From Porphyromonadaceae bacterium UBA2720 (GTDB taxonomy: Bacteria; Bacteroidota; Bacteroidia; Bacteroidales; Muribaculaceae), in NCBI GenBank assembly GCA_002353885.1, contig DEKO01000147.1, forward strand, positions 4,443-68,442: a stretch of 64,000 nt of DNA, written 5' to 3'. The stretch's first letter is position 1, and the number at the start of each line of letters is the position of its first letter. This document shows positions 1-64,000 of this stretch, piece by piece. Position numbers and translations under genes: made by a program. The notes below the pieces were generated by a model, which worked only from the letters and a program-made list of their open reading frames with translations, was not told where the DNA came from and ran no database searches.

Positions 1-282
1 CGCATAATTGTGCCAACCTTGTCTCTCGTCAAGTTTCTGAAATGTTAGCACATTAGAAACCTGAATTAGGGAAAATGGTGTGTTCGTTTATAAAATCAGC
101 ACAAATTACGGAAAAAACGTTGAGACTTACAAGTGTTTGCTAAAAAAAGTGTGTTTTTGTGGCCAAAAACTGCCGATTTGGGTTAGTCATCTAAACATCA
201 AAGGCACGCACAACTGTGACAGTCGGTGCGTGCTATGATGTTGTGTCTCATTTTTCTGAGACGTTCTTCCCGTCGGGGATGA

Positions 283-708
283 TTACTTGGCGGGAGCGGC
301 AGGAGCCTGCTGTGCCGGAGCTGTTGAGGCGGGTGCCTGTGCAGCCGGTGCCTTCTGGGCATCTTGTGCAGGAGCTTGAGCAGCAGCCTTCTGGTCACCC
401 TCGGCCTCGGTGCCAAATGCAGGAGCCTGAGTCTCGGTGGTGGGCAGCTTCTTGATTTGCGGTGCGCCTTGCACGATGCTGGGTGCCTGAACAAACGCCG
501 AAGCGATGCTCAGCACGCAGATAAAGATGGCCAGTCCCCAGGTTGCCTTTTCGACGAACTCGGTAGTGCGCTTGACGCCAGCGAACTGGTTGTACCCGCT
601 AACGTTGGCAGCCAGACCTCCGCCCTTGGACTTCTGAATCAGGACAACGCCCACGAGGAGCACAGATGCAATCAAAATCAAGACTGCAAAAATTACATAG
701 AGTGTCAT
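283..708 (-). CDS. secG: Preprotein translocase subunit SecG with Ala/Pro/Gln-rich C-terminal tail
   Basis: VLIQKSKGGGLA...TEFVEKATW SecG signature, two TM segments; last gene of the minus-strand operon. Confidence 0.93.
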   Translation of the reverse strand: MTLYVIFAVLILIASVLLVGVVLIQKSKGGGLAANVSGYNQFAGVKRTTEFVEKATWGLAIFICVLSIASAFVQAPSIVQGAPQIKKLPTTETQAPAFGTEAEGDQKAAAQAPAQDAQKAPAAQAPASTAPAQQAPAAPAK

Positions 709-712
709 ATCG

Positions 713-1471
713 TTAATTTTGGTTTAAAAGTTTCTGATTTAACACCAATTTCCGTAAAAAGCGAATTTGGTCTGCAAAGTAAATACTTTTTTCTGGATTA
801 TCGGCACTAATATGCTCAATAATTTCAAGTGCCTGTGCAAATTTCTTTCCGGCGATGTAGCTCATGGCTAGGCTTTCGGAGAACATGGTGTCATCGTTCT
901 GCACAGGTTTATCAACCTGATCTTGAGCTATTTCGGCAACCTCTTCGGCCTCGACGTGTGGCTGTGAAGGTGCCTGTGCGACCTGTCTTTCTCGCTCCTG
1001 ACTTTGTGCGATAAAATTGTCGATGAGTTGGTCTTGGTCGCTCATAGGTTGCTTGTGCCTGTTGGCTTTCTCTGCCTTGTCCTGTGCCGCTAGCACGTCG
1101 GCATAGTCGGGCATCGGGTTGAAGATAGCCTGGCTGATGGCCTGTATTTCTTTTTCGCTCGAGTGTCCATACTGGTCAAGGAACTTGTCGATGGTAGCCT
1201 CAGTGTCGGGTGTGTCGGGCTGTGGCTCGCTAGGGTAGAAGTTCTCGAAAGCCTTTGCATCCTCTCCCAGTTGCAGTGCCAGTGCCCTGCGGTCGGGGCA
1301 TGCGATGGCCAGTCGCGCCAGCAGGTCTTCGTTTCCGGCGATGCCGTTGCGTTTGAGAAAGATGAGCATCGGCAGTGTTGAGTAAGGTGCTTCGCTCATG
1401 GCCTTGTCAAGCCATTCTCGTGTGACAGGCATCGTGTCGTCGTCGAGTATGTGTTGCAAATCGTCAGTCAT
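713..1471 (-). CDS. Conserved Bacteroidetes hypothetical protein (C-terminal TPR-like helix, PEKSIYFADQIRFL)
   Basis: ORF 713..1702 trimmed to ATG at 1471 (MTDDLQH) to avoid overlap with lptE; typical gene between lptE and secG. Confidence 0.8.
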   Translation of the reverse strand: MTDDLQHILDDDTMPVTREWLDKAMSEAPYSTLPMLIFLKRNGIAGNEDLLARLAIACPDRRALALQLGEDAKAFENFYPSEPQPDTPDTEATIDKFLDQYGHSSEKEIQAISQAIFNPMPDYADVLAAQDKAEKANRHKQPMSDQDQLIDNFIAQSQERERQVAQAPSQPHVEAEEVAEIAQDQVDKPVQNDDTMFSESLAMSYIAGKKFAQALEIIEHISADNPEKSIYFADQIRFLRKLVLNQKLLNQN

Positions 1472-1496
1472 GTCGGTTGTGAGATGTCGGTGGTAG

Positions 1497-2021
1497 TTAC
1501 CAGTTGCCCAGTGTGGCGTTGAAGATGAGGTCAGAGAGGTCTTTTGTGATCTGGTTGCAGAGCTCGTCTTGCACATCGGTAAGCATTTCGCTGCTCGAGA
1601 AGTCTCGATAGGCCGAGAACGTCTGGTCGGTGGACAGTTCTGGCTTGCGGTTGTCGATATACTTGATGCGCACGGTGATGGTGAGCCTTGTCTGGCTGGC
1701 ATATGCGTCCTCGCCCACGGCCTGTGGCGAGAGGCTGTAACCCGTGATTTCGCCTTCCATGCGCAGGTCGCTTGCCGCGTTGTCGACTACCCGCAGTCGT
1801 GTCTGCTGCTCAATCATGTCGATCATGCGGTTCTCAAACAGTTGCTGTAGTGGCGGGTAGACCAGTGCTGCTCGTATTGGGAACTCTCCGAACGAGATGG
1901 AGCGATAGGTGTTGTAGTCGATTGACGCGCCATTGAGTGTGTATCGCGGCAGGCATGCTTGCACCATGGGCATCAGCGCCATGGTGATGATCAGTGTGAG
2001 TATTTTGAGTGGGCGTGTCAT
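1497..2021 (-). CDS. lptE: LPS assembly lipoprotein LptE-like
   Basis: Lipoprotein signal (VQAC), motifs LRMEGEITGY, RLTITVRIKY, IFNATLGNW. Confidence 0.8.
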   Translation of the reverse strand: MTRPLKILTLIITMALMPMVQACLPRYTLNGASIDYNTYRSISFGEFPIRAALVYPPLQQLFENRMIDMIEQQTRLRVVDNAASDLRMEGEITGYSLSPQAVGEDAYASQTRLTITVRIKYIDNRKPELSTDQTFSAYRDFSSSEMLTDVQDELCNQITKDLSDLIFNATLGNW

Positions 2022-3298
2022 CTGTCCAGGTTGTAGAGCTTGATTTTGCGGTAGAGTGTTCTCTCGCTGATTTGCAGCTCTTGTGCTGTGGCCTTGCGCC
2101 GTCCTCCGTTGCGGTTGAGCGACTCGATGATGGCTTCGCGTTCGGTCTCCTCAAGTGTCTTGACGTGCTGTGCCTCGACTTCCATCACTTGGTTGTCGCC
2201 ATTGAGTTCCATCACTTGTTCATATGGCTGGTCGATGGTTTGCGGCTTGTGTGATGTGATGTCCCGTGGCTGTATGAACGACTCGTGCTCGCGTCCATAG
2301 CCCAGTTGCTTGGACTCTCGTCTGAGTTCGGCCATGTTCATCGAGTAGTGTGGCGTGACGGGTGGGGCTGGCGCTCCGCTCATCTGCTTCTTGATGTCGT
2401 CAATCTCGTTTTGCAGCTTGGTGATGATGGCAAACATCATCTCACGGTCACGCGAGTAGTCGACCTGTGCCGGTGCGCCGACAGTTGCCAGTTCGGCCTT
2501 GGGCAGGTAGTCGCTGAGTGTGTCGGCTGTGACTATTGTGCCAGCCTCGAACAGTGCCACCTGCTCGATGATGTTCTTGAGTTGTCGCACGTTGCCCGGC
2601 CAGTGATATCCCAGCAGTCGACGTCGTGCGCTGTCGTCGAGTTCGACCTCCTCGACGTGGTTGTTGTCGACAAAGTCGTGCAAGAACTTGCGTGTGAGCA
2701 GCAGGATGTCGTTTCCGCGCTCACGCAGTGGTGGCACATCGATTTGCACGGTCGAGAGTCGGTAGTAGAGGTCCTCGCGGAACTTGCCGTCCTTGATGGC
2801 TTGCGGCAGGTCTTTATTGGTGGCAGCCACGACACGAATGTCGGTCTTCTGTACGGTGCTTGATCCGACCTTGATAAACTCGCCGCTCTCGAGTACGCGC
2901 AGCAGTCTAGCCTGTGTGCTGAGGGGCATCTCGGCCACCTCGTCGAGAAAGATGACTCCACCGTTAGCTTCCTCGAAGTATCCCTTGTGGTCTCGGTCAG
3001 CCCCAGTGAACGAACCCTTGACGTGTCCGAATAGCTCGCTGTCGATGGTGCCCTCGGGGATGGCTCCACAGTTGACGGCAATATACTTCTTGTGCTTGCG
3101 TGGGCTGTTCTCGTAGATGATTTTAGGGAAGTGCTCCTTGCCCGATCCGCTCTCGCCGATGACAAGGACCGAGAGGTCGACCTGCGCCACTCGCAGTGCG
3201 CGCTCGATGGCAGCGCGCAGTGCCGGTGCCTGTCCGATGATCGAGAAGCGCTGTTGCACTTGCAGCACCTGTTTATTCATATCATTTTTTTGTGCCAT
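2018..3298 (-). CDS. Sigma-54-dependent Fis-family transcriptional regulator (AAA+ and HTH, no receiver domain)
   Basis: Walker A GESGSGKE, ELFGHVKGSFTGA, FLDEV, FREDLYYRL, WPGNVRQL, C-terminal LQISERTLYRK HTH. Confidence 0.93.
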   Translation of the reverse strand: MAQKNDMNKQVLQVQQRFSIIGQAPALRAAIERALRVAQVDLSVLVIGESGSGKEHFPKIIYENSPRKHKKYIAVNCGAIPEGTIDSELFGHVKGSFTGADRDHKGYFEEANGGVIFLDEVAEMPLSTQARLLRVLESGEFIKVGSSTVQKTDIRVVAATNKDLPQAIKDGKFREDLYYRLSTVQIDVPPLRERGNDILLLTRKFLHDFVDNNHVEEVELDDSARRRLLGYHWPGNVRQLKNIIEQVALFEAGTIVTADTLSDYLPKAELATVGAPAQVDYSRDREMMFAIITKLQNEIDDIKKQMSGAPAPPVTPHYSMNMAELRRESKQLGYGREHESFIQPRDITSHKPQTIDQPYEQVMELNGDNQVMEVEAQHVKTLEETEREAIIESLNRNGGRRKATAQELQISERTLYRKIKLYNLDR

Positions 3299-3323
3299 AC
3301 CTTATTTATATAGTAATTTTAAA

Positions 3324-3381
3324 AGACCGCGCTTTGCGCTGGTAGATCGTTTCGATGGTAGACCGCGCTTTGCGCTGGTAG
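3324..3381 (-). repeat. Orphan CTACCAGC/GCGGT repeat arm with mini-hairpins
   Basis: Three-unit tract closely matching the right arm of the cassette at 15531-15588. Confidence 0.85.
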
Positions 3382-3397
3382 TGGATAGATGTTATTA

Positions 3398-3452
3398 TAC
3401 ATTATGCATTATGAATTATGCATTGTGCATTATGCATTATTAAAATGCATTG
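3398..3452. repeat. Heptamer tandem repeat (TGCATTA)n
   Basis: tacatta tgcatta tgaatta tgcattg tgcatta tgcatta ... tgcattg. Confidence 0.9.
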
Positions 3453-4286
3453 TCAGTCCCACTGCTTCATGGCATAGGTCTGCTGCTTAAGGAAAGTGCC
3501 TAACTCGTCGGCAGTGGGGTGCTGTGCCAGTGTCTCGGGCAAGATGGGTTGCCCTACCGAGATGCGGAACGTGTCGCCCTTGCGTCTGAAGACTTCGCTG
3601 GGCAGCTTGAGTGTGCGCAGGCGCCAGTCGATCATCCCCAAGATGGTGAATGTGATGCTGTTATGCCCGTGGAAATAGATGGGAATGACAGGTACTTTGA
3701 GCTTCTGAATGAGGCGGATGACGCTGGGTTGCCACTGTCGGTCCTCGATGTGCAAGTCGTGTGTAAACTTGCTCACAGCCCCTGCTGGGAAGAATCCCAG
3801 CGGGTGGCCCTCACGCACATGAGTCATGGCCTGTGCGATGCCACGCATGCTCACTGCTCGCTTGGCCGGGTCGTCGCTCTGCAGGGCATCGACGGCAATG
3901 AAGTTGGGCCGCATGGCGCTGATGTAGTTCAGTATCATATTGACCATCACCTTGAAGTCGTCACGGTGCTCGCCGATGAGCTTGATGAGCATGATGCCGT
4001 CCAGTGCACCGAAGGGGTGGTTGCTCACTGTGATGAACGCTCCTTGTGGCAGGTTGTCCAGCACCTCTTGCCCTCGCACCTTGATGGTGATGTTCAGGTC
4101 GTTGAGCAGACCTTGCACAAAGGGCACTCCCGGCGTGTCGCAGTTGTGGTCGTGTATCCAGTTGACCTTGTCGATGGCGAGCATGCGCGACAAGAAGCTC
4201 ACCAGCCTCGGCTTGCCGTCAAACCAAGGCACCATCTGTCGTATGTCGTCGTAGTCGAGTACGGTTCGTTTAATCGGTTGAGCCAT
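3453..4286 (-). CDS. Lysophospholipid/glycerol acyltransferase (PlsC domain)
   Basis: NHPFGALDG (HxxxxD) and FFPAG motifs; start moved to MAQPIK because a promoter lies at 4309-4316. Confidence 0.88.
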   Translation of the reverse strand: MAQPIKRTVLDYDDIRQMVPWFDGKPRLVSFLSRMLAIDKVNWIHDHNCDTPGVPFVQGLLNDLNITIKVRGQEVLDNLPQGAFITVSNHPFGALDGIMLIKLIGEHRDDFKVMVNMILNYISAMRPNFIAVDALQSDDPAKRAVSMRGIAQAMTHVREGHPLGFFPAGAVSKFTHDLHIEDRQWQPSVIRLIQKLKVPVIPIYFHGHNSITFTILGMIDWRLRTLKLPSEVFRRKGDTFRISVGQPILPETLAQHPTADELGTFLKQQTYAMKQWD

Positions 4287-4308
4287 TGCATTTTTGAGTT
4301 GTGGGCTG

Positions 4309-4316
4309 CAAAGGTA
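4309..4316 (-). promoter_or_regulatory. Bacteroidetes -7 promoter box TACCTTTG
   Basis: Matches TAnnTTTG, 22 nt upstream of the acyltransferase ATG. Confidence 0.7.
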
Positions 4317-4612
4317 CAACATTTTTTTGACATGTGTGACAATTTGTCAGATTTTTTGCTTTTTAGGGCTTTAAATTTCATCATTTTTTGCTCGAATTGG
4401 GGTGGTGAAAGGGCTATAATGTTTGCAGACGCAAACAGGCTGACAAATGACTGAAAGTTACCTGCTTGGGGTGGTGTTGAGAAGGTTGTTAATAACTTTT
4501 TTAGTGAAAAATTTGCAAAATCAAATTTGGGATTCCAAATTATCCAGAAAAAGTTAGTAACTTTACACCCTCAAAACCATATGCAACTGATCGAAGCGCA
4601 ACTTTACCAGTC

Positions 4613-5527
4613 ATGAACGACGTTGTTTATCACATACCTGCTCTGCTTGAAGAGTGTCTTAATGGCTTGAATATCAATCCAGATGGCACCTATGTTGATG
4701 TCACCTTCGGTGGTGGTGGTCACAGCCGTGCCATCGTCGAGCGGCTTTCGCCGCTAGGTCACCTGTATGGCATGGACCAGGACATCGACGCTAGTCGCAA
4801 CCGCATCGACGACCCTCGGTTCACCTTTGTGCTGAGCAACTTTGCCTATCTCAAGAACTTCATGCGCTATTATGGCGTGGCAGGTGTTGACGGCATCTTG
4901 GCCGACCTGGGTGTGTCGTTTCACCACTTCGACGACTCGGAGCGAGGATTCTCGTTCCGCTTCGACGGGCAGCTGGACATGCGCATGAACCGGTCGGCGT
5001 CGCTCGATGCGCGCCAAGTGATCGCCACCTACAGCGAGGAAGAGCTTGCGCGCGTGCTGTATCTCTACGGCGAGCTCAAGCAGAGCCGTCAGATGGCGCG
5101 TGCCATCGTCAAGGCCCGCGCTCAGAGCAGCATCGACACGACCTTGCAGCTGATTGATGTCGTGCAGCCGCACATCCGCCGCAGCCAGGAGAAGAAAGAG
5201 CTGGCCCAGGTGTTCCAGGCACTGCGCATCGAGGTCAACCACGAGGTGGACGTGCTCAAGCGCCTGTTGCAGTCGTCGCTCGATGTGCTGCGTCCTGGCG
5301 GCCGCCTGGTGGTCATCACCTATCACTCGCTCGAAGACCGTCTGGTCAAGAACTTCATGCGCTCGGGCAACATCGAGGGGCAGGTCGTCAAGGACTTCTA
5401 TGGCCGCGTGCAGTCGCCACTCGAGCTGGTCAACAACAAGGTCATCACGCCCAGCGAGGCCGAGGTCGAGCGCAACCCCCGCTCACGCAGCGCCAAGCTG
5501 CGCATCGCGCAAAAAACATGTGATTGA
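4613..5527 (+). CDS. rsmH: 16S rRNA m4C1402 methyltransferase
   Basis: HIPALL, DVTFGGGGHS, DLGVS, YHSLEDR, NPRSRSAKLR. Confidence 0.97.
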   Translation: MNDVVYHIPALLEECLNGLNINPDGTYVDVTFGGGGHSRAIVERLSPLGHLYGMDQDIDASRNRIDDPRFTFVLSNFAYLKNFMRYYGVAGVDGILADLGVSFHHFDDSERGFSFRFDGQLDMRMNRSASLDARQVIATYSEEELARVLYLYGELKQSRQMARAIVKARAQSSIDTTLQLIDVVQPHIRRSQEKKELAQVFQALRIEVNHEVDVLKRLLQSSLDVLRPGGRLVVITYHSLEDRLVKNFMRSGNIEGQVVKDFYGRVQSPLELVNNKVITPSEAEVERNPRSRSAKLRIAQKTCD

Positions 5528-5575
5528 GTTTTGCTATTTTAGGCTCTATCAGACACAAAATCAAGTAACTATAAC

Positions 5576-5983
5576 ATGAACGAAGACGAGAATAGAAATA
5601 TTGAGGCCGAGGAACAGAGCGGCGAACAGACGCAGAAGCAGCGGCGCAAGCGTCGCAGCGGCAAGGCCCAGAAGGCCGTGCGAGGCGTGGTGCAGGGACG
5701 CTCGTTCCTGTCGTGGGACTTCTTTAAACGCAACGCAGTCTACATTGTGGCTGCCACCATCATGATGCTGATGTACATCAGCAACAAGTATGTGTGCCAG
5801 AACTACATGCGCGATGTGATGAATCTCAAGGTCGAGCTCGAGAATGCCAAGACCGACTGCGTCAATGCCAGTGCAAAGTATAATTCCATGATACGCGAGA
5901 GCCAGATGACGGCATTTGTCGACACGATGCACATCGACCTGAGCGCACCCGAACAACCCCCCTATCAATTGAGTGAGAAATGA
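5576..5983 (+). CDS. ftsL: FtsL-like cell division protein
   Basis: Single TM followed by coiled coil, position between rsmH and PBP. Confidence 0.75.
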   Translation: MNEDENRNIEAEEQSGEQTQKQRRKRRSGKAQKAVRGVVQGRSFLSWDFFKRNAVYIVAATIMMLMYISNKYVCQNYMRDVMNLKVELENAKTDCVNASAKYNSMIRESQMTAFVDTMHIDLSAPEQPPYQLSEK

Positions 5984-8088
5984 AAGAGACCAACAAAAAA
6001 CACATCTTGCTGCGCTACTCGCTGGTCGTGGGACTGGTGCTGGCGTTCTCTGTGGCCATCGTTTGGGACATGTTCAAGACGGCCGTGGTGTATGGTGCCG
6101 AGTGGAACAGCAAGGCCGACAGTGTGCTGACCAAGGAGACTCCCATCGAGCCTGAGCGTGGCAAACTGCTGGCCGACAACGGCACTGTGCTTGCGGCCAA
6201 CCTGCAATATTACATTGCTCGCATCGACTGGCTTGCAGCCGGCATGAAGAAGGACTCGCTGGACAAGTATCTGCCGGCCTTGTGCGACAGCCTGGCCGTG
6301 CTCGAGCCGTCGAAGGACGCCCAGCAGTGGCGCGCCGAGCTGCTCGAGTCGTATGAGCGCATCACCACCGACAAGAAAAAGAAGAACCACAGCTACCGCC
6401 TGATTCGCCGCATGCTCACCCACGGCGAGTGGCAGCGGCTGAAGGAATTCCCCTTCTTCAAGCAATATGGGTTGAAGAAAGGCATCCTCTACAGCGAGCG
6501 TCAGGTGCGCCGTAGCCGCCCCTACGGCTCAATGGCCTCGCGCAGCATCGGCAATGTGGGCCAGGACTCGACCAGTTCGTGCATCCGCGGGCGTTCGGGT
6601 CTGGAGATGGCGCTCGACTCGCTGCTCTATGGCGAGCCGGGTGTGGCCACACGCATCCAGCTGACCAACAACATTGTCAACCACGAGAGTAAGCCCGCCG
6701 TTCCGGGCTATGACATCACCACCACCATCAATGTGGCGCTGCAAGACATCGTGGAGAATGAGCTCTACAGCATGCTTCACGAGACCGATGCCCGCTGGGG
6801 CACATGTGTGCTGATGGAGGTTGCCACAGGCGAGATCAAGGCCATCAGCAACCTGGAGTGGAACGACAAGGCCGGCGACTATGTCGAGGGCCGCAACAAT
6901 GCCGTGCTGGGCTATGAGCCCGGCTCGGTGATGAAACCCATCTCGATGATGATAGCCATCGAGGAGGGAGTGGTGGGCAACATCGATGCGCCCATCCCGA
7001 CGGGCACGACGTGGCTCTATGAGGGCCGCGCCATCAATGACCCTCATGGCGGCGCCCAGCTCACCCCGCGCCAGATCATCGAGACGTCGTCTAACGTGGG
7101 CATGTCACGCCTGATTGTCAAGCGCTATGGCAACGACCCTGGCGGGTTCTACGACAAGCTCAAGAGCATGGGCTTCTTCGAGCCATTCCACTCGGGCATC
7201 GGTGGCGAGCAGGCGCCCATCATCCACCGCCTGGGCAAGACGCGTGCCGACAAGGTGGCGCTCACACGAATGGCCTTTGGCTACTCGACGCTCATCCCGC
7301 CGCTGAGTGTGCTGGCCATGTACAATGCCATCGCTAACGACGGCAAGTATGTGCGTCCTCACCTGGTGAAGAAGCTCTCGCGCGAGGGCGAGCCCGACAG
7401 CATCGTGCCGGTGACCTATATCCGGCAGCATGTGTGCAGTCCCGAGACTGCCCAGAAACTGCGAATCATGATGCGCGACGTGGTGTGGGGCAATCGAGGC
7501 ACCGCGCGCAAGTGGCTGCAGGACGACCATGTGGCCATCGCGGGCAAGACTGGCACGGCCTACACCATCAACAGCGATGGCCACTATGGCACGCAGAAGC
7601 GTCTGGCATTCTGCGGCTTCTTCCCCTACGAAAATCCCAAATACTCATGCGTTGTGCTGATGCTGGGTGCCAACCGCGGCGCTGGTGCCAGCAGCGGCAT
7701 GGTGCTCAAGAATGTGGCGCTCAAGATGTATGCCCGCGGATTGCTAGGCGATGCGCCCAACTATGCCGTGACGGTCGACAAGGATGGCAAAGCCGTGCCC
7801 AAGTCGCCGACTCCGGCCAAACTCTTTGCCAGCACCAACCCTCGTCAGGCGTCCAACCTGCAGAAGGGTCTTAGCATCCCCAATGCCAAGGTATTCCAGA
7901 AGCCCGACAACGGCAAGGGTGGTGTGCCCAATGTGCGTGGTCTGTCGGTGCGCGACGCCATCCGCCGTCTGGAGGATGCCGGTCTGTGTGTGCGCTTCAG
8001 CGGCAACGGCTATGTCGTGGGTCAGAGCCTGACGGCGGGCAGCAAGTTTGACCGCGGGCAAGTGATACACTTGACGCTGAGGAATTAG
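5980..8088 (+). CDS. ftsI: Penicillin-binding protein (FtsI/PBP3) with C-terminal PASTA domain
   Basis: EPGSVMK (SxxK), SSN, GKTGTA motifs; PASTA VPNVRGLSVRDA. Confidence 0.93.
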   Translation: MKETNKKHILLRYSLVVGLVLAFSVAIVWDMFKTAVVYGAEWNSKADSVLTKETPIEPERGKLLADNGTVLAANLQYYIARIDWLAAGMKKDSLDKYLPALCDSLAVLEPSKDAQQWRAELLESYERITTDKKKKNHSYRLIRRMLTHGEWQRLKEFPFFKQYGLKKGILYSERQVRRSRPYGSMASRSIGNVGQDSTSSCIRGRSGLEMALDSLLYGEPGVATRIQLTNNIVNHESKPAVPGYDITTTINVALQDIVENELYSMLHETDARWGTCVLMEVATGEIKAISNLEWNDKAGDYVEGRNNAVLGYEPGSVMKPISMMIAIEEGVVGNIDAPIPTGTTWLYEGRAINDPHGGAQLTPRQIIETSSNVGMSRLIVKRYGNDPGGFYDKLKSMGFFEPFHSGIGGEQAPIIHRLGKTRADKVALTRMAFGYSTLIPPLSVLAMYNAIANDGKYVRPHLVKKLSREGEPDSIVPVTYIRQHVCSPETAQKLRIMMRDVVWGNRGTARKWLQDDHVAIAGKTGTAYTINSDGHYGTQKRLAFCGFFPYENPKYSCVVLMLGANRGAGASSGMVLKNVALKMYARGLLGDAPNYAVTVDKDGKAVPKSPTPAKLFASTNPRQASNLQKGLSIPNAKVFQKPDNGKGGVPNVRGLSVRDAIRRLEDAGLCVRFSGNGYVVGQSLTAGSKFDRGQVIHLTLRN

Positions 8089-8116
8089 TTTATAGTTTAT
8101 AGTGTATAGTTTATAG
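8089..8116 (+). repeat. Heptamer tandem repeat (TTTATAG)x4 in register with the ftsI stop
   Basis: tttatag tttatag tgtatag tttatag. Confidence 0.9.
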
Positions 8117-8138
8117 TTAAATGTCCAAAAATTTAATC

Positions 8139-9587
8139 ATGAAGAAACTAAACTTTTTATTGCAAGACTTATGCCCCACCCAGGTTGTGGGCAACACCGA
8201 TATAGACATCACCAATGTGCTGTGCGACTCGCGCCAGGTCAAGGGTGGCGAGCTGTTTGTCGCCGTTGTGGGTGTGGCTGTCGACGCACACCGCTTCATC
8301 CCGCAGGTGACAGAGGCCGGTGCTGCAGCCGTGCTGTGCCAGCAACTGCCGCAAGTGCTGGCCGATGGGGTGACCTATGTCGTGGTGCCCGACACCACAC
8401 GTGCTCTTGCTCTAGTGGCCAGCGCGTGGTATGACCATCCCAGCGAGCACTTGCGTCTGGTAGGTGTGACTGGCACCAACGGCAAGACCACCACGGCCAC
8501 ACTGCTGTATGAACTGATGCAGCATCTGGGCTACAAGGCCGGTCTGCTGTCGACGGTGAAGAATATGATTGACCGCCGTGAGGAGGCAGCGACACAGACC
8601 ACCCCCGACCACCTGAACCTCAACCGTCTGTTGCATGAGATGGTCGTGGCAGGTTGCGACTATGCCTTCATGGAGGTGAGCAGCCATGCGTGTGTGCAGC
8701 ATCGCATCGATGGCCTGCGCTGGGCTGGTGGTGTATTCACCAACCTGACGCAGGACCACCTGGACTATCACAAGACCATGGACGAGTATCTCAGGGCCAA
8801 GAAGATGTTCTTCGACTCACTGCCTGCCGAGGCCTTCGCTCTGGTCAACGTCGACGACAAGGTGGGCCGGGTGATGTTACAGAACTGTCAGGCGCAGCAT
8901 CACACCTATGCGCTGCGCACGATGGCCGATTTCAACTGCCGTCTGGTCGAGGAGCGCATCGATGGCATGAGCTTGCAGATCAATGGGCGTGACGTGGAGG
9001 TGTTGCTCACCGGCCGCTTCAATGCCTACAACTTGACAGCCATTGCTGCCACAGCGATGCTGCTGGGCATCGACCGCGATGATGTGTTGGTGAGCCTGAG
9101 CCAGTTGCATGCCGCTGATGGCCGCTTCCAGACGTTGCATGCGCCCAAGGGTTTCACTGCCATCGTCGACTATGCTCACACGCCCGATGCGCTGATCAAC
9201 GTACTCGACACCATCCGCGACCTGGTTCGCGGGCGCGGGCAGGTGATCTGCGTGTGTGGTTGCGGTGGCGACCGCGATGCCACCAAGCGCCCCATCATGG
9301 CGCATGAGGCAGCGCTTCGCAGCGATCGCACTATCCTCACCAGCGACAACCCTCGCACCGAGGATCCCGAGGCCATCTTGCGCGACATGGAGGCCGGTCT
9401 GAGCGACGATGACCGTCAGCACACCATCAAGATTACCGACCGTCGCGAGGCCATCCGCACCGCCTGCCTGCTGGCGCAGCCGGGCGACGTGGTGCTGGTT
9501 GCCGGCAAGGGTCACGAGACCTATCAGGACGTGATGGGCGTCAAGCACCACTTCGACGACCGCGAGGAGTTGCGGGCGTGCTTCTAA
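8139..9587 (+). CDS. murE: UDP-MurNAc-dipeptide--DAP ligase
   Basis: GVTGTNGKTT, MEVSSH, DYAHTPD, DNPR (DAP-type), AGKGHE; alternative start 8121. Confidence 0.96.
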   Translation: MKKLNFLLQDLCPTQVVGNTDIDITNVLCDSRQVKGGELFVAVVGVAVDAHRFIPQVTEAGAAAVLCQQLPQVLADGVTYVVVPDTTRALALVASAWYDHPSEHLRLVGVTGTNGKTTTATLLYELMQHLGYKAGLLSTVKNMIDRREEAATQTTPDHLNLNRLLHEMVVAGCDYAFMEVSSHACVQHRIDGLRWAGGVFTNLTQDHLDYHKTMDEYLRAKKMFFDSLPAEAFALVNVDDKVGRVMLQNCQAQHHTYALRTMADFNCRLVEERIDGMSLQINGRDVEVLLTGRFNAYNLTAIAATAMLLGIDRDDVLVSLSQLHAADGRFQTLHAPKGFTAIVDYAHTPDALINVLDTIRDLVRGRGQVICVCGCGGDRDATKRPIMAHEAALRSDRTILTSDNPRTEDPEAILRDMEAGLSDDDRQHTIKITDRREAIRTACLLAQPGDVVLVAGKGHETYQDVMGVKHHFDDREELRACF

Positions 9588-9667
9588 TCACTGCCACGAC
9601 TAAGGCCGCGGCATAGCCAACAGAACGAAATTATCCATTATTCATTACTCAATATTCATTAATCACG

Positions 9668-11050
9668 ATGTTTTACCATCTGTTTCAATACTTGCAAGAA
9701 TTTGATGTGCCGGGTGCGCATCTGATGGACTATATCACCTTCCGTGCCGGCGTGACGCTGGCCCTGTCGCTGTTCTTTGCTATCGTCATTGGTGGCTCGA
9801 TCATCAAGAAGCTCGAGGCCTACTACAACCGGCAGGGCGGCGAGAACATGCGCGACCTGGACAACGGCGGTAAGATTGTGTCACACACCGATGCCATCGA
9901 GAAGATTCAAGACGTGCTGGCCAACCTCGACGAGACCGACCAGGAGAAGAAGGACGATGTGGCCAAGTGTCTGGAGAAAGACCGCAAGTCGCAGACGCCC
10001 AGTATGGGTGGACTCATCATCATCTTTGCCATCCTGGTGCCGTGTCTGCTCATGGGCAAGCTCAACAACGTCTATATGTTGCTCATGATTCTGGCCACGC
10101 TGTGGTGCGGCGCTCTGGGTTTCCTGGACGACTACATCAAGATTGCTCACCACGACAAGCAGGGCCTCAAGGGTAAGTTCAAGGTCATCGGACAGGTGGG
10201 CCTGGGCATCGTAGTGGCTCTGGTGATGTGGGCCAGCCCAGCCATCGTCATGAGTGAGAACACCGAGGTGCGCAATCCCGAGACCAACCAGATGGAGGTG
10301 GTCCACTCACCGCAGGTCAAGGGTACGCAGACCACCATCCCCTTCATCAAGAACCACAACTTCGACTACGCCAAGGTGGCGCAGTGGGTAGGCTTTGAGG
10401 GCAAGACAGCCCGTGCCATCGGCTGGTTTATTTTTGCCGCCCTGGCCATCTTCATCGTCGTGGCTGTGAGCAACGCAGCCAACCTCACCGACGGCCTTGA
10501 CGGCCTGGCCAGCGGCACAAGCGCCATTGTGGCGGTGGCCCTGGCCATCATGGCCTATCTGAGCGGCAATGTCTTCTATGCCGCCTATCTCAACATCATG
10601 TATATCCCCGACAGTAGCGAGCTGGTGATCTATGCCGCAGCCTTCATCGGGGCCACCATCGGCTTCTTGTGGTACAACTCCTATCCCGCCCAGGTGTTCA
10701 TGGGCGACACCGGCAGTCTGTGCATCGGCGGCATCGTGGGTGTGTTCGCCTTGCTGCTGCGCAAAGAGTGGCTGTTGCCCATCCTGTGTGGTGTGTTCTT
10801 TGTCGAGGCGCTGAGCAACATGTTGCAGACCGGCTACTTCAAGTATACCAAGCGCAAGACCGGTGTGGGTAAGCGCATCTTCAAGATGGCCCCCATCCAT
10901 CACCACTACCAGATACCGGCCGGCAAGATCAAGAACGTCATGTTCCAGAAGCCCATCCACGCCATCCCCGAGAACAAGATAGTGATGCGCTTCTTGCTCA
11001 TCTCTATCATCCTTGCCGTGTTGACCTTCGTCACCTTCAAGGTGAGATAA
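9668..11050 (+). CDS. mraY: Phospho-N-acetylmuramoyl-pentapeptide transferase
   Basis: TPSMGG, GFLDDY, NLTDGLDGL, VFMGDTG, APIHHH. Confidence 0.96.
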   Translation: MFYHLFQYLQEFDVPGAHLMDYITFRAGVTLALSLFFAIVIGGSIIKKLEAYYNRQGGENMRDLDNGGKIVSHTDAIEKIQDVLANLDETDQEKKDDVAKCLEKDRKSQTPSMGGLIIIFAILVPCLLMGKLNNVYMLLMILATLWCGALGFLDDYIKIAHHDKQGLKGKFKVIGQVGLGIVVALVMWASPAIVMSENTEVRNPETNQMEVVHSPQVKGTQTTIPFIKNHNFDYAKVAQWVGFEGKTARAIGWFIFAALAIFIVVAVSNAANLTDGLDGLASGTSAIVAVALAIMAYLSGNVFYAAYLNIMYIPDSSELVIYAAAFIGATIGFLWYNSYPAQVFMGDTGSLCIGGIVGVFALLLRKEWLLPILCGVFFVEALSNMLQTGYFKYTKRKTGVGKRIFKMAPIHHHYQIPAGKIKNVMFQKPIHAIPENKIVMRFLLISIILAVLTFVTFKVR

Positions 11051-11221
11051 GTAACCATAAAAAATAACTTGGCACGATTTATTATTGATATCTCCAGCTC
11101 ATCTTTTTGTCCCTTTTTGCTTTGCTCATCAGTTGTTATGCCCGCATAACTCCTTCTTCACAAAACAAAAATGAACTAAAAAACTGAGCTAAATCATACC
11201 AACTTATTTTATAACGGTTAC
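11051..11221. mobile_element. 171-bp MITE-like element with imperfect terminal inverted repeats and TAA target duplication
   Basis: TAA|GTAACCataaaaaataacttgg ... ccaacttattttataacGGTTAC|TAA; no ORF. Confidence 0.75.
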
Positions 11222-11258
11222 TAAACTCAAAACTCGTAATCAGTAAATAAAAAGATAT

Positions 11259-12593
11259 ATGAAGAGACTAGTAGTATTAGGTGGTGGCGAGAGCGGCGCT
11301 GGAGCAGCCGTGCTCGCACTGAAACAGGGCATGGATGTGTTTCTGAGCGACATGGGACACATCAAGCCCAAGTATAAGGAGTTGCTCGAACAGCACGGCA
11401 TCAGCTGGGAGGAGGGCGGTCACAGCGAGGAGCTCATCCTCAACGCCGACGAGATTGTCAAGAGCCCGGGCATTCCGCTGGAGGCTCCGCTCATTGTCAA
11501 GGCCGTGGAGCGCGGCATACCCATCATCAGCGAGATAGAGTTTGCCGGCCGGTATACCGACGCCAAGATGGTGTGCATCACCGGTAGCAACGGCAAGACC
11601 ACGACGACGATGCTGACCTACCACATCCTCAAGGAGGCAGGCATGGACGTGGGTCTGGCCGGCAATGTGGGCAACAGCCTGGCGCTGCAGGTGGCCGAGG
11701 ACCCGCACGAGGTGTATGTGATTGAGCTGAGCAGCTTCCAACTCGACAACATGTATGACTTCAAGGCCAATGTGGCCGTGCTGCTCAACATCACCCCCGA
11801 CCACTTGGACCGCTACGACCACAAGATGGAGAACTATGTCGCCGCCAAGTTCCGCATCATGCGCAACCAGGGTCCCGACGATGTGTTCATCTACTGGCAG
11901 GACGACCCCATCATCAGCGAGCAGTTGCGACACATGCACACCGAGGCCCAGATGATGCCCTTCAGCGCCGAACATAGCGACGGTTGCACGGCCTGGGTCA
12001 AGGACGGCGAGATGAGCATCAACGTTGACGGCGAGCAGTGGACCATGCCCACCGGCGAGCTGGCCATCCAAGGCCTGCACAACCTGTATAACTCGATGGC
12101 TGCCAGCATCAGTGCCAGTGTGCTGCACATCCAAAAAGATGTCATCCGCCATGCCTTGGGCGACTTCCAGGCAGTGGAGCACCGCCTGGAGTATGTGCGT
12201 ACGCTTGACGGCGTGCGCTGGATCAACGACTCGAAGGCAACCAATGTCAACAGCACGTGGTATGCGCTGGAGAGCATGCGCGACCCGGTGGTGTTGATTT
12301 TGGGCGGCAAGGACAAGGGCAATGACTACAGCGAGATTGAGCCGTTTGTGCGCGAGAAGGTCAAGGCCATCGTGTGCCTGGGTGTGGACAACCGCAAGCT
12401 GCACGCGTTCTTCGACGGCAAGGTGCCCGTGGTGACCGATGCCGGCTCGATGGCCGAGTGTGTGGCCAAGTGTCACGAGTTGGCTCAGAGCGGCGACACG
12501 GTTCTGCTCTCGCCGTGCTGTGCCAGTTTCGACCTGTTCAAGAGTTATGAGGACCGCGGCACGCAGTTCAAGCAGGAGGTGAACAGTTTATAA
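11259..12593 (+). CDS. murD: UDP-MurNAc-L-Ala--D-Glu ligase
   Basis: ITGSNGKTT, ELSSFQL, DHLDRY, NDSKATN, SPCCASFD. Confidence 0.97.
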   Translation: MKRLVVLGGGESGAGAAVLALKQGMDVFLSDMGHIKPKYKELLEQHGISWEEGGHSEELILNADEIVKSPGIPLEAPLIVKAVERGIPIISEIEFAGRYTDAKMVCITGSNGKTTTTMLTYHILKEAGMDVGLAGNVGNSLALQVAEDPHEVYVIELSSFQLDNMYDFKANVAVLLNITPDHLDRYDHKMENYVAAKFRIMRNQGPDDVFIYWQDDPIISEQLRHMHTEAQMMPFSAEHSDGCTAWVKDGEMSINVDGEQWTMPTGELAIQGLHNLYNSMAASISASVLHIQKDVIRHALGDFQAVEHRLEYVRTLDGVRWINDSKATNVNSTWYALESMRDPVVLILGGKDKGNDYSEIEPFVREKVKAIVCLGVDNRKLHAFFDGKVPVVTDAGSMAECVAKCHELAQSGDTVLLSPCCASFDLFKSYEDRGTQFKQEVNSL

Positions 12594-12654
12594 AGTAGTT
12601 AAGGAGTTAAGTGGGGCCTCCCCTACTAAAAACCACTTAACTCTCTTAACTACT
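12594..12654. repeat. Inverted repeat (21/22-nt arms), cargo-free hairpin at the murD/ftsW junction
   Basis: agtagttaaggagttaagtgg ... ccacttaactctcttaactact. Confidence 0.85.
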
Positions 12655-12677
12655 GACAGTAAGGTAAAAAATGCAAT

Positions 12678-14033
12678 ATGACCGAAGACAAGAAGACAAA
12701 ATACGCTGAGATAGCTCAGAAGCATGGTGACCCGTGGATATGGGGCATCTACTTCACGCTCATCATCATCTCGATAGTCGAGAGCTACAGTGCGTCGAGC
12801 CGCATGATCACCACGGCCAGCGTCTATGCCCCCGTCATCAAGCAGTGCGTCTTTCTGGGCATCGGTGCTGGATGCGTGTTTGTGCTGCACCGCTGGGACT
12901 ACAACGACAGCAAGTTCTTGTATCTGATGATTCCGGGCTTGGCGTTGTTCACCATCTTCACGCTCATCTATGTGATGGTGGCCGGCGAGGTCATCAATGG
13001 TGCCCAGCGCGTGATGAAGCTCATTCCCGGCGTAACGCTTCAGCCAGCCGAGTTAGCCAAGCTGTCGATAGTGACGTTGCTGAGCTATATCCTGGCCAAG
13101 AGCCAGAAGAACCGTGACATCTCGACGGGCGGCATGATTGCTGCCGGTGCGGCGGTGACCATCTATGGTGGACTGATGATTCGCTCGGGTATGACCAACA
13201 CCCTGCTGCTGATGGCCATCAGCGTGGCGATGCTGGTCATCGGTGGTGCGCAGTTCCGTAAGATTGTCCTGTTGTTTGGCGCCTATGTCATCATCGGAGG
13301 CATGTTCTTCCTGATCAAGCACCACAACGATGATACCGACCAAGTGATCGCCCAGGCCCAGACCGAGTTTGTAGCCCAGGGCGCCGCAGCCGACAGTGTG
13401 GCTGGGGCAGCTGCAGCCGGCGATACACCCGAGTTCGGGCGATCGGCCACCTGGGTCAACCGCCTCAAGGCGTGGTGGTATAGCGACTCGCTGGTCTATC
13501 GTCCCATCACCAACAAGAACCAGCAGGAGATGTTCTCTCGCATGGCTCAGGCTCATGGTGGTGTGCATGGTGTGGGCATCGGTCAGTCGCGTGAGTGCAG
13601 CCGACTGCCGCTTGCCTTCAGCGACTATATCTACTCGATTATCATCGAGGAGACGGGTATGATCGGTGGTGTGCTGCTGCTGGTGCTGTATCTGTGGCTG
13701 TTGGCACGAGCGGCGATGATCGTGCAACGCAGCACGCGTGTGTTGCCTAGCCTGCTCATCATCGGAATGGCATCATTCATCACGTTGCAGGCATTGTTCC
13801 ACATGGCCATCAATGTGGGTGTGTTCCCTGTCTCGGGTCAGCCCTTGCCGCTGATTTCGGTGGGTGGCACGAGCATCATTGTCATCAGTGTGGCCTTTGG
13901 TGTGATGCTCAGTGTGAGCCGCACCATCGCCAACTATAACAACAAGAACAACAAGGCCGACAACGCTGTGTTGCCCGAGGGCCTGGATGCGGTGAATCCC
14001 ACCCAGATTGTGCCCAAGAATGTGTGGAAATAA
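12678..14033 (+). CDS. ftsW: SEDS family cell division protein FtsW
   Basis: NGAQR, LQPAELAK, SDYIYSIIIEE, GQPLPLISVGGTS; between murD and murG. Confidence 0.93.
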   Translation: MTEDKKTKYAEIAQKHGDPWIWGIYFTLIIISIVESYSASSRMITTASVYAPVIKQCVFLGIGAGCVFVLHRWDYNDSKFLYLMIPGLALFTIFTLIYVMVAGEVINGAQRVMKLIPGVTLQPAELAKLSIVTLLSYILAKSQKNRDISTGGMIAAGAAVTIYGGLMIRSGMTNTLLLMAISVAMLVIGGAQFRKIVLLFGAYVIIGGMFFLIKHHNDDTDQVIAQAQTEFVAQGAAADSVAGAAAAGDTPEFGRSATWVNRLKAWWYSDSLVYRPITNKNQQEMFSRMAQAHGGVHGVGIGQSRECSRLPLAFSDYIYSIIIEETGMIGGVLLLVLYLWLLARAAMIVQRSTRVLPSLLIIGMASFITLQALFHMAINVGVFPVSGQPLPLISVGGTSIIVISVAFGVMLSVSRTIANYNNKNNKADNAVLPEGLDAVNPTQIVPKNVWK

Positions 14034-14045
14034 ACTATGAAGTAA

Positions 14046-14085
14046 AATCGAATGATCGAGCAATCGAACAATCGAGCAATCGAAT
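14046..14085 (+). repeat. Octamer tandem repeat (AATCGARY)x5
   Basis: aatcgaat gatcgagc aatcgaac aatcgagc aatcgaat. Confidence 0.9.
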
Positions 14086-14100
14086 AAAAGAAAAAAGAAG

Positions 14101-15204
14101 ATGAAAAGCTTTATCATCAGCGGTGGTGGCACTGGCGGCCACATCTTTCCCGCGCTGTCGATAGCCGGCGAAATCAGCCGGCGCATGCCCGATGCCCGCA
14201 TCCTGTTTGTGGGTGCCCAGGGGCGCATGGAAATGGAACGCGTGCCTGCAGCAGGCTACGAGATCAAGGGCTTGCCGGTCATGGGTTTTGACCGTAGGCA
14301 CTTGCTTCGCAATGTCAAGGTGGTGTATCACCTGCTCAAGAGCATGCGCATGGCTCGTGGCATCATCAGCGATTTCAAGCCCGACATCGCCATCGGTGTG
14401 GGCGGCTATGCCAGCGGTCCGACCCTGAAGGCCGCTCAGCGCATGGGCATCCCCACGCTGCTGCAGGAGCAGAATTCTTATGCCGGCGTGACCAACAAGC
14501 AGCTGGGTGCAGACGCTCGCTGCATCTGCGTGGCCTATGAGGGCATGGAACGCTTCTTCCCCGCCGACCGCATCGTGCTCACGGGCAACCCCATCCGCCA
14601 GAACTTGCTGGAGTGCACAGCCTCTCAAGCCGAGGCGCGGCGCGCCATGGGTGTGGACCCCGACAAGCGCACCATCCTCATCATCGGTGGCAGCCTGGGC
14701 GCATTGAGCGTCAACCGTGTGATCAGTGCCGGGTTGGAGCGCATCGGTCAGTCCGCCAATCAGGTGCAGGTCATCTGGCAGACCGGCAAGACCAACCGTG
14801 GCACCAGCGAGGAAGACTTGGCAGCTTCGGGGGTGACCAATGTGCTGCGCACTGACTTTATCAGCAACATGGACATGGCCTACCGTGCCGCCGACCTGGT
14901 GGTGTCGCGTGCTGGTGCGAGCAGTATCAGCGAGATACAATGCCTGGGTCTGCCAGCCATCCTGGTGCCATCGCCCAACGTGGCCGAGGACCATCAGACC
15001 AAGAATGCCCAGGCCCTTGCGAGCCGCAACGCGGCCATCATGGTGCGCGATGCCGATGCACCCAACGAGCTTGTCGAATGCATGCTGCGCACCGTCACTA
15101 ACGACGGCGTACTCAAGACGTTGGCCGAGAATGTCGCTGCCATGGCTCAGCGCAACAGTGCAGCCCGCATCGTCGACGAAATTTTCAAGATTATCAGTGG
15201 GTAG
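14101..15204 (+). CDS. murG: Lipid II GlcNAc transferase
   Basis: GGGTGGHIFP, GGYASGP, QEQN, GGSLGA, HQTKNA. Confidence 0.97.
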   Translation: MKSFIISGGGTGGHIFPALSIAGEISRRMPDARILFVGAQGRMEMERVPAAGYEIKGLPVMGFDRRHLLRNVKVVYHLLKSMRMARGIISDFKPDIAIGVGGYASGPTLKAAQRMGIPTLLQEQNSYAGVTNKQLGADARCICVAYEGMERFFPADRIVLTGNPIRQNLLECTASQAEARRAMGVDPDKRTILIIGGSLGALSVNRVISAGLERIGQSANQVQVIWQTGKTNRGTSEEDLAASGVTNVLRTDFISNMDMAYRAADLVVSRAGASSISEIQCLGLPAILVPSPNVAEDHQTKNAQALASRNAAIMVRDADAPNELVECMLRTVTNDGVLKTLAENVAAMAQRNSAARIVDEIFKIISG

Positions 15205-15588
15205 ATCGCGCTCCGCGCTGGTAGAACGCTTCGCTGGTAGTATATGGAATCTTTGCATTTATTGACATAATGGAAAATTCAAAATTCTCCTTCGAAAAGT
15301 TAATCGTGTGGCAGAAATCTCGAGCCATGGTTAAGAGCACCTATCTGGTTCTCAACCAATTCCCTAAGGTTGAGCAGTTTGCACTATGCGACCAAATGAG
15401 ACGAGTTCCTTGGCACTAGATTTAGAGTATATTACAAAGGAGATTTTTGATGCTGTGGCACTTGACATCAAAGAAATATCTCGCATGATTTCCGGTCTAA
15501 AGAAGAATTATGACTTAAAATCCTAAAATCAACCAGTCCCAAAGGGCGGTCTACCAGCATAGCGGTCTACCAGCCCGAAGGGCGATCT
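15203..15588 (+). mobile_element. Putative repeat-armed cassette: 38-nt inverted arms around a four-helix-bundle gene
   Basis: Arms 15203-15240 and 15551-15588 match at 32/38 positions as an inverted repeat; AT-rich cargo. Confidence 0.65.
15270..15526 (+). pseudogene. Four helix bundle protein (TIGR02436 / 23S rRNA IVP-like), internally deleted and frameshifted
   Basis: Not in the ORF track. One frame: MENSKFSFEKLIVWQKSRAM..FPKVEQFALCDQMRR (stop 15419); other frame from 15410: LALDLEYITKE..ISRMISGLKKNYDLKS*; the central SxxxNIAEG region is missing. Confidence 0.85.
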
Positions 15589-15599
15589 TTAAAAGAACA

Positions 15600-16964
15600 A
15601 TGAAACAAAATATCTACTTTATTGGCGCGGGCGGCATTGGAATGGCCGCATTGGAGCGCTACTTTCTGGCACGCGGATGCCGTGTGGCCGGTTATGACCG
15701 CACTCCAAGCGAACTCACGCATGAACTGGAGTCCGAGGGTGTGCACATCGACTATAGCGACGACCCGTCGCTCATTCCCGACTGGTGCCGCGACCCCGAG
15801 CAGACCCTGGTGGTCTACACCGCAGCTATGCCGGCCGACCATCCTGTGCTGAGGTGGTTCTGCGACAATGGCTTTGAGGTCATCAAACGCGCCAAGGCGC
15901 TTGGCATCGTCACCATGCACAGCCGTGGATTGTGCTTTGCTGGCACCCATGGCAAGACCACCACATCGAGCATGGCGGCGCACATCCTGCACCAGAGTGG
16001 GGTGGGGTGTAACGCCTTCTTGGGGGGCATCTTGCGCAACTATGGCTCCAACTTCTTGCTGAGCGACTCTAGTCCCTACTCGGTCATCGAGGCCGACGAG
16101 TTTGACCGCTCGTTCCATCAGCTCACTCCCTGGGTTGCCGTGATCACCTCTACCGATCCCGACCACCTCGACATCTATGGCACCGAGGAGGCCTATCTGG
16201 AGAGCTTTGCCCACTTCACCTCGCTCATTAGGCCCGACGGAGCACTCATCGTGCACACGGGGCTGAAACTTGTGCCACGTCCGCACGAGGGTGTGAAGGT
16301 GTACACCTACAGCCGCCATGATGGCGACTTCCATGCGCAGAACATCCGCAAGGCTGACGGCGACATCACCTTCGACCTGGTCACGCCATGGGAGGTGATA
16401 GCCGACATCAGCCTGGGGGTGCCCGTCGACATCAACATCGATAATGCCATCGCAGCCATGGCGGCTTGCCGGCTCACTGAGGTTAGCGCTGATGACATGC
16501 GCCGCGCCATCGCCACCTTCCAGGGCCCCAAGCGCCGCTTTGAGTTCTGGCTGAAAGAGCCCGGCGAGCACGGACGCGTGATGATTGACGACTATGCCCA
16601 CCACCCTGACGAGTTGCGCGCTAGCATCACCAGTGTGCGCGACCTCTATCCTGGCCGCCGGTTGGGTGTCATTTTTCAGCCGCATCTCTACACTCGCACA
16701 CGCGACTTCGCGCCCGAGTTTGCCCAGGTGCTGTCGCTGGCCGACGAGGTCTATCTGCTTCCCATCTATCCAGCACGCGAGCAGCCCATTCCCGGTGTCA
16801 CCAGCGAGATCATACTCAACAGGCTCACATGTGCTAAAAAAGCTATAATTCCGCGCGAAAAATTGGTCGAATCGATTAAAAGCCTTAACTTTGACGTTTT
16901 GTTGACCGTCGGTGCCGGCGATATCGACCGCCTCTTGCCCGACATCCGCCAGCAGCTACTCTAG
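15600..16964 (+). CDS. murC: UDP-MurNAc--L-Ala ligase
   Basis: GAGGIGM, GTHGKTTT, EADEFDRSF, DDYAHHP, FQPHLYTRT. Confidence 0.97.
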   Translation: MKQNIYFIGAGGIGMAALERYFLARGCRVAGYDRTPSELTHELESEGVHIDYSDDPSLIPDWCRDPEQTLVVYTAAMPADHPVLRWFCDNGFEVIKRAKALGIVTMHSRGLCFAGTHGKTTTSSMAAHILHQSGVGCNAFLGGILRNYGSNFLLSDSSPYSVIEADEFDRSFHQLTPWVAVITSTDPDHLDIYGTEEAYLESFAHFTSLIRPDGALIVHTGLKLVPRPHEGVKVYTYSRHDGDFHAQNIRKADGDITFDLVTPWEVIADISLGVPVDINIDNAIAAMAACRLTEVSADDMRRAIATFQGPKRRFEFWLKEPGEHGRVMIDDYAHHPDELRASITSVRDLYPGRRLGVIFQPHLYTRTRDFAPEFAQVLSLADEVYLLPIYPAREQPIPGVTSEIILNRLTCAKKAIIPREKLVESIKSLNFDVLLTVGAGDIDRLLPDIRQQLL

Positions 16965-16966
16965 TT

Positions 16967-17438
16967 TCAGACAATAAAGACATAAAGACATATTTTTATA
17001 TGTATGGATGTTGAACAAATCATGTCAGACATAGTTCAAAGTGCCTATGAAGTCAGAGGTGCGCTTAAGCCAGGCTTTTTAGAGAAAGTCTATGAGAATG
17101 CCATGGCAATAGAACTTCGCTCTAGAGGCTATGAGGTTAAGCAACAGGTCTCCATTGATGTGAGGTATAAAGGGTATCAAGTAGGTGACTATATAGCCGA
17201 TCTCATTGTCAATGACAGGGTTGTCATTGAAATCAAGGCCACGAGAAATATCGATGTGACTCATGAGCTGCAAACAGTTTCTTATCTGACTGCTACGGGG
17301 ATAGACAATGGCATTATTCTCAATTTTGGCAATCCTGATAAAGTTCAAATAAAAAGGAAATATCGAATATTCAGAACAAGACAATAAAGATTGCAAATGG
17401 CCAATATAAAAAATTGTCTTTATGTCTTTTTCGTCTAA
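16967..17438 (+). mobile_element. Putative repeat-armed cassette: 25-nt inverted arms around the GxxExxY gene
   Basis: tcagacaataaagacataaagacat (16967-16991) vs ttgtctttatgtctttttcgtctaa (17414-17438), 21/25 match. Confidence 0.65.
17004..17387 (+). CDS. GxxExxY protein (PD-(D/E)XK nuclease-like)
   Basis: GFLEKVY motif, ADLIV..VIEIK catalytic pattern, GIILNFG; AT-rich, atypical codon usage. Confidence 0.92.
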   Translation: MDVEQIMSDIVQSAYEVRGALKPGFLEKVYENAMAIELRSRGYEVKQQVSIDVRYKGYQVGDYIADLIVNDRVVIEIKATRNIDVTHELQTVSYLTATGIDNGIILNFGNPDKVQIKRKYRIFRTRQ

Positions 17439-17449
17439 AAAAAGAAAAA

Positions 17450-18346
17450 TTGAAACGGATTATTCAAAATATGATATTGCTGGTCATGGCGGGGCTGCTG
17501 CTGTGGGGCATCTTCTGGGCCCGCGGCAAGGCAGCCGATGAGCTGTGCCAGCGCGTCGAGGTAACCATCGACAATGCCGACAGCACACAGTTTGTCACCC
17601 CGCAAGGCGTCATTACCGAGCTGGCCAGCCTGGGCTTCAAGGTCGTGGGCAAACCCATGTGGCAAATCGATGCCAGTCGCATCGAGCAGGCATTGCAGCG
17701 GTCGGACTATCTGGAGAAGGCCGAGTGTGTCAAGGGTCCCGATGGCGTGCTGATGATTCGCGTCAGCCAACTGGTGCCCGTGCTCAGGGTCTTCGACGGC
17801 GACCAGAGCTACTATGTCAACCGCTACGGCAAGAAGATGAGCGCCACAGCCAGCTATCATGCCGACGTTCCGGTGGTGCAGGGGCACTTCACCGATCGTT
17901 ACCCCGCCACCCGGCTGTTGCCCATGGTGCAATATGTCGAGGGCGACTCGCTGCTGCGCTCGCTGGTGACCATGTTCACCATGCGCGACAGCGACAACAT
18001 CTTCATTGTCCCCGCCATCTATGGCCACGTCGTCAACATGGGCAATGCCGCTGACTATGAGGCCAAGTTCCGCAAGCTCAAGCTCTTCTACCGCAAGGTC
18101 ATGCCTGCCAAGGGGTGGGAGACCTACGACACCATCTCGGTCAAGTGGGACCACCAGGTCGTGGCCACCCGTCGTCACAAGGCTGTGAAGATTGAGATGA
18201 CCTACGACTCGGCCTACGACGAACCCGAGACCGACATCCAGACCATGTCGATCGACGAAGACCGCCACACCCTGGCTGTCGACAGCAAGAAGAAACAAGC
18301 GACAAGCGACAAAAAGCAAGAAACAAGAGACAAGAAACAACAATAA
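17450..18346 (+). CDS. ftsQ: Cell division protein FtsQ/DivIB
   Basis: N-terminal TM and POTRA-like region, position before ftsA; TTG start at 17450 chosen because the ORF-track start lies in the repeat arm. Confidence 0.85.
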   Translation: MKRIIQNMILLVMAGLLLWGIFWARGKAADELCQRVEVTIDNADSTQFVTPQGVITELASLGFKVVGKPMWQIDASRIEQALQRSDYLEKAECVKGPDGVLMIRVSQLVPVLRVFDGDQSYYVNRYGKKMSATASYHADVPVVQGHFTDRYPATRLLPMVQYVEGDSLLRSLVTMFTMRDSDNIFIVPAIYGHVVNMGNAADYEAKFRKLKLFYRKVMPAKGWETYDTISVKWDHQVVATRRHKAVKIEMTYDSAYDEPETDIQTMSIDEDRHTLAVDSKKKQATSDKKQETRDKKQQ

Positions 18347-18371
18347 CCTTGCTTGTTCTCACAAAAAATGC

Positions 18372-18379
18372 TAACTTTG
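18372..18379 (+). promoter_or_regulatory. Internal -7 promoter box TAACTTTG for ftsA-ftsZ
   Basis: TAnnTTTG with CTTG about 20 nt upstream. Confidence 0.65.
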
Positions 18380-18397
18380 CCCATTTAAACCAACGAA

Positions 18398-18425
18398 GGG
18401 TAAGGGGTAAAGGGTAAGGGGTAAA
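18398..18425 (+). repeat. Heptamer repeat (GGGTAAR)x4
   Basis: gggtaag gggtaaa gggtaag gggtaaa. Confidence 0.9.
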
Positions 18426-18434
18426 GGTCTGTGT

Positions 18435-18503
18435 GTCCCCCCCAAGCCCCCCTAAGGGGGGTGTACAATGTGGCTGATTCCCCCTTTAGGGGGCTAGGGG
18501 GAC
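18435..18503. repeat. REP-like inverted doublet (CCCCCTWAGGGGG type)
   Basis: gtcccccccaagcccccctaagggggg ... ccccctttagggggctagggggac; each unit internally palindromic. Confidence 0.75.
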
Positions 18504-18550
18504 GATGGGGGGCTTGTGACTCGAAATAGAAAAAACAAAACATCATAACT

Positions 18551-19849
18551 ATGGATAAGAACCAGTATATTGTAGCATTTGAGATTGGGTCCAGCAAGAT
18601 TGTGGGTGCTGTGGCCGAGAAGTCGCCTGCGGGCATGGTGAGCGTGAGCCATCTGGTCGAGGAACGGCTCAGCAACTGTGTGCGCTATGGCTGCGTGCAG
18701 AATGTGGAGAATGTCAAGGCCGCCATCAACCGCATCATTAAGAACATCGAGGACCAGGTGGGCGGCGACGTCAACCAGGTCTACATCGGCGTGAGCGGCA
18801 GGTCGCTGCACAGCGAGGTGAGCGAGGTCAACCGCAGCCTGGATGCCAGCAAGGCCATTACAGCCGAGGTGATAGCTGCCATCATCCGCGATGCCAGCCG
18901 CAACCCCATTAAGAACTATGAGACCATCGCTGTGGTGCCTCGCACCTATCTGGTGGACAAGAATGTGACCGCAGACCCTGTGGGGGGCTATGGCTCGAGC
19001 ATCAAGATCAAGGCCAACCTGATAGTTGCCAAACCCACCATCAAGCAGAACCTGACACGCGTGATGAGCTTTGGCATCAATGTCAAGGACTACATTGTCA
19101 CCCCGCTGGCCGTGGGCGAGTATGTGCTCACCGACAGCGAGCGGCTGGGCTGCATGCTTGTCGATCTGGGTGCCGAGACCACGACGGTGAGCATCTACAA
19201 GGACGGCTCGCTGGCCTACCTGTCGACACTGCCGCTGGGTGGACGCAACATCACCCGCGACATCAGCAATGGTCTGAGTGTACTAGAGGACACTGCCGAG
19301 CGTGTGAAGAAGAACATCAACAACCCGCTCGAAGCCAATGTTGACAACATCGTCATTGAGGGCGTGAACAGCAGCGAGGCGGCCAACTTCATCGCTGCTC
19401 GCAACCGCGAGATCATCGCTAACATCAAGAACCAGCTCAACCTGGCCGGGATGACCACCGACGACATCCGCACCATTGTACTCATCGGTGGCGGATCGCA
19501 GTTGCAAGGTATGGCCAAGAAACTCGAGGAGACAACCAAGCTGAGCGTGCGCATGGGGCACTATCCTCAGTCGCTCAACATCCTCAATCACAGCTTCAAC
19601 CGCACTGAGTATATTGAGGCATTCTGCCTGCTGGCCAAGGCCGCAGCCGATATCCAGCCTGGCGACAGCTGCATCACCCGTCGCAACTACGACGCCGGTT
19701 TCGAGGTGGAACCCAAGCGGCCCGTCACCCCCGAGCCCGAGCGCGAACAGCCTGCAAAGGAGCCGAAGAAGCCCAAGAAAGCCGGCTTCTGGGAGCGTCT
19801 CAAGGGCAAGGCAGCCGACATGTTCTCGGAAGATGACACCGACGACTAG
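18551..19849 (+). CDS. ftsA: Cell division protein FtsA
   Basis: EIGSSKI, VDLGAETT, GGRNITRDI, LIGGGS. Confidence 0.95.
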   Translation: MDKNQYIVAFEIGSSKIVGAVAEKSPAGMVSVSHLVEERLSNCVRYGCVQNVENVKAAINRIIKNIEDQVGGDVNQVYIGVSGRSLHSEVSEVNRSLDASKAITAEVIAAIIRDASRNPIKNYETIAVVPRTYLVDKNVTADPVGGYGSSIKIKANLIVAKPTIKQNLTRVMSFGINVKDYIVTPLAVGEYVLTDSERLGCMLVDLGAETTTVSIYKDGSLAYLSTLPLGGRNITRDISNGLSVLEDTAERVKKNINNPLEANVDNIVIEGVNSSEAANFIAARNREIIANIKNQLNLAGMTTDDIRTIVLIGGGSQLQGMAKKLEETTKLSVRMGHYPQSLNILNHSFNRTEYIEAFCLLAKAAADIQPGDSCITRRNYDAGFEVEPKRPVTPEPEREQPAKEPKKPKKAGFWERLKGKAADMFSEDDTDD

Positions 19850-19904
19850 TAACTAGACTCCCTTACCTGTCCACCTGCTTATTTGAAACAAAAAACTACA
19901 CTAT

Positions 19905-21278
19905 ATGAGACCAAACATTTATGACTCTGTGGACCAGAACCCTGGTTTTGAGGAGAAGAAGAACCCGACCATTATCAAGGTGGTGGGCGTGGGCGGTGGC
20001 GGCAACAACGCCATCAACCACATGTGGGCGCAGAATGTCGAGGGCGTGTCGTTTGTCGTGATCAACACCGACCGTCAGGCACTGAACATGTCGCCAGTAC
20101 CCAACCGTGTGCTCATCGGGCCGAAAACGACCAATGGTCTCGGTGCCGGCAATGTGCCTGAGCGTGCCAAGGCTGCTGCCGAGGAGAGCGAGGCCGAGAT
20201 TGCAGCACTGTTTGACGACGAGACCAAGATGGTGTTTATCACCGCCGGCATGGGCGGCGGCACCGGTACCGGCGCGGCACCTGTGGTGGCCCGCATCGCC
20301 CACGAGAAGGGCGTGCTCACCATCGGCATCGTCACTATCCCCTTCTTGTTCGAGGGGCAGAAGAAGATTCTCAAGGCTCTAGCCGGTGCTGACGAGATGA
20401 GCAAATATGTTGACGCATTGCTCATCATCAACAATCAGCGCCTGATTGACATCTATCCCGACTTGGACTTCAACAACGCCTTTGGCAAGGCCGATGACAC
20501 ACTGTCGACTGCTGCACGCTCGATCAGCGAGCTCATCACCGCCGAGGGCCAGGTGAACGTCGACTTTATGGACGTCAACACCACGCTGCGCGATGGCGGT
20601 GTTGCCATCATCAGCAGCGGATATGGCGAGGGCGAGCACCGCGTGACCAAGGCCATCGAGGATGCTCTGGAGTCTCCGTTGCTCAAGAACCGTGACGTCT
20701 ATGGTTCGCGCAAGATTTTGATTAACGTCTACTATAATCCCGACAGCAAAAATCCGTTCAAGACTCAAGAGTTGAGCGAGGTCGAGGAGTTCATGGCCAA
20801 CTTCAGCCAAGAGGTGGACGTGATCACGGGATATGCCCACGACCGCTCGCTCGAGGACAAAATCAAGATTACAGTGCTGGCAGCAGGATTTAATGTCTCG
20901 CTCGAGAAGGAGTCGCCCGCACCGGTGGTGCGTCATCGGCGCACCGAGTCGGTGGCCGCCGAGGTGCCCGCCGCACCGGCCGATGCCGACAAGCGACTGC
21001 AGGAGGAGTATGGCGCAGCGGCTATTGCCGAGATGCAGACGCGCAAAGACGAGGCGCAGTTCATCCTGCTCACGCCTGAGGACATCGACAACGACGAGCT
21101 GGTCGACTTGCTGGAGCGCACACCGGCCTACAAGCGCAAGCCCGACGACAAGACCGCCATTCGCGAGAAGCGTCAGGCGGCTGCCACACAGGCGGCCAAG
21201 GCAGCTGAGCAGGCCACCAAGCCCGCCGCACCCAAGAAGCCTGGCACGAGTGCCACCATCAACTTTGGCAGCGATTGA
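19905..21278 (+). CDS. ftsZ: Cell division protein FtsZ
   Basis: GVGGGGNNA, GGGTGTG tubulin motif, NVDFMDV. Confidence 0.98.
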   Translation: MRPNIYDSVDQNPGFEEKKNPTIIKVVGVGGGGNNAINHMWAQNVEGVSFVVINTDRQALNMSPVPNRVLIGPKTTNGLGAGNVPERAKAAAEESEAEIAALFDDETKMVFITAGMGGGTGTGAAPVVARIAHEKGVLTIGIVTIPFLFEGQKKILKALAGADEMSKYVDALLIINNQRLIDIYPDLDFNNAFGKADDTLSTAARSISELITAEGQVNVDFMDVNTTLRDGGVAIISSGYGEGEHRVTKAIEDALESPLLKNRDVYGSRKILINVYYNPDSKNPFKTQELSEVEEFMANFSQEVDVITGYAHDRSLEDKIKITVLAAGFNVSLEKESPAPVVRHRRTESVAAEVPAAPADADKRLQEEYGAAAIAEMQTRKDEAQFILLTPEDIDNDELVDLLERTPAYKRKPDDKTAIREKRQAAATQAAKAAEQATKPAAPKKPGTSATINFGSD

Positions 21279-21280
21279 GG

Positions 21281-21329
21281 CTAGACAAAAATGTGCCGCG
21301 CCAACGATGGCGCGGCACATTTTTTCTAG
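21281..21329. terminator. Bidirectional intrinsic terminator between ftsZ and adk
   Basis: aaaaatgtgccgcgcca-acga-tggcgcggcacatttttt. Confidence 0.85.
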
Positions 21330-21363
21330 GCTTAAAGCTTATTGCTTAAGGCTAATAGCCTAA
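21329..21363. repeat. Heptamer repeat (GGCTTAA-like)x5
   Basis: ggcttaa agcttat tgcttaa ggctaat agcctaa. Confidence 0.8.
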
Positions 21364-21367
21364 AAAA

Positions 21368-21946
21368 TCACTTGACCGAGTCGATAGCTTGCTTGATGTC
21401 TGCAAAGATGTCCTCAATCTTGCCAGTGCCCTTGATGGCGTGATAAAGGCCCTTCTGCTGATAGAAGGCCTGCAGTGGCGAGGTCTGATTGTGATAGACT
21501 GCGAGTCGGTTTTTCACCGTCTCGGGGTTGTCGTCGCTGCGTCCGGTCATCTTGCCGCGCAGTAGGATGCGCTCGACGAGTTCTTGCTCGGGCACTTCCA
21601 GCCCCACCACAGCACTGATGCTGGTGCCGCGCTCTTGCAGCATGGCCTCAAGAGCCTCGGCCTGTGGGATGGTGCGTGGAAATCCGTCGAAGATAACTCC
21701 CTCGCTTGCTGCCTCCTTGTTTGCGTCAAGCACATCGGCCAGGATGCTGATCATGAGCTCGTCGGGAATGAGTTGCCCCTTGTCCATATAGGCCTTTGCA
21801 GTGGCTCCGAGCTCGGTTCCACGCTTGATGTTGTCGCGCAGCACATCGCCTGTGCTGATGTGAAACAAGTTGTACTCCTTGATGATGTTGTCACTCTGTG
21901 TGCCCTTGCCTGAGCCCGGGGCACCAAAAATCACGATATTAAGCAT
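21368..21946 (-). CDS. adk: Adenylate kinase (short LID type)
   Basis: GAPGSGKGTQ, HISTGD, FDGFPRT, RSDDN; start at MLNIVIFG. Confidence 0.96.
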   Translation of the reverse strand: MLNIVIFGAPGSGKGTQSDNIIKEYNLFHISTGDVLRDNIKRGTELGATAKAYMDKGQLIPDELMISILADVLDANKEAASEGVIFDGFPRTIPQAEALEAMLQERGTSISAVVGLEVPEQELVERILLRGKMTGRSDDNPETVKNRLAVYHNQTSPLQAFYQQKGLYHAIKGTGKIEDIFADIKQAIDSVK

Positions 21947-21950
21947 TTTA

Positions 21951-22067
21951 TTTAAGTTTTTAAGTTTCGAGTTTTGTGTTTCGAGTTTCGCGTTGCGAGC
22001 ATTCGAGCATTCGATTATTCGAGCATTCGATATATTAACGACCAACGTCTAACATCTAACGTCTAAC
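21951..22067 (-). repeat. Three abutting periodic tracts (7-mer, 8-mer, 7-mer) filling the hpt/adk junction
   Basis: ttcgagt-type, attcgagc-type and aacgtct-type units. Confidence 0.9.
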
Positions 22068-22602
22068 TTTTGACGACATAGATGTCGCTCAAGTTGCGTG
22101 CCAGGCCGTCGAGGTCGAGTCCATAACCGATGATGAACTTTGATGGAATCTCAAAGCCGACATACTCGGGTGGTGTGCCCAGTTTGAGCGATCCAGGTTT
22201 GTAGAGGAGTGTTGCCATCTTGACGCTGTTGGGCTTGCGCTCAAGCAGCATCTGTCTCAGCTGGTAGGCTGTGACTCCCGTGTCGACGATGTCCTCGATG
22301 ATGACAATGTCTCGTCCCTCGATGTCTTCGTTGAGTCCCATAATCTCGCGCACACGTCCTGTCGAGCTGGTTCCTTCATAGCTCTTGAAGCGAATGAAGG
22401 TAATTTCGGCTTCGGGCAGCTGGCAGGCACGGAACAGGTCGGCCGCAAAGACAAATGCTCCGTTTAGTACGCACAAGAACAGAGGGTTGCCGTTGGGGTA
22501 GTCGTGCTTGATTTCTTGTGCCACGCGCTGCACTTGTTGTGCAATCTGTTCACGTGTCAGATAGGGCTCAAAAGTGAGCCCATTGTAGGTCACTGTATCC
22601 AT
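22063..22602 (-). CDS. hpt: Hypoxanthine phosphoribosyltransferase
   Basis: VLNGAFVF, IEDIVDTG PRPP motif, GYGLD; start MDTVTY downstream of promoter 22621-22628. Confidence 0.95.
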   Translation of the reverse strand: MDTVTYNGLTFEPYLTREQIAQQVQRVAQEIKHDYPNGNPLFLCVLNGAFVFAADLFRACQLPEAEITFIRFKSYEGTSSTGRVREIMGLNEDIEGRDIVIIEDIVDTGVTAYQLRQMLLERKPNSVKMATLLYKPGSLKLGTPPEYVGFEIPSKFIIGYGLDLDGLARNLSDIYVVKS

Positions 22603-22620
22603 AGATGTCGAATTTTTCGG

Positions 22621-22628
22621 CAAAATTA
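22621..22628 (-). promoter_or_regulatory. -7 box TAATTTTG for hpt-adk
   Basis: Consensus match 18 nt upstream of the ATG. Confidence 0.7.
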
Positions 22629-22905
22629 GTGCAAGTTGCGCGCAATACAAAATGAAAAACGTAGTTTTACATTTTTTTTGCCGAAACACCGCCCAAAATA
22701 CGATTCAGCGAGGCCATGCGAGCTTGCTCGCTGATGGCCGGGCGTGAGCATTTTATCCAACCATTAGTGCAAGTAGAGTGAAGTACACAATGAAAAACGC
22801 AGCTTTTTTGGGAACTCTCTTTAATCATCCCCCAAAGAGGGGAAAGAACAAAATATTTTTCGATAGTTTTTTTGTTTTTTTTCTCGATTGACGCAAAAAA
22901 AACAC

Positions 22906-22913
22906 TAACTTTG
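22906..22913 (+). promoter_or_regulatory. -7 box TAACTTTG for nnr
   Basis: Consensus match in the AT-rich divergent region. Confidence 0.65.
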
Positions 22914-22996
22914 TAGACTTGAACCGGCGGCACCCGATTCTGTGGTGCCATTGAAGCGGCTAAACGACTAAATTTCAACTGACTCGCTCTGTATAT

Positions 22997-24514
22997 ATGA
23001 AGATATTTACCACCGACGGCATCCGCCGTATCGAAGAGAAAACAATAGAGAAAGAGAACATGTCTCGGCTCGACCTGATGGAGCGTGCTGCCGAGGCGGT
23101 GACCTATGAGATTGTGGCTCGCTGGCGTCCCAACAAGCACATCATCATCTTTTCCGGTCCTGGCGACAATGGCGGTGACGGGCTGTGTGTGGCGCGCTTG
23201 CTGCACGCCCAGGGCTATCATCCCGAGGTGTATCTGTTCAACATCCGCTCGTCGCAGTTGTCGAAGTGCTGTTCGACTAATCGTGACCGTCTGCTTGAGC
23301 TGGACGACTTGGATTTCATCGAGGTGACCGACACGTTCACTCCGCCCGAGTTGACCGATGACGACGTGGTGATAGACGCTCTGTTCGGGTCGGGGCTGCG
23401 CGACCCGTTGCGCAGCGGCTATGCCCAGATGGTGCAGTATATCAACGACAGTGACGCCTACGTTGTGTCGATCGACATGCCTTCGGGCCTGTTCGGTGAG
23501 TGGAACATGGGCACAGACCCCCGCAACATCATCTGTGCCGACCTGACGCTGACTTTCAACTTCCGCCGTCTGTCGTTCTTCTTCCAGGAGAATGCCCGCT
23601 ATATCGGCGATTTGAAGATTCTGGATTTGGAGATGAGCACCGAGGCCATCGCAGCCACTCCCACCGACTTCTACCTCATCGAGCACGAGGACGCTCATGG
23701 CATGATTATCGAGCGTGATCCGTTCAGCAACAAATATGACTATGGCACCATTCTGCTCATTGCTGGCAGCTATGGGATGATGGGTGCCGCCATCCTGGCG
23801 TCTCGCGCTGCCATGCGCACGGGTGCCGGCCTGGTGACGGTGCATGCTCCGCGTTGCGGTTTTGTGCCGTTGCAGACAGCTGTTCCTGAGGTAATCTTTG
23901 AGCCAGATGTCCATGAGATTGTGACCACAGCCATCGACCTTCACCATCAGTACAGCGTGGTTGCACTGGGTCCTGGCTTGGGCACCAGCGACGAGACGGT
24001 CGAGGCTGTCGACGCCTTCCTCAAGAGTTTCCGTCGTCCCTGTCTGCTCGATGCTGATGCGCTCAACTGCATAGCCCGTCGGCCGATGTTGCTTCGCAGC
24101 ATTCCTAAGGGTTCGGTGCTCACGCCGCACGCCAATGAGTTTGACCGTCTGTTCGGTGAACACCACACCGACGAGGAGCGTCTGCGCAAGGCCATCGAGG
24201 TGTCTCGTCTCTACGAAATCACCATTGTGCTGAAGGGCCACCACACCATGACGGTTCGTCCCGACGGCAAGGTGTATATCAACAGCAGTGGCAATGCCGG
24301 CATGGCCACTGCCGGCAGTGGTGATGTGCTCACGGGCGTGATTGCTGCACTCATTGCTCAGGGCTACACGCCCGACCTGGCTGTGGCTCTGGGTATCTAT
24401 CTGCATGGCCTGTCGGGCGACTTGGCCGCTCAGGAGCATGACTGCTATGGCTTGATTGCCAGCGACATTGCCGACAATATGGGTCGCGCCATCCACAATG
24501 TGGTGCGCCGTTAG
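22997..24514 (+). CDS. nnr: Bifunctional NAD(P)H-hydrate epimerase/dehydratase (YjeF)
   Basis: GPGDNGGDG, DALFGSG, DMPSG, GPGLG, DADAL, TPHANEF, AGSGDVL. Confidence 0.93.
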   Translation: MKIFTTDGIRRIEEKTIEKENMSRLDLMERAAEAVTYEIVARWRPNKHIIIFSGPGDNGGDGLCVARLLHAQGYHPEVYLFNIRSSQLSKCCSTNRDRLLELDDLDFIEVTDTFTPPELTDDDVVIDALFGSGLRDPLRSGYAQMVQYINDSDAYVVSIDMPSGLFGEWNMGTDPRNIICADLTLTFNFRRLSFFFQENARYIGDLKILDLEMSTEAIAATPTDFYLIEHEDAHGMIIERDPFSNKYDYGTILLIAGSYGMMGAAILASRAAMRTGAGLVTVHAPRCGFVPLQTAVPEVIFEPDVHEIVTTAIDLHHQYSVVALGPGLGTSDETVEAVDAFLKSFRRPCLLDADALNCIARRPMLLRSIPKGSVLTPHANEFDRLFGEHHTDEERLRKAIEVSRLYEITIVLKGHHTMTVRPDGKVYINSSGNAGMATAGSGDVLTGVIAALIAQGYTPDLAVALGIYLHGLSGDLAAQEHDCYGLIASDIADNMGRAIHNVVRR

Positions 24515-24541
24515 GGTGGTGTCGCGTGAGATGTGTGCTTT

Positions 24542-24805
24542 CTATCCCAGCATTAAGAAGGCAATGGCCAGCTGTGCCAGCAAGATGGCGGGAATGCCCA
24601 CGATGAATCGTGTGTGTCTGGTTTTGTGCCTGCAAATGAACATGGCTAGCAACGCTCCCAACGATCCGCCGATGATGGCAAGCATGACCAGTGTGGCTTC
24701 GCTGACGCGCCATTTCCCCTTTCTGGCTCGTTGCTTGTCAAGTGCATAGACGCAAAACGTAACAACATTGATAAGAATAAGATATGTCAGAGCAAGTTTA
24801 AGCAT
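24542..24805 (-). CDS. DUF1294 family membrane protein
   Basis: YALDKQRARKGKWRVSE, GGSLGA, RHKTRH; promoter TATCTTTG at 24832-24839. Confidence 0.88.
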   Translation of the reverse strand: MLKLALTYLILINVVTFCVYALDKQRARKGKWRVSEATLVMLAIIGGSLGALLAMFICRHKTRHTRFIVGIPAILLAQLAIAFLMLG

Positions 24806-24933
24806 AGTCGTTGTTTCTCTAAATTTCGCTACAAAGATATTACAAATATTGCAGACTTCCTAGTTTTCTCAATATTTTTTTAAAAAATTTTGACAACATA
24901 TCGGAAATTGATAGTCAATAAATACAAATTGTC

Positions 24934-26382
24934 ATGACTTATATCCCTTCGTCGCAAGTCGTTTATGACTTGTTCAAACAACTCAACCACACGCCTCGTC
25001 CGTCGCATCACGAGGAGCGTGCAGCCGACTTCTTGTGCAACTTTGCCCAACAGCATGGATTGGACTACAGCCGTGACGACCACAATTGTGTGGTCATCCG
25101 CAAGGCTGCCACACCTGGGCATGAAGGTGCCACGCCCATTGTCATCCTCAACCACATGGACATGGTGTGTGTTGCCGAGCCCGGCAAGGAGTATGACCCG
25201 TTGACCGACCCCATCGAGTCCTATACGGAGGACGGCTGGATGCATGCGCGTGGCACCTCGCTCGGCGCGGACAACGGCATCGGTCTGTCGATGGCGCTTG
25301 CTATCCTGGCCGACGACAAGATTGTGCACGGACCGCTGGAGGTCATCACCACCACCAACGAGGAGGATGGCATGACCGGTGCAAGCAACCTGTCGGCCGA
25401 CTTCATCCGCGGGCGCAAGGTCATCAATCTGGACAGTGAGGACTATGACACCATCACCACCGGTGCCGCTGGGGCGTATCTGCAGATCCACCATCTGCCA
25501 CTGCGTCGTGTCAATGCCCCGCGCGACCATTGCTGGTATCGCATCGGCATCGATGGCGGTCGTGGTGGGCACTCGGGTGTCGACATCAACAAGGGTCGTG
25601 CCAGTGCCGTGACGTTGCTGTGGGCTCTGCTCAATGCCATTGCCGACGAGGCCATCGTCAATGTTGCCAGTTTCAGTGCGGGCGATGCCAGCGCCTCGAT
25701 AGCCAGTCGTGGCGAGGCCATCATCTGTGTGCCCTCTGAGGATGCCGTCGAGCAAGTCGAGGAGCGCGAGGACCACTTCAATGAGTGGCTGCACGACGAG
25801 TATGGCTTGACCGATCCCGACATCCATTGCACCATTGAGCCATGCACACCACAGGCACAGGTCATCGATCCCGACTGTGTGGTGGCGCTGATGGAGGCAT
25901 TGGGACAGACACCGCAAGGAGTCATCGCCATGAGCCAGGCGATGGAAGGAACGGTGCACACATCGAACAATGTGGGCCTGATTCGCACCGAGCGCGACGA
26001 GATGACAGTGAGCACGCACACGCGCAGCTTTGATGTGGCCGAGATGGAGCAGACTGGTCTGGCTATCAAGGAAGTGTTTGCGCAGTGGGGCGCCACGACC
26101 GAGCTTGTGATGTCGGCCCCGGCATGGCAGGAGAACCCTGACAGCGACTTTCTGAACCTGACGAGCGATGTGTTCCAGGACGTGCTGGGTTGGCGTCCCC
26201 GCAAGGTGGCGATGCACTTTGTGCTCGAGGCAGGCTTTTTTGTCCAGAAGTATCCCGGTATCGAAATGGCGTCGATTGGGCCTCGCATTGTTGAGCCGCA
26301 CAGCACCCGCGAACGTGTGGAGCTGCACACCATCGACGACATCTGGCGTGTGACGGTCGAACTCCTTGCTCGCCTGGCATGA
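24934..26382 (+). CDS. pepD: Aminoacyl-histidine dipeptidase (M20C)
   Basis: HMDMV, LGADNGIG, EEDGM, NLDSE, GGHSG, PHS. Confidence 0.9.
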   Translation: MTYIPSSQVVYDLFKQLNHTPRPSHHEERAADFLCNFAQQHGLDYSRDDHNCVVIRKAATPGHEGATPIVILNHMDMVCVAEPGKEYDPLTDPIESYTEDGWMHARGTSLGADNGIGLSMALAILADDKIVHGPLEVITTTNEEDGMTGASNLSADFIRGRKVINLDSEDYDTITTGAAGAYLQIHHLPLRRVNAPRDHCWYRIGIDGGRGGHSGVDINKGRASAVTLLWALLNAIADEAIVNVASFSAGDASASIASRGEAIICVPSEDAVEQVEEREDHFNEWLHDEYGLTDPDIHCTIEPCTPQAQVIDPDCVVALMEALGQTPQGVIAMSQAMEGTVHTSNNVGLIRTERDEMTVSTHTRSFDVAEMEQTGLAIKEVFAQWGATTELVMSAPAWQENPDSDFLNLTSDVFQDVLGWRPRKVAMHFVLEAGFFVQKYPGIEMASIGPRIVEPHSTRERVELHTIDDIWRVTVELLARLA

Positions 26383-26885
26383 TGCGGCAAGCGACAGAAA
26401 ACGACTATAACCAGGTGTGGCGCATCTTGCGCCAGGCCGCGTCGTGGATGATGGCCAATGGTCGTGACCAGTGGGACGACAAGTATCCCACTGCCGAGGC
26501 CGTGCATGGCGACATCGCCCGTGGCGAGGGCTGGGTCGTCGAGCGCGATGGGCGTGTAGTGGCCTACTGCGCCATCGCGCTGGGCGGCGAGCCGTCCTAT
26601 GACCAGCTGGACGGGCAGTGGCTCACGCCAGGCCCCTACACAGTGGTGCACCGTGCGGCCATCGACCTGGACTATCGTGGCCATGGCATCGGTCACCAGT
26701 TTTTTGCTCAAGCCGAGCAGCTGAGCCGCGACCGCGGCTGGGCCAGCGTGCGTGTCGACACCAACCACGACAATCGTGAGATGCTGGCGCTCATTGCCAA
26801 CCGTGGCTACAAGTTGACAGGAAAATGCTACTACTTCCATGGCGGTCGCCACGTCGAGCGGCTCGCCTTTGAACTGCCATTATGA
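26379..26885 (+). CDS. GNAT family N-acetyltransferase
   Basis: QWDDKYP, YRGHGIG acetyl-CoA motif, RVDTNHDN. Confidence 0.88.
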   Translation: MMRQATENDYNQVWRILRQAASWMMANGRDQWDDKYPTAEAVHGDIARGEGWVVERDGRVVAYCAIALGGEPSYDQLDGQWLTPGPYTVVHRAAIDLDYRGHGIGHQFFAQAEQLSRDRGWASVRVDTNHDNREMLALIANRGYKLTGKCYYFHGGRHVERLAFELPL

Positions 26886-27691
26886 ACCTCATCGAAGTCA
26901 CCTCTCTCACCCAGCCTGGCGTTGAGGTCTATGGTGCGCTCACCGAGGCCCAGTTGCGCAACCGCCTCGACCCTGAGCGTGGCATCTTCATTGCCGAGAG
27001 TCCAAAAGTGATCGGTGTGGCACTGGATGCTGGCTACCAGCCTCTGTCGCTGTTGTGCGAGCGTCGTCACATCACTGGTGATGCCGCGCCGATTATTGCC
27101 CGTTGTGGCGACATCCCCATCTTCACTGGCGAGCGTGACCTGCTGGCGCAGCTCACTGGCTACACGCTGACGCGTGGTGTGTTGTGCGCCATGCGTCGCC
27201 CGTTGCCTCGTCCTGTCGATGAGGTGTGTCGTGGTGCGCGTCGCGTGGTTGTCATCGACAGTGTGGTCGACACCACTAACATCGGAGCCATCTTTCGCTC
27301 GGCAGCTGCGCTGGGCATCGACGCCGTGCTGCTTACACCCACGTCGTGCGACCCCTTGAACCGTCGTGCCGTGCGAGTGTCGATGGGCAGTGTGTTTCTG
27401 GTGCCGTGGACATGGCTCGAAGGTCCCATTACTAGCCTGAATGACCTGGGTTTCAAGACCGTGGCGATGGCCTTGACCGACCGTTCGGTTCCCATCGACG
27501 ACCCCATGTTGTGTGGCGAGCCGCGTCTGGCCATAGTTATGGGCACCGAGGGTGATGGTCTGGCACACGACACCATCCTCCAGGCCGACTATGTTGCTCG
27601 CATCCCCATGCACCACAGCGTGGACTCGCTCAACGTAGCCGCCGCTGCCGCCGTTGCCTTCTGGCAACTCCGTTCTCCTCAGATAGACTGA
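26882..27691 (+). CDS. TrmH/SpoU family RNA methyltransferase
   Basis: NIGAIFRSA, GTEGDGL, IPM...DSLNV. Confidence 0.92.
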   Translation: MNLIEVTSLTQPGVEVYGALTEAQLRNRLDPERGIFIAESPKVIGVALDAGYQPLSLLCERRHITGDAAPIIARCGDIPIFTGERDLLAQLTGYTLTRGVLCAMRRPLPRPVDEVCRGARRVVVIDSVVDTTNIGAIFRSAAALGIDAVLLTPTSCDPLNRRAVRVSMGSVFLVPWTWLEGPITSLNDLGFKTVAMALTDRSVPIDDPMLCGEPRLAIVMGTEGDGLAHDTILQADYVARIPMHHSVDSLNVAAAAAVAFWQLRSPQID

Positions 27692-27700
27692 TACTAAAAA

Positions 27701-27812
27701 CACAGAATCCACTGAATGCACAGAAGTGCTCACGCAATTTCCCTTGGCTGCTGCGGACGTGCCAAGGCACATCCCTACTGGCATGACTAGCGTCTAACGT
27801 CTAGCGTCTAGC
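27701..27812. repeat. Composite of 9-mer repeat, GTAG-type REP and 7-mer repeat
   Basis: cacagaatc cactgaatg cacagaa; minus-strand GTAGGGATGTGCC-TT-GGCACGTCC (27753-27778); agcgtct aacgtct agcgtct. Confidence 0.75.
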
Positions 27813-27927
27813 TCTTGACAACATTTTTTGCTTCAGGGGTGTAATAAATCGCCACATGGCTGCGTCAAATAGGCAAAAAACCTAACGACATAGGGATTAT
27901 CAATTCACCATTCTCAATTAAATAAAA

Positions 27928-28848
27928 GTGGACAATTACATTGAAATACGCGATGTAGTCAAGCAGTATGACGGACATCTGGCACTGGACCATGTGAGCA
28001 TGGACGTGCCACGAGGGTGCATCTATGGCCTGCTAGGGCCCAATGGTGCTGGCAAGACCTCGCTGATACGCATCATCAACCGCATCACCCACCAGGACAG
28101 TGGCACGGTGAAGCTCGATGGCCGTGCCATCACCGACGATGACGTGGTACACATCGGCTATCTGCCCGAAGAGCGCGGTTTGTACAAGAAGATGAAGGTT
28201 GGCGACCAGATAGTGTATCTGGCTCGGCTCAAGGGTATGGACAAGGCCACGGCCACCGCCGAGATGCAGCAGTGGCTCGAGCGGTTTGACCTGGGCGAGT
28301 GGCGCGACAAGAAGCTCGAGGCCCTGAGCAAGGGCATGCAGCAGAAGGTTCAGTTCATCGCCACCGTCATCCATCGCCCGCAGCTGCTCATCTTCGACGA
28401 GCCTTTCTCAGGCTTCGATCCGGTCAATGCCGACCAGCTCAAGGCAGAGATTTTGCGTCTCAAGCAAGAAGGCAGCACGGTGCTGTTCTCGACCCACAAC
28501 ATGGAGAGTGTCGAGGCCATCTGCGAGCGCATCACGCTCATCAACCACTCGCGTGTGGTTCTTGATGGCAACGTCGATGACATCCGTCAACAGCACAAGC
28601 AGGGCATTCTGGCTGTTGATTTATCGCCCGGCCAGCAACTGCAGCCGTGCGATGCGCTCTACACCATCTTGCCAACTTCGGGCAGTGGTCGCGAGACGCA
28701 GGTGCGTCTGCAGGCCGGTGTGAGCATGCACGATGCCATAGCCTGGCTCAACGACCACTGCGCCCTCACCGGCTTCCATGAGATATTGCCGTCGATGCAC
28801 GACATCTTTGTAAACACTGTTAAAGACCAAGACCATGAGCAAGCTTAA
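27928..28848 (+). CDS. ABC-2 transporter ATP-binding protein
   Basis: GPNGAGKT, LSKGMQQK, IFDEP; GTG start. Confidence 0.93.
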   Translation: MDNYIEIRDVVKQYDGHLALDHVSMDVPRGCIYGLLGPNGAGKTSLIRIINRITHQDSGTVKLDGRAITDDDVVHIGYLPEERGLYKKMKVGDQIVYLARLKGMDKATATAEMQQWLERFDLGEWRDKKLEALSKGMQQKVQFIATVIHRPQLLIFDEPFSGFDPVNADQLKAEILRLKQEGSTVLFSTHNMESVEAICERITLINHSRVVLDGNVDDIRQQHKQGILAVDLSPGQQLQPCDALYTILPTSGSGRETQVRLQAGVSMHDAIAWLNDHCALTGFHEILPSMHDIFVNTVKDQDHEQA

Positions 28849-30160
28849 ATTGATTATTGCCCGCGAATACATGTCGATGGTGGGACGTAAGTCGTTCATC
28901 ATCATGACCATCCTCATCCCCATCCTGATGATTGCTTGTGTGCTATTGCCCATCGGCATCGGCTACCTCAACCGCGAGGGCAGCGATGTCGAGACGGTCG
29001 CCGTCATCGACCAGACCGGCCGCTATGGCAGTGCGCTCACCGACACCGACCTCTATCACTTCATGCCCCTGCGTGGCGACACGGTGGCCGACCCGCACAA
29101 GTTCTATGCGCAAGCCGATGGACAGCTGGCAGCCGTTGTTGTCATCCCGCATGACATCGACTCGGTGCACCAGCTCACCATCTACAGCGACAAGACCATC
29201 AACGCGTCACTCAAGATGTCGCTAGGTCGTCAGTTGAGCGACACCATCACGCGTGCCCATGTGGCCAGTTATGGCGTGCCCAACCTGCAGCAGATGATCG
29301 ACGAGTCGAGCGTCAATGTCGATGTCAAGAGCGTCAAGTGGACCGACGACGGTACCGAGACCGAGACCAGCACCGAGATTGCCATGGGCATCGGCTTTGT
29401 GCTGGCGTTCCTCATCTACATGTTCGTGCTGATGTATGGCGCCATGATCATGAATGGTGTCATCGAGGAGAAGACCAACCGCATCGTCGAGGTGATCGTC
29501 AGCTCGTGCAAGCCCTTCGAGTTGATGATGGGCAAGATTATCGGTGTGGCGCTTGTGGGCCTGACGCAGCTGGCCATCTGGACCGTGGTGATGCTGGCGT
29601 TGAGTGCGGTTGCTGGCAGCACTTTGGGTCTGGCCATGGGCGATACTTTTGCCATGTCCAATGACCCCGCCGCCTTGCAGGCCGCCCTGGCTGAGGGTGG
29701 CAATGCCGACATGAGCGGCATCGTCCAGGCCATCTTGGGCGTCAACTACCTGCAGATATTCTTGGCGTTCATCTTTTACTTCATCGGCGGTTATCTGCTC
29801 TATGCCGCACTGTTTGCCGCCTTCGGCTCGGCCGTCGACCAGGCCAACGACGCCTCGCAGTTCACCACGCCCATCATCATCATCATGATCATCTCCCTCT
29901 ATGCCGGCATGGCTTGCGTGGAGAACCCCAACGGCCCGATGGCGCTGTGGTGCTCGATGATACCGTTCACATCGCCCATCGTGATGATGGTCAGGTTGCC
30001 CTTCGACGTGCCCCTGTGGCAGCTGGCATTGAGCATCATTCTGCTCTTTGGCACAGCCGCGCTGATGGTGTGGATTGCCTCGCGCATCTATCGCATCGGC
30101 ATCCTGCTCTATGGCAAGAAGACCAGCTATCGCGACCTCATCGGCTGGCTGCGACGATAG
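28835..30160 (+). CDS. ABC-2 transporter permease (NatB/YhaP-like)
   Basis: EEKTNRIVEVIVSS..LMMGK motif, multiple TMs. Confidence 0.9.
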   Translation: MSKLKLIIAREYMSMVGRKSFIIMTILIPILMIACVLLPIGIGYLNREGSDVETVAVIDQTGRYGSALTDTDLYHFMPLRGDTVADPHKFYAQADGQLAAVVVIPHDIDSVHQLTIYSDKTINASLKMSLGRQLSDTITRAHVASYGVPNLQQMIDESSVNVDVKSVKWTDDGTETETSTEIAMGIGFVLAFLIYMFVLMYGAMIMNGVIEEKTNRIVEVIVSSCKPFELMMGKIIGVALVGLTQLAIWTVVMLALSAVAGSTLGLAMGDTFAMSNDPAALQAALAEGGNADMSGIVQAILGVNYLQIFLAFIFYFIGGYLLYAALFAAFGSAVDQANDASQFTTPIIIIMIISLYAGMACVENPNGPMALWCSMIPFTSPIVMMVRLPFDVPLWQLALSIILLFGTAALMVWIASRIYRIGILLYGKKTSYRDLIGWLRR

Positions 30161-30192
30161 TGTCATACCGATAACGCGGCTACCGGTCGCTA

Positions 30193-30237
30193 ACACCCCC
30201 GTTCAGGCAGATTTGCACTCTGCCCGAACGGGGGTGT
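30193..30237. terminator. Strong hairpin between convergent genes
   Basis: acacccccgttcaggcaga-tttgcac-tctgcccgaacgggggtgt. Confidence 0.7.
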
Positions 30238-30261
30238 CTAGCGTCTAAATGATGCGGTGGT

Positions 30262-32367
30262 TCAGTACTTGACTCCCAGGTTGTAGAGGATGAAGGAGTG
30301 TATGTCGGTGTACTCGTCAATGACCTTGCTGATGGGTTTGCCGCCACCATGTCCGGCGTTGATGTCGACGCGGATGAGCTTGACGGCGTCGCCGGTGTTG
30401 CTGGCCTGGAGCGTGGCGGCGTACTTGAACGAGTGGGCAGGCACGACGCGGTCGTCATGGTCGCCACTGGTGACCAGGATGGGCGGGTAGGGGGTGCCGT
30501 CGTTGCGGATGGTGTGCAGCGGCGAGTAGCCTTTGAGATACTCAAACATCTCCTTTGAGTCGTCGCTGCGGCCATAGTCAGGTGCCCAGTTCCAGCCGAT
30601 GGTGAAACGGTGATAGCGCAGCATGTCCATCACACCCACCTGCGGCACAGCAGCACCAAACAGGTCGGGACGTTGGTTGACCACCGCACCGACGAGCAGT
30701 CCGCCATTGCTGGCTCCGTTGCAGGCAATCTTCTTGGGCGTGGTGTAGCCCTGCTTGATGAGCCACTCGGCTGCTGCAATGAAGTCGTCAAACACATTCT
30801 GCTTCTGAAGCTTGGTGCCGGCCTCGTGCCACTGCTCGCCATACTCGCCGCCGCCGCGCAAGTTGGTGAACGCGCCGATGCCTCCTGCGTCAATCATGCA
30901 GAAGGGAGTGCGGCTGTAGCTGAACGCGGGGTTGAGGCTGACGTTGAACCCTCCGTAGCCATAGAGGAACACCGGGCGCTTGCCGTCGCGCTTGAGACCC
31001 TTCTTGTAGATGAGGAACATCGGAATCTTGGTGCCGTCCTTGCTGGTGTAGAACACCTGCTCGGTCACATAGTTCTCGGGAGTGAGAGCCACCTTGGGTC
31101 GGAAGATCTCGCGTGACTGCCCGGTGGCCATGTCATAGCTATAAATTGATGTGGGGAACACGTAGCTAGTGAAGCTGTAGAACACCTCCTGCTGGTCTTG
31201 CTTGCTGCTGAAGCCCACCGAGCCGAACGTGGGTAGCTCAATCTCGCGCACCTCGCGGCCCTGACGGTCGTAGACGTAGGGGTGGCTCGAAGCGTCGCGG
31301 TCGTAGGTGAGGATAAACTGGTGGTCGGCCATCTGTGCGCCGCTCAACACCCACTCCTTTTCAGGGACAAAGTCGGTGAAGTTGTTCTCACCCAAGTGGT
31401 TGGCATCGTAGGCGCGGATTTTGTATCGCGGCGCACCGTCGTTGGTGAAGACATAGATTTTGCCGTCCTGGATGCCGATGGGGCTGTAGGCATAACGCAT
31501 GTTGCCGGCCAGGCGCACATAGTGCGGGTTGCGGTCTTTCAGGTCCTTGACCCACAACTCGTTGCCATCGCCATCGCTCACCCAGCCGAAGAGGTAGCGC
31601 TCGTCATCAGACACTGTCACCTGGTGGAACAGCAGCGGCTCGCGCTGGTTCTGCAGCTCGATGTAGTCCTCGCTCTGCGGCGTGCCCAGCTTGTGATACT
31701 TGACCTTGTGATACTCGTTCTTTGACGACTTGGCGTCCTCGGGCGCGTCATAGCAGCTGTAGAAGAACCCGTCGCCCAGCCACTGTGCGTCGGTAAACTT
31801 GGCCCACACAATGTGGTCGTCAAGCAGCTTGCCCGTGTGCAGGTCCAGCACATAGATTTCGTTCCAGTCGCTGCCGTTGCGCGAAATGACGTATGCCATA
31901 TATCGTCCGTCGTGCGAAAAGTCGACACCGCTCAGCGCCACTGTGCCGTCGGCCGACAGTGTGTTGGGGTCGAGCACCACGCGTGGCTCGGCATCCATGT
32001 TGTCGCGCACATAGAGCACACTTTGGTTCTGCAGACCATTGTTCTTGAAGAAGTAGAACTTGTCTTTGACCTTGAAGGGTGCGCCCACCTTCTCAAAGTT
32101 GGCGAGCTCGGTGATGCGTTTCTTGACCTTGTTGCGGAAAGGAATCTTCTTCAGATAGTCTTGAGTCAACTGGTTCTCAGCCTTGACCCACGCGGCAGTC
32201 TCGGCGCTATTGTCATCCTCAAGCCAGCGATAAGGGTCGGCCACGGGGGTGCCAAAGTAAGTGTCGACCGTGTCAACTCGTCGTGCCTCGGGATACTGGA
32301 TGGTGCGGGCCTGTGTGGCCACACCTGTTGCGGCAATTAATGCGGCGCTCATGATGATGGTTTTCAT
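30262..32367 (-). CDS. Prolyl oligopeptidase (S9A) with signal peptide
   Basis: ADPYRWLED, YGYGGF, GASNGG nucleophile, DDRV, GHG; start MKTIIMS downstream of promoter 32398-32405. Confidence 0.95.
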   Translation of the reverse strand: MKTIIMSAALIAATGVATQARTIQYPEARRVDTVDTYFGTPVADPYRWLEDDNSAETAAWVKAENQLTQDYLKKIPFRNKVKKRITELANFEKVGAPFKVKDKFYFFKNNGLQNQSVLYVRDNMDAEPRVVLDPNTLSADGTVALSGVDFSHDGRYMAYVISRNGSDWNEIYVLDLHTGKLLDDHIVWAKFTDAQWLGDGFFYSCYDAPEDAKSSKNEYHKVKYHKLGTPQSEDYIELQNQREPLLFHQVTVSDDERYLFGWVSDGDGNELWVKDLKDRNPHYVRLAGNMRYAYSPIGIQDGKIYVFTNDGAPRYKIRAYDANHLGENNFTDFVPEKEWVLSGAQMADHQFILTYDRDASSHPYVYDRQGREVREIELPTFGSVGFSSKQDQQEVFYSFTSYVFPTSIYSYDMATGQSREIFRPKVALTPENYVTEQVFYTSKDGTKIPMFLIYKKGLKRDGKRPVFLYGYGGFNVSLNPAFSYSRTPFCMIDAGGIGAFTNLRGGGEYGEQWHEAGTKLQKQNVFDDFIAAAEWLIKQGYTTPKKIACNGASNGGLLVGAVVNQRPDLFGAAVPQVGVMDMLRYHRFTIGWNWAPDYGRSDDSKEMFEYLKGYSPLHTIRNDGTPYPPILVTSGDHDDRVVPAHSFKYAATLQASNTGDAVKLIRVDINAGHGGGKPISKVIDEYTDIHSFILYNLGVKY

Positions 32368-32674
32368 ATCAGGTTTTGGATTTTGTATTTTGGACTGCAA
32401 ATATAGCTAAAAATCGGGAATTGGCGGCTTTAAGCGGTCGAGAAATTTGTTTTTTCGATTGTCGGGTACCATAGCTACACAGCGTTGGAGACTTTAGCCT
32501 CTAGTCGTGACAGCAGGGACGCTTCTGTTCACTGTTCACTGTCGATGGTGGCACATGTACGAATCATTTGTGATTCGGCAACAGGGTGACGCAAAAAATC
32601 TTTCTTTGATGTCGTTGTGGCACAAAAAAGTGAAAAACAACCGGCTCGGCTCGGCCAGTTTCAATTTATTGTCG

Positions 32675-32682
32675 TACCTTTG
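32675..32682 (+). promoter_or_regulatory. -7 box TACCTTTG for pheT
   Basis: Consensus match; followed by a heptamer tract up to the ATG. Confidence 0.7.
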
Positions 32683-32683
32683 C

Positions 32684-32725
32684 AAGTTGAAACGCAAAAC
32701 TCGTAACTTGAAACTCAAAACTCAA
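32684..32725 (+). repeat. Heptamer repeat (AACTCRW-like)x6 forming the pheT 5' UTR
   Basis: aagttga aacgcaa aactcgt aacttga aactcaa aactcaa. Confidence 0.8.
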
Positions 32726-32729
32726 AGAT

Positions 32730-35195
32730 ATGAACATTTCGTATAAATGGCTGAAACATTACATCGACACCGACCTCACACCCGATGAGGTGAGTGTGGC
32801 ACTGACCAGTCTGGGACTGGAAGTGGGTGCGCTGGAGCGTGTCGAGACCATCCGTGGCGGACTGCGCGGGCTGGTGGTGGGACATGTGCTCACCTGCATT
32901 GAACACCCCAATAGCGACCACCTGCACATCACCACGGTGGACCTGGGAAATGGCGAAGAGCCTGTGCAGATTGTGTGCGGAGCACCCAATGTGGCTGCCG
33001 GGCAGAAGGTGATTGTTGCCACACTGGGCACGAAACTCTATGACGGTGACAAGGAGTTCACTATCAAGCGGTCGAAGATGCGTGGCGAGGAGTCGCTGGG
33101 CATGATCTGCGCCGAGGACGAGATCGGTGTGGGCACGAGCCACGACGGCATCATCGTCTTGCCCGACGACACGCGTGTGGGCATGCCTGCTGCCGAGTAT
33201 TATGGCATCGAGGATGACTGGCTCATCGAGGTCGACCTCACGCCCAACCGCATCGACGGCGCGTCGCACTATGGCGTGGCACGCGATCTGGCTGCATGGT
33301 GCAAGCAGAATGGTCGAAAGGGCACGTTGACCCGCCCCAGTGTGGAGGCTTTCAAGATTGACCGCGCTGATGGCGGCATCCCCGTCGAGGTGCTCAACGC
33401 CGAGGCTTGCCCTCGCTACAGCGGCATCACGGTGCGCGGTGTCAAAGTGGGCGAAAGCCCCAAGTGGCTGCGTGACTGGCTGATGGCTGTGGGACAGCGT
33501 CCCATCAACGTGATTGTTGACATCACCAACTATATGCTGTTGGGCATGGGGCAACCCATGCACTGCTTTGACCTCCAGAAGGTCAAGGGTGACCGCGTGG
33601 TGGTGCGCACGGCCCCGGCCGGCACCAAGTTTGTGACCCTGGACGGCGTGGAGCGTACGCTCACCGAGCGCGACCTGATGATTTGCAACGCCGAGGACGA
33701 GATGTGCATTGGCGGCGTGTTTGGCGGTCTGGACTCGGGTGTGACCGAGCAGACGACCGATGTGTTCCTGGAGAGCGCCTACTTCCATCCCACTTGGATA
33801 CGCAAGACGGCCCGTCGCTTCGGGCTGAACACCGACGCGTCGTTCCGCTTTGAGCGCGGCATCGATCCCAACGAGACGGTCTATAACCTCAAGTTGGCCG
33901 CCATGCTGGTCAAGCAGTTGGCGGGCGGCGAAATCTGTGGCGACATCGTCGATGTCAAGGCCCACGACTTCCCAGGATTTGCGGTCGACCTGCGCTATGA
34001 TTATGTGACTGGTCTCATCGGCAAGGAACTGGACCACGAGACCATCAAGAGCATCGTCACCAGCCTGGAGATGAAGATTGTGGCCGAGGACGACGAACAC
34101 CTGCAACTTGAGGTTCCCACCTATCGTGTGGACGTGCAGCGTCCGTGCGATGTGGTCGAGGACATCTTGCGTGTGTATGGCTACAACAACATCGAGTTCA
34201 GCCACAGCATGCATGTGAGCCTGAGCCAGCAAGATCAGGTGGACTTTGCCGACAACATGCAGGAGCACATCAGCAACCAGCTGACCTCGCTGGGCTACCA
34301 CGAGATGATGAACAACTCGCTCACGCCATCGGCCTATTATACCGAGTGCGAGACCTATCCCGAGGTGCACTGTGTGCACATCATGAATCCGCTGAGCAGC
34401 GACCTCAATGTCATGCGGCAGACGCTGCTCTTCGGGGGCATGGAGAGTGTGGCCCGCAACATCAATCACAAGAACCAGAACCTGCGTCTCTATGAGTTCG
34501 GTAACGTCTATCATTATGACGGCAACGTGAGCCAGGAGGAAAAAGCGCTGGCACCCTACACCGAGAGCACCATGCTGGGCCTGTGGATGACCGGCAACAA
34601 CCATGGCGACTCGTGGGCCGACAAGGCACGCCGTGTCACCGTCTATGACCTCAAGAGCGACCTGGAGAATGTGCTCATCAACATGGGCATCGACCTGGCC
34701 GACTTGACCCTGGAGCAGACTGCCGATGACACAGTCAATCCCGCCTTGGCCTACCGCAATCGTGGAGGCAAGCTCTTGGCCACGCTGGGTGTGGTCACCG
34801 ACAAGGTGCTCAAGGCTACTGACGTGGACCAAGAGGTGTTCTACGCCCAGGTCGACTGGAAGCTGGCCTGCCGCATGGCTGCCAAGAAGGACATCAAGTA
34901 TCGTGACCTGCCCAAGACGCTGCCCGTGCGCCGCGACTTGGCTTTGCTGGTTGACCGCGAGGTGACCTACGACGACATCCGCCGCGTGGTCATGGGCTGC
35001 GACAAGAAGTTGTTGCGCGAGGTGGGTCTGTTTGACGTCTACGAGAGCAACAAACTGGCTGCCGGCAAGAAGTCTTACGCTATCAGCATGACGTTGCAAG
35101 ACGACCAGAAGACCCTGCAAGACAAGCAGATTGACGCTGTGATGCAGAAGGTCATCAAGGCGCTTGAGACCCAACTCGGTGCTCAGCTGCGCTAA
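32730..35195 (+). CDS. pheT: Phenylalanine--tRNA ligase beta subunit
   Basis: MNISYKWL, IVCGAPNV, TPNR, RFERG, RRDLA. Confidence 0.97.
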   Translation: MNISYKWLKHYIDTDLTPDEVSVALTSLGLEVGALERVETIRGGLRGLVVGHVLTCIEHPNSDHLHITTVDLGNGEEPVQIVCGAPNVAAGQKVIVATLGTKLYDGDKEFTIKRSKMRGEESLGMICAEDEIGVGTSHDGIIVLPDDTRVGMPAAEYYGIEDDWLIEVDLTPNRIDGASHYGVARDLAAWCKQNGRKGTLTRPSVEAFKIDRADGGIPVEVLNAEACPRYSGITVRGVKVGESPKWLRDWLMAVGQRPINVIVDITNYMLLGMGQPMHCFDLQKVKGDRVVVRTAPAGTKFVTLDGVERTLTERDLMICNAEDEMCIGGVFGGLDSGVTEQTTDVFLESAYFHPTWIRKTARRFGLNTDASFRFERGIDPNETVYNLKLAAMLVKQLAGGEICGDIVDVKAHDFPGFAVDLRYDYVTGLIGKELDHETIKSIVTSLEMKIVAEDDEHLQLEVPTYRVDVQRPCDVVEDILRVYGYNNIEFSHSMHVSLSQQDQVDFADNMQEHISNQLTSLGYHEMMNNSLTPSAYYTECETYPEVHCVHIMNPLSSDLNVMRQTLLFGGMESVARNINHKNQNLRLYEFGNVYHYDGNVSQEEKALAPYTESTMLGLWMTGNNHGDSWADKARRVTVYDLKSDLENVLINMGIDLADLTLEQTADDTVNPALAYRNRGGKLLATLGVVTDKVLKATDVDQEVFYAQVDWKLACRMAAKKDIKYRDLPKTLPVRRDLALLVDREVTYDDIRRVVMGCDKKLLREVGLFDVYESNKLAAGKKSYAISMTLQDDQKTLQDKQIDAVMQKVIKALETQLGAQLR

Positions 35196-35224
35196 CCTAC
35201 AAAAGACAACTGAATACTTTTTTG

Positions 35225-35295
35225 TCACGAATTAGGGAATTAAAGGATTATTTAGTCGGCAGATGCTAAATTTTCGATAATTCTCTAATTCGTGA
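35225..35295. repeat. Cargo-free inverted repeat with 9-nt periodic arms
   Basis: tcacgaattagggaatta ... taattctctaattcgtga (17/18). Confidence 0.85.
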
Positions 35296-35309
35296 TAATG
35301 ATTTTAGTC

Positions 35310-36758
35310 ATGGACGATAATTCTAGACAACTTCCTCATCCGCTGGTTGCAGCCTTGCCACTGGTGGTGCTGATTGGGCTGCTGGTGGTGGTCATCGCGC
35401 TATTTGGCAGCGACTCGCTGGCTGGTGGCAGCCAGACGGCGCTGTTGATGGGCGTGGCTGTGTGCGTGTTCATCTCGATGGTGTTCTACCACGTTCCGTG
35501 GAAGATGTTTGAGCAGCAGATGGCACAGACGATGAGTGGCATCTTTGTGACGCTGATGATTTTGTTGGCCGTGGGTATGCTTGCTGGGTCGTGGATGGTA
35601 GGCGGTGTTGTACCCACGCTCATCTACTATGGTGTTCAGTTGCTGTCGCCGCGGTTCTTCCTGGTCAGCGCATGTATCATTTGCTCGCTTGTGTCGCTGC
35701 TGTCGGGCAGTTCATGGACCACCGTTGCCACGCTGGGTGTGGCTTTGCTGGCCATCGGTCAAGCTCTGGGCATCAGCACAGCTTGGACCGCGGGTGCCAT
35801 CATCTCGGGAGCCTACTTTGGCGACAAGATGTCGCCACTGAGCGACACCACCATCCTGGCCTCGTCGGCCACAGGTGTCGACATCTTTGTGCACATCCGC
35901 TACATGATGCACACCACTGTGCCGGCCCTGCTCATTGCATTGCTGGTCTATACCATTGCCGGCCTGGGTTTCGGCAGCGAAGGGGAGCTACACATCGAAC
36001 AGTATACTCGCGGCCTGTCATCTACGTTCAACATCTCGTTGTGGACGTTGCTTGTGCCGCTAGCGACCGGTGTTCTGATTTGGCGCAAAGTGCCGTCGCT
36101 CATCGTTCTGTTTGTCTCGTCGTTGCTGGCAGGCATCACCGCACTCATCCTTCAGCCGCACATACTGACGCAGATAGCCGGCGACCCGTCGTTGGGCACT
36201 GCTGCCGCTCTCACAAAGGGTCTGACCATCACCTACTGTAGCGCGACTGCAGTTGACACCGGCTATGCAGCACTGAACGACCTGGTGTCGACGGGTGGCA
36301 TGGCTGGTATGCTCAACACCATCTGGCTCATCATCTGTGCCATGTGCTTTGGTGCCGCCATGCTGGCCAGCGGCATGATCCAGAGTTTGACTGCTGTGAT
36401 TGTGCGTTGGGTGCGCACCCGTTTCTCGCTGGTGGGCTCGACCGTGCTCTCGGGCTTGCTGCTCAATCTCACCACCGGCGACCAGTTTATCAGCATTGTG
36501 CTCAATGCCGATATGTTCCGCGAGGTGTACCGTAAGGAAGGTTATGAAGGACGATTGCTGAGCCGCACCACCGAGGACGCCGTCACTGTGACATCGGTGC
36601 TGGTTCCGTGGAACACATGCGGCATGACTCAAGCTACCGTGCTGGGTGTGCCCACACTGACCTACCTGCCTTACTGCTTCTTCAACATGCTGTGTCCGCT
36701 GATGACGCTGCTGGTGGCAGCCATTGGCTGGCGCATCAGCCGCAGTACTGACAAGTAG
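35310..36758 (+). CDS. nhaC: NhaC family Na+/H+ antiporter
   Basis: GSSWTT, GAYFGDKMSPLSDTT, LVPWN motifs. Confidence 0.9.
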   Translation: MDDNSRQLPHPLVAALPLVVLIGLLVVVIALFGSDSLAGGSQTALLMGVAVCVFISMVFYHVPWKMFEQQMAQTMSGIFVTLMILLAVGMLAGSWMVGGVVPTLIYYGVQLLSPRFFLVSACIICSLVSLLSGSSWTTVATLGVALLAIGQALGISTAWTAGAIISGAYFGDKMSPLSDTTILASSATGVDIFVHIRYMMHTTVPALLIALLVYTIAGLGFGSEGELHIEQYTRGLSSTFNISLWTLLVPLATGVLIWRKVPSLIVLFVSSLLAGITALILQPHILTQIAGDPSLGTAAALTKGLTITYCSATAVDTGYAALNDLVSTGGMAGMLNTIWLIICAMCFGAAMLASGMIQSLTAVIVRWVRTRFSLVGSTVLSGLLLNLTTGDQFISIVLNADMFREVYRKEGYEGRLLSRTTEDAVTVTSVLVPWNTCGMTQATVLGVPTLTYLPYCFFNMLCPLMTLLVAAIGWRISRSTDK

Positions 36759-37043
36759 TTAAGGAGTAAGTAGTTTTTTTAGTAGTAGTGTAGTAAAGTA
36801 GTAAGGCCGATACATTATATTGGCAGCACGCGTCCCCGGCACCATCATGTAATTGACCCTACCTTAAAACATAGTTAAAAACAACATTTTCTTTACGTTT
36901 GTTTGAGAATAATGTTGTGTCTTTGCATTCCGTAAGCGGTTGAAATGGAATTTGTTCCGTTTTTTCGCCTTGCGAAATGCGATTATTTTGGTTGAAATTT
37001 ACAATCCACTTGATATATTAACCCAATTTTAAAAAACATCAAC

Positions 37044-37636
37044 ATGAAGAAGATTCTATCGCTATTGATGATGATGGCTCTGCTATGCGTCACGGCCCAG
37101 GCAGAGCAGGTGACGTTGTATTACACTGGGACTACAACCACCAACATGACCGGGGCAACCAGTTTGTGATGCCGGCACAGGATGTGCTTCTCGTGGCAGA
37201 GTTTGAGTTGGCTACCTACGCCATCAACATCCCGGAGGTTGAGAACGGCACTGTCACCGCCGATGCCACCGAGGCAACCATGGGCCAGACCGTCACCCTG
37301 ACTGTCACACCCGCCGATGGCTACAAGCTGGGCAGCCTGACTGTCACCACTGTCGACGAGCAGGAGACAACCCCCACCGGCGCACCGCGCAAGGCCCCCG
37401 AGGCCATCGAGCTGACCAAGGTGGATGACTTCACCTACACGTTTGCCATGCCAGCCAGTGCGGTCAATGTCAACGCGGCGTTTGTCGAGGACCAGAACAC
37501 CGCCATCACTGGCATCGAGGCCGATGGCCGCCAGGGTGTGCGTTACGTCAACCCGATGGGCCAGGTGAGCGACCGTCCGTTCCCAGGCATCAACATCGTC
37601 ATCGATGGCAACAAGACCTACAAGGTGGTGAAGTAA
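37044..37636 (+). pseudogene. Secreted protein with T9SS-type C-terminal domain, frameshifted or internally deleted
   Basis: Signal peptide MKKILSLLMMMALLCVTAQA from 37044 stops at 37169; beta-repeat plus CTD part (GNQFVMPA...YKVVK) is in another frame from 37154. Confidence 0.7.
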
Positions 37637-37659
37637 CTTCCTTGTTGTCGCACTAATAA

Positions 37660-37699
37660 ACATCAAGGGCTGCGCCACCACTGGCGCAGCCCTCGATGT
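37660..37699. terminator. Hairpin between convergent genes
   Basis: acatcaagggctgcgcca-ccac-tggcgcagccctcgatgt. Confidence 0.75.
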
Positions 37700-37716
37700 C
37701 TTGAATTGTAGGATGC

Positions 37717-38940
37717 TCACTGTAGTGTGAGCACGGTGGCGTTGTCTAGGGTAATGTGCCGAGCTGCATGCCGCAACTGCTCGGGTGTGACACTGGTGAT
37801 GCACTCTGTCATCTGCTCGAGTGTGGTCATCTGCCCATGGCACAGCATGTTGCGGCCGGCATTCATTGCCATCCACTCAGCGCTGTCGGCAGCCAGCAGC
37901 AGTTGGCCGCAATATTGGCGCTTGGCAGCATCCAGCCGTCGGTCAGACAGGATGTTCTCGGCCAAGTCACGCGTCACATGGTCGATAACCCGCAGGCTTG
38001 AGCGGATGTCGCTGGGGTCACAGCCCATGTAGATCTGCATCAGTCCACAGTCGCTCATCAAGCTGATGGACGACTCGACGGTGTAGACATAGCCGCGGCG
38101 CTCGCGCAGTTGGACGTTGAGCAGCGAGTTCATGCCTGGGCCACCCAAGATGTTGTTGAGCAGCGACAGGGCAAACCGCTCATCACTGTAGAGGCTGGGC
38201 AGGCGCATAGCTGCCACGGTGTGGGCCTGGTGCAACCCCAATTCGACGGTGTGGCGGCTGGGAGCATTGACCACTGGCACTTCACGGGGTGTGCGGTGCA
38301 GCGGGCAGTCCATGCCCCCCAGGTGGTGTTCGGCCAGTCGGAAGGCTCGCCCGGGAGCCATCGGGCCGACCACAAAGAATGCCATGTTGTCGGGCACATA
38401 GAGCGACTTCAGGTATTCCATGCATTGTTCCGACCCAAGCTGTCGCAAATGCTCCTCGATGCCCAGGATGTTGTGCCCCAGTGCACTGCCGGCAAACAGG
38501 ATGTCCTCGACATCGTCATAGACGGCGTCGCTGGGCGTGTCGCGATAGCTGTCGGCCTCCTCGAGCACCACATCGCGTTCACGTTCAATCTCGTCGTGAG
38601 GGAATGTTGAGCACTTCACCAGGTCGGCTATGAGCTCGACGGCACGTGCCAAGTGCTGTGCCGGAAACACCGAGTAGACCATGGTGTGCTCCTTGGTGGT
38701 GTAGGCATTCAGCTCGCCACCGATGCTCTCCATGCGATTGATGATGTGCCACGAGCGGCGGTGTGTCGTGCCCTTGAAGATGGTGTGCTCGACAAAGTGG
38801 GCCAGGCCATAGCGTCCCTCGCCATCGTCTCGGCTGCCAGCATTGACGGCAAGGCCGCACCATGCCACGGGCGAACTGGTGCGCACATGCACCATGCGCA
38901 GCCCGTTGGGCAAGGTGTGTGTGGTGTAGATGTTGTCCAT
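37717..38940 (-). CDS. M16 family (pitrilysin-like) zinc peptidase
   Basis: GLAHFVEHTIFKGT (HxxEH), NAYT, LRERRGYVY. Confidence 0.93.
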   Translation of the reverse strand: MDNIYTTHTLPNGLRMVHVRTSSPVAWCGLAVNAGSRDDGEGRYGLAHFVEHTIFKGTTHRRSWHIINRMESIGGELNAYTTKEHTMVYSVFPAQHLARAVELIADLVKCSTFPHDEIERERDVVLEEADSYRDTPSDAVYDDVEDILFAGSALGHNILGIEEHLRQLGSEQCMEYLKSLYVPDNMAFFVVGPMAPGRAFRLAEHHLGGMDCPLHRTPREVPVVNAPSRHTVELGLHQAHTVAAMRLPSLYSDERFALSLLNNILGGPGMNSLLNVQLRERRGYVYTVESSISLMSDCGLMQIYMGCDPSDIRSSLRVIDHVTRDLAENILSDRRLDAAKRQYCGQLLLAADSAEWMAMNAGRNMLCHGQMTTLEQMTECITSVTPEQLRHAARHITLDNATVLTLQ

Positions 38941-38941
38941 A

Positions 38942-39481
38942 TCAGCTTTTACGCACCAGGGTGACAAAGTCGTAGGCATAGGGGTTGCGCTCATCGGCAT
39001 CGTGCCTCTCGCAGTTCAGTTGCTGCCACTCATCGGGGTTGATGGCGGGAAAGAAGGCGTCGGCCTCGTCGAATGTTGCATGCAGGCGAGTGAGGTGCAA
39101 GGTCTGCACCATGTCGATGGTCGCGGCATAGATTTGTGCACCGCCGATGATGAAGATTTCTCCCGGCATGGTTGCTGCCTGCAGTGCCTCGTCGACACTG
39201 TGCACCACGGTCACGCCCTGCGGATGATAGTGCTTATTGTGCGTGATGACGATGTTCTGGCGTCCAGGCAGAGCACCCTTGGGGAACGACTCGAAGGTGC
39301 GTCGCCCCATGACGATGCTGTGGCCCATGGTCAGGTTCTTGAAGTGCTTGAGGTCGGCGGGCAGGTGGCACAACAGGTCACCATCGCGCCCGATGGCGCC
39401 ATCCTGTGCCACGACGACGATGGCAGCGATGCCTGCAGGCCGCGACTGAGTCGCGGCATACTGAACCGTGTCAGAATTCAT
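38942..39481 (-). CDS. folA: Dihydrofolate reductase
   Basis: AIG..LP.DLKHFK, MGRRTFES, LPGR, IIGGAQIY, ADAFFP. Confidence 0.94.
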   Translation of the reverse strand: MNSDTVQYAATQSRPAGIAAIVVVAQDGAIGRDGDLLCHLPADLKHFKNLTMGHSIVMGRRTFESFPKGALPGRQNIVITHNKHYHPQGVTVVHSVDEALQAATMPGEIFIIGGAQIYAATIDMVQTLHLTRLHATFDEADAFFPAINPDEWQQLNCERHDADERNPYAYDFVTLVRKS

Positions 39482-39508
39482 TGTGATTTGTTTGTAGTTC
39501 TAAAGATT

Positions 39509-41182
39509 CTAGTAATGGAAGCTGCTGCCACCCAGGAACTCTCGCAGCAAGCTGGTGTGGGGGATATCTTTCTCCTCTAGCGACTCGAAGTAGCTCAAGA
39601 ACTTGAGCAGGCGCCATGCCTCGGCATACTCTGGGCAGTCGGCCGGAACCTCCTTGAGGATGGGTTCGGCATACTCCTTCATCACCGCCAGTTCAAATAG
39701 CAACGATGAGTTGAACATGGCATCGGCATTCTCCTGATAGGGCAAAATCCACTTCTCCTCGCCACGACGAACGCTGGGCCAGCGAGCAATCGTGTCACGA
39801 GCGCTTGCACCACGGTACTTGGCGTCACGCACAATGCGGCGCAACAAGCGGTTGTCAGTGGTCGGTATCCAGTTGTGGTCGTCGATGCTCAGTGTGGTGA
39901 GCGCGCTCACGAAGATGCGGTACTTCAGCTCCTCGGCGATGCCCTGTGTCAGCAGGGGATTCAATCCATGGATACCCTCGATGAGCAGCACGTTGTTCTT
40001 TTCGAGTCGCAAGGTGTTGCCACGGTACTCGCGTTGTCCCAGGGCAAAGTTGTAGGTGGGCATTTTCACTTCTTTGCCTGCCAGCAGGTCTTCCATGTCC
40101 TGATTGAACTGTGCCAAGTCTAGGGCGTAAATTGACTCGTAGTCATAGTCTCCAGTCTCGTCGCGCGGTGTCTGGTCGCGGTTGACAAAGTAGTTGTCCA
40201 GCTCAATGACCTTGGGGCGAATGTAGTTGGCGACCAGCTGGATGGCGAGTCGCTTGCTGCTGGTGGTCTTGCCGCTCGACGAGGGTCCGGCGATGAGTAC
40301 CACGCGTGCACCGCCCTGCTTATAGCGTTGTGCAATGTCGTAGGCCATCTCGCCAAACTTGCGGTTATGCAGGGCCTCGGCCACATTGATGAGCAGCGAG
40401 GCATATTGGCTCTTGATGGCATGATTGAGGTAGCCCACGTCATCGATGCCGATGATGTCGTTGAACTGTGTGTACTCGGTGAATGCGTTGAACATCTTGG
40501 GTTGCTCGACAAGCTTTGCCACCTGGGTGGTATCTTTCCAGTCTGGGCCCAATAGCAGCACACCGCCCTCATAGGGGACCAGGTCGAACGCCTGCAAATA
40601 ACCAGTCGACGGCATCAGCGGTCCGTAGAAACTGTCGATGATGTCGCCCAGCTGATAATATTTGGTGTAGAGCTCGTGCACCGAGCTCAGCAGGCGCACC
40701 TTGTCGTTGAGTCCTTGCTGCCTGAACATCTCAATCACGTCCTTGGTGAGACGCTCGTGGCCCACCAGTGGGATGTTGTGTTCGATGATTTCTTCCATCT
40801 TGGACTGGATGCGGTCGATGACCTCGGGTGTGATGGGCTGATTGTCGTGCTTAAACACACAGTAGTATCCTCCCGACACGTTGTGCATGAAGCGCAGACG
40901 CTTGCCGGGATAGCGGTCGTTGACCGCCTTGTACATGACCATACAGAGCGTGCGGATGTAGGCCCGCTGGGCCGAAGCGTGCTCCAGTCCCAGAAACTCG
41001 ACCTGCTTGGGGCGGTAGACGCTGAAGCGCAGGTCCTCGCTCTTGTTGTTGACACGGGCCATCACCGGATGGGGGTGAGGCTTGGGCTCCATACGGTTGT
41101 AGATGTCGAGCAGGCTCTCGCCGCCCGTGATGGGGATATACTGCCCCGTGTTGACGCAGTAGATGTTCAAGTCGTTATTCAT
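39509..41182 (-). CDS. Uridine/nucleoside kinase with ThrRS-like N-terminal domains
   Basis: IAGPSSSGKTT, LDNYF, IEGIHGLNP, LLREFLGGS. Confidence 0.9.
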   Translation of the reverse strand: MNNDLNIYCVNTGQYIPITGGESLLDIYNRMEPKPHPHPVMARVNNKSEDLRFSVYRPKQVEFLGLEHASAQRAYIRTLCMVMYKAVNDRYPGKRLRFMHNVSGGYYCVFKHDNQPITPEVIDRIQSKMEEIIEHNIPLVGHERLTKDVIEMFRQQGLNDKVRLLSSVHELYTKYYQLGDIIDSFYGPLMPSTGYLQAFDLVPYEGGVLLLGPDWKDTTQVAKLVEQPKMFNAFTEYTQFNDIIGIDDVGYLNHAIKSQYASLLINVAEALHNRKFGEMAYDIAQRYKQGGARVVLIAGPSSSGKTTSSKRLAIQLVANYIRPKVIELDNYFVNRDQTPRDETGDYDYESIYALDLAQFNQDMEDLLAGKEVKMPTYNFALGQREYRGNTLRLEKNNVLLIEGIHGLNPLLTQGIAEELKYRIFVSALTTLSIDDHNWIPTTDNRLLRRIVRDAKYRGASARDTIARWPSVRRGEEKWILPYQENADAMFNSSLLFELAVMKEYAEPILKEVPADCPEYAEAWRLLKFLSYFESLEEKDIPHTSLLREFLGGSSFHY

Positions 41183-42303
41183 TGTTTAATCTTGTTTTTC
41201 AGTGAGTTGATGCGCCTGTTGGCCTCCTGGATGCGACTCAGCGCGATGCGGCCGTCCTTCACTGCCCGCACAATCATGTCGACCAAGTGGAATGGTCGGT
41301 CGGCCTCAAAACCGGTGGAGATGTTGTTGCCCACGCACAGCATGTCGCACCCGGCATTGATGGCCAGCACCAGTGCCGGCTCAATCTGATAGTGGTCGAT
41401 GATGCCCTGCATGTACATGTCATCGCTTAGAATGACGCCATCGTAGTGGAGCTGACGACGCAGCACGCCAGTCAACGTCTTGTGCGACAACGTGGCGGGA
41501 TAGTCGGGATCGATGGTGCGGTTGAAGATATGTGCTGTCATCACCAGATCGACTTTGCCCTGCCCGATGAGCAGCTCATAGGGGCGCAGCTCGGTGGGCT
41601 GCCATGTGTCGGTCACATCCACCAGCCCCCAGTGTGAGTCGCTGGTGGCGTTGCCGTGTCCGGGAAAGTGCTTGAGCGTGCACATCACACCCTGCCGGTG
41701 ATGCTCGTCGACCAGCATGCCGGCATGCCATGCCACAACCGACGGACTGGCCGAGTAACAGCGGTCAATCTTTCCCAGCCCTGGCGTGTCGGGGTTGAGC
41801 AGGTCGACTACGGGCGCTAGATTGATGTTGACACCGCTCTGCGACAGCTGTCTGGCCATCAGTCGTGCATAGTGCCGAGTGGAGTCGCTGCGTTGCATCT
41901 GTCCAATCTGTGCGGCCGATGGCAGCTGCTCGTAGCCATATTGTGGCTTGAGGCGCTGCACGCGCCCGCCCTCCTGGTCCAGCGCAATGAGTAGTCGCCC
42001 TCCACCCCAACGTTGCAGTTGTGCAGTCATGCGTTGCAGCTTCTGGCGGCTGGTGATGTTGCGCGAGCCGATGGTGGCATCGCCCGTGAGGTCGACGTCA
42101 AACAGGATAATAGCGCCCACCCCCAAGTCGCGCACATAGCGTGCTGCGTCGCTTGTTTCGCTGACCGAGTCGCCCCGAAACCCCACCATCAGCATCTGAG
42201 CTGCCATCCGGCGCAACTCAGCATCGTTCGGCAGCTGTGACGATGCAAACAAGTTGCCCGCCATCAGGCAGGCAACCAACAGCGGTAATAGTGAATGCTT
42301 CAT
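41179..42303 (-). CDS. GH3 beta-N-acetylhexosaminidase
   Basis: DQEGG, APVVD, KHFPGHG..DSH, SDD motifs; signal peptide. Confidence 0.9.
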   Translation of the reverse strand: MKHSLLPLLVACLMAGNLFASSQLPNDAELRRMAAQMLMVGFRGDSVSETSDAARYVRDLGVGAIILFDVDLTGDATIGSRNITSRQKLQRMTAQLQRWGGGRLLIALDQEGGRVQRLKPQYGYEQLPSAAQIGQMQRSDSTRHYARLMARQLSQSGVNINLAPVVDLLNPDTPGLGKIDRCYSASPSVVAWHAGMLVDEHHRQGVMCTLKHFPGHGNATSDSHWGLVDVTDTWQPTELRPYELLIGQGKVDLVMTAHIFNRTIDPDYPATLSHKTLTGVLRRQLHYDGVILSDDMYMQGIIDHYQIEPALVLAINAGCDMLCVGNNISTGFEADRPFHLVDMIVRAVKDGRIALSRIQEANRRINSLKNKIKQ

Positions 42304-42306
42304 TGA

Positions 42307-42744
42307 CTACCTGGTCGGTTTGAAGAAGTCAAAGAAGTAGTAGCATGCAATCCAGTCGACACGGATGCCGCGAGCAAAGCCCAACACACGCTGGTTGGTA
42401 TCGGTCACCTTTCCGTCATTCAGGTTGATGGTGCCCAGCACTCGGCTCTCGCCGTCACACACAGTGCCATCGGTCTTGATATACCCGATGCGTGTGCCCG
42501 ATGCATCGAAGATTTCCAGGCGGCTGATGCGCCCGCGCGTCACACCGGCCTTGTCCTTGACAGTGCCGTCAGCCTCAAACGAGCCGATGCTGCGCTGTGA
42601 TGCGTCGCGCACCAGCCCGTTTCCGGCTATGCGCCCCACGCTCTTGTAGTCGGCGTCGCGCAGCACCTGTGCCTGTGCGCTCATGCTCCAGGCCATAGCC
42701 ATCACCATGATGGCTGTCATCAGATATGTCTTAATTCCTTTCAT
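42307..42744 (-). CDS. Secreted beta-hairpin repeat protein (beta-flower-like)
   Basis: Signal peptide and repeated DGTV.D..G..IG units; promoter TAACTTTG at 42782-42789. Confidence 0.75.
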   Translation of the reverse strand: MKGIKTYLMTAIMVMAMAWSMSAQAQVLRDADYKSVGRIAGNGLVRDASQRSIGSFEADGTVKDKAGVTRGRISRLEIFDASGTRIGYIKTDGTVCDGESRVLGTINLNDGKVTDTNQRVLGFARGIRVDWIACYYFFDFFKPTR

Positions 42745-42892
42745 TGTTCTGCATTTTGTTTTTTAGACTAGAAACGAAGCGCAAAGTTACAACAATTAAT
42801 TAAGAATTAATCATTAAGGGTCAAGAATTTGTGTTTTCGGTGTCGTTTTTTTGCGTTCCCTATTGCCATGCGGCAGCCACGCTGGTCTTCAG

Positions 42893-43576
42893 TTATATCC
42901 GTGTGTCGATGTGCAGCACTTGTTGCACAATCATCATCTCGCGGATGTCGCTGCGCAGCACGTCCATGTCGTCATAGTCCTTGTTGGCACTGCGCAGCGT
43001 CACCAGGTTCGGGTCTTGGTTGCGGCGTACATACTTGATGAGTCGGTAGTCGTCGAGCAGAACAACATAGATCTCGCCCCAGAAGATGTGGCGCATGCTG
43101 GTGAGCTCACGTATGGCCACATAGTCGCCATTGCAGATGACGGGTTTCATCGAGTCGCCACTGACCTTGATGATGCGCGAGCCCGATGGCATGCCCGGGA
43201 GGTCTACCCAGCCCACGATGCGGTCGTCGGTGAACATGGCCGAGCGTGGCATCGATCCCGCAGTCACATCGATGTCATAGACGGGTGTTCCCTGGTTGGC
43301 CAGCTGCACGGTGGGCACAGCCAGGGTGGGTGTGGACACCTGCTTGGCAAATGGCAGGTCGGTGCCCTGCTCCAGCCACTGCTTCGACACCCCCAGGTTG
43401 ACCACAATGCGGTTGATGAGTGCCTGGCTGACAGGCAATCGTCCATTGAGGTACTTCGACAGGTTGGATGCATTGATGTCAATCTTTTGGGCAAATTCTA
43501 CCTGTTTGTATCTCAGCTCGTCCATGAGATACTTGATGCGCTCGATAATCGCTTGGTCGTTCTGATTTGTTTCCAT
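42893..43576 (-). CDS. XRE HTH plus S24 peptidase (LexA/CI-like) repressor
   Basis: QVEFAQKIDINASNLSKY HTH, AG cleavage-type dipeptide, VSGDSMKP serine, LIKY lysine; promoter 43618-43625. Confidence 0.88.
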   Translation of the reverse strand: METNQNDQAIIERIKYLMDELRYKQVEFAQKIDINASNLSKYLNGRLPVSQALINRIVVNLGVSKQWLEQGTDLPFAKQVSTPTLAVPTVQLANQGTPVYDIDVTAGSMPRSAMFTDDRIVGWVDLPGMPSGSRIIKVSGDSMKPVICNGDYVAIRELTSMRHIFWGEIYVVLLDDYRLIKYVRRNQDPNLVTLRSANKDYDDMDVLRSDIREMMIVQQVLHIDTRI

Positions 43577-43668
43577 TGTGTTGTTCGTTTTTTTGTGTGT
43601 TTCCACTAGTAATGCTGCAAAATTACAACATTTCGGGTAAACAGCCAAATTATTAGCCGTAATAATTC

Positions 43669-43803
43669 AATTCTCAGTTCTCAATTCTCAAGTCTCATTT
43701 TTTTTTAGTACCTTTGCGCGATTTTTGTAAAACCCAAGAGGATTGGGAGGTAGGAGTCCAAAATTCAGTGATGCTGAAGATTCTCAATTTTCAATTCTCA
43801 ATT
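43669..43803 (+). repeat. Two (AATTCTC)n tracts flanking the leuS promoter
   Basis: 43669-43696 and 43779-43803; -7 box TACCTTTG at 43709-43716 lies between them. Confidence 0.85.
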
Positions 43804-43813
43804 AGATTAAACG

Positions 43814-46585
43814 ATGGACTATAATTTCCGCGAGATTGAGCAGAAGTGGCAACAGTGGTGGCGCGACAATGGCGTCTACCGTGCCGAGGTCGATAACAAT
43901 CGTCCCAAATTCTATGTGCTGGACATGTTTCCCTATCCCTCGGGAGCTGGACTGCACGTGGGACACCCGCTGGGATACATCGCCAGCGACATCTATGCAC
44001 GCTACAAGCGTCTGCAAGGCTTCAACGTGCTTCATCCCATGGGATATGACGCCTATGGATTGCCAGCCGAGCAGTATGCTATACAGACTGGTCAACACCC
44101 CGAGGTGACCACGGTCAAGAACATCACCCGTTACCGCGAGCAGCTCGACAAGATTGGGTTCTGCTACGACTGGAACCGCGAGGTGCGCACCTGCGACCCC
44201 AAGTACTACAAGTGGACGCAGTGGGCATTCTTGCTCATGTTCAAGAGCTACTATAACACTGCCATCGAGAAGGCGTGTCCCATCGAGGAGCTTGTCGCTC
44301 ACTTCGAACAATATGGCACCGACGGCTGCAATGCGCACACCAGTTCGACCGACACCTTCACCGCCGATGATTGGAACGCCATGACCAAGGTCGAGAAGGA
44401 GAACGTGCTGATGAACTATCGCATCGCCTATCGCGGAAAGACCATGGTCAACTGGTGCCCCAAGTTGGGCACTGTGCTGGCCAACGACGAGGTGAGCGAG
44501 GGCGTGAGTGTGCGCGGTGGCTATCCTGTCGAACAGAAGGTGATGAACCAGTGGTGCTTGCGCGTCAGTGCTTATGCCCCACGACTGCTGCGCGACCTGG
44601 ACACCATCGAGTGGACCGACAGCATCAAGGAGACCCAGCGCAACTGGATTGGCTATAGCGAGGGTGCCGAGATGAACTTTGAGGTGGCTGGAACGGGCAA
44701 GAACCTTCTCATCTTCACCACGCGTGCCGACACCATCTTCGGTGTGACGTTCATGGTGCTGGCACCCGAAAGCATCTACGTCGACGAGGTGGTCACTCCC
44801 GAGCAGCGTCAGGCTGTCGACGACTATCTGGACGAGGTTAAGCACAAGACCGAGCGCGAACGCATGATTGAGAAGAAGGTGAGCGGCGTGTTTACTGGCT
44901 CATATGCCATCAACCCCGTCACCGGCAAGGAGATTCCCATCTACATCAGCGACTATGTGCTGGCTGGCTATGGCACTGGCGCCATCATGGCAGTGCCTGC
45001 CCACGACAGCCGCGACTATGCCTTCGCCCGTCACTTCGACCTGCCTATCATTCCGCTGGTCGAGGGTGCCGATGTCACTGAGGAGAGCTTCGACGCCAAG
45101 GAGGGTATCATGATGAACTCGAGCAATGACTTGCTGCAACTCAATGGTCTGACCGTCAAAGAGGCTATCGAGAAGACCAAGAAATTCATTGCCGAGGCTG
45201 GACTGGGCCGTGTCAAGGTCAACTATCGCTTGCGCGATGCCATCTTCAGCCGCCAGCGCTACTGGGGCGAGCCGTTCCCCATCTACTATGATGCTGACGG
45301 CCAGCCACAGCCTCTGGACGAGAGCGAGCTGCCCCTGCAGCTGCCCGAGGTCGACGCCTTCCTGCCCACCGAGACGGGTGAGCCCCCGCTGGGCCGCGCC
45401 AAGAACTGGACCACGAAGGATGGTCAGCCCCTGGAATTGTGCACCATGCCTGGCTTTGCTGGGTCGAGCGCCTACTATCTGCGCTATATGGACCCCCACA
45501 ACGACAAGGCGCTGGTCTCGCGTGAAGCCAACAACTACTGGCGGCAGGTCGACCTCTATGTCGGTGGCACCGAGCATGCCACGGGTCACCTTATCTACAG
45601 CCGATTCTGGAACAAGTTCCTCTATGACTACGGCTACGTGTGCGAGAAGGAGCCATTCCGCAAACTCGTCAACCAGGGCATGATTCAGGGGCGCAGCAAC
45701 TTTGTCTATCGCATCAAGGACACCAACACGTTTGTGTCCTACAACCTCAAGGACAAGTATGATGTGACCCCCATCCATGTGGATGTCAACATCGTGAGCA
45801 ACGACGCACTCGACATCGACAAGTTCCGCGAGTGGAGGCCTGAGTACCGCAACGCCGAGTTCATCCTTGAGAATGGCAAGTATATCTGCGGCTGGTCGAT
45901 CGAGAAGATGTCCAAGTCGATGTTCAACGTTGTCAATCCCGATGTGGTGGTAGAACTCTTCGGTGCCGACACGTTGCGACTCTATGAGATGTTCCTTGGT
46001 CCGCTGGAGGCCAGTAAGCCCTGGGACACGAATGGTATCGACGGTGTGCACAACTTCATCAAGAAGCTGTGGAACCTGATTTTCAAGGGCGACAAGCTGG
46101 CGCTGACCGACCGTGCGGCCACGGCCGACGAACTCAAGTCACTGCACAAGCTCATCAAGAAGGTGACCGGCGACATCGAGTCGTTCTCGTTCAACACCAG
46201 TGTGGCTGCGTTCATGATTTGCCGCAACGAGCTGCAGGCCCTCAAGTGCGATGCTCGCGAGGTCTATGAGCAGTTCATCGTGTTGCTGGCGCCGTTCGCA
46301 CCGCATGTGGCTGAGGAACTGTGGCATGTGCTTGGCCATGAGGGCACTGTGTGCGACGCACAGTGGCCCAAATGGAACGAGGACTACCTCAAGGAGTCGA
46401 CCATCAAGTACACCGTGATGATCAAGGGCCGTCCGCGCTACGACATCTTTGTGGCTGCCGGTACCGAGGCTGCTGAGGTCGAGAAGGCCGCTCTGGCCCA
46501 CGAGGGTGCCGCCAAGTGGCTCGAGGGCGCCACGCCCAAGAAGGTCATCGTCGTGCCCAACAAGCTGGTCAACATCGTGCTTTGA
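43814..46585 (+). CDS. leuS: Leucine--tRNA ligase
   Basis: [25 protein letters not shown] editing motif, KMSKS. Confidence 0.98.
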
Positions 46586-46735
46586 CAAGAGGCGATAAAC
46601 AAGAAGCAAACTAATCCGCATTTTCCACCCTCACCAATGATGGGGGTGGAAGTTTGTGCTCAATGCTGAACAAAAACCAATCATCCAAAATAAGAGATTT
46701 TTTAACCCTAATTATTTACACGCTAAACTAAATCT

Positions 46736-47359
46736 ATGAAGAAAATTTTTATTGCATGCATGGCATGCCTGACATCGTTGTGCGCTCTGGCTTACAACAA
46801 TCTCGACAGTGATGAGATCATGCTGACCGATGTTTACATCAACAAGGAAAACAACACGTTGGTTGAGAAGGCGGTCACCATCTTCGGTCAAGATTATAAG
46901 GTGGAAGTGAGCAATATCGTCTTGTCACCCACCTGGTTTCACTGCAACATCGTCATCAAGAATGTGTGGTCGTCGGACGACTACTTGGTGACGCAGCGCA
47001 GCGACGATGAAGACTTCACCGAGGCACCTCAAGGCAGAATCAGGCGTTCGACCATCGAGACTTCACTTCATCAGAACTATGACCTGATGATTGACTCGTG
47101 GATGCATCTCAAAGAGATCACCGACTATGGTACAGTCGAGATTGTCTACACCATCTATGATGCAGACCGGAAGAATGCGTTCGACTTGATTTTGAAGTTC
47201 CCCTACAATGAGCATACCATTACAGCAGTCAACGACATCCATGTCGACAACCAGCCGGTCGAGTACTATGACCTCAATGGCATGAAGTTGGCAGGGCCTA
47301 GGCCTGGCATCGTCATTGAGAAGCGTGGCGACTGCGTGACCAAGAAGGTGGTCAAGTGA
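46736..47359 (+). CDS. Hypothetical secreted protein with T9SS-type C-terminal domain
   Basis: Signal peptide; C-terminus TAVNDI..YYDLNG..PGIVI..KKVVK. Confidence 0.75.
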   Translation: MKKIFIACMACLTSLCALAYNNLDSDEIMLTDVYINKENNTLVEKAVTIFGQDYKVEVSNIVLSPTWFHCNIVIKNVWSSDDYLVTQRSDDEDFTEAPQGRIRRSTIETSLHQNYDLMIDSWMHLKEITDYGTVEIVYTIYDADRKNAFDLILKFPYNEHTITAVNDIHVDNQPVEYYDLNGMKLAGPRPGIVIEKRGDCVTKKVVK

Positions 47360-47529
47360 TTGTTCACGGCATCGCACACATTGTGACCAAGTATAGACAA
47401 CGTTTCGCCCAAATGTAGGTCGTTAGCACCACATTTGGGCGAAATCTTATCTGTAGTCAGCAATGTGTGGCCAAACACCGCATTTGTTATGAGTCAAGTT
47501 GCTTGTCACGACATCTAAAATGCTCAGCA

Positions 47530-47561
47530 TTTGCATAAGTCAACCAAAATGTCTAATTTTG
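47530..47561 (+). promoter_or_regulatory. Promoter TTTG-N20-TAATTTTG for the rdgB operon
   Basis: Both -33 and -7 boxes match the Bacteroides consensus. Confidence 0.75.
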
Positions 47562-47586
47562 CAGCATCATTTAGTCACGACTGACA

Positions 47587-48180
47587 ATGGAAAAAAAGAA
47601 GATTGTTTTTGCGACCAACAATGCCCACAAGTTGGAGGAACTGCGACAAATCATGGGCGACCGCTACCAGGTGCTGAGTTTGGCCGACATTGATTGCCAC
47701 GAGGACATCCCCGAGACGGCCGACACCATCGAGGGCAACGCGCGCCTCAAGGCCGAGTATATCAAAACGCATTATGGCTATGACTGCTTCAGCGATGACA
47801 CGGGGCTTGAGATTGATGCCCTGGGCGGCGAGCCTGGTGTGATGAGTGCGCGCTATGGCGGCGTGGCGCACGACAGTGAGCGCAACATCGACAAGGTGCT
47901 GCGCCTGATGGCTGATGTGCCCATGGAGCAGCGCACGGCCCACTTTCGTACGGCCATCTGTCTGATTCGTGACGGCGAGGAACGTCTGTTTGAGGGCCGT
48001 GTGGACGGGCACATCCTGATGGAGCGCCATGGCACAGGGGGCTTCGGCTACGACAGCATTTTCCAGCCCAATGAGGGCGATGGGCGCACCTTCGCCCAGA
48101 TGACGGGTGAGGAGAAGAACGCTATCAGCCACCGCGGTCGCGCCGTGGCGGCACTGACAACCTATCTTGCATCACTTTAA
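47587..48180 (+). CDS. rdgB: Non-canonical purine NTP pyrophosphatase
   Basis: FATNNAHK, DDTGL, PGVMSARY, FGYD, SHRGRA. Confidence 0.95.
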   Translation: MEKKKIVFATNNAHKLEELRQIMGDRYQVLSLADIDCHEDIPETADTIEGNARLKAEYIKTHYGYDCFSDDTGLEIDALGGEPGVMSARYGGVAHDSERNIDKVLRLMADVPMEQRTAHFRTAICLIRDGEERLFEGRVDGHILMERHGTGGFGYDSIFQPNEGDGRTFAQMTGEEKNAISHRGRAVAALTTYLASL

Positions 48181-48193
48181 ATAGATCAACTAT

Positions 48194-49081
48194 ATGAAAC
48201 TCAATGGATTAAATAGGGTTCTAGTGCTTGCTTTGGCGGCTGTAGTGGCAATGACATCGTTCACAGGCGATGCGCAAGCCCGCAAACGCTCGGCTGCCAA
48301 GCGTCAAGCGAAGACCACTCAGGCCATCAAATCTGACGAGAAGGCTTTGCAGAACGGCACCACTACGATGACCGTCATCCACTATGACTCGCCGGCTTAC
48401 TACAAGGTGAGCAAGAGCGAGGCAGGCTACAGCAGTGGCTACTGCGACAACTCATTTGCCATCGACTGGCCCACTGCCACGACAACCGGCAACATCACCC
48501 AGCTGCAGCAGTGGATGCTCAAAACCTTCACCAACAGTGACACCCCAGCCAAGACGGTGAATGCACTCATCAAGCAGCGCAACCAGTGCGAGTACACCAG
48601 CGCACGTCGCGTGAACAAACTGCCCAACAACGATGATGAGGCCAACCTCAGCGATAAGGGCAACATCACAGTCAAACTGCTCACTCCCGACATATTGATG
48701 TTTGACTATCATGGCGAAATGTATACTGGAGGTGGCACCGGCGCAAGCTTCATGTATGGTGATGGCTTCTATTATTACAATTTGTCGCAAGACCGTGAGC
48801 TCAAGTCAACAGATTTGTTCACACCACAGGTGGTCAATGCCATCGTGCAACAGCTGCGGCAAGACGATGAGACGTGGGACTGCCTTTGGGACGAGTTCAA
48901 GGAGAGCCCTCATGCAACCGACAATTTCAGCATCGAGAGGGACAAGGTGGTCTTTGTCTACAGCAAATATGAGATTGCTCCCGGCATGGCTGGCAATGTC
49001 GAGGCTGAGGTGCCCATCGAGCAGGTCTTGCCTTATGCCACGCCTCTGCTCAAAAGCATCGTCGCAGCGATGAACAACTAA
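48194..49081 (+). CDS. Secreted DUF3298/RsiV-like protein
   Basis: Signal peptide; C-terminal NF.I....FVYSKYEIAPG..G...V.VP. Confidence 0.75.
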   Translation: MKLNGLNRVLVLALAAVVAMTSFTGDAQARKRSAAKRQAKTTQAIKSDEKALQNGTTTMTVIHYDSPAYYKVSKSEAGYSSGYCDNSFAIDWPTATTTGNITQLQQWMLKTFTNSDTPAKTVNALIKQRNQCEYTSARRVNKLPNNDDEANLSDKGNITVKLLTPDILMFDYHGEMYTGGGTGASFMYGDGFYYYNLSQDRELKSTDLFTPQVVNAIVQQLRQDDETWDCLWDEFKESPHATDNFSIERDKVVFVYSKYEIAPGMAGNVEAEVPIEQVLPYATPLLKSIVAAMNN

Positions 49082-49115
49082 GCAACTAACAAATATAACC
49101 ATATTAACATAACCT

Positions 49116-50594
49116 ATGATTCATGAAATCAGTGCCGAGCACTTGACCATAGAGCGTGTCGGCGAAATTATTGAGAAAAACTATCAGTTGCGTCTGAGCG
49201 AAGATGCCAAGAACCGCATCGTGCGCTGCCGCCAGTATTTGGACGAGAAGATTGCCAACAGCCCTGTGCCGGTCTACGGCGTGACCACAGGCTTTGGGTC
49301 GCTGTGCAAGGTGAGCGTGAGCCAGGATCAACTGTCACAACTGCAAATCAACCTGATGAAGTCGCATGCCTGCGGTGTGGGCGAGCGCGTGCCCAACGAG
49401 ATTGTGCGCATCATGATCTTGCTGAAGGTGCAGTCGTTGAGCTACGGCTACTCGGGCTGCAAGCTCGACACCGTCGAGCGCTTGATTGACTTTTTCAACG
49501 AGGGTATCTGCCCGGTGGTCTACCGCCAGGGCTCGCTGGGTGCCTCGGGCGACCTGGTGCCGCTGGCACACCTCTGCTTGCCGCTGGTGGGCTTGGGTGA
49601 GGTCGAGATGGACGGCAAGGTTATCACCGGTGCCGAGATGCTCAAGGCCAAGGGCTGGGAACCGATTCACCTGGCCAGCAAAGAGGGTCTGGCGCTGCTC
49701 AACGGCACACAGAACATGGGTGCTTTTGCCGTGTGGGCTCTGCTTCACGCCATTAAGCTGAGCGACTGGGCCGACCGCATCGGCACGATGTCGCTTGAGG
49801 CCTATGACGGCCGCATCGAGCCGTTCACCGAGGCAGTGCATCTGGTGCGTCCCCACAAGGGTCAGCTCGAGACTGCTGCGCGCATCAAGGAGTTGCTACA
49901 GGGCAGCGAACTCATTGCGCAACCCAAGACGCATGTGCAGGATCCCTACTCGTTCCGCTGCATGCCTCAGGTGCATGGCACTGTCAAGGACACCATCCGC
50001 TATGTCAAGAGCGTGATTGACACCGAGATCAACAGCGCCACCGACAATCCCACCGTCTGCCCCGACGACGACCTGATTATCAGCGCCGGCAACTTCCACG
50101 GCGAGCCTATCGCACTGCCCATGGACTTCCTGGCTATGGCCCTGAGCGAGCTGGCCAACATCAGTGAGCGCCGCATCTATCGTCTGGTGAGCGGCACGCG
50201 CGGTCTGCCCGACTTCCTGGTGGCCAACCCGGGTCTGAACAGTGGCTTCATGATCACGCAATACACTGCCGCCAGTGTGGTGAGCCTGAACAAGAGCTTG
50301 GCTATGCCGTCGAGCACCGACAGCATCCCCTCGTGCCAGGATCAGGAAGACCTGGTGAGTATGGGTGCCAACGCCGCCATCAAGCTCTACAAGGTGGTGT
50401 TCAACACCGAGCGTGTGCTGGCTATCGAGCTGTTCAACGCCGCTCAGGCGCTGGAGTTCCGCCGTCCACTCAAGTCGTCGCCCGCCATTGAGCAGCTGCA
50501 CGCCGAATTCCGCAAGGTTGTGCCGTTCATCAGCGATGACGACGTGATGTATCCGCACATCGAACAGGCTATCCAGTTTATACGCAACAACTAA
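49116..50594 (+). CDS. hutH: Histidine ammonia-lyase
   Basis: YGVTTGFG, SH, GASGDL (MIO), QDPYSFRC, GNFHG. Confidence 0.96.
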   Translation: MIHEISAEHLTIERVGEIIEKNYQLRLSEDAKNRIVRCRQYLDEKIANSPVPVYGVTTGFGSLCKVSVSQDQLSQLQINLMKSHACGVGERVPNEIVRIMILLKVQSLSYGYSGCKLDTVERLIDFFNEGICPVVYRQGSLGASGDLVPLAHLCLPLVGLGEVEMDGKVITGAEMLKAKGWEPIHLASKEGLALLNGTQNMGAFAVWALLHAIKLSDWADRIGTMSLEAYDGRIEPFTEAVHLVRPHKGQLETAARIKELLQGSELIAQPKTHVQDPYSFRCMPQVHGTVKDTIRYVKSVIDTEINSATDNPTVCPDDDLIISAGNFHGEPIALPMDFLAMALSELANISERRIYRLVSGTRGLPDFLVANPGLNSGFMITQYTAASVVSLNKSLAMPSSTDSIPSCQDQEDLVSMGANAAIKLYKVVFNTERVLAIELFNAAQALEFRRPLKSSPAIEQLHAEFRKVVPFISDDDVMYPHIEQAIQFIRNN

Positions 50595-50598
50595 TCAG

Positions 50599-51837
50599 AT
50601 GAAACTGTTAGTCAAGAATATAGCCACCCTGGCGGGAGTAGACCGCCAGGGGCTGTTGCGCCGCCAGGGCCGGCAGATGAGCGAGTTGAATGTCATCAAC
50701 GACGCTTATCTGCTGGTCGAGGATGGTGTTATTGCCGATTTTGGCAGTGAGGCCGACCTGGTCATGCCCGAGGGCGAAGTGACTGTCATCGATGCCGAGC
50801 GCGGCACTGTGCTGCCCAGCTGGTGCGACTCGCACACCCACATCGTGTATGCCGGCAGTCGTGAGCAGGAGTTTGTCGACAAAATCAACGGTCTGAGCTA
50901 TGCCGAGATTGCCCGTCGTGGCGGTGGCATCCTCAACAGTGCCGACCGCCTGCACGACATGAGCGAGGATGAGCTCTATGAGCAAGCCATGCAGCGTGTG
51001 CGCGAGGTCATCGCCAAGGGCACAGGTGCCATTGAGATCAAGAGCGGCTATGGCCTGAACACCGAGGATGAATTGAAGATGCTGCGCGTCATCCGCCGCA
51101 TCCAGCAGAACACCCGCTTGCGCGTGGTGAGCACCTTCTTGGGTGCCCATGCCGTGGGGCGCGCTTATGCCGGTCGTCAGGCCGAATATGTGGATATGCT
51201 TATCAACGAGATGCTGCCCGCCGTTGCTGCCGAGCATCTGGCCGACTATGTGGACGTGTTCTGCGACCAGGGCTTCTTCACGCCCGATGAGACGGGGCGC
51301 ATCCTCGAGAAGGCGTTGGACTATGGCATGCGCGGCAAGATTCACGGCCAGGAGCTTGCCGACAGTGGCGGTGTGGAGGTTGCAGTCAAGCACTGCGCCC
51401 TCTCGGTCGACCACCTGGAGGCCATGACCGACCGTGACATCGAGCTGTTGCGCGGTAGCGACACCATGCCCACTGCTCTGCCCGGCACATCGTTCTTTTT
51501 GAACATGCCGTTTGCTCCTGCCCGCAAGATGATTGAGGCTGGCCTGGGTGTGGCCATTGCCAGTGACTACAACCCCGGCTCCACACCCTCGGGCGACATG
51601 AAGTTTGCCGTCTCGTTGGCTTGCATCAAGATGCGCTTGCAGCCCGCCGAGGCCATCAACGCTGCCACCATCAACAGCGCCTACGCCATGGGCGTGAGCG
51701 ACAGTTATGGCAGCATTGCGCCCGGCAAGGTCGCCAACTTCTTCATCACCCGGCCCATCGCAAGCGTGGACTTCATCCCCTACGCCTACACCACGCCCAT
51801 CATCGCCCGCACTTTCCTCGCCGGCGAGGAGCAGTGA
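50599..51837 (+). CDS. hutI: Imidazolonepropionase
   Basis: DSHTH, EIKSGYGL, GAHA, DHLE, SDYNPGS. Confidence 0.95.
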   Translation: MKLLVKNIATLAGVDRQGLLRRQGRQMSELNVINDAYLLVEDGVIADFGSEADLVMPEGEVTVIDAERGTVLPSWCDSHTHIVYAGSREQEFVDKINGLSYAEIARRGGGILNSADRLHDMSEDELYEQAMQRVREVIAKGTGAIEIKSGYGLNTEDELKMLRVIRRIQQNTRLRVVSTFLGAHAVGRAYAGRQAEYVDMLINEMLPAVAAEHLADYVDVFCDQGFFTPDETGRILEKALDYGMRGKIHGQELADSGGVEVAVKHCALSVDHLEAMTDRDIELLRGSDTMPTALPGTSFFLNMPFAPARKMIEAGLGVAIASDYNPGSTPSGDMKFAVSLACIKMRLQPAEAINAATINSAYAMGVSDSYGSIAPGKVANFFITRPIASVDFIPYAYTTPIIARTFLAGEEQ

Positions 51838-51865
51838 TGACTGGCACCAGAGATTGGAGAATATT

Positions 51866-51930
51866 AAACCGCGAATATCGCGAATGCTATGCAACAAATT
51901 GCTGATAAGCATTCACGATATTCGCAGTTT
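51866..51930. repeat. Inverted repeat with 9-nt periodic arms; probable terminator between hutI and glsA
   Basis: aaaccgcgaatatcgcgaatgct ... agcattcacgatattcgcagttt (21/23) followed by a T-run. Confidence 0.8.
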
Positions 51931-51973
51931 TTTTTAAAACATCGAGAGCTGTGTGGCTCAATATGAGTCTCTG

Positions 51974-52888
51974 CTAGAATATACTCTGGCGGGAGTGGGT
52001 GGTGAGCAACTCGAGGCTCTTCATGCCCATGACCGAGTTTCCCTTGGCATTGAGTCGAGGGCTCCAGACAGCCACGCTGTACTGGCCCGGGAACACGGCA
52101 GCGATGCCTCCACCGACGCCGCTCTTGCCGGGCAGGCCCACGAGGTAGGAGAACTCGCCGGCCTCGTCATAGAATCCGCACGTCTGCATGATGGCGTTCA
52201 TGCGCTTGACTTGGGATGAGGTGAGTTGGAAGCCCGCATGGTCGAAGGGCTTCCGGTGGTCGGCAAAGGCCAGGAATGCATGTGCCAGCTGCTGGCAGTT
52301 CATCTCGATGGAGCACATCATGAAGTAGAAGCGCAGCACGCGGTCGATGTCGCCGTGGATGTTACCATGATACTTGAGCAGGTTGGCGATGGCGGTGTTC
52401 AGGTAGGCCACGCTGTGCTCTGATCGTGCCACCTCGAAGTTATAGTCGATGCTTGGGCAGCCACTGAGGTCTCGCGCCAGTCCGATGAATGCCGCCTCGG
52501 GGTTGGGCAGTCGCTCGACCAGTACGTCGGCCATGACCAATGCTCCTGAGTTGATGAACGGGTTGCGTGGCTTGCCCTTCTCGAGCTCGAGCTGGATGAG
52601 CGAGTTGAAGGCAGTTCCGCTGGGCTCCTTGCCCATGCGTGTCCACAAGTTGTCGCCCTCGAGGCTCAGTGCCATGGCTAGGGCAAAGACCTTGGTGATG
52701 CTCTGTAGTGAAAATGGCACAGCCGAGTCTCCCAGGGTGTATTGCTTGTTGTCCAGTGTATTGATGCAGATGCCCCACTGGTCGGGGTTGACCGCAGCCA
52801 GTGCGGGGATGTAATCGGCCTGTTGGCCCTCGGACTTCAGCGGCTCGATGTCGCGCTGAATGCTTTGTAATATCTTTTGGTAATCCAT
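51974..52888 (-). CDS. glsA: Glutaminase
   Basis: ADYIPAL, QSITK, EPSG, NPFINSG, KSGVGGG. Confidence 0.95.
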   Translation of the reverse strand: MDYQKILQSIQRDIEPLKSEGQQADYIPALAAVNPDQWGICINTLDNKQYTLGDSAVPFSLQSITKVFALAMALSLEGDNLWTRMGKEPSGTAFNSLIQLELEKGKPRNPFINSGALVMADVLVERLPNPEAAFIGLARDLSGCPSIDYNFEVARSEHSVAYLNTAIANLLKYHGNIHGDIDRVLRFYFMMCSIEMNCQQLAHAFLAFADHRKPFDHAGFQLTSSQVKRMNAIMQTCGFYDEAGEFSYLVGLPGKSGVGGGIAAVFPGQYSVAVWSPRLNAKGNSVMGMKSLELLTTHSRQSIF

Positions 52889-52893
52889 TTTCT

Positions 52894-52969
52894 TTTAGAC
52901 TTTAGTTTTTAGACGTTAGACTTTAGTCGTGGCAGCGGTAAGCCATAAGCTATTAGCCAATGGCAGCTA
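52894..52969 (-). repeat. Two heptamer tracts at the symporter/glsA junction
   Basis: tttagac-type x5 (52894-52928) and taagcca-type x3 (52939-52959). Confidence 0.85.
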
Positions 52970-53944
52970 GGGGTTTGTAGCCGGTGCGTCCTGCTTAACA
53001 CGGGCATGGTGCCAGATTTCGAAGCTGTTGACGGCGTTTTGCCACAGGATGTAGCACCCAGGCCCCACCGAGCACAGCGGATTGAGGTAGGTGTAGGCAA
53101 TCCACACGGCAAAAGCTGTGTTTTTCTGCCCCAGCCCCTGTCCGGCCTCGAGAGTGACTCCGAATCGCCTGCCTACAGCACGTCCGATAACAAATTGCAC
53201 CACACACAACGCCAGCGAGATGACCGCAATGAGCAGCACAAAACTGATGGTGGTTCCGGCATGCAAGATATACTTGATGGTCGATCCGGTGACGATGGTG
53301 AGCGAGATGCCCCACATATAGAACGACAGGTCGGGTACACTCAGTATCCAGGCATGCAGCCGTTGGCAATAATGCTTGACCACATAGGCCGCCGCCATGG
53401 GTACCAACAGAACCATGCACACCTTATATAGAATGGCAAAGAAAGCCACCCAAAAGCTGATGTGCACGCTTTGGTCAATCATGGGGAACACGAGTGGCAC
53501 CATGAGTGCGGTGACAAAATTGGACACAAATGTGTAGGTTGTCATCGTCTCGAGGTTTCCCCCCAGCTTGGCAGTCACCACTGGTGCAGCAGCAGCGCCT
53601 GGTGCAATGATGCATGTGAGTATGCTCTCCATCAAGACGAGTCTGTTGCCCGTTGCTCCGCTGGCCATCAGTCCGGCAGTGGCCAGTGCCACCATGGCCA
53701 CCTGCAACAAGGTGATCCATGCGTGCCACGCCGATGGTCGCATCTTGTGGAAGTCGACTCGGCAAAAGGTCACAAACAAAATCATGGCCATGAACAGCGG
53801 GAAAATTGCGTCAAAGATTGGGTCAAAAAAGCGCGCCGCGCTGTCCAATGCCGGAATGTAGGCAAAGGTCAGATAGAGCACAGTGCCCGCGACGATGGCG
53901 CTGGGCAAAGTCCAGTTTTTGAGGAATGTGATTGCGCGATTCAT
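52967..53944 (-). CDS. Bile acid:sodium symporter family transporter
   Basis: Multi-TM; AP.A.AAPVVT, GQKNT motifs; promoter TACTTTTG at 53955-53962. Confidence 0.85.
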   Translation of the reverse strand: MNRAITFLKNWTLPSAIVAGTVLYLTFAYIPALDSAARFFDPIFDAIFPLFMAMILFVTFCRVDFHKMRPSAWHAWITLLQVAMVALATAGLMASGATGNRLVLMESILTCIIAPGAAAAPVVTAKLGGNLETMTTYTFVSNFVTALMVPLVFPMIDQSVHISFWVAFFAILYKVCMVLLVPMAAAYVVKHYCQRLHAWILSVPDLSFYMWGISLTIVTGSTIKYILHAGTTISFVLLIAVISLALCVVQFVIGRAVGRRFGVTLEAGQGLGQKNTAFAVWIAYTYLNPLCSVGPGCYILWQNAVNSFEIWHHARVKQDAPATNP

Positions 53945-54009
53945 TTTGCGGCTGCAAAAGTACAACTTTTTCTTGTGATGTCAGTAGTTTCTTAAAAATT
54001 GTTGCAACG

Positions 54010-54041
54010 TTTGGTAGATTGTTCAGAATGATGTAATTTTG
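54010..54041 (+). promoter_or_regulatory. Promoter TTTG-N20-TAATTTTG for rubrerythrin
   Basis: -33 and -7 consensus. Confidence 0.75.
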
Positions 54042-54097
54042 CAAAAAATGAGAGATTCAACTAATAACTAAACAAAAACAAAGAAAATTTACTGATT

Positions 54098-54649
54098 ATG
54101 GCAAAGAAATGGATTTGCACCGTTTGTGGCTATGTACACGAAGGTGATACTCCCCCCGAGAAATGTCCGCAGTGCAAGGTTCCCGCTAGCAAGTTCAAAG
54201 AACTGAACGAGGACGAGGGCCTGAAGTTTGTCGCCGAGCACACCCTGGGTGTGGCCAAGGGCGTGGACCCCGAAATTCTGCAAGGCCTGAAGGATCACTT
54301 CAACGGCGAGTGCAGCGAGGTGGGCATGTATCTGGCCATGTCGCGCCAGGCCGACCGTGAGGGCTATCCCGAGGTGGCCGAGGCCTTCAAGCGCTATGCT
54401 TGGGAAGAGGCCGAGCACGCCGCCAAGTTCGCCGAACTGCTGGGCGAGGTCGTGTGGGACACCAAGACCAACCTGGAGAAACGCATGAACGCCGAGGCTG
54501 GCGCTTGCGAGGACAAGTTCCGCATCGCCAAACTGGCCAAGGCCCAGAATCTGGATGCCATCCACGACACCGTGCACGAGATGGCACGCGACGAGGCACG
54601 TCACGGACAGGGCTTCCAGGGACTCTACAACCGCTACTTCAAGAAGTAA
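54098..54649 (+). CDS. Reverse rubrerythrin (NADH peroxidase)
   Basis: N-terminal CTVCG..CPQC rubredoxin domain followed by ferritin-like EEAEH/DEARH. Confidence 0.93.
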
Positions 54650-54733
54650 GCACTGAGCTATCCAACTACTGGTCCACGTCATTGTTTGGCACACGCCATG
54701 CAATGAGTGGGCCACTTTTGCGTTATATAACTG

Positions 54734-55435
54734 ATGACTAACTACAAGATACTGGCCATTGTGGCCTGTGTGGCGATGGCCATGGGCATGGCCGCACAAA
54801 CCAGCCCCTGGAGCTACGGCATTCAGGCGGGCGTGACGGCACACACCACCACCGGGTCGCTGAGCGACAACTTCAAGGGTTGCGTGGGATTCACTGCAGG
54901 GCTGACCGCCGACTATAACCGTCTGCGCCTCAAGGCCGACGTGACCTATGGGCAGCCGTCGTTCAAAAACCAGAACATGTATCATGTGCTTGACGCCAAG
55001 GGCCGTGACGCACAGCTCAATGCTGTTGCCAATGCGTCGCACCTGGGTGCATCGGCTCAGGTGGGCTATACCATTGCCCGGTTGGGCCGTGTGAGCTTGA
55101 CCCCCGCTGCGGGTCTGTACTATAGCCGCTATAGCTGGCGGCTCAACGACATCGAGTGGGACACCGACGAGCAGGGTGTCGACTACTTCAAGGTCACCGA
55201 CACGCGCCACACAAGCCAGGGTAGGGTGAGCTGGATAGCGTCGATGGATGTGGACATCAGGCTGCACGATGCCTATACCGACGTCCTCGGTCCGCAGCAG
55301 CGGCTGCGGTCGTCGCTTCGCATCACGCCCTGGGTGACGAGCATCAGGCACAAGCGTGTGGTGCCCAGCGTGAGCGGCCTGCAGCTGGGTGTGAATGTCA
55401 CCTACAGTGGCTTGCTGAGCAACATTGTGGATTGA
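54734..55435 (+). CDS. Hypothetical outer-membrane beta-barrel protein
   Basis: Signal peptide and alternating beta-strand pattern. Confidence 0.65.
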   Translation: MTNYKILAIVACVAMAMGMAAQTSPWSYGIQAGVTAHTTTGSLSDNFKGCVGFTAGLTADYNRLRLKADVTYGQPSFKNQNMYHVLDAKGRDAQLNAVANASHLGASAQVGYTIARLGRVSLTPAAGLYYSRYSWRLNDIEWDTDEQGVDYFKVTDTRHTSQGRVSWIASMDVDIRLHDAYTDVLGPQQRLRSSLRITPWVTSIRHKRVVPSVSGLQLGVNVTYSGLLSNIVD

Positions 55436-55522
55436 ATGGCCGCGACACAGTCGCGGCATACAGGACTGCGCAGACCGCACATATTTTTGATTGATCATTA
55501 AAAAAACATTACCTTTGCAGCG

Positions 55523-56161
55523 ATGAAACGGATATTGTTCATATTGATGACCTTGGCTGTGCTGGGTGTTCCCTTGCGCGGCCAGGCGCAAGTGGCCATC
55601 GACCAGATGGAGGTACCCTCGGCACTGCAGAAGGTGTTTGCGGGCTATTACCACTTTGTCGAGCAGCCGTCTAACGACACCCTGATGATGCTTGTTTTCA
55701 ATCCCATCAGGATCTATCCTCGCGAGCGTTTCCGCAACAAGAGCGACGAGGAATTCTACTGGAAGACGGTTCGCGACATCAAGAAGACCTTGCCCTATGC
55801 CAAACTCATCGCCTCGACGCTGCTCGAAACCTATGAGTATATGGGGACCTACAAGAACGAGAAGGCTAAGCAGGCCTACATGGTGCAATTTGAGAAGGAA
55901 ATCTTCAAGCAATATAAGCCTGTGATGAAGAAGATGACCAAGAATCAGGGCAAGATGCTGATCAAGCTCATCAACCGCGAGACCAACCAGGACAGCTATC
56001 ACATCATCAAGGCGTTCTTGGGGTCGTTTCGCGCAGGATTCTGGCAGACGTTCGGCAAGTTCTTCGGCGTAAGCCTCAAGCAAGGCTATCATCCCAACAA
56101 GGACAAGACCGACGCAATGATTGAGCGCATCTGTGTGCGCGTCGAGCAGGGTACTATCTAG
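55523..56161 (+). CDS. DUF4294 family protein
   Basis: KKTLPYAK, QGKMLIKLINRET, AGFWQ; own promoter TTTG-N20-TACCTTTG at 55486-55517. Confidence 0.85.
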   Translation: MKRILFILMTLAVLGVPLRGQAQVAIDQMEVPSALQKVFAGYYHFVEQPSNDTLMMLVFNPIRIYPRERFRNKSDEEFYWKTVRDIKKTLPYAKLIASTLLETYEYMGTYKNEKAKQAYMVQFEKEIFKQYKPVMKKMTKNQGKMLIKLINRETNQDSYHIIKAFLGSFRAGFWQTFGKFFGVSLKQGYHPNKDKTDAMIERICVRVEQGTI

Positions 56162-56191
56162 GTAATGCATAATTCAATTCATAATTTATTG

Positions 56192-57244
56192 ATGAAAATC
56201 AAGATATTGGCTATCGCGGCATTGGCCGCAATCATGGGGGCATGTGGCAGCGATGAACCCAAACCCAGCATCAACGATGACGATGTGGTGCATGTCAAGG
56301 AAGAAGCCGACCGTACTGTGCTAATCGGCACAGAGGATGGCAAGGTGTACAACATGAAGGACGGCAGTGTCTATTCGCCCCTGACGGGCTGCGAGTGGGT
56401 CAACAACATGGCTATGCATGGCGAGGACTACTATGTGGCCGGCTACGGATCCACCTTGGGCGGCTTTTACTGGCACAATGGTGAGCCCGTTTCGCTTGAT
56501 GTCGCCATTCATGAGACCTATGACATTGCCCGCAGCTACGACCATGTGTACGTTCTTGCCGATGCCGGCGAGGTGGGCTATGGCGTGTACCGTGATGGCA
56601 CGTTGGTGGCCCAGACGAGCGAAGCGCAACTATCTGCCCTGGCAGTCTATGCCGACAAGTTCTATGCCGTGGGCAGCAAAAGAGAGACAGTGCCTGCACT
56701 GTTTACCAACAATGGTGTTGTGGAGCTTAGCAATGGAGGTTACCCAACAGTGGCCACAAGCATTGACTTGGTGGCCAACAGCCAGAATGTGACACACTAT
56801 ATCGCGGGCTATCATAGCCAGACCGTCGATGGTGTCGCATTAAGGATACCATGCCTGTGGCGAAATGGCACCTTGTCGACACTGCCGCTGAACTTCACCG
56901 ACAGCGAGAAGAACCGCAATACCTATCGCTCGGGCATGGCCAACGATGTGGCGCATTCTGGTCAGATAATCTATACTGTGGGTTATCGCACCGACGGACA
57001 TAACCGTCGGGCCACCGTGTGGATTACATCGACCAGCGATGACGACCAGGTGAGGACCTACTGGCAGGCCGATGGCAATGTTGAGGCCCAGGCCGTGCGT
57101 GTGCTGGTCTATGGCAGCGACATCTATGTGATGACGCTCGAGCACAACCTCGACACCGATGCCTGGTGCACCCGCGTGTGGATGAATCACACGCTCAAGG
57201 GAACCGTTAACGGCATCATCGGCAACGCATTTGTAGTCATCTAA
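56192..57244 (+). CDS. Hypothetical lipoprotein (beta-propeller-like repeats)
   Basis: Lipobox MGAC; repeated Y(V/I)AGY..W.NG units. Confidence 0.75.
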   Translation: MKIKILAIAALAAIMGACGSDEPKPSINDDDVVHVKEEADRTVLIGTEDGKVYNMKDGSVYSPLTGCEWVNNMAMHGEDYYVAGYGSTLGGFYWHNGEPVSLDVAIHETYDIARSYDHVYVLADAGEVGYGVYRDGTLVAQTSEAQLSALAVYADKFYAVGSKRETVPALFTNNGVVELSNGGYPTVATSIDLVANSQNVTHYIAGYHSQTVDGVALRIPCLWRNGTLSTLPLNFTDSEKNRNTYRSGMANDVAHSGQIIYTVGYRTDGHNRRATVWITSTSDDDQVRTYWQADGNVEAQAVRVLVYGSDIYVMTLEHNLDTDAWCTRVWMNHTLKGTVNGIIGNAFVVI

Positions 57245-57260
57245 ACCAGTAAGCGGAAAA

Positions 57261-58232
57261 ATGAAAATGCTATATGCAATGGTGGGACTAGCCATGATGA
57301 CCATGGCTTGTGGAAGCGGCAACAATGCTGCCACTACAACCGAAAACAATTCAGACCAGACTGCACCCCCTGCCATGACATTCAGCGCCGACAGCGCCTA
57401 TAGCTATGTCAAGCAACAGTGCGACATGGGGCCGCGTGTGCCCGGCACACCCGCTCACGAGCGTTGTGCACAGTGGCTCACCGCCAGTTTGCGGCAGTGG
57501 TGCGACACCGTCGTTGTGCAACAAGCACCAGTCACGACCTTCGACGGCAAGCAACTCAACTGCAAGAACATTGTGGGAACCTTCAACCCCCAGGCCAGCG
57601 ACCGCTTGCTGGTGCTGGCACACTGGGACTGCCGCCCATGGGCCGACAATGACCCCGACCCGTCGCTGCGTCAACAGCCTGTGATGGGTGCCAACGACGC
57701 AGCCAGCGGCACGGCTGTCATCCTCGAACTGGCGCATCTGATGGCTCAGCAGCGTCCCGAGGTGGGCGTTGACCTGCTGCTGGTCGACGTCGAGGACTGG
57801 GGTGAGAACGAGAATGAAGACTCATGGGCGCTGGGCACGCAATACTGGGCCAACAACCCGCATGTGGCTGGCTATCGTGCCAACTGCGGCATCCTCCTTG
57901 ACATGGTCGGCACCCGCGGGGCACGATTCACACAGGAGTACTTCTCGAAGCAATATGCGCAGGGTGTGATTGACATGGTGTGGAAGACGGCCAGTCAGTC
58001 GGGCTTTGGTAGCTACTTTATCAACCAGGACGGTGGAGCCATCACCGATGACCATGTCATGGTCAACCGCCTTGCTGGCATACCCACCATCGACATCATC
58101 GATATGCGGCTCGACAGCGACACGGGATTCTTCGATGGTTGGCACACCACCCACGACACCCTCGACCAGATAGATCCCGCCACGCTGCGCGCCGTGGGCC
58201 AGACCCTGGTCAACCTCATCTACAACTGGTAG
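57261..58232 (+). CDS. M28 family peptidase / glutaminyl cyclase lipoprotein
   Basis: Lipobox TMAC, AHWD, GANDAASG, EDWG, LDMVG, DDH, WHT. Confidence 0.9.
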   Translation: MKMLYAMVGLAMMTMACGSGNNAATTTENNSDQTAPPAMTFSADSAYSYVKQQCDMGPRVPGTPAHERCAQWLTASLRQWCDTVVVQQAPVTTFDGKQLNCKNIVGTFNPQASDRLLVLAHWDCRPWADNDPDPSLRQQPVMGANDAASGTAVILELAHLMAQQRPEVGVDLLLVDVEDWGENENEDSWALGTQYWANNPHVAGYRANCGILLDMVGTRGARFTQEYFSKQYAQGVIDMVWKTASQSGFGSYFINQDGGAITDDHVMVNRLAGIPTIDIIDMRLDSDTGFFDGWHTTHDTLDQIDPATLRAVGQTLVNLIYNW

Positions 58233-58308
58233 GAAATGATACAATCGGGGACGGTTCTCTTTTGTATCAAAAATCGCAACGAATCAATCATTCGCAAAGT
58301 TTGATCGC

Positions 58309-59157
58309 ATGAAATACTATATCGTCGACGCATTCACTGACCAGCCCTTCGGGGGCAACCCTGCGGGAGTGGTGCTGCTGGAGCAGGGTGGGGCCTTCCC
58401 GAGCGATGATCTCATGCAGCACATCGCTGCCGAGTTGCGCTACAGCGAGACCGCATTTGTGCAGCAGAACGGCCCTGCAGAGTTCACCGTGCGCTACTTC
58501 ACTCCGTGTGCCGAGGTCGACCTGTGCGGTCACGCCACTATCGCTACCTTTGGCACACTAGTGCGCGAGGGCATCGTGCCCGCAGGCACCCTATGCGTCA
58601 ATCACACCCTTGCCGGCGACCTGCAGGTCATGGCCGACGTGCAGGTGATGATGCAGATGGCCCCGGCCCGGGTCATCGACCGCCACATCGACGTTGAGCG
58701 TCTGCACCACATCATGGCAGGCGAACAGCTGTCGCAATGGCCGCAATGGCCTGTCGAGATCGTTACCACAGGTTTGCCCGACATCATCATGCCAGTGGCC
58801 AGTGTCGAGGCCCTGCACGCGCTACGGCCCGACATGGACGCACTGGCGCAGCTCAGTCGCGAGCTCGAGGTCACTGGTGTGCATGCCGTGGCCATGGCTA
58901 GCGACGACTATACAGCCCACGTTCGCAACTTCGGCCCCCTCTACGGTGTGCCCGAGGAGAGCGCCACCGGCACAGCTAATGCCGCGCTCACCCACTGGTT
59001 GCAGCGCCGCGGGTTCATCCAGCCTGGCGACAGTTGTCGTTTTGTCCAGGGCGAGGCCATGCAGCGTCCATCGGTCGTGGCCACCACTCTGCAGCCTGAC
59101 GGCACCATCTGGGTGGGTGGCACCTGTTTCATCGTCGCCCGTGGAGTGTTTTTTTGA
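58309..59157 (+). CDS. PhzF family isomerase
   Basis: VDAFT...GGNPAGV, SETAF, EVDLCGHAT, EESATG. Confidence 0.92.
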   Translation: MKYYIVDAFTDQPFGGNPAGVVLLEQGGAFPSDDLMQHIAAELRYSETAFVQQNGPAEFTVRYFTPCAEVDLCGHATIATFGTLVREGIVPAGTLCVNHTLAGDLQVMADVQVMMQMAPARVIDRHIDVERLHHIMAGEQLSQWPQWPVEIVTTGLPDIIMPVASVEALHALRPDMDALAQLSRELEVTGVHAVAMASDDYTAHVRNFGPLYGVPEESATGTANAALTHWLQRRGFIQPGDSCRFVQGEAMQRPSVVATTLQPDGTIWVGGTCFIVARGVFF

Positions 59158-59211
59158 ACCGCGAATGTCGTTTAATCATTCTCAATTCTCAATAAAAGAA
59201 AAAGAAGCATC

Positions 59212-60765
59212 ATGCTAGCACGAACCATCGCAGCCGCTGTGACAGGCATCGACGCCATCAAGGTCGACATCGAGGTGTCAGTCGACTGGGGGTCGGGCTT
59301 CGTCATCGTCGGTCTGCCCGACACCGCCGTCAAGGAAAGCTGTGAGCGTGTGCGTTGCGCCATCCAGCAGGCAGGATATGATTTTCCCAACAAGAACGTT
59401 GTGATCAACCTCTCGCCCGCCGACATCAAGAAGGAGGGTTCGGCCTACGACCTGCCGCTGGCCATCGGCATCCTTGCCGCCGACGAGAAGATCAACATCG
59501 ACCGCTTGGGCCGCTATATGCTCATGGGCGAGCTCTCGCTCGATGGTACCCTGCGCACCGTCAAGGGTGCACTGCCCATGGCTATCATAGCCCGACAGAT
59601 GCAGCTCGATGGCTTCATCCTGCCGCGTGCCAACGCATTGGAGGCAGCAGTGGTTAATAACCTGAATATCTATGGTGTCGACAACATTCAGCAGGTCATA
59701 GCTTTCCTCAATGGCGACCTGCAACTCGACCCCACGCTGGTAGACACCCGCGCCGAGTTTGCCCGTGCGCAGGGGCAGTTTGCCTACGACTTTGCCGATG
59801 TCAAGGGGCAGGAGAATGTCAAACGCGCCTTTGAGGTGGCGTGTGCTGGTGGTCACAACATCCTGCTCGTGGGCAGCCCAGGTTCAGGCAAGTCGATGAT
59901 GGCTAAGCGGTTGCCCAGCATCCTGCCGCCGCTCACCCTGAGCGAGGCTCTCGAGACTACCAAGATACATAGCGTGGCGGGCAAGCTGCCCACAGGCACC
60001 ACGCTGATGACTCAGCGCCCCTTCCGATCGCCCCACCACACCATCTCGCCCGTTGCCCTGGTGGGAGGCGGCTCCTATCCCACACCGGGAGAGATCTCGC
60101 TGGCGCACAATGGTGTCCTTTTTCTTGACGAGTTACCCGAGTTCCCGCGGTCGGTGCTGGAGGTAATGCGTCAGCCGCTGGAAGACCGTGTCATCAGCAT
60201 CAGCCGAGCTCGCTATGCCACCGAGTATCCAGCTTCGTTCATGCTTGTGGCTTCGATGAACCCCTGCCCTTGCGGCTACTTTGGCCACCCCAAGAAGCAA
60301 TGCATCTGCACCGACTACCAGCGCTCACACTATATGAGCAAAATCAGCGGTCCGCTGCTTGACCGCATCGATCTGCAGATTGAGGTTCAGCCGGTCGACT
60401 TCGACCAGATGTCGTCGCAACAGCCCGGAGAGTCGAGTGCTGCCATTCGCCAGCGTGTCATCGCTGCGCGCAACATTCAGGCCGAGCGTTTCAAGGGCGA
60501 GAAGGGCATCTACTGCAACGCCCAGATGACCAGTTCGCTGCTGCACCGTTATGCCGAGCCCGATGCTGCCGGCCTCGAGAAGTTGCGTGATGCCATGGAG
60601 CGGATGAACATGAGCGCCCGTGCCTACGACCGCATCCTCAAGGTTGCGCGCACCATCGCCGACCTTGAGCAGAGTCGCAACGTGCTTGGGCACCATATCA
60701 TGGAGGCCATCGGCTACCGCAACCTCGACCGCACGGGCTACTTCACCACCCAGTCCCTGCTGTGA
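59212..60765 (+). CDS. YifB/ComM family Mg-chelatase-like AAA+ ATPase
   Basis: VGLPD, GSPGSGKS, PFRSPHHT, LFLDELPEF, NPCPCG, LLDRID. Confidence 0.93.
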   Translation: MLARTIAAAVTGIDAIKVDIEVSVDWGSGFVIVGLPDTAVKESCERVRCAIQQAGYDFPNKNVVINLSPADIKKEGSAYDLPLAIGILAADEKINIDRLGRYMLMGELSLDGTLRTVKGALPMAIIARQMQLDGFILPRANALEAAVVNNLNIYGVDNIQQVIAFLNGDLQLDPTLVDTRAEFARAQGQFAYDFADVKGQENVKRAFEVACAGGHNILLVGSPGSGKSMMAKRLPSILPPLTLSEALETTKIHSVAGKLPTGTTLMTQRPFRSPHHTISPVALVGGGSYPTPGEISLAHNGVLFLDELPEFPRSVLEVMRQPLEDRVISISRARYATEYPASFMLVASMNPCPCGYFGHPKKQCICTDYQRSHYMSKISGPLLDRIDLQIEVQPVDFDQMSSQQPGESSAAIRQRVIAARNIQAERFKGEKGIYCNAQMTSSLLHRYAEPDAAGLEKLRDAMERMNMSARAYDRILKVARTIADLEQSRNVLGHHIMEAIGYRNLDRTGYFTTQSLL

Positions 60766-60886
60766 CACCCGAGCGTGCGATGTTGGCAAAGGTTGACGAC
60801 AGAGTGCTAGACCCAGCTGTTCCGCCTCTTTAAGCACTAACGTGCAAAAAACAATGTAAAACGCTTGGAATCTAAAAAATAATCAC

Positions 60887-60894
60887 TATATTTG
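60887..60894 (+). promoter_or_regulatory. -7 box TATATTTG for the lemA operon
   Basis: Consensus match 41 nt upstream of the ATG. Confidence 0.65.
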
Positions 60895-60935
60895 CAATTT
60901 GAAAACTATTCATTCACCTAAACAACTGCAACACT

Positions 60936-61508
60936 ATGGTTACCGCATTAGTTATTTTGTTGGGACTGGTTATCTTTATTGTGATAGTCTGTGCCCTTTA
61001 TATGTTCAGCACCCAGCGCTCGCTGGTGACGCTTGACGAGAACTGTAAGAATGCCTTGAGCCAAATCGAAGTGCAACTCAACAGCCGTTGGGACGCCCTG
61101 CTGGCGATGGCCAAAACCGCCAGCGCATACGCCAAGCACGAGAGCGAGACACTGATCAATGTCATCGCCCAGCGCCGCCAGACCAACATCACCACCGCGG
61201 CCGATGTCAATGCCCAGGAGGGCGAGCTGAGCAGCGTGTTCTCGCGCCTGATGGCTATCAGCGAGGCCTATCCCAACCTCAAGGCCGACGGCATGTTCCT
61301 CAAGACGATGGACTCGATCCGCGGCTATGAGGAGAATGTGCGCATGAGCCGCATGGTCTATAACGACTCGGCCACCAAGATGAACCGCGCCGTGCGCCAG
61401 TGGCCCAGTTCGTTTGTGGCCAGCATGCTGCACTTCGGCGAGCGCGAGTATCTCACTGTCGACGACCAGCAGAAGAAGTCGATGCCCGACCTGTTCCCCA
61501 ACACTTGA
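60936..61508 (+). CDS. lemA: LemA family protein
   Basis: N-terminal TM, EAYPNLKAD, YND..WPS motifs. Confidence 0.9.
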   Translation: MVTALVILLGLVIFIVIVCALYMFSTQRSLVTLDENCKNALSQIEVQLNSRWDALLAMAKTASAYAKHESETLINVIAQRRQTNITTAADVNAQEGELSSVFSRLMAISEAYPNLKADGMFLKTMDSIRGYEENVRMSRMVYNDSATKMNRAVRQWPSSFVASMLHFGEREYLTVDDQQKKSMPDLFPNT

Positions 61509-61512
61509 AGCG

Positions 61513-62403
61513 ATGGTACGTCATGACATCAGGCAGCTGTTGCTGGCTTGCCTGCTGCTGTTGACTGCATCCTGGGCACGTGCCGAGGATGCACTGATGA
61601 AGAGTTTTGCCATCGATGTGGTGCTCCATGCCGATGGCAGTGCCCGCATCACTGAGGTGTGGAATGTGGATGTGAACACTGATCGGTTCAGCGAGTTTTA
61701 CAACTCCTACTACAACCACTACTTTGGTCGCATCACTGACGTGAGTGTCAGTGATGGTGCCACGATGCTCACCACCGATGATTACTGGGACCCTGGTGCC
61801 ACCGTCGATGAGAAGGTGGGGCATTGTGGACTGGTAGCTACCGATGATGGTGATTTCCAGATTTGCTGGGGTGTGGGGCAACCAGGGCATCACCGCTACA
61901 TGTTGCGTTACACAGCCACTGCGGTTGTGCAGCCCTACAGTGATAGCCTGGTGTTGATGAATGTGCCGCTGCTCATCACCAGCACGGTATTGCCCTGTCA
62001 GGCTGCTAGTGCCACAATCACGAGGGGCGACAGTGCGTTCACCAGCGACGACATTGTCAGCCTTGAGGTCAAGGGCGCAGCCCGTGGAGGCTTCAGCAAT
62101 GGTCGCATCGAGGTTCAGTCGACCCGCACCATGTCGGAAGGTGACCATATGATTGTGCAGATACTGTTTCGTGCGTCGGCCTTTGGCGAGCTGAGCACGA
62201 CAGGATTGAGCACTGAGATCGGTGCCGACGAGTTGTCGAGCCCGATGATGCGTGACAGCCAGCCCGGGCGCTACGAGCAGTCGTGGTGGGGCAAAGTTCT
62301 GGACTTCTATGACGAGTGGCCCATCGCCACGCTGATGTGCATCCTGGCAGCACTGCTGGGGTTGTTTTATTTGGTCAAAAAACTAGTTATTGCACTGTTA
62401 TGA
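61513..62403 (+). CDS. Short DUF2207-like protein (extracytoplasmic domain plus single C-terminal TM)
   Basis: Signal peptide, IDVVL..DGSARITE, ICWG; ATG at 61513. Confidence 0.7.
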   Translation: MVRHDIRQLLLACLLLLTASWARAEDALMKSFAIDVVLHADGSARITEVWNVDVNTDRFSEFYNSYYNHYFGRITDVSVSDGATMLTTDDYWDPGATVDEKVGHCGLVATDDGDFQICWGVGQPGHHRYMLRYTATAVVQPYSDSLVLMNVPLLITSTVLPCQAASATITRGDSAFTSDDIVSLEVKGAARGGFSNGRIEVQSTRTMSEGDHMIVQILFRASAFGELSTTGLSTEIGADELSSPMMRDSQPGRYEQSWWGKVLDFYDEWPIATLMCILAALLGLFYLVKKLVIALL

Positions 62404-64000
62404 GACACACAACACATCTGCTGCGGGTGCTGCTGGCAGCACTGGCTGCCGTGGTGGCTGGCCTGATGCAGGCTCACGTTGTCGATGACGTGGAGATGCG
62501 AGTGGTGGTCAATGACCTGGGCAATGCCCGCGTGGTCGAGGTCAGGCAGTGTGACATGGGCAGCAGCGGTACAGAGGGCTTCATCAAGCAGTACAATCTG
62601 CATGGCATGGGAGTAGGTGAGCTGGCTGTGAGCGATGAGACGGGTGTGCAATATGATGTGGACACGCCCTGGGATGTCGAACGCTCGCGCACTGAGAAAA
62701 CCAACCGTTGCGGCATCGTCCGGGTGACGGAGGGCTATGAACTGTGCTGGGGCATCGGTGCCAGCGGGCGGCGCACCTACAATATTCACTACACACTCAC
62801 GCGGCTGGTCAATAGCTTTGACGACTGCGATGGTTTTATCTTCCGCTTCTACGAGCCCGACGAGAGTGCTCCTGCACAGCATGCCCGCATTGTCATCGAG
62901 CGCGAGAGTGGCGAGTTCACAAGCGAGAATACACGCATCTGGGGCTTCCGCTACCACGGCAGCATCCATCTGTTGGACGGGAAAATTGTGGCCGAGACCA
63001 GCGAGCCGTTCCGCTCGTCGGACGAAGGCATGGTCATCATGGCTCAGTTTGACAAGGGTGTATTCCACCCGGTCACCACCCGCAAGGGCACATTTCTTGA
63101 CAAGGTCAAGAAGCCTGCATTTGAGGGCAGTGACTACCAACTGAGCGAGCAGGAGCAGAACAGCCGAGGCGTGTCGTCGCTCAAGGGCAACGGATATGAT
63201 GGTGGTCAGGGCAGCTTCTGGCAAGAGCTATGGGCCCCCTTCGGCGAGTTGATTGAGATAGGTTTGTGGATATTGATTCCCATTGTGTTTATTTACCAAC
63301 TGTTCAGTGTGAGCAGCACAATCAAGACAACGCATCAGAATGTGCGCCTGTTCGGCAACAAGCAGGGCGAGATGACACAGTGGAGCCGCGACATTCCCTT
63401 CGGTGGCGACCTGTACAAGACGAGCCAGGTGCTGCATGCCAACAACAGCCGTGATGTCAATAACAAGAACCAGATTGCTGCCTTGGTGATGCGCATGACC
63501 CACATGGGGCTCATCGTGTTGCGGCCACATGTCAACGACAAGGGAGAGCAGGTGGGAGAGTTTCTGGTGACGCCACCCTTGGGGTTGAATGGCAACAAAG
63601 ACCCTCAAGCTGTCCTCATCTACCTCATCCACAAGCAGATGTGGGAGGCCTCCGGTGCCGACCACGTGCTTCAACCCAAGGAGATGAACACCTACATGCG
63701 TGCCCGTCCGGTTGAGCACCGCGTGGTGGTGCGTCGCATCACCGAACTGTTGGGTGCCAGCGGACGCTCGCGCAGGAGCCTTCAGCCCGACGAAGTACTG
63801 CAGGTCTATGGTCTGAAGAAGTATCTGCAAGAGTTCACCCTGCTTGAGGAACGCCACGTGCTGGAGGTGGGGCTGTGGAAAGAGTATATGGTGTTTGCCA
63901 CCCTCTATGGCATCGCCAAGCAAGTGTTCAAGGACTTGAAAAAGATCTGGCCCGACTACACCACCCTGGCCCCCGATGAGAGTCTGCTCATGGACACCGA
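62400..64000 (+). CDS. DUF2207 family membrane protein (partial, runs off the window end)
   Basis: Not in the ORF track (no stop in window); ATG 62400 overlaps the upstream TGA; ELCWG, IWGF and GLKKYLQEF..LWKEYMVFATLYGI motifs. Confidence 0.85.
   Translation, partial: MRHTTHLLRVLLAALAAVVAGLMQAHVVDDVEMRVVVNDLGNARVVEVRQCDMGSSGTEGFIKQYNLHGMGVGELAVSDETGVQYDVDTPWDVERSRTEKTNRCGIVRVTEGYELCWGIGASGRRTYNIHYTLTRLVNSFDDCDGFIFRFYEPDESAPAQHARIVIERESGEFTSENTRIWGFRYHGSIHLLDGKIVAETSEPFRSSDEGMVIMAQFDKGVFHPVTTRKGTFLDKVKKPAFEGSDYQLSEQEQNSRGVSSLKGNGYDGGQGSFWQELWAPFGELIEIGLWILIPIVFIYQLFSVSSTIKTTHQNVRLFGNKQGEMTQWSRDIPFGGDLYKTSQVLHANNSRDVNNKNQIAALVMRMTHMGLIVLRPHVNDKGEQVGEFLVTPPLGLNGNKDPQAVLIYLIHKQMWEASGADHVLQPKEMNTYMRARPVEHRVVVRRITELLGASGRSRRSLQPDEVLQVYGLKKYLQEFTLLEERHVLEVGLWKEYMVFATLYGIAKQVFKDLKKIWPDYTTLAPDESLLMDT

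Follow-up and report, generated by a model that had tools for sequence, protein, structure and literature searches.

Repeat-armed cassettes at gene junctions of a Muribaculaceae bacterium resemble 23S rRNA intervening sequences and are likely mobile

Introduction

REP/BIME repeats with their Y1 (RAYT-type) transposases and MITEs occur in autonomous and gene-less forms, lie in intergenic regions near stop codons, and stack into mosaics. The 23S rRNA intervening sequence (IVS) found in Coxiella burnetii is another described system. According to the excerpts of PMC4990558 used here, it holds a sense-oriented PF05635 four-helix ORF (S23p) inside a 28-bp inverted-repeat stem, has tandem heptamers in strain-variable number 5′ of the ORF, and is low in GC; it was gained horizontally, resided vertically afterwards, and its ORF decays through deletion. 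Intergenic heptamers have been described in Xanthomonas and Nostoc (Rehm 2015, PMC4692102) and TAACTGA repeats in Beggiatoaceae, Cyanobacteria, and Bacteroidetes (MacGregor 2015, PMC4679880). The excerpts of these two papers link no repeat to a cargo gene, and the terms "four helix," "intervening," and "GxxExxY" gave no hit when the text of MacGregor 2015 was searched.

The window is the whole 64,000-nt stretch of DNA analyzed here. The original prediction, made from its sequence, saw transposase-free cassettes with inverted arms at junctions of essential operons, in filled, empty, and orphan-arm states. Our analysis supports this interpretation in part.

Results

Periodic tracts follow transcription genome-wide

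The 7-, 8-, and 9-nt periodic tracts were found at the gene junctions where they had been placed, including more than ten beyond dcw (Table 1), and the murE/mraY tract had been overlooked. The mraY/murD tract is weak (best arm match 11–11.5), this junction being mostly a separate 161-nt repeat with three near-full copies in the genome. A tract at 18290–18340 is doubtful because it lies within the low-complexity tail of ftsQ, which is Lys-rich in 13 of 13 listed sequences. The five proposed arm pairs formed much stronger duplexes than shuffles did (z −7.0 to −9.1), and three non-matching arm combinations were no better than shuffles (z −0.3 to 0.9).

Table 1. Cassettes, arms, and tracts in the 64,000-nt window
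Feature	Position	Strand	Evidence
Left arm, murG/murC cassette, overlapping murG stop; degenerate GTAG-containing units of ~20 nt	15198–15242	+	Duplex z −8.7; matches left arm of the sister's filled cassette
Remnant of four-helix-bundle (PF05635/TIGR02436) cargo; internal deletion of 115 nt with frameshift; GC 0.39	15270–15520	+	Profile match; intact 123-aa same-site copy in sister genome G012 (L001)
Right arm, murG/murC cassette, ending 7 nt 5′ of murC start	15545–15592	+	Duplex; arm match
Left arm, murC/ftsQ cassette, 8-mer AAAGACAT, at murC stop	16962–16992	+	Duplex z −9.1; arm match
Intact GxxExxY gene, 127 aa, PD-(D/E)XK family PF13366; GC 0.39	17004–17387	+	Profile matches
Right arm, murC/ftsQ cassette	17405–17440	+	Duplex; arm match
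Empty paired 8-mer arms, murD/ftsW, four-helix type; GTAG-REP-like motif in loop	12590–12657	+	Duplex z −7.0
Empty paired 9-mer arms, pheT/nhaC; best match (weak, 13.5) to GxxExxY cassette arms	35225–35294	+	Duplex z −7.5
Empty paired arms, hutI/glutaminase (convergent genes); weakly similar to GxxExxY-type arms	51862–51930	+	Duplex z −7.6
Empty form of DUF559-type cassette, palindromic CCCC/GGGG arms, ftsQ/ftsA	18432–18510	+	Filled form L294 in G012
Orphan right arm, murG/murC type, 5′ of sigma-54 regulator start	3324–3381	-	Arm match
Orphan left arm, AATGCAY 7-mer, 3′ of acyltransferase stop; unmatched left+right pair with 3324–3381	3394–3451	-	Duplex z −0.3; arm match
Orphan left arm, 7-mer, overlapping ftsI stop (ftsI/murE)	8086–8118	+	Arm match
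Orphan right arm, 7-mer, 5′ of mraY start (murE/mraY); common to sister genome	9630–9665	+	Arm match
8-mer tract, 67-nt ftsW/murG spacer; genes overlap in sister genome	14046–14087	+	No cognate filled cassette found
7-mer tract, ftsQ/ftsA	18396–18427	+	No cognate filled cassette found
Degenerate period-7/14 tract, convergent ftsZ/adk junction	21330–21364	.	Repeat search; arm comparison
Three stacked tracts, hpt/adk: left 7-mer at hpt stop, 8-mer, right 7-mer before adk start	21947–22067	-	Repeat search; arm match
Orphan right arm, 7-mer	27787–27812	+	Arm match
Orphan right arm, 5′ of pheT start	32690–32726	+	Arm match
8-mer tracts overlapping nhaC stop	36755–36804	+	Repeat search
Two orphan right arms (ATTCTCA), 5′ of leuS	43660–43803	+	Arm match
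Orphan right arm, 5′ of glutaminase start	52893–52930	-	Arm match
Orphan right arm, 5′ of YifB/ComM-family gene start	59178–59193	+	Arm match

The pattern is real and genome-wide, not specific to dcw: periods of 7, 8, and 9 were present in 235, 71, and 34 of 1632 intergenic regions, respectively (<0.5 in shuffles). At the strict threshold, 10 of the 40 window junctions bore a tract, approximately the genome rate (241 of 1104 co-directional junctions). Divergent (38/207) and convergent (34/201) junctions carried tracts at nearly the co-directional rate, an observation that counts against the explanation favoured in the Discussion. Across 37 genomes of the genus, 31 of 375 dcw junctions had a tract (one in a 21-genome clade), and filled and unfilled dcw sites differed between genomes. 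The suggested targeting of essential operons stands as a bias, not as a rule; the tract rate of this genome climbed as coding score became more host-like, from 29 to 80 per ~254 junctions, a rise that long residence would produce as well.

Gene-less tracts at stop codons matched left arms (53:0, n = 70), and those before start codons matched right arms (63:5, n = 80). Stops in all three frames were present in 55 of 73 near-stop tracts, compared with 31 on the opposite strand; tracts at convergent junctions showed no G/C polarity (11:11), a further point against that explanation. The expected polarity with transcription thus holds genome-wide. Its wording as G-containing versus C-containing types fits four-helix arms (left 36:16, G>C) but is reversed in GxxExxY arms (left 11:18); the distinction that matters is between left and right arms, not between G and C.

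Arms are linked to their cargo across the genus

Inverted arms enclosed 68 of the 73 four-helix (TIGR02436) and 69 of the 74 GxxExxY (TIGR04256) genes examined in the genus, compared with direct-repeat control flanks at 8/73 and 19/74, which bears out the predicted co-location of tracts with both families and the link between arms and cargo. The arm period was 7 in 56/73 four-helix copies and 8 to 10 in 52/74 GxxExxY copies (7 in one). Among scorable copies, 50/51 four-helix and 54/58 GxxExxY genes were co-oriented with the upstream gene, and TAnnTTTG occurred in 5/68 and 5/69 leaders, respectively, compared with 218/362 divergent promoter regions. Cassettes were flanked by protein genes or, in a few cases, tRNA genes. 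The cargo families found (PF05635, PF13366, and PF04480) include no transposase; the description as transposase-free fits the cassettes but not the genome, which has five Y1-transposase matches; tract junctions, moreover, are enriched in GTAG-REP-like motifs (43/256 versus 25/823).

Judging from substitution patterns, the cargo is mostly under purifying selection (dN far below dS in 6/9 pairs; dS saturated in the other three). This selection agrees both with the explanation favoured in the Discussion and with a quite improbable alternative, in which the tracts have been domesticated as RNA binding sites or translation/processing signals and a five-subunit four-helix protein binds its own unit and regulates adjoining genes. 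The same may be said of the five chains per entry in each of the two PDB relatives, the excess of right-arm-only over left-arm-only junctions (96 versus 55), the greater frequency of tracts next to host-like genes, and the post-transcriptional regulator that MacGregor 2015 (PMC4679880, excerpts) suggested for heptamers directly 5′ of start codons. However, tracts turn over at homologous junctions between sister species, dcw is tract-free in most genus genomes, 7/36 relatives have no TIGR02436 match, and same-unit copies are not excluded within genomes (2/73 pairs versus 51/2072 between genomes).

Two filled cassettes of the window

At murG/murC, the predicted paired inverted arms were confirmed but 7–9-mer units were not: the units are degenerate, and TRF reported no tract at these arms. 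The four-helix gene is a remnant, its internal deletion being relative to the sister's copy. The GxxExxY gene of the murC/ftsQ cassette is intact (TIGR04256, 127.6 bits; PF13366, 124 bits), and a sequence search gave no significant PDB relative of its protein. Among the 35 to 36 genus genomes compared, only this genome and its sister have the two cassettes; murC is 3 to 4 residues shorter in both, and in the sister its stop codon lies within the arm. The GxxExxY cassette is not an assembly artefact because contigs of three DNA runs from other studies cover it. Arm copy number differs between strains, one contig having two extra 8-mer units at 16973. None of the 15 listed of 147 joints skips either cassette, and among the joints listed both look fixed in this species. 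The proposed clean loss of cargo was not borne out; the four-helix cargo is instead decaying by ordinary deletions.

Cargo has moved between sites and also resided at them

Four-helix and GxxExxY cargo occupied 48 and 44 distinct flank pairs, with 35 and 30 singletons, respectively. The pheS/nth, lptC/corC-like, doxX-like/mnmA, and etfA/acd junctions are filled here and lack cargo in the sister and the other relatives compared; the sister's stop and start codons directly adjoin each other at doxX-like/mnmA. At one site, cargo is present in the sister alone. Cargo is thus not fixed at these sites, whose filling differs between relatives. Cargo clades kept an arm unit in common across different sites, and with one copy per site the arm unit was correlated with cargo lineage (four-helix, rho 0.28, permutation p = 0.0005; GxxExxY, rho 0.15, p = 0.0055).

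Synonymous difference was 0.20 for cargo at different sites versus 0.43 to 0.55 for the hosts, and 0.11 for cargo at one shared site versus 0.32/0.29 for its flanks; by this measure some cargo copies postdate the split of their hosts. A homing endonuclease cassette, whose cargo would cut the unfilled allele, should show co-conversion of flanks; several same-site cargo pairs were younger than both flanks and host, and most diverged at least as much as the hosts. Cargo has therefore often stayed at a site for long periods of vertical descent. Inspection by eye of five filled/unfilled comparisons, between hosts that are ~80% DNA-identical, showed neither a target-site duplication nor a conserved terminal motif. 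The scattered sites and the cargo younger than its hosts support mobility of the cassettes; the frequent long residence, the apparent fixation of the two window cassettes among the joints listed, and the lack of a visible duplication or terminal motif speak against the favoured explanation.

Gene-less tracts and their units

All three predicted states were found. The 313 junctions classed comprised 197 single arms, 66 unmatched groups, 41 empty pairs, and 9 wide-loop pairs; at the strict threshold, 28 left+right junctions were unmatched and 10 matched, where independence predicts 11.3 left+right pairs in total. Cargo fragments were absent from 298/304 tract-bearing junctions, and the remaining six hold intact cargo. 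This count argues against the tracts being footprints because gradual decay of full cassettes predicts fragments. Single arms and unmatched groups also outnumber empty and wide-loop pairs, and unmatched left+right junctions outnumber matched ones; both observations run against footprints.

These cargo-free junctions and the excess of unmatched pairs would fit arms deposited without cargo, in which a cassette protein, either unaided or together with a reverse transcriptase or Y1 (IS200/REP-type) transposase, copies its cognate arm to gene ends and orphans are non-autonomous modules, not relics. We regard this alternative as unlikely. In the spacers, several arm families and GTAG-REP-like motifs form mosaics, one filled TAGTYNY-type cassette stands alongside 130 pattern matches here (3 in the sister), and the four-helix family is similar to Avd, which partners the reverse transcriptase in diversity-generating retroelements (PMC10053308, excerpts), all of which suit deposition. 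However, the 41 empty matched pairs retain cassette geometry, each of the five Y1-transposase loci inspected is flanked by non-heptamer sequence of its own, the arm-rich sister (83% complete) has no RVT_1 match, and genome G017, with one RVT_1 match, matches neither arm pattern. A deletion across the hairpin loop could equally erase cargo without trace.

The orphan-arm units of a genome follow the cargo lineages present in it. AATGCAY arrays occurred in 10/37 genomes, including all six with the cognate cargo clade, and TAGTYNY arrays (≥30 matches) in 13/37, including all 10 with theirs; Fisher values for these counts overstate the association because related genomes are non-independent and the threshold of 30 matches was set with the counts already known. 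Reversed control patterns gave 0 to 3 matches per genome. Ordinary simple-sequence repeats, which polymerase slippage would have formed in AT-rich spacers and whose link to small genes would be incidental, are a most improbable account, although the strain-variable arm copy number suits them and Rehm et al. (PMC4692102, excerpts) cite the slippage hypothesis for heptamers and did not, as a rule, find mobile elements with them. Slippage cannot yield inverted pairs, the left/right rule, cargo-specific periods, or the distribution of units by lineage, and as a full account it is contradicted by the inverted flanks, the left/right rule, and the unit-by-lineage arrays. It is a plausible source of length change within arms.

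Discussion

On this evidence, we consider it rather likely that cassettes consisting of a four-helix or GxxExxY gene with its own inverted arms move between junctions and species and that the gene-less tracts are their footprints. Insertions would survive at stop/start junctions only, aided by the stop codons that left-arm units contain, and the cargo would lack a canonical promoter and travel on the host transcript. The arms are predicted to fold the cargo out of the mRNA: they would pair, and RNase III might cut the stem, by analogy with the 23S rRNA intervening sequence, so that the ORFs on either side would stay intact. Afterwards, cargo may be lost or moved and the arms may erode through slippage. 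The likeliest insertion route would be host recombination or repair, aided by the nuclease-fold cargoes (GxxExxY and DUF559), and the non-catalytic four-helix protein may bind its own arms.

A more far-reaching idea, possible but doubtful, is a transposase-free mobile class in which each cargo protein recognises its own 7–10-nt unit and writes it at gene ends (left at stops, right at starts), by clean hopping or in trans. If so, the dozens of tracts in a genome, as well as the excess of heptamers in many bacteria, would be put down to one or two genes, and the 23S rRNA intervening sequence would represent one of the places where this class has landed.

Mobile cassettes that leave hundreds of gene-less arms would likewise explain why 7-base repeats are in puzzling excess among bacteria. 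One testable object would join this excess and its strand polarity with the question of where ORF-bearing 23S intervening sequences come from and of what two widespread hypothetical families, TIGR02436 and TIGR04256, do, and the pairing of lineage and unit supplies defined protein/repeat combinations that assays of binding, cleavage, and mobility can use. Were the arms RNase III sites, these elements could shape mRNA processing at about one-fifth of operon junctions here.

Comparison with known systems

The cassettes differ from an IS or MITE in their cargo: the terminal inverted repeats enclose PF05635, PF13366, or PF04480 genes and no transposase. The gene-less forms, near-stop position, stacking, and GTAG motifs in the murG/murC arms are shared with REP/BIME and MITEs; unlike these, the cassettes have arms of tandem 7–10-mers whose unit varies with cargo lineage. 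No cognate Y1 transposase flanked by cassette repeats was present among the five Y1 loci inspected. Farther downstream of one of these loci lies an orphan heptamer tract.

One four-helix copy of the genome scored 40.3 bits for bAvd (PF22296; cut-off 40) and 134.6 for PF05635. In contrast to bAvd of diversity-generating retroelements (PMC10053308, excerpts), the junctions inspected hold the cargo gene only, and neither a reverse transcriptase nor a template/variable repeat pair accompanied the Avd-like gene there, which speaks against such a retroelement; the single RVT_1 match of this genome is on a different contig.

The Xanthomonas and Nostoc heptamers and the TAACTGA repeats, as described in the excerpts cited above, share with the present tracts the period of 7, the intergenic position, and a G-rich sense strand just 3′ of stops with its complement just 5′ of starts, whereas the units here are many and mostly AT-rich.

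The predicted IVS-like anatomy was upheld, the build of the cassettes matching the Coxiella 23S intervening sequence (PMC4990558, excerpts). As in ORF-bearing 23S rRNA IVSs, a PF05635/S23p ORF lies in sense orientation (the window copy being a remnant) between pairing terminal inverted repeats with tandem heptamers, although the murG/murC arms pair and are not heptameric. RNase III excision has been demonstrated for the IVS (PMC4990558, excerpts) and is predicted, by analogy, for the present cassettes. Unlike the IVS, the cassettes lie outside rRNA genes, at protein-gene junctions and dozens of sites, with at least three cargo families, mostly under purifying selection, and ~300 cargo-free tracts.

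Periodic tracts in the window and the genome

The window belongs to a 3.19-Mb assembly (82% complete) of the genome designated G000, whose genes suggest a Bacteroidales organism. Most of the sequencing runs that contain this DNA are labeled as gut metagenomes, either bovine, sheep, or unspecified. NCBIfam assignments identified rsmH, ftsI, murE, mraY, murD, ftsW, murG, murC, ftsA, and ftsZ in the dcw cluster, followed by adk and hpt, whereas ftsL and ftsQ were named from their positions in it. TRF and direct reading confirmed periodic tracts at the junctions named in the original prediction, although mraY/murD is mostly occupied by another repeat, a 161-nt element with three near-full copies in the genome (89–100% identity). 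In each of the four DNA runs compared, contigs skipped most of this element, which therefore has the appearance of a small insertion that is recent and polymorphic.

Using our own detector on 1632 intergenic regions, we found tracts of period 7 in 235, period 8 in 71, and period 9 in 34, and none of period 4, 5, or 11; shuffled regions yielded 0.3, 0.3, and 0.2 tracts for periods 7, 8, and 9, respectively. The rate in the window (10 of 40 junctions) was near that of the genome (241/1104 co-directional, 38/207 divergent, and 34/201 convergent junctions). The repeat-armed cassette pattern is a real feature. Targeting of the dcw operon is weaker than had been proposed: only 31 of 375 dcw junctions in 37 genus genomes carried tracts, which were lineage-restricted, and the units differed even between this genome and its sister, G012.

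Positions of cassettes and neighboring features (window coordinates unless a contig is named)
Position	Feature	Observation
G000:C36:4443-68442	Window
15198-15592	murG/murC cassette	Four-helix remnant
16962-17440	murC/ftsQ cassette	Intact GxxExxY gene at 17004-17387
18432-18510	Empty DUF559-type cassette
11055-11215	161-nt element at mraY/murD	11081-11199 skipped by contigs
22610-22760	Dispersed palindromic repeat upstream of hpt	53 matches in G000, ~20 in sister G012; no relation to tandem arms
47390-47480, 30195-30235, 46620-46650	Long single-copy hairpins at gene ends, not tandem-built	Probably terminators or small elements of another kind
60936-61508	190-aa protein	Sub-threshold MamQ (magnetosome) match, 72.6 bits against a cut-off of 250; presumably a LemA-family protein
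G000:C191:24042-24383 (-)	GxxExxY gene	Inside long arrays of 10-nt units on both sides, direct and inverted
G000:C139:348-554 (-)	Four-helix domain opening a 551-aa open frame	8-mer tract ahead resembles the hpt/adk tract; no arm pair seen
G000:C147:500-2600	etfA-like gene	DUF559 cassette on one side, four-helix cassette on the other

Anatomy of the filled cassettes

All five full-length TIGR02436 (four-helix) genes of this genome lay between inverted 7- or 8-mer arms spanning a stop-to-start junction. Two of the three GxxExxY genes were likewise placed between inverted arms at such a junction, and the third was within a longer 10-mer array. Among 36 relatives of the genus, TIGR02436 was present in 29 genomes (86 matches) and TIGR04256 in 33 (109 matches). 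The Bacteroides thetaiotaomicron genome, used as a control, also gave a TIGR02436 match. With this genome's own copies included, 73 four-helix and 74 GxxExxY copies were scored, the unscored ones being contig-edge, partial, or lower-ranked matches; 68 and 69 of these, respectively, had inverted flanks. The arm period was 7 in 56 of the 73 four-helix copies and 8 to 10 in 52 of the 74 GxxExxY copies. One filled copy per arm type, hinted at by this genome alone, was not supported by the genus-wide data. Pfam assignments revealed DUF559 as a third cargo family beside the PF05635 and PF13366 types, with palindromic arms in all four copies inspected. A PDB sequence search with the GxxExxY protein gave no significant relative.

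Among scorable copies, 50 of 51 four-helix and 54 of 58 GxxExxY genes shared the strand of the gene upstream. The Bacteroidota −7 promoter motif was rare ahead of the cargo, and apart from the arm sequences no 6-mer was found as a leader motif common to the cassettes. Cargo dN was far below dS in the pairs where these were measurable.

For the five proposed arm pairs of the window, computed duplex formation gave z values of −7.0 to −9.1 against shuffles, and the predicted whole-cassette folds retained 21 to 32 arm-to-arm pairs. The murG/murC arms proved to be GTAG-type units of approximately 20 nt rather than 7–9-mers, and the four-helix cargo reported there is present but contains a 115-nt deletion. 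This cargo has decayed by ordinary deletions, one in the window and another seen as a joint in sequencing run X3, which leads from the left arm into a stretch that we read as the gene part deleted in the window copy.

Probable mobility and distribution across the genus

Four-helix and GxxExxY cassettes occupied 48 and 44 distinct flank pairs, respectively. The arm unit was conserved within cargo clades across sites and hosts, and arm similarity increased with cargo identity when one copy per site was used. AATGCAY arrays occurred in 10 of 37 genomes, including all six carriers of the cognate cargo clade, and TAGTYNY arrays with at least 30 matches in 13 of 37, including all ten carriers. Judged from these sequences, the arm vocabulary follows the cargo lineage.

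The GxxExxY lineage of the window, with near-identical arms, was found at two further junctions in the relatives G005 and G001. The sister genome has both window cassettes (MurC 93% identical); the murG/murC cassette was in none of the other 34 genus genomes scored there, and the murC/ftsQ cassette in none of the other 35, in which murC and ftsQ mostly overlap. In the two cassette-bearing genomes murC is 3–4 residues shorter, and its stop codon in the sister falls inside the arm. Four other sites carried cargo in this genome and were unfilled in the sister and the other relatives compared, and one site showed the reverse, being filled only in the sister of the two. Some cargo pairs, at the same or different sites, were younger than the host split, but most same-site pairs were not. 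At pyrG/yidC, three cassette lineages occur across the genus, with stacked empty arms in this genome and, in G028, two differing cargoes on two contigs, one of which may be contamination.

Near-kin cargo was also observed at adjacent junctions of one operon in different species (L080/L076, L133/L068, and L046/L054 in G007, G032, G019, G014, and G022), and these sequences hint at local hopping. At L118, L115, and related loci, four-helix cassettes are bordered by a tRNA gene and a protein gene; depending on the species, they occur on one side or the other of a homolog of G000:C224:8066-9955. Other dcw inserts in relatives were a gene of ~1 kb after a 7-mer left arm at murG/murC (L026, G035), a short ftsZ-like piece at ftsA/ftsZ (L029, G009), and roughly 1 kb of AT-rich sequence at murC/ftsQ (L037, G053).

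Orphan arms and their polarity

The 313 tract junctions comprised 197 single, 66 unmatched, 41 empty-pair, and 9 wide-loop-pair cases. When only filled-cassette arms of other genomes were used for comparison, tracts at stops matched left over right arms 53:0 (1 tie, 16 without a match), and those ahead of starts matched right over left arms 63:5 (12 without a match). Any arm was matched by 256 of 321 tracts, compared with 113–130 in column-permuted controls. The G:C skew was 55:12 at stops and 7:75 at starts, against backgrounds of 208:289 and 152:354, respectively. The predicted polarity, with G-containing tracts at stops and C-containing tracts before starts, held for four-helix arms, but the direction reverses in GxxExxY arms; the skew is the four-helix version of a left-arm-at-stop, right-arm-at-start rule.

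Of 304 tract junctions, 298 yielded no cargo fragment. Either the cargo is usually lost in a single event that spans the hairpin, or arms are deposited without it. Among the copies examined, cognate cargo was missing from four genomes rich in AATGCAY and three rich in TAGTYNY. Spacers combined several arm families with GTAG-REP-like motifs, so the genome's Y1 transposases may help. A loop motif common to empty pairs was rejected, its enrichment being weak (9/256 versus 12/823).

Transcripts and proposed mechanism

The RNA runs consisted of assembled contigs only. Run X15 covered the flanking genes and neither window cargo, and its contig ahead of 17447 has 74 unplaced letters, so another allele and removal of the cargo from the RNA would explain this equally well. 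One contig of run X16 begins in murC, 37 nt before its end, and continues through the cargo, but a contig does not prove a single transcript. None of the 15 joints listed, out of 40, skipped a cargo.

Given the observed cassette anatomy, coupling of unit to lineage, polarity, and patchy distribution, we moderately favor mobile IVS-type cassettes that leave footprints. Insertions would survive at stop/start junctions, the cargo would be expressed by read-through, and the arms would form a stem in the transcript that RNase III could cut. Movement may proceed via host recombination or repair, aided by the nuclease-fold cargo. Among the alternatives, deposition of arms in trans appears unlikely, a domesticated RNA-binding regulon quite improbable, and plain slippage very hard to credit.

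Comparison with known systems

In the mainly open-access literature searched, we found no paper that connects such repeats with cargo genes of these families in mRNA operons, and none that treats four-helix bundles together with GxxExxY proteins, with heptanucleotide repeats, or with inverted repeats of Bacteroid- taxa; a term search of preprint 10.64898/2026.10.21.760802 gave no relevant passage. The available portions of Rehm 2015 (PMC4692102) and MacGregor 2015 (PMC4679880) describe heptamers without a mechanism, with the same strand rule as the tracts here; the genes next to the repeats are listed in their supplements and may include four-helix genes. In the Coxiella 23S IVS, a 28-bp stem encloses an S23p ORF, the number of tandem heptamers varies, and RNase III cleaves the element (PMC4990558). 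Its anatomy is the same as that of the present cassettes, but its host gene is an rRNA gene.
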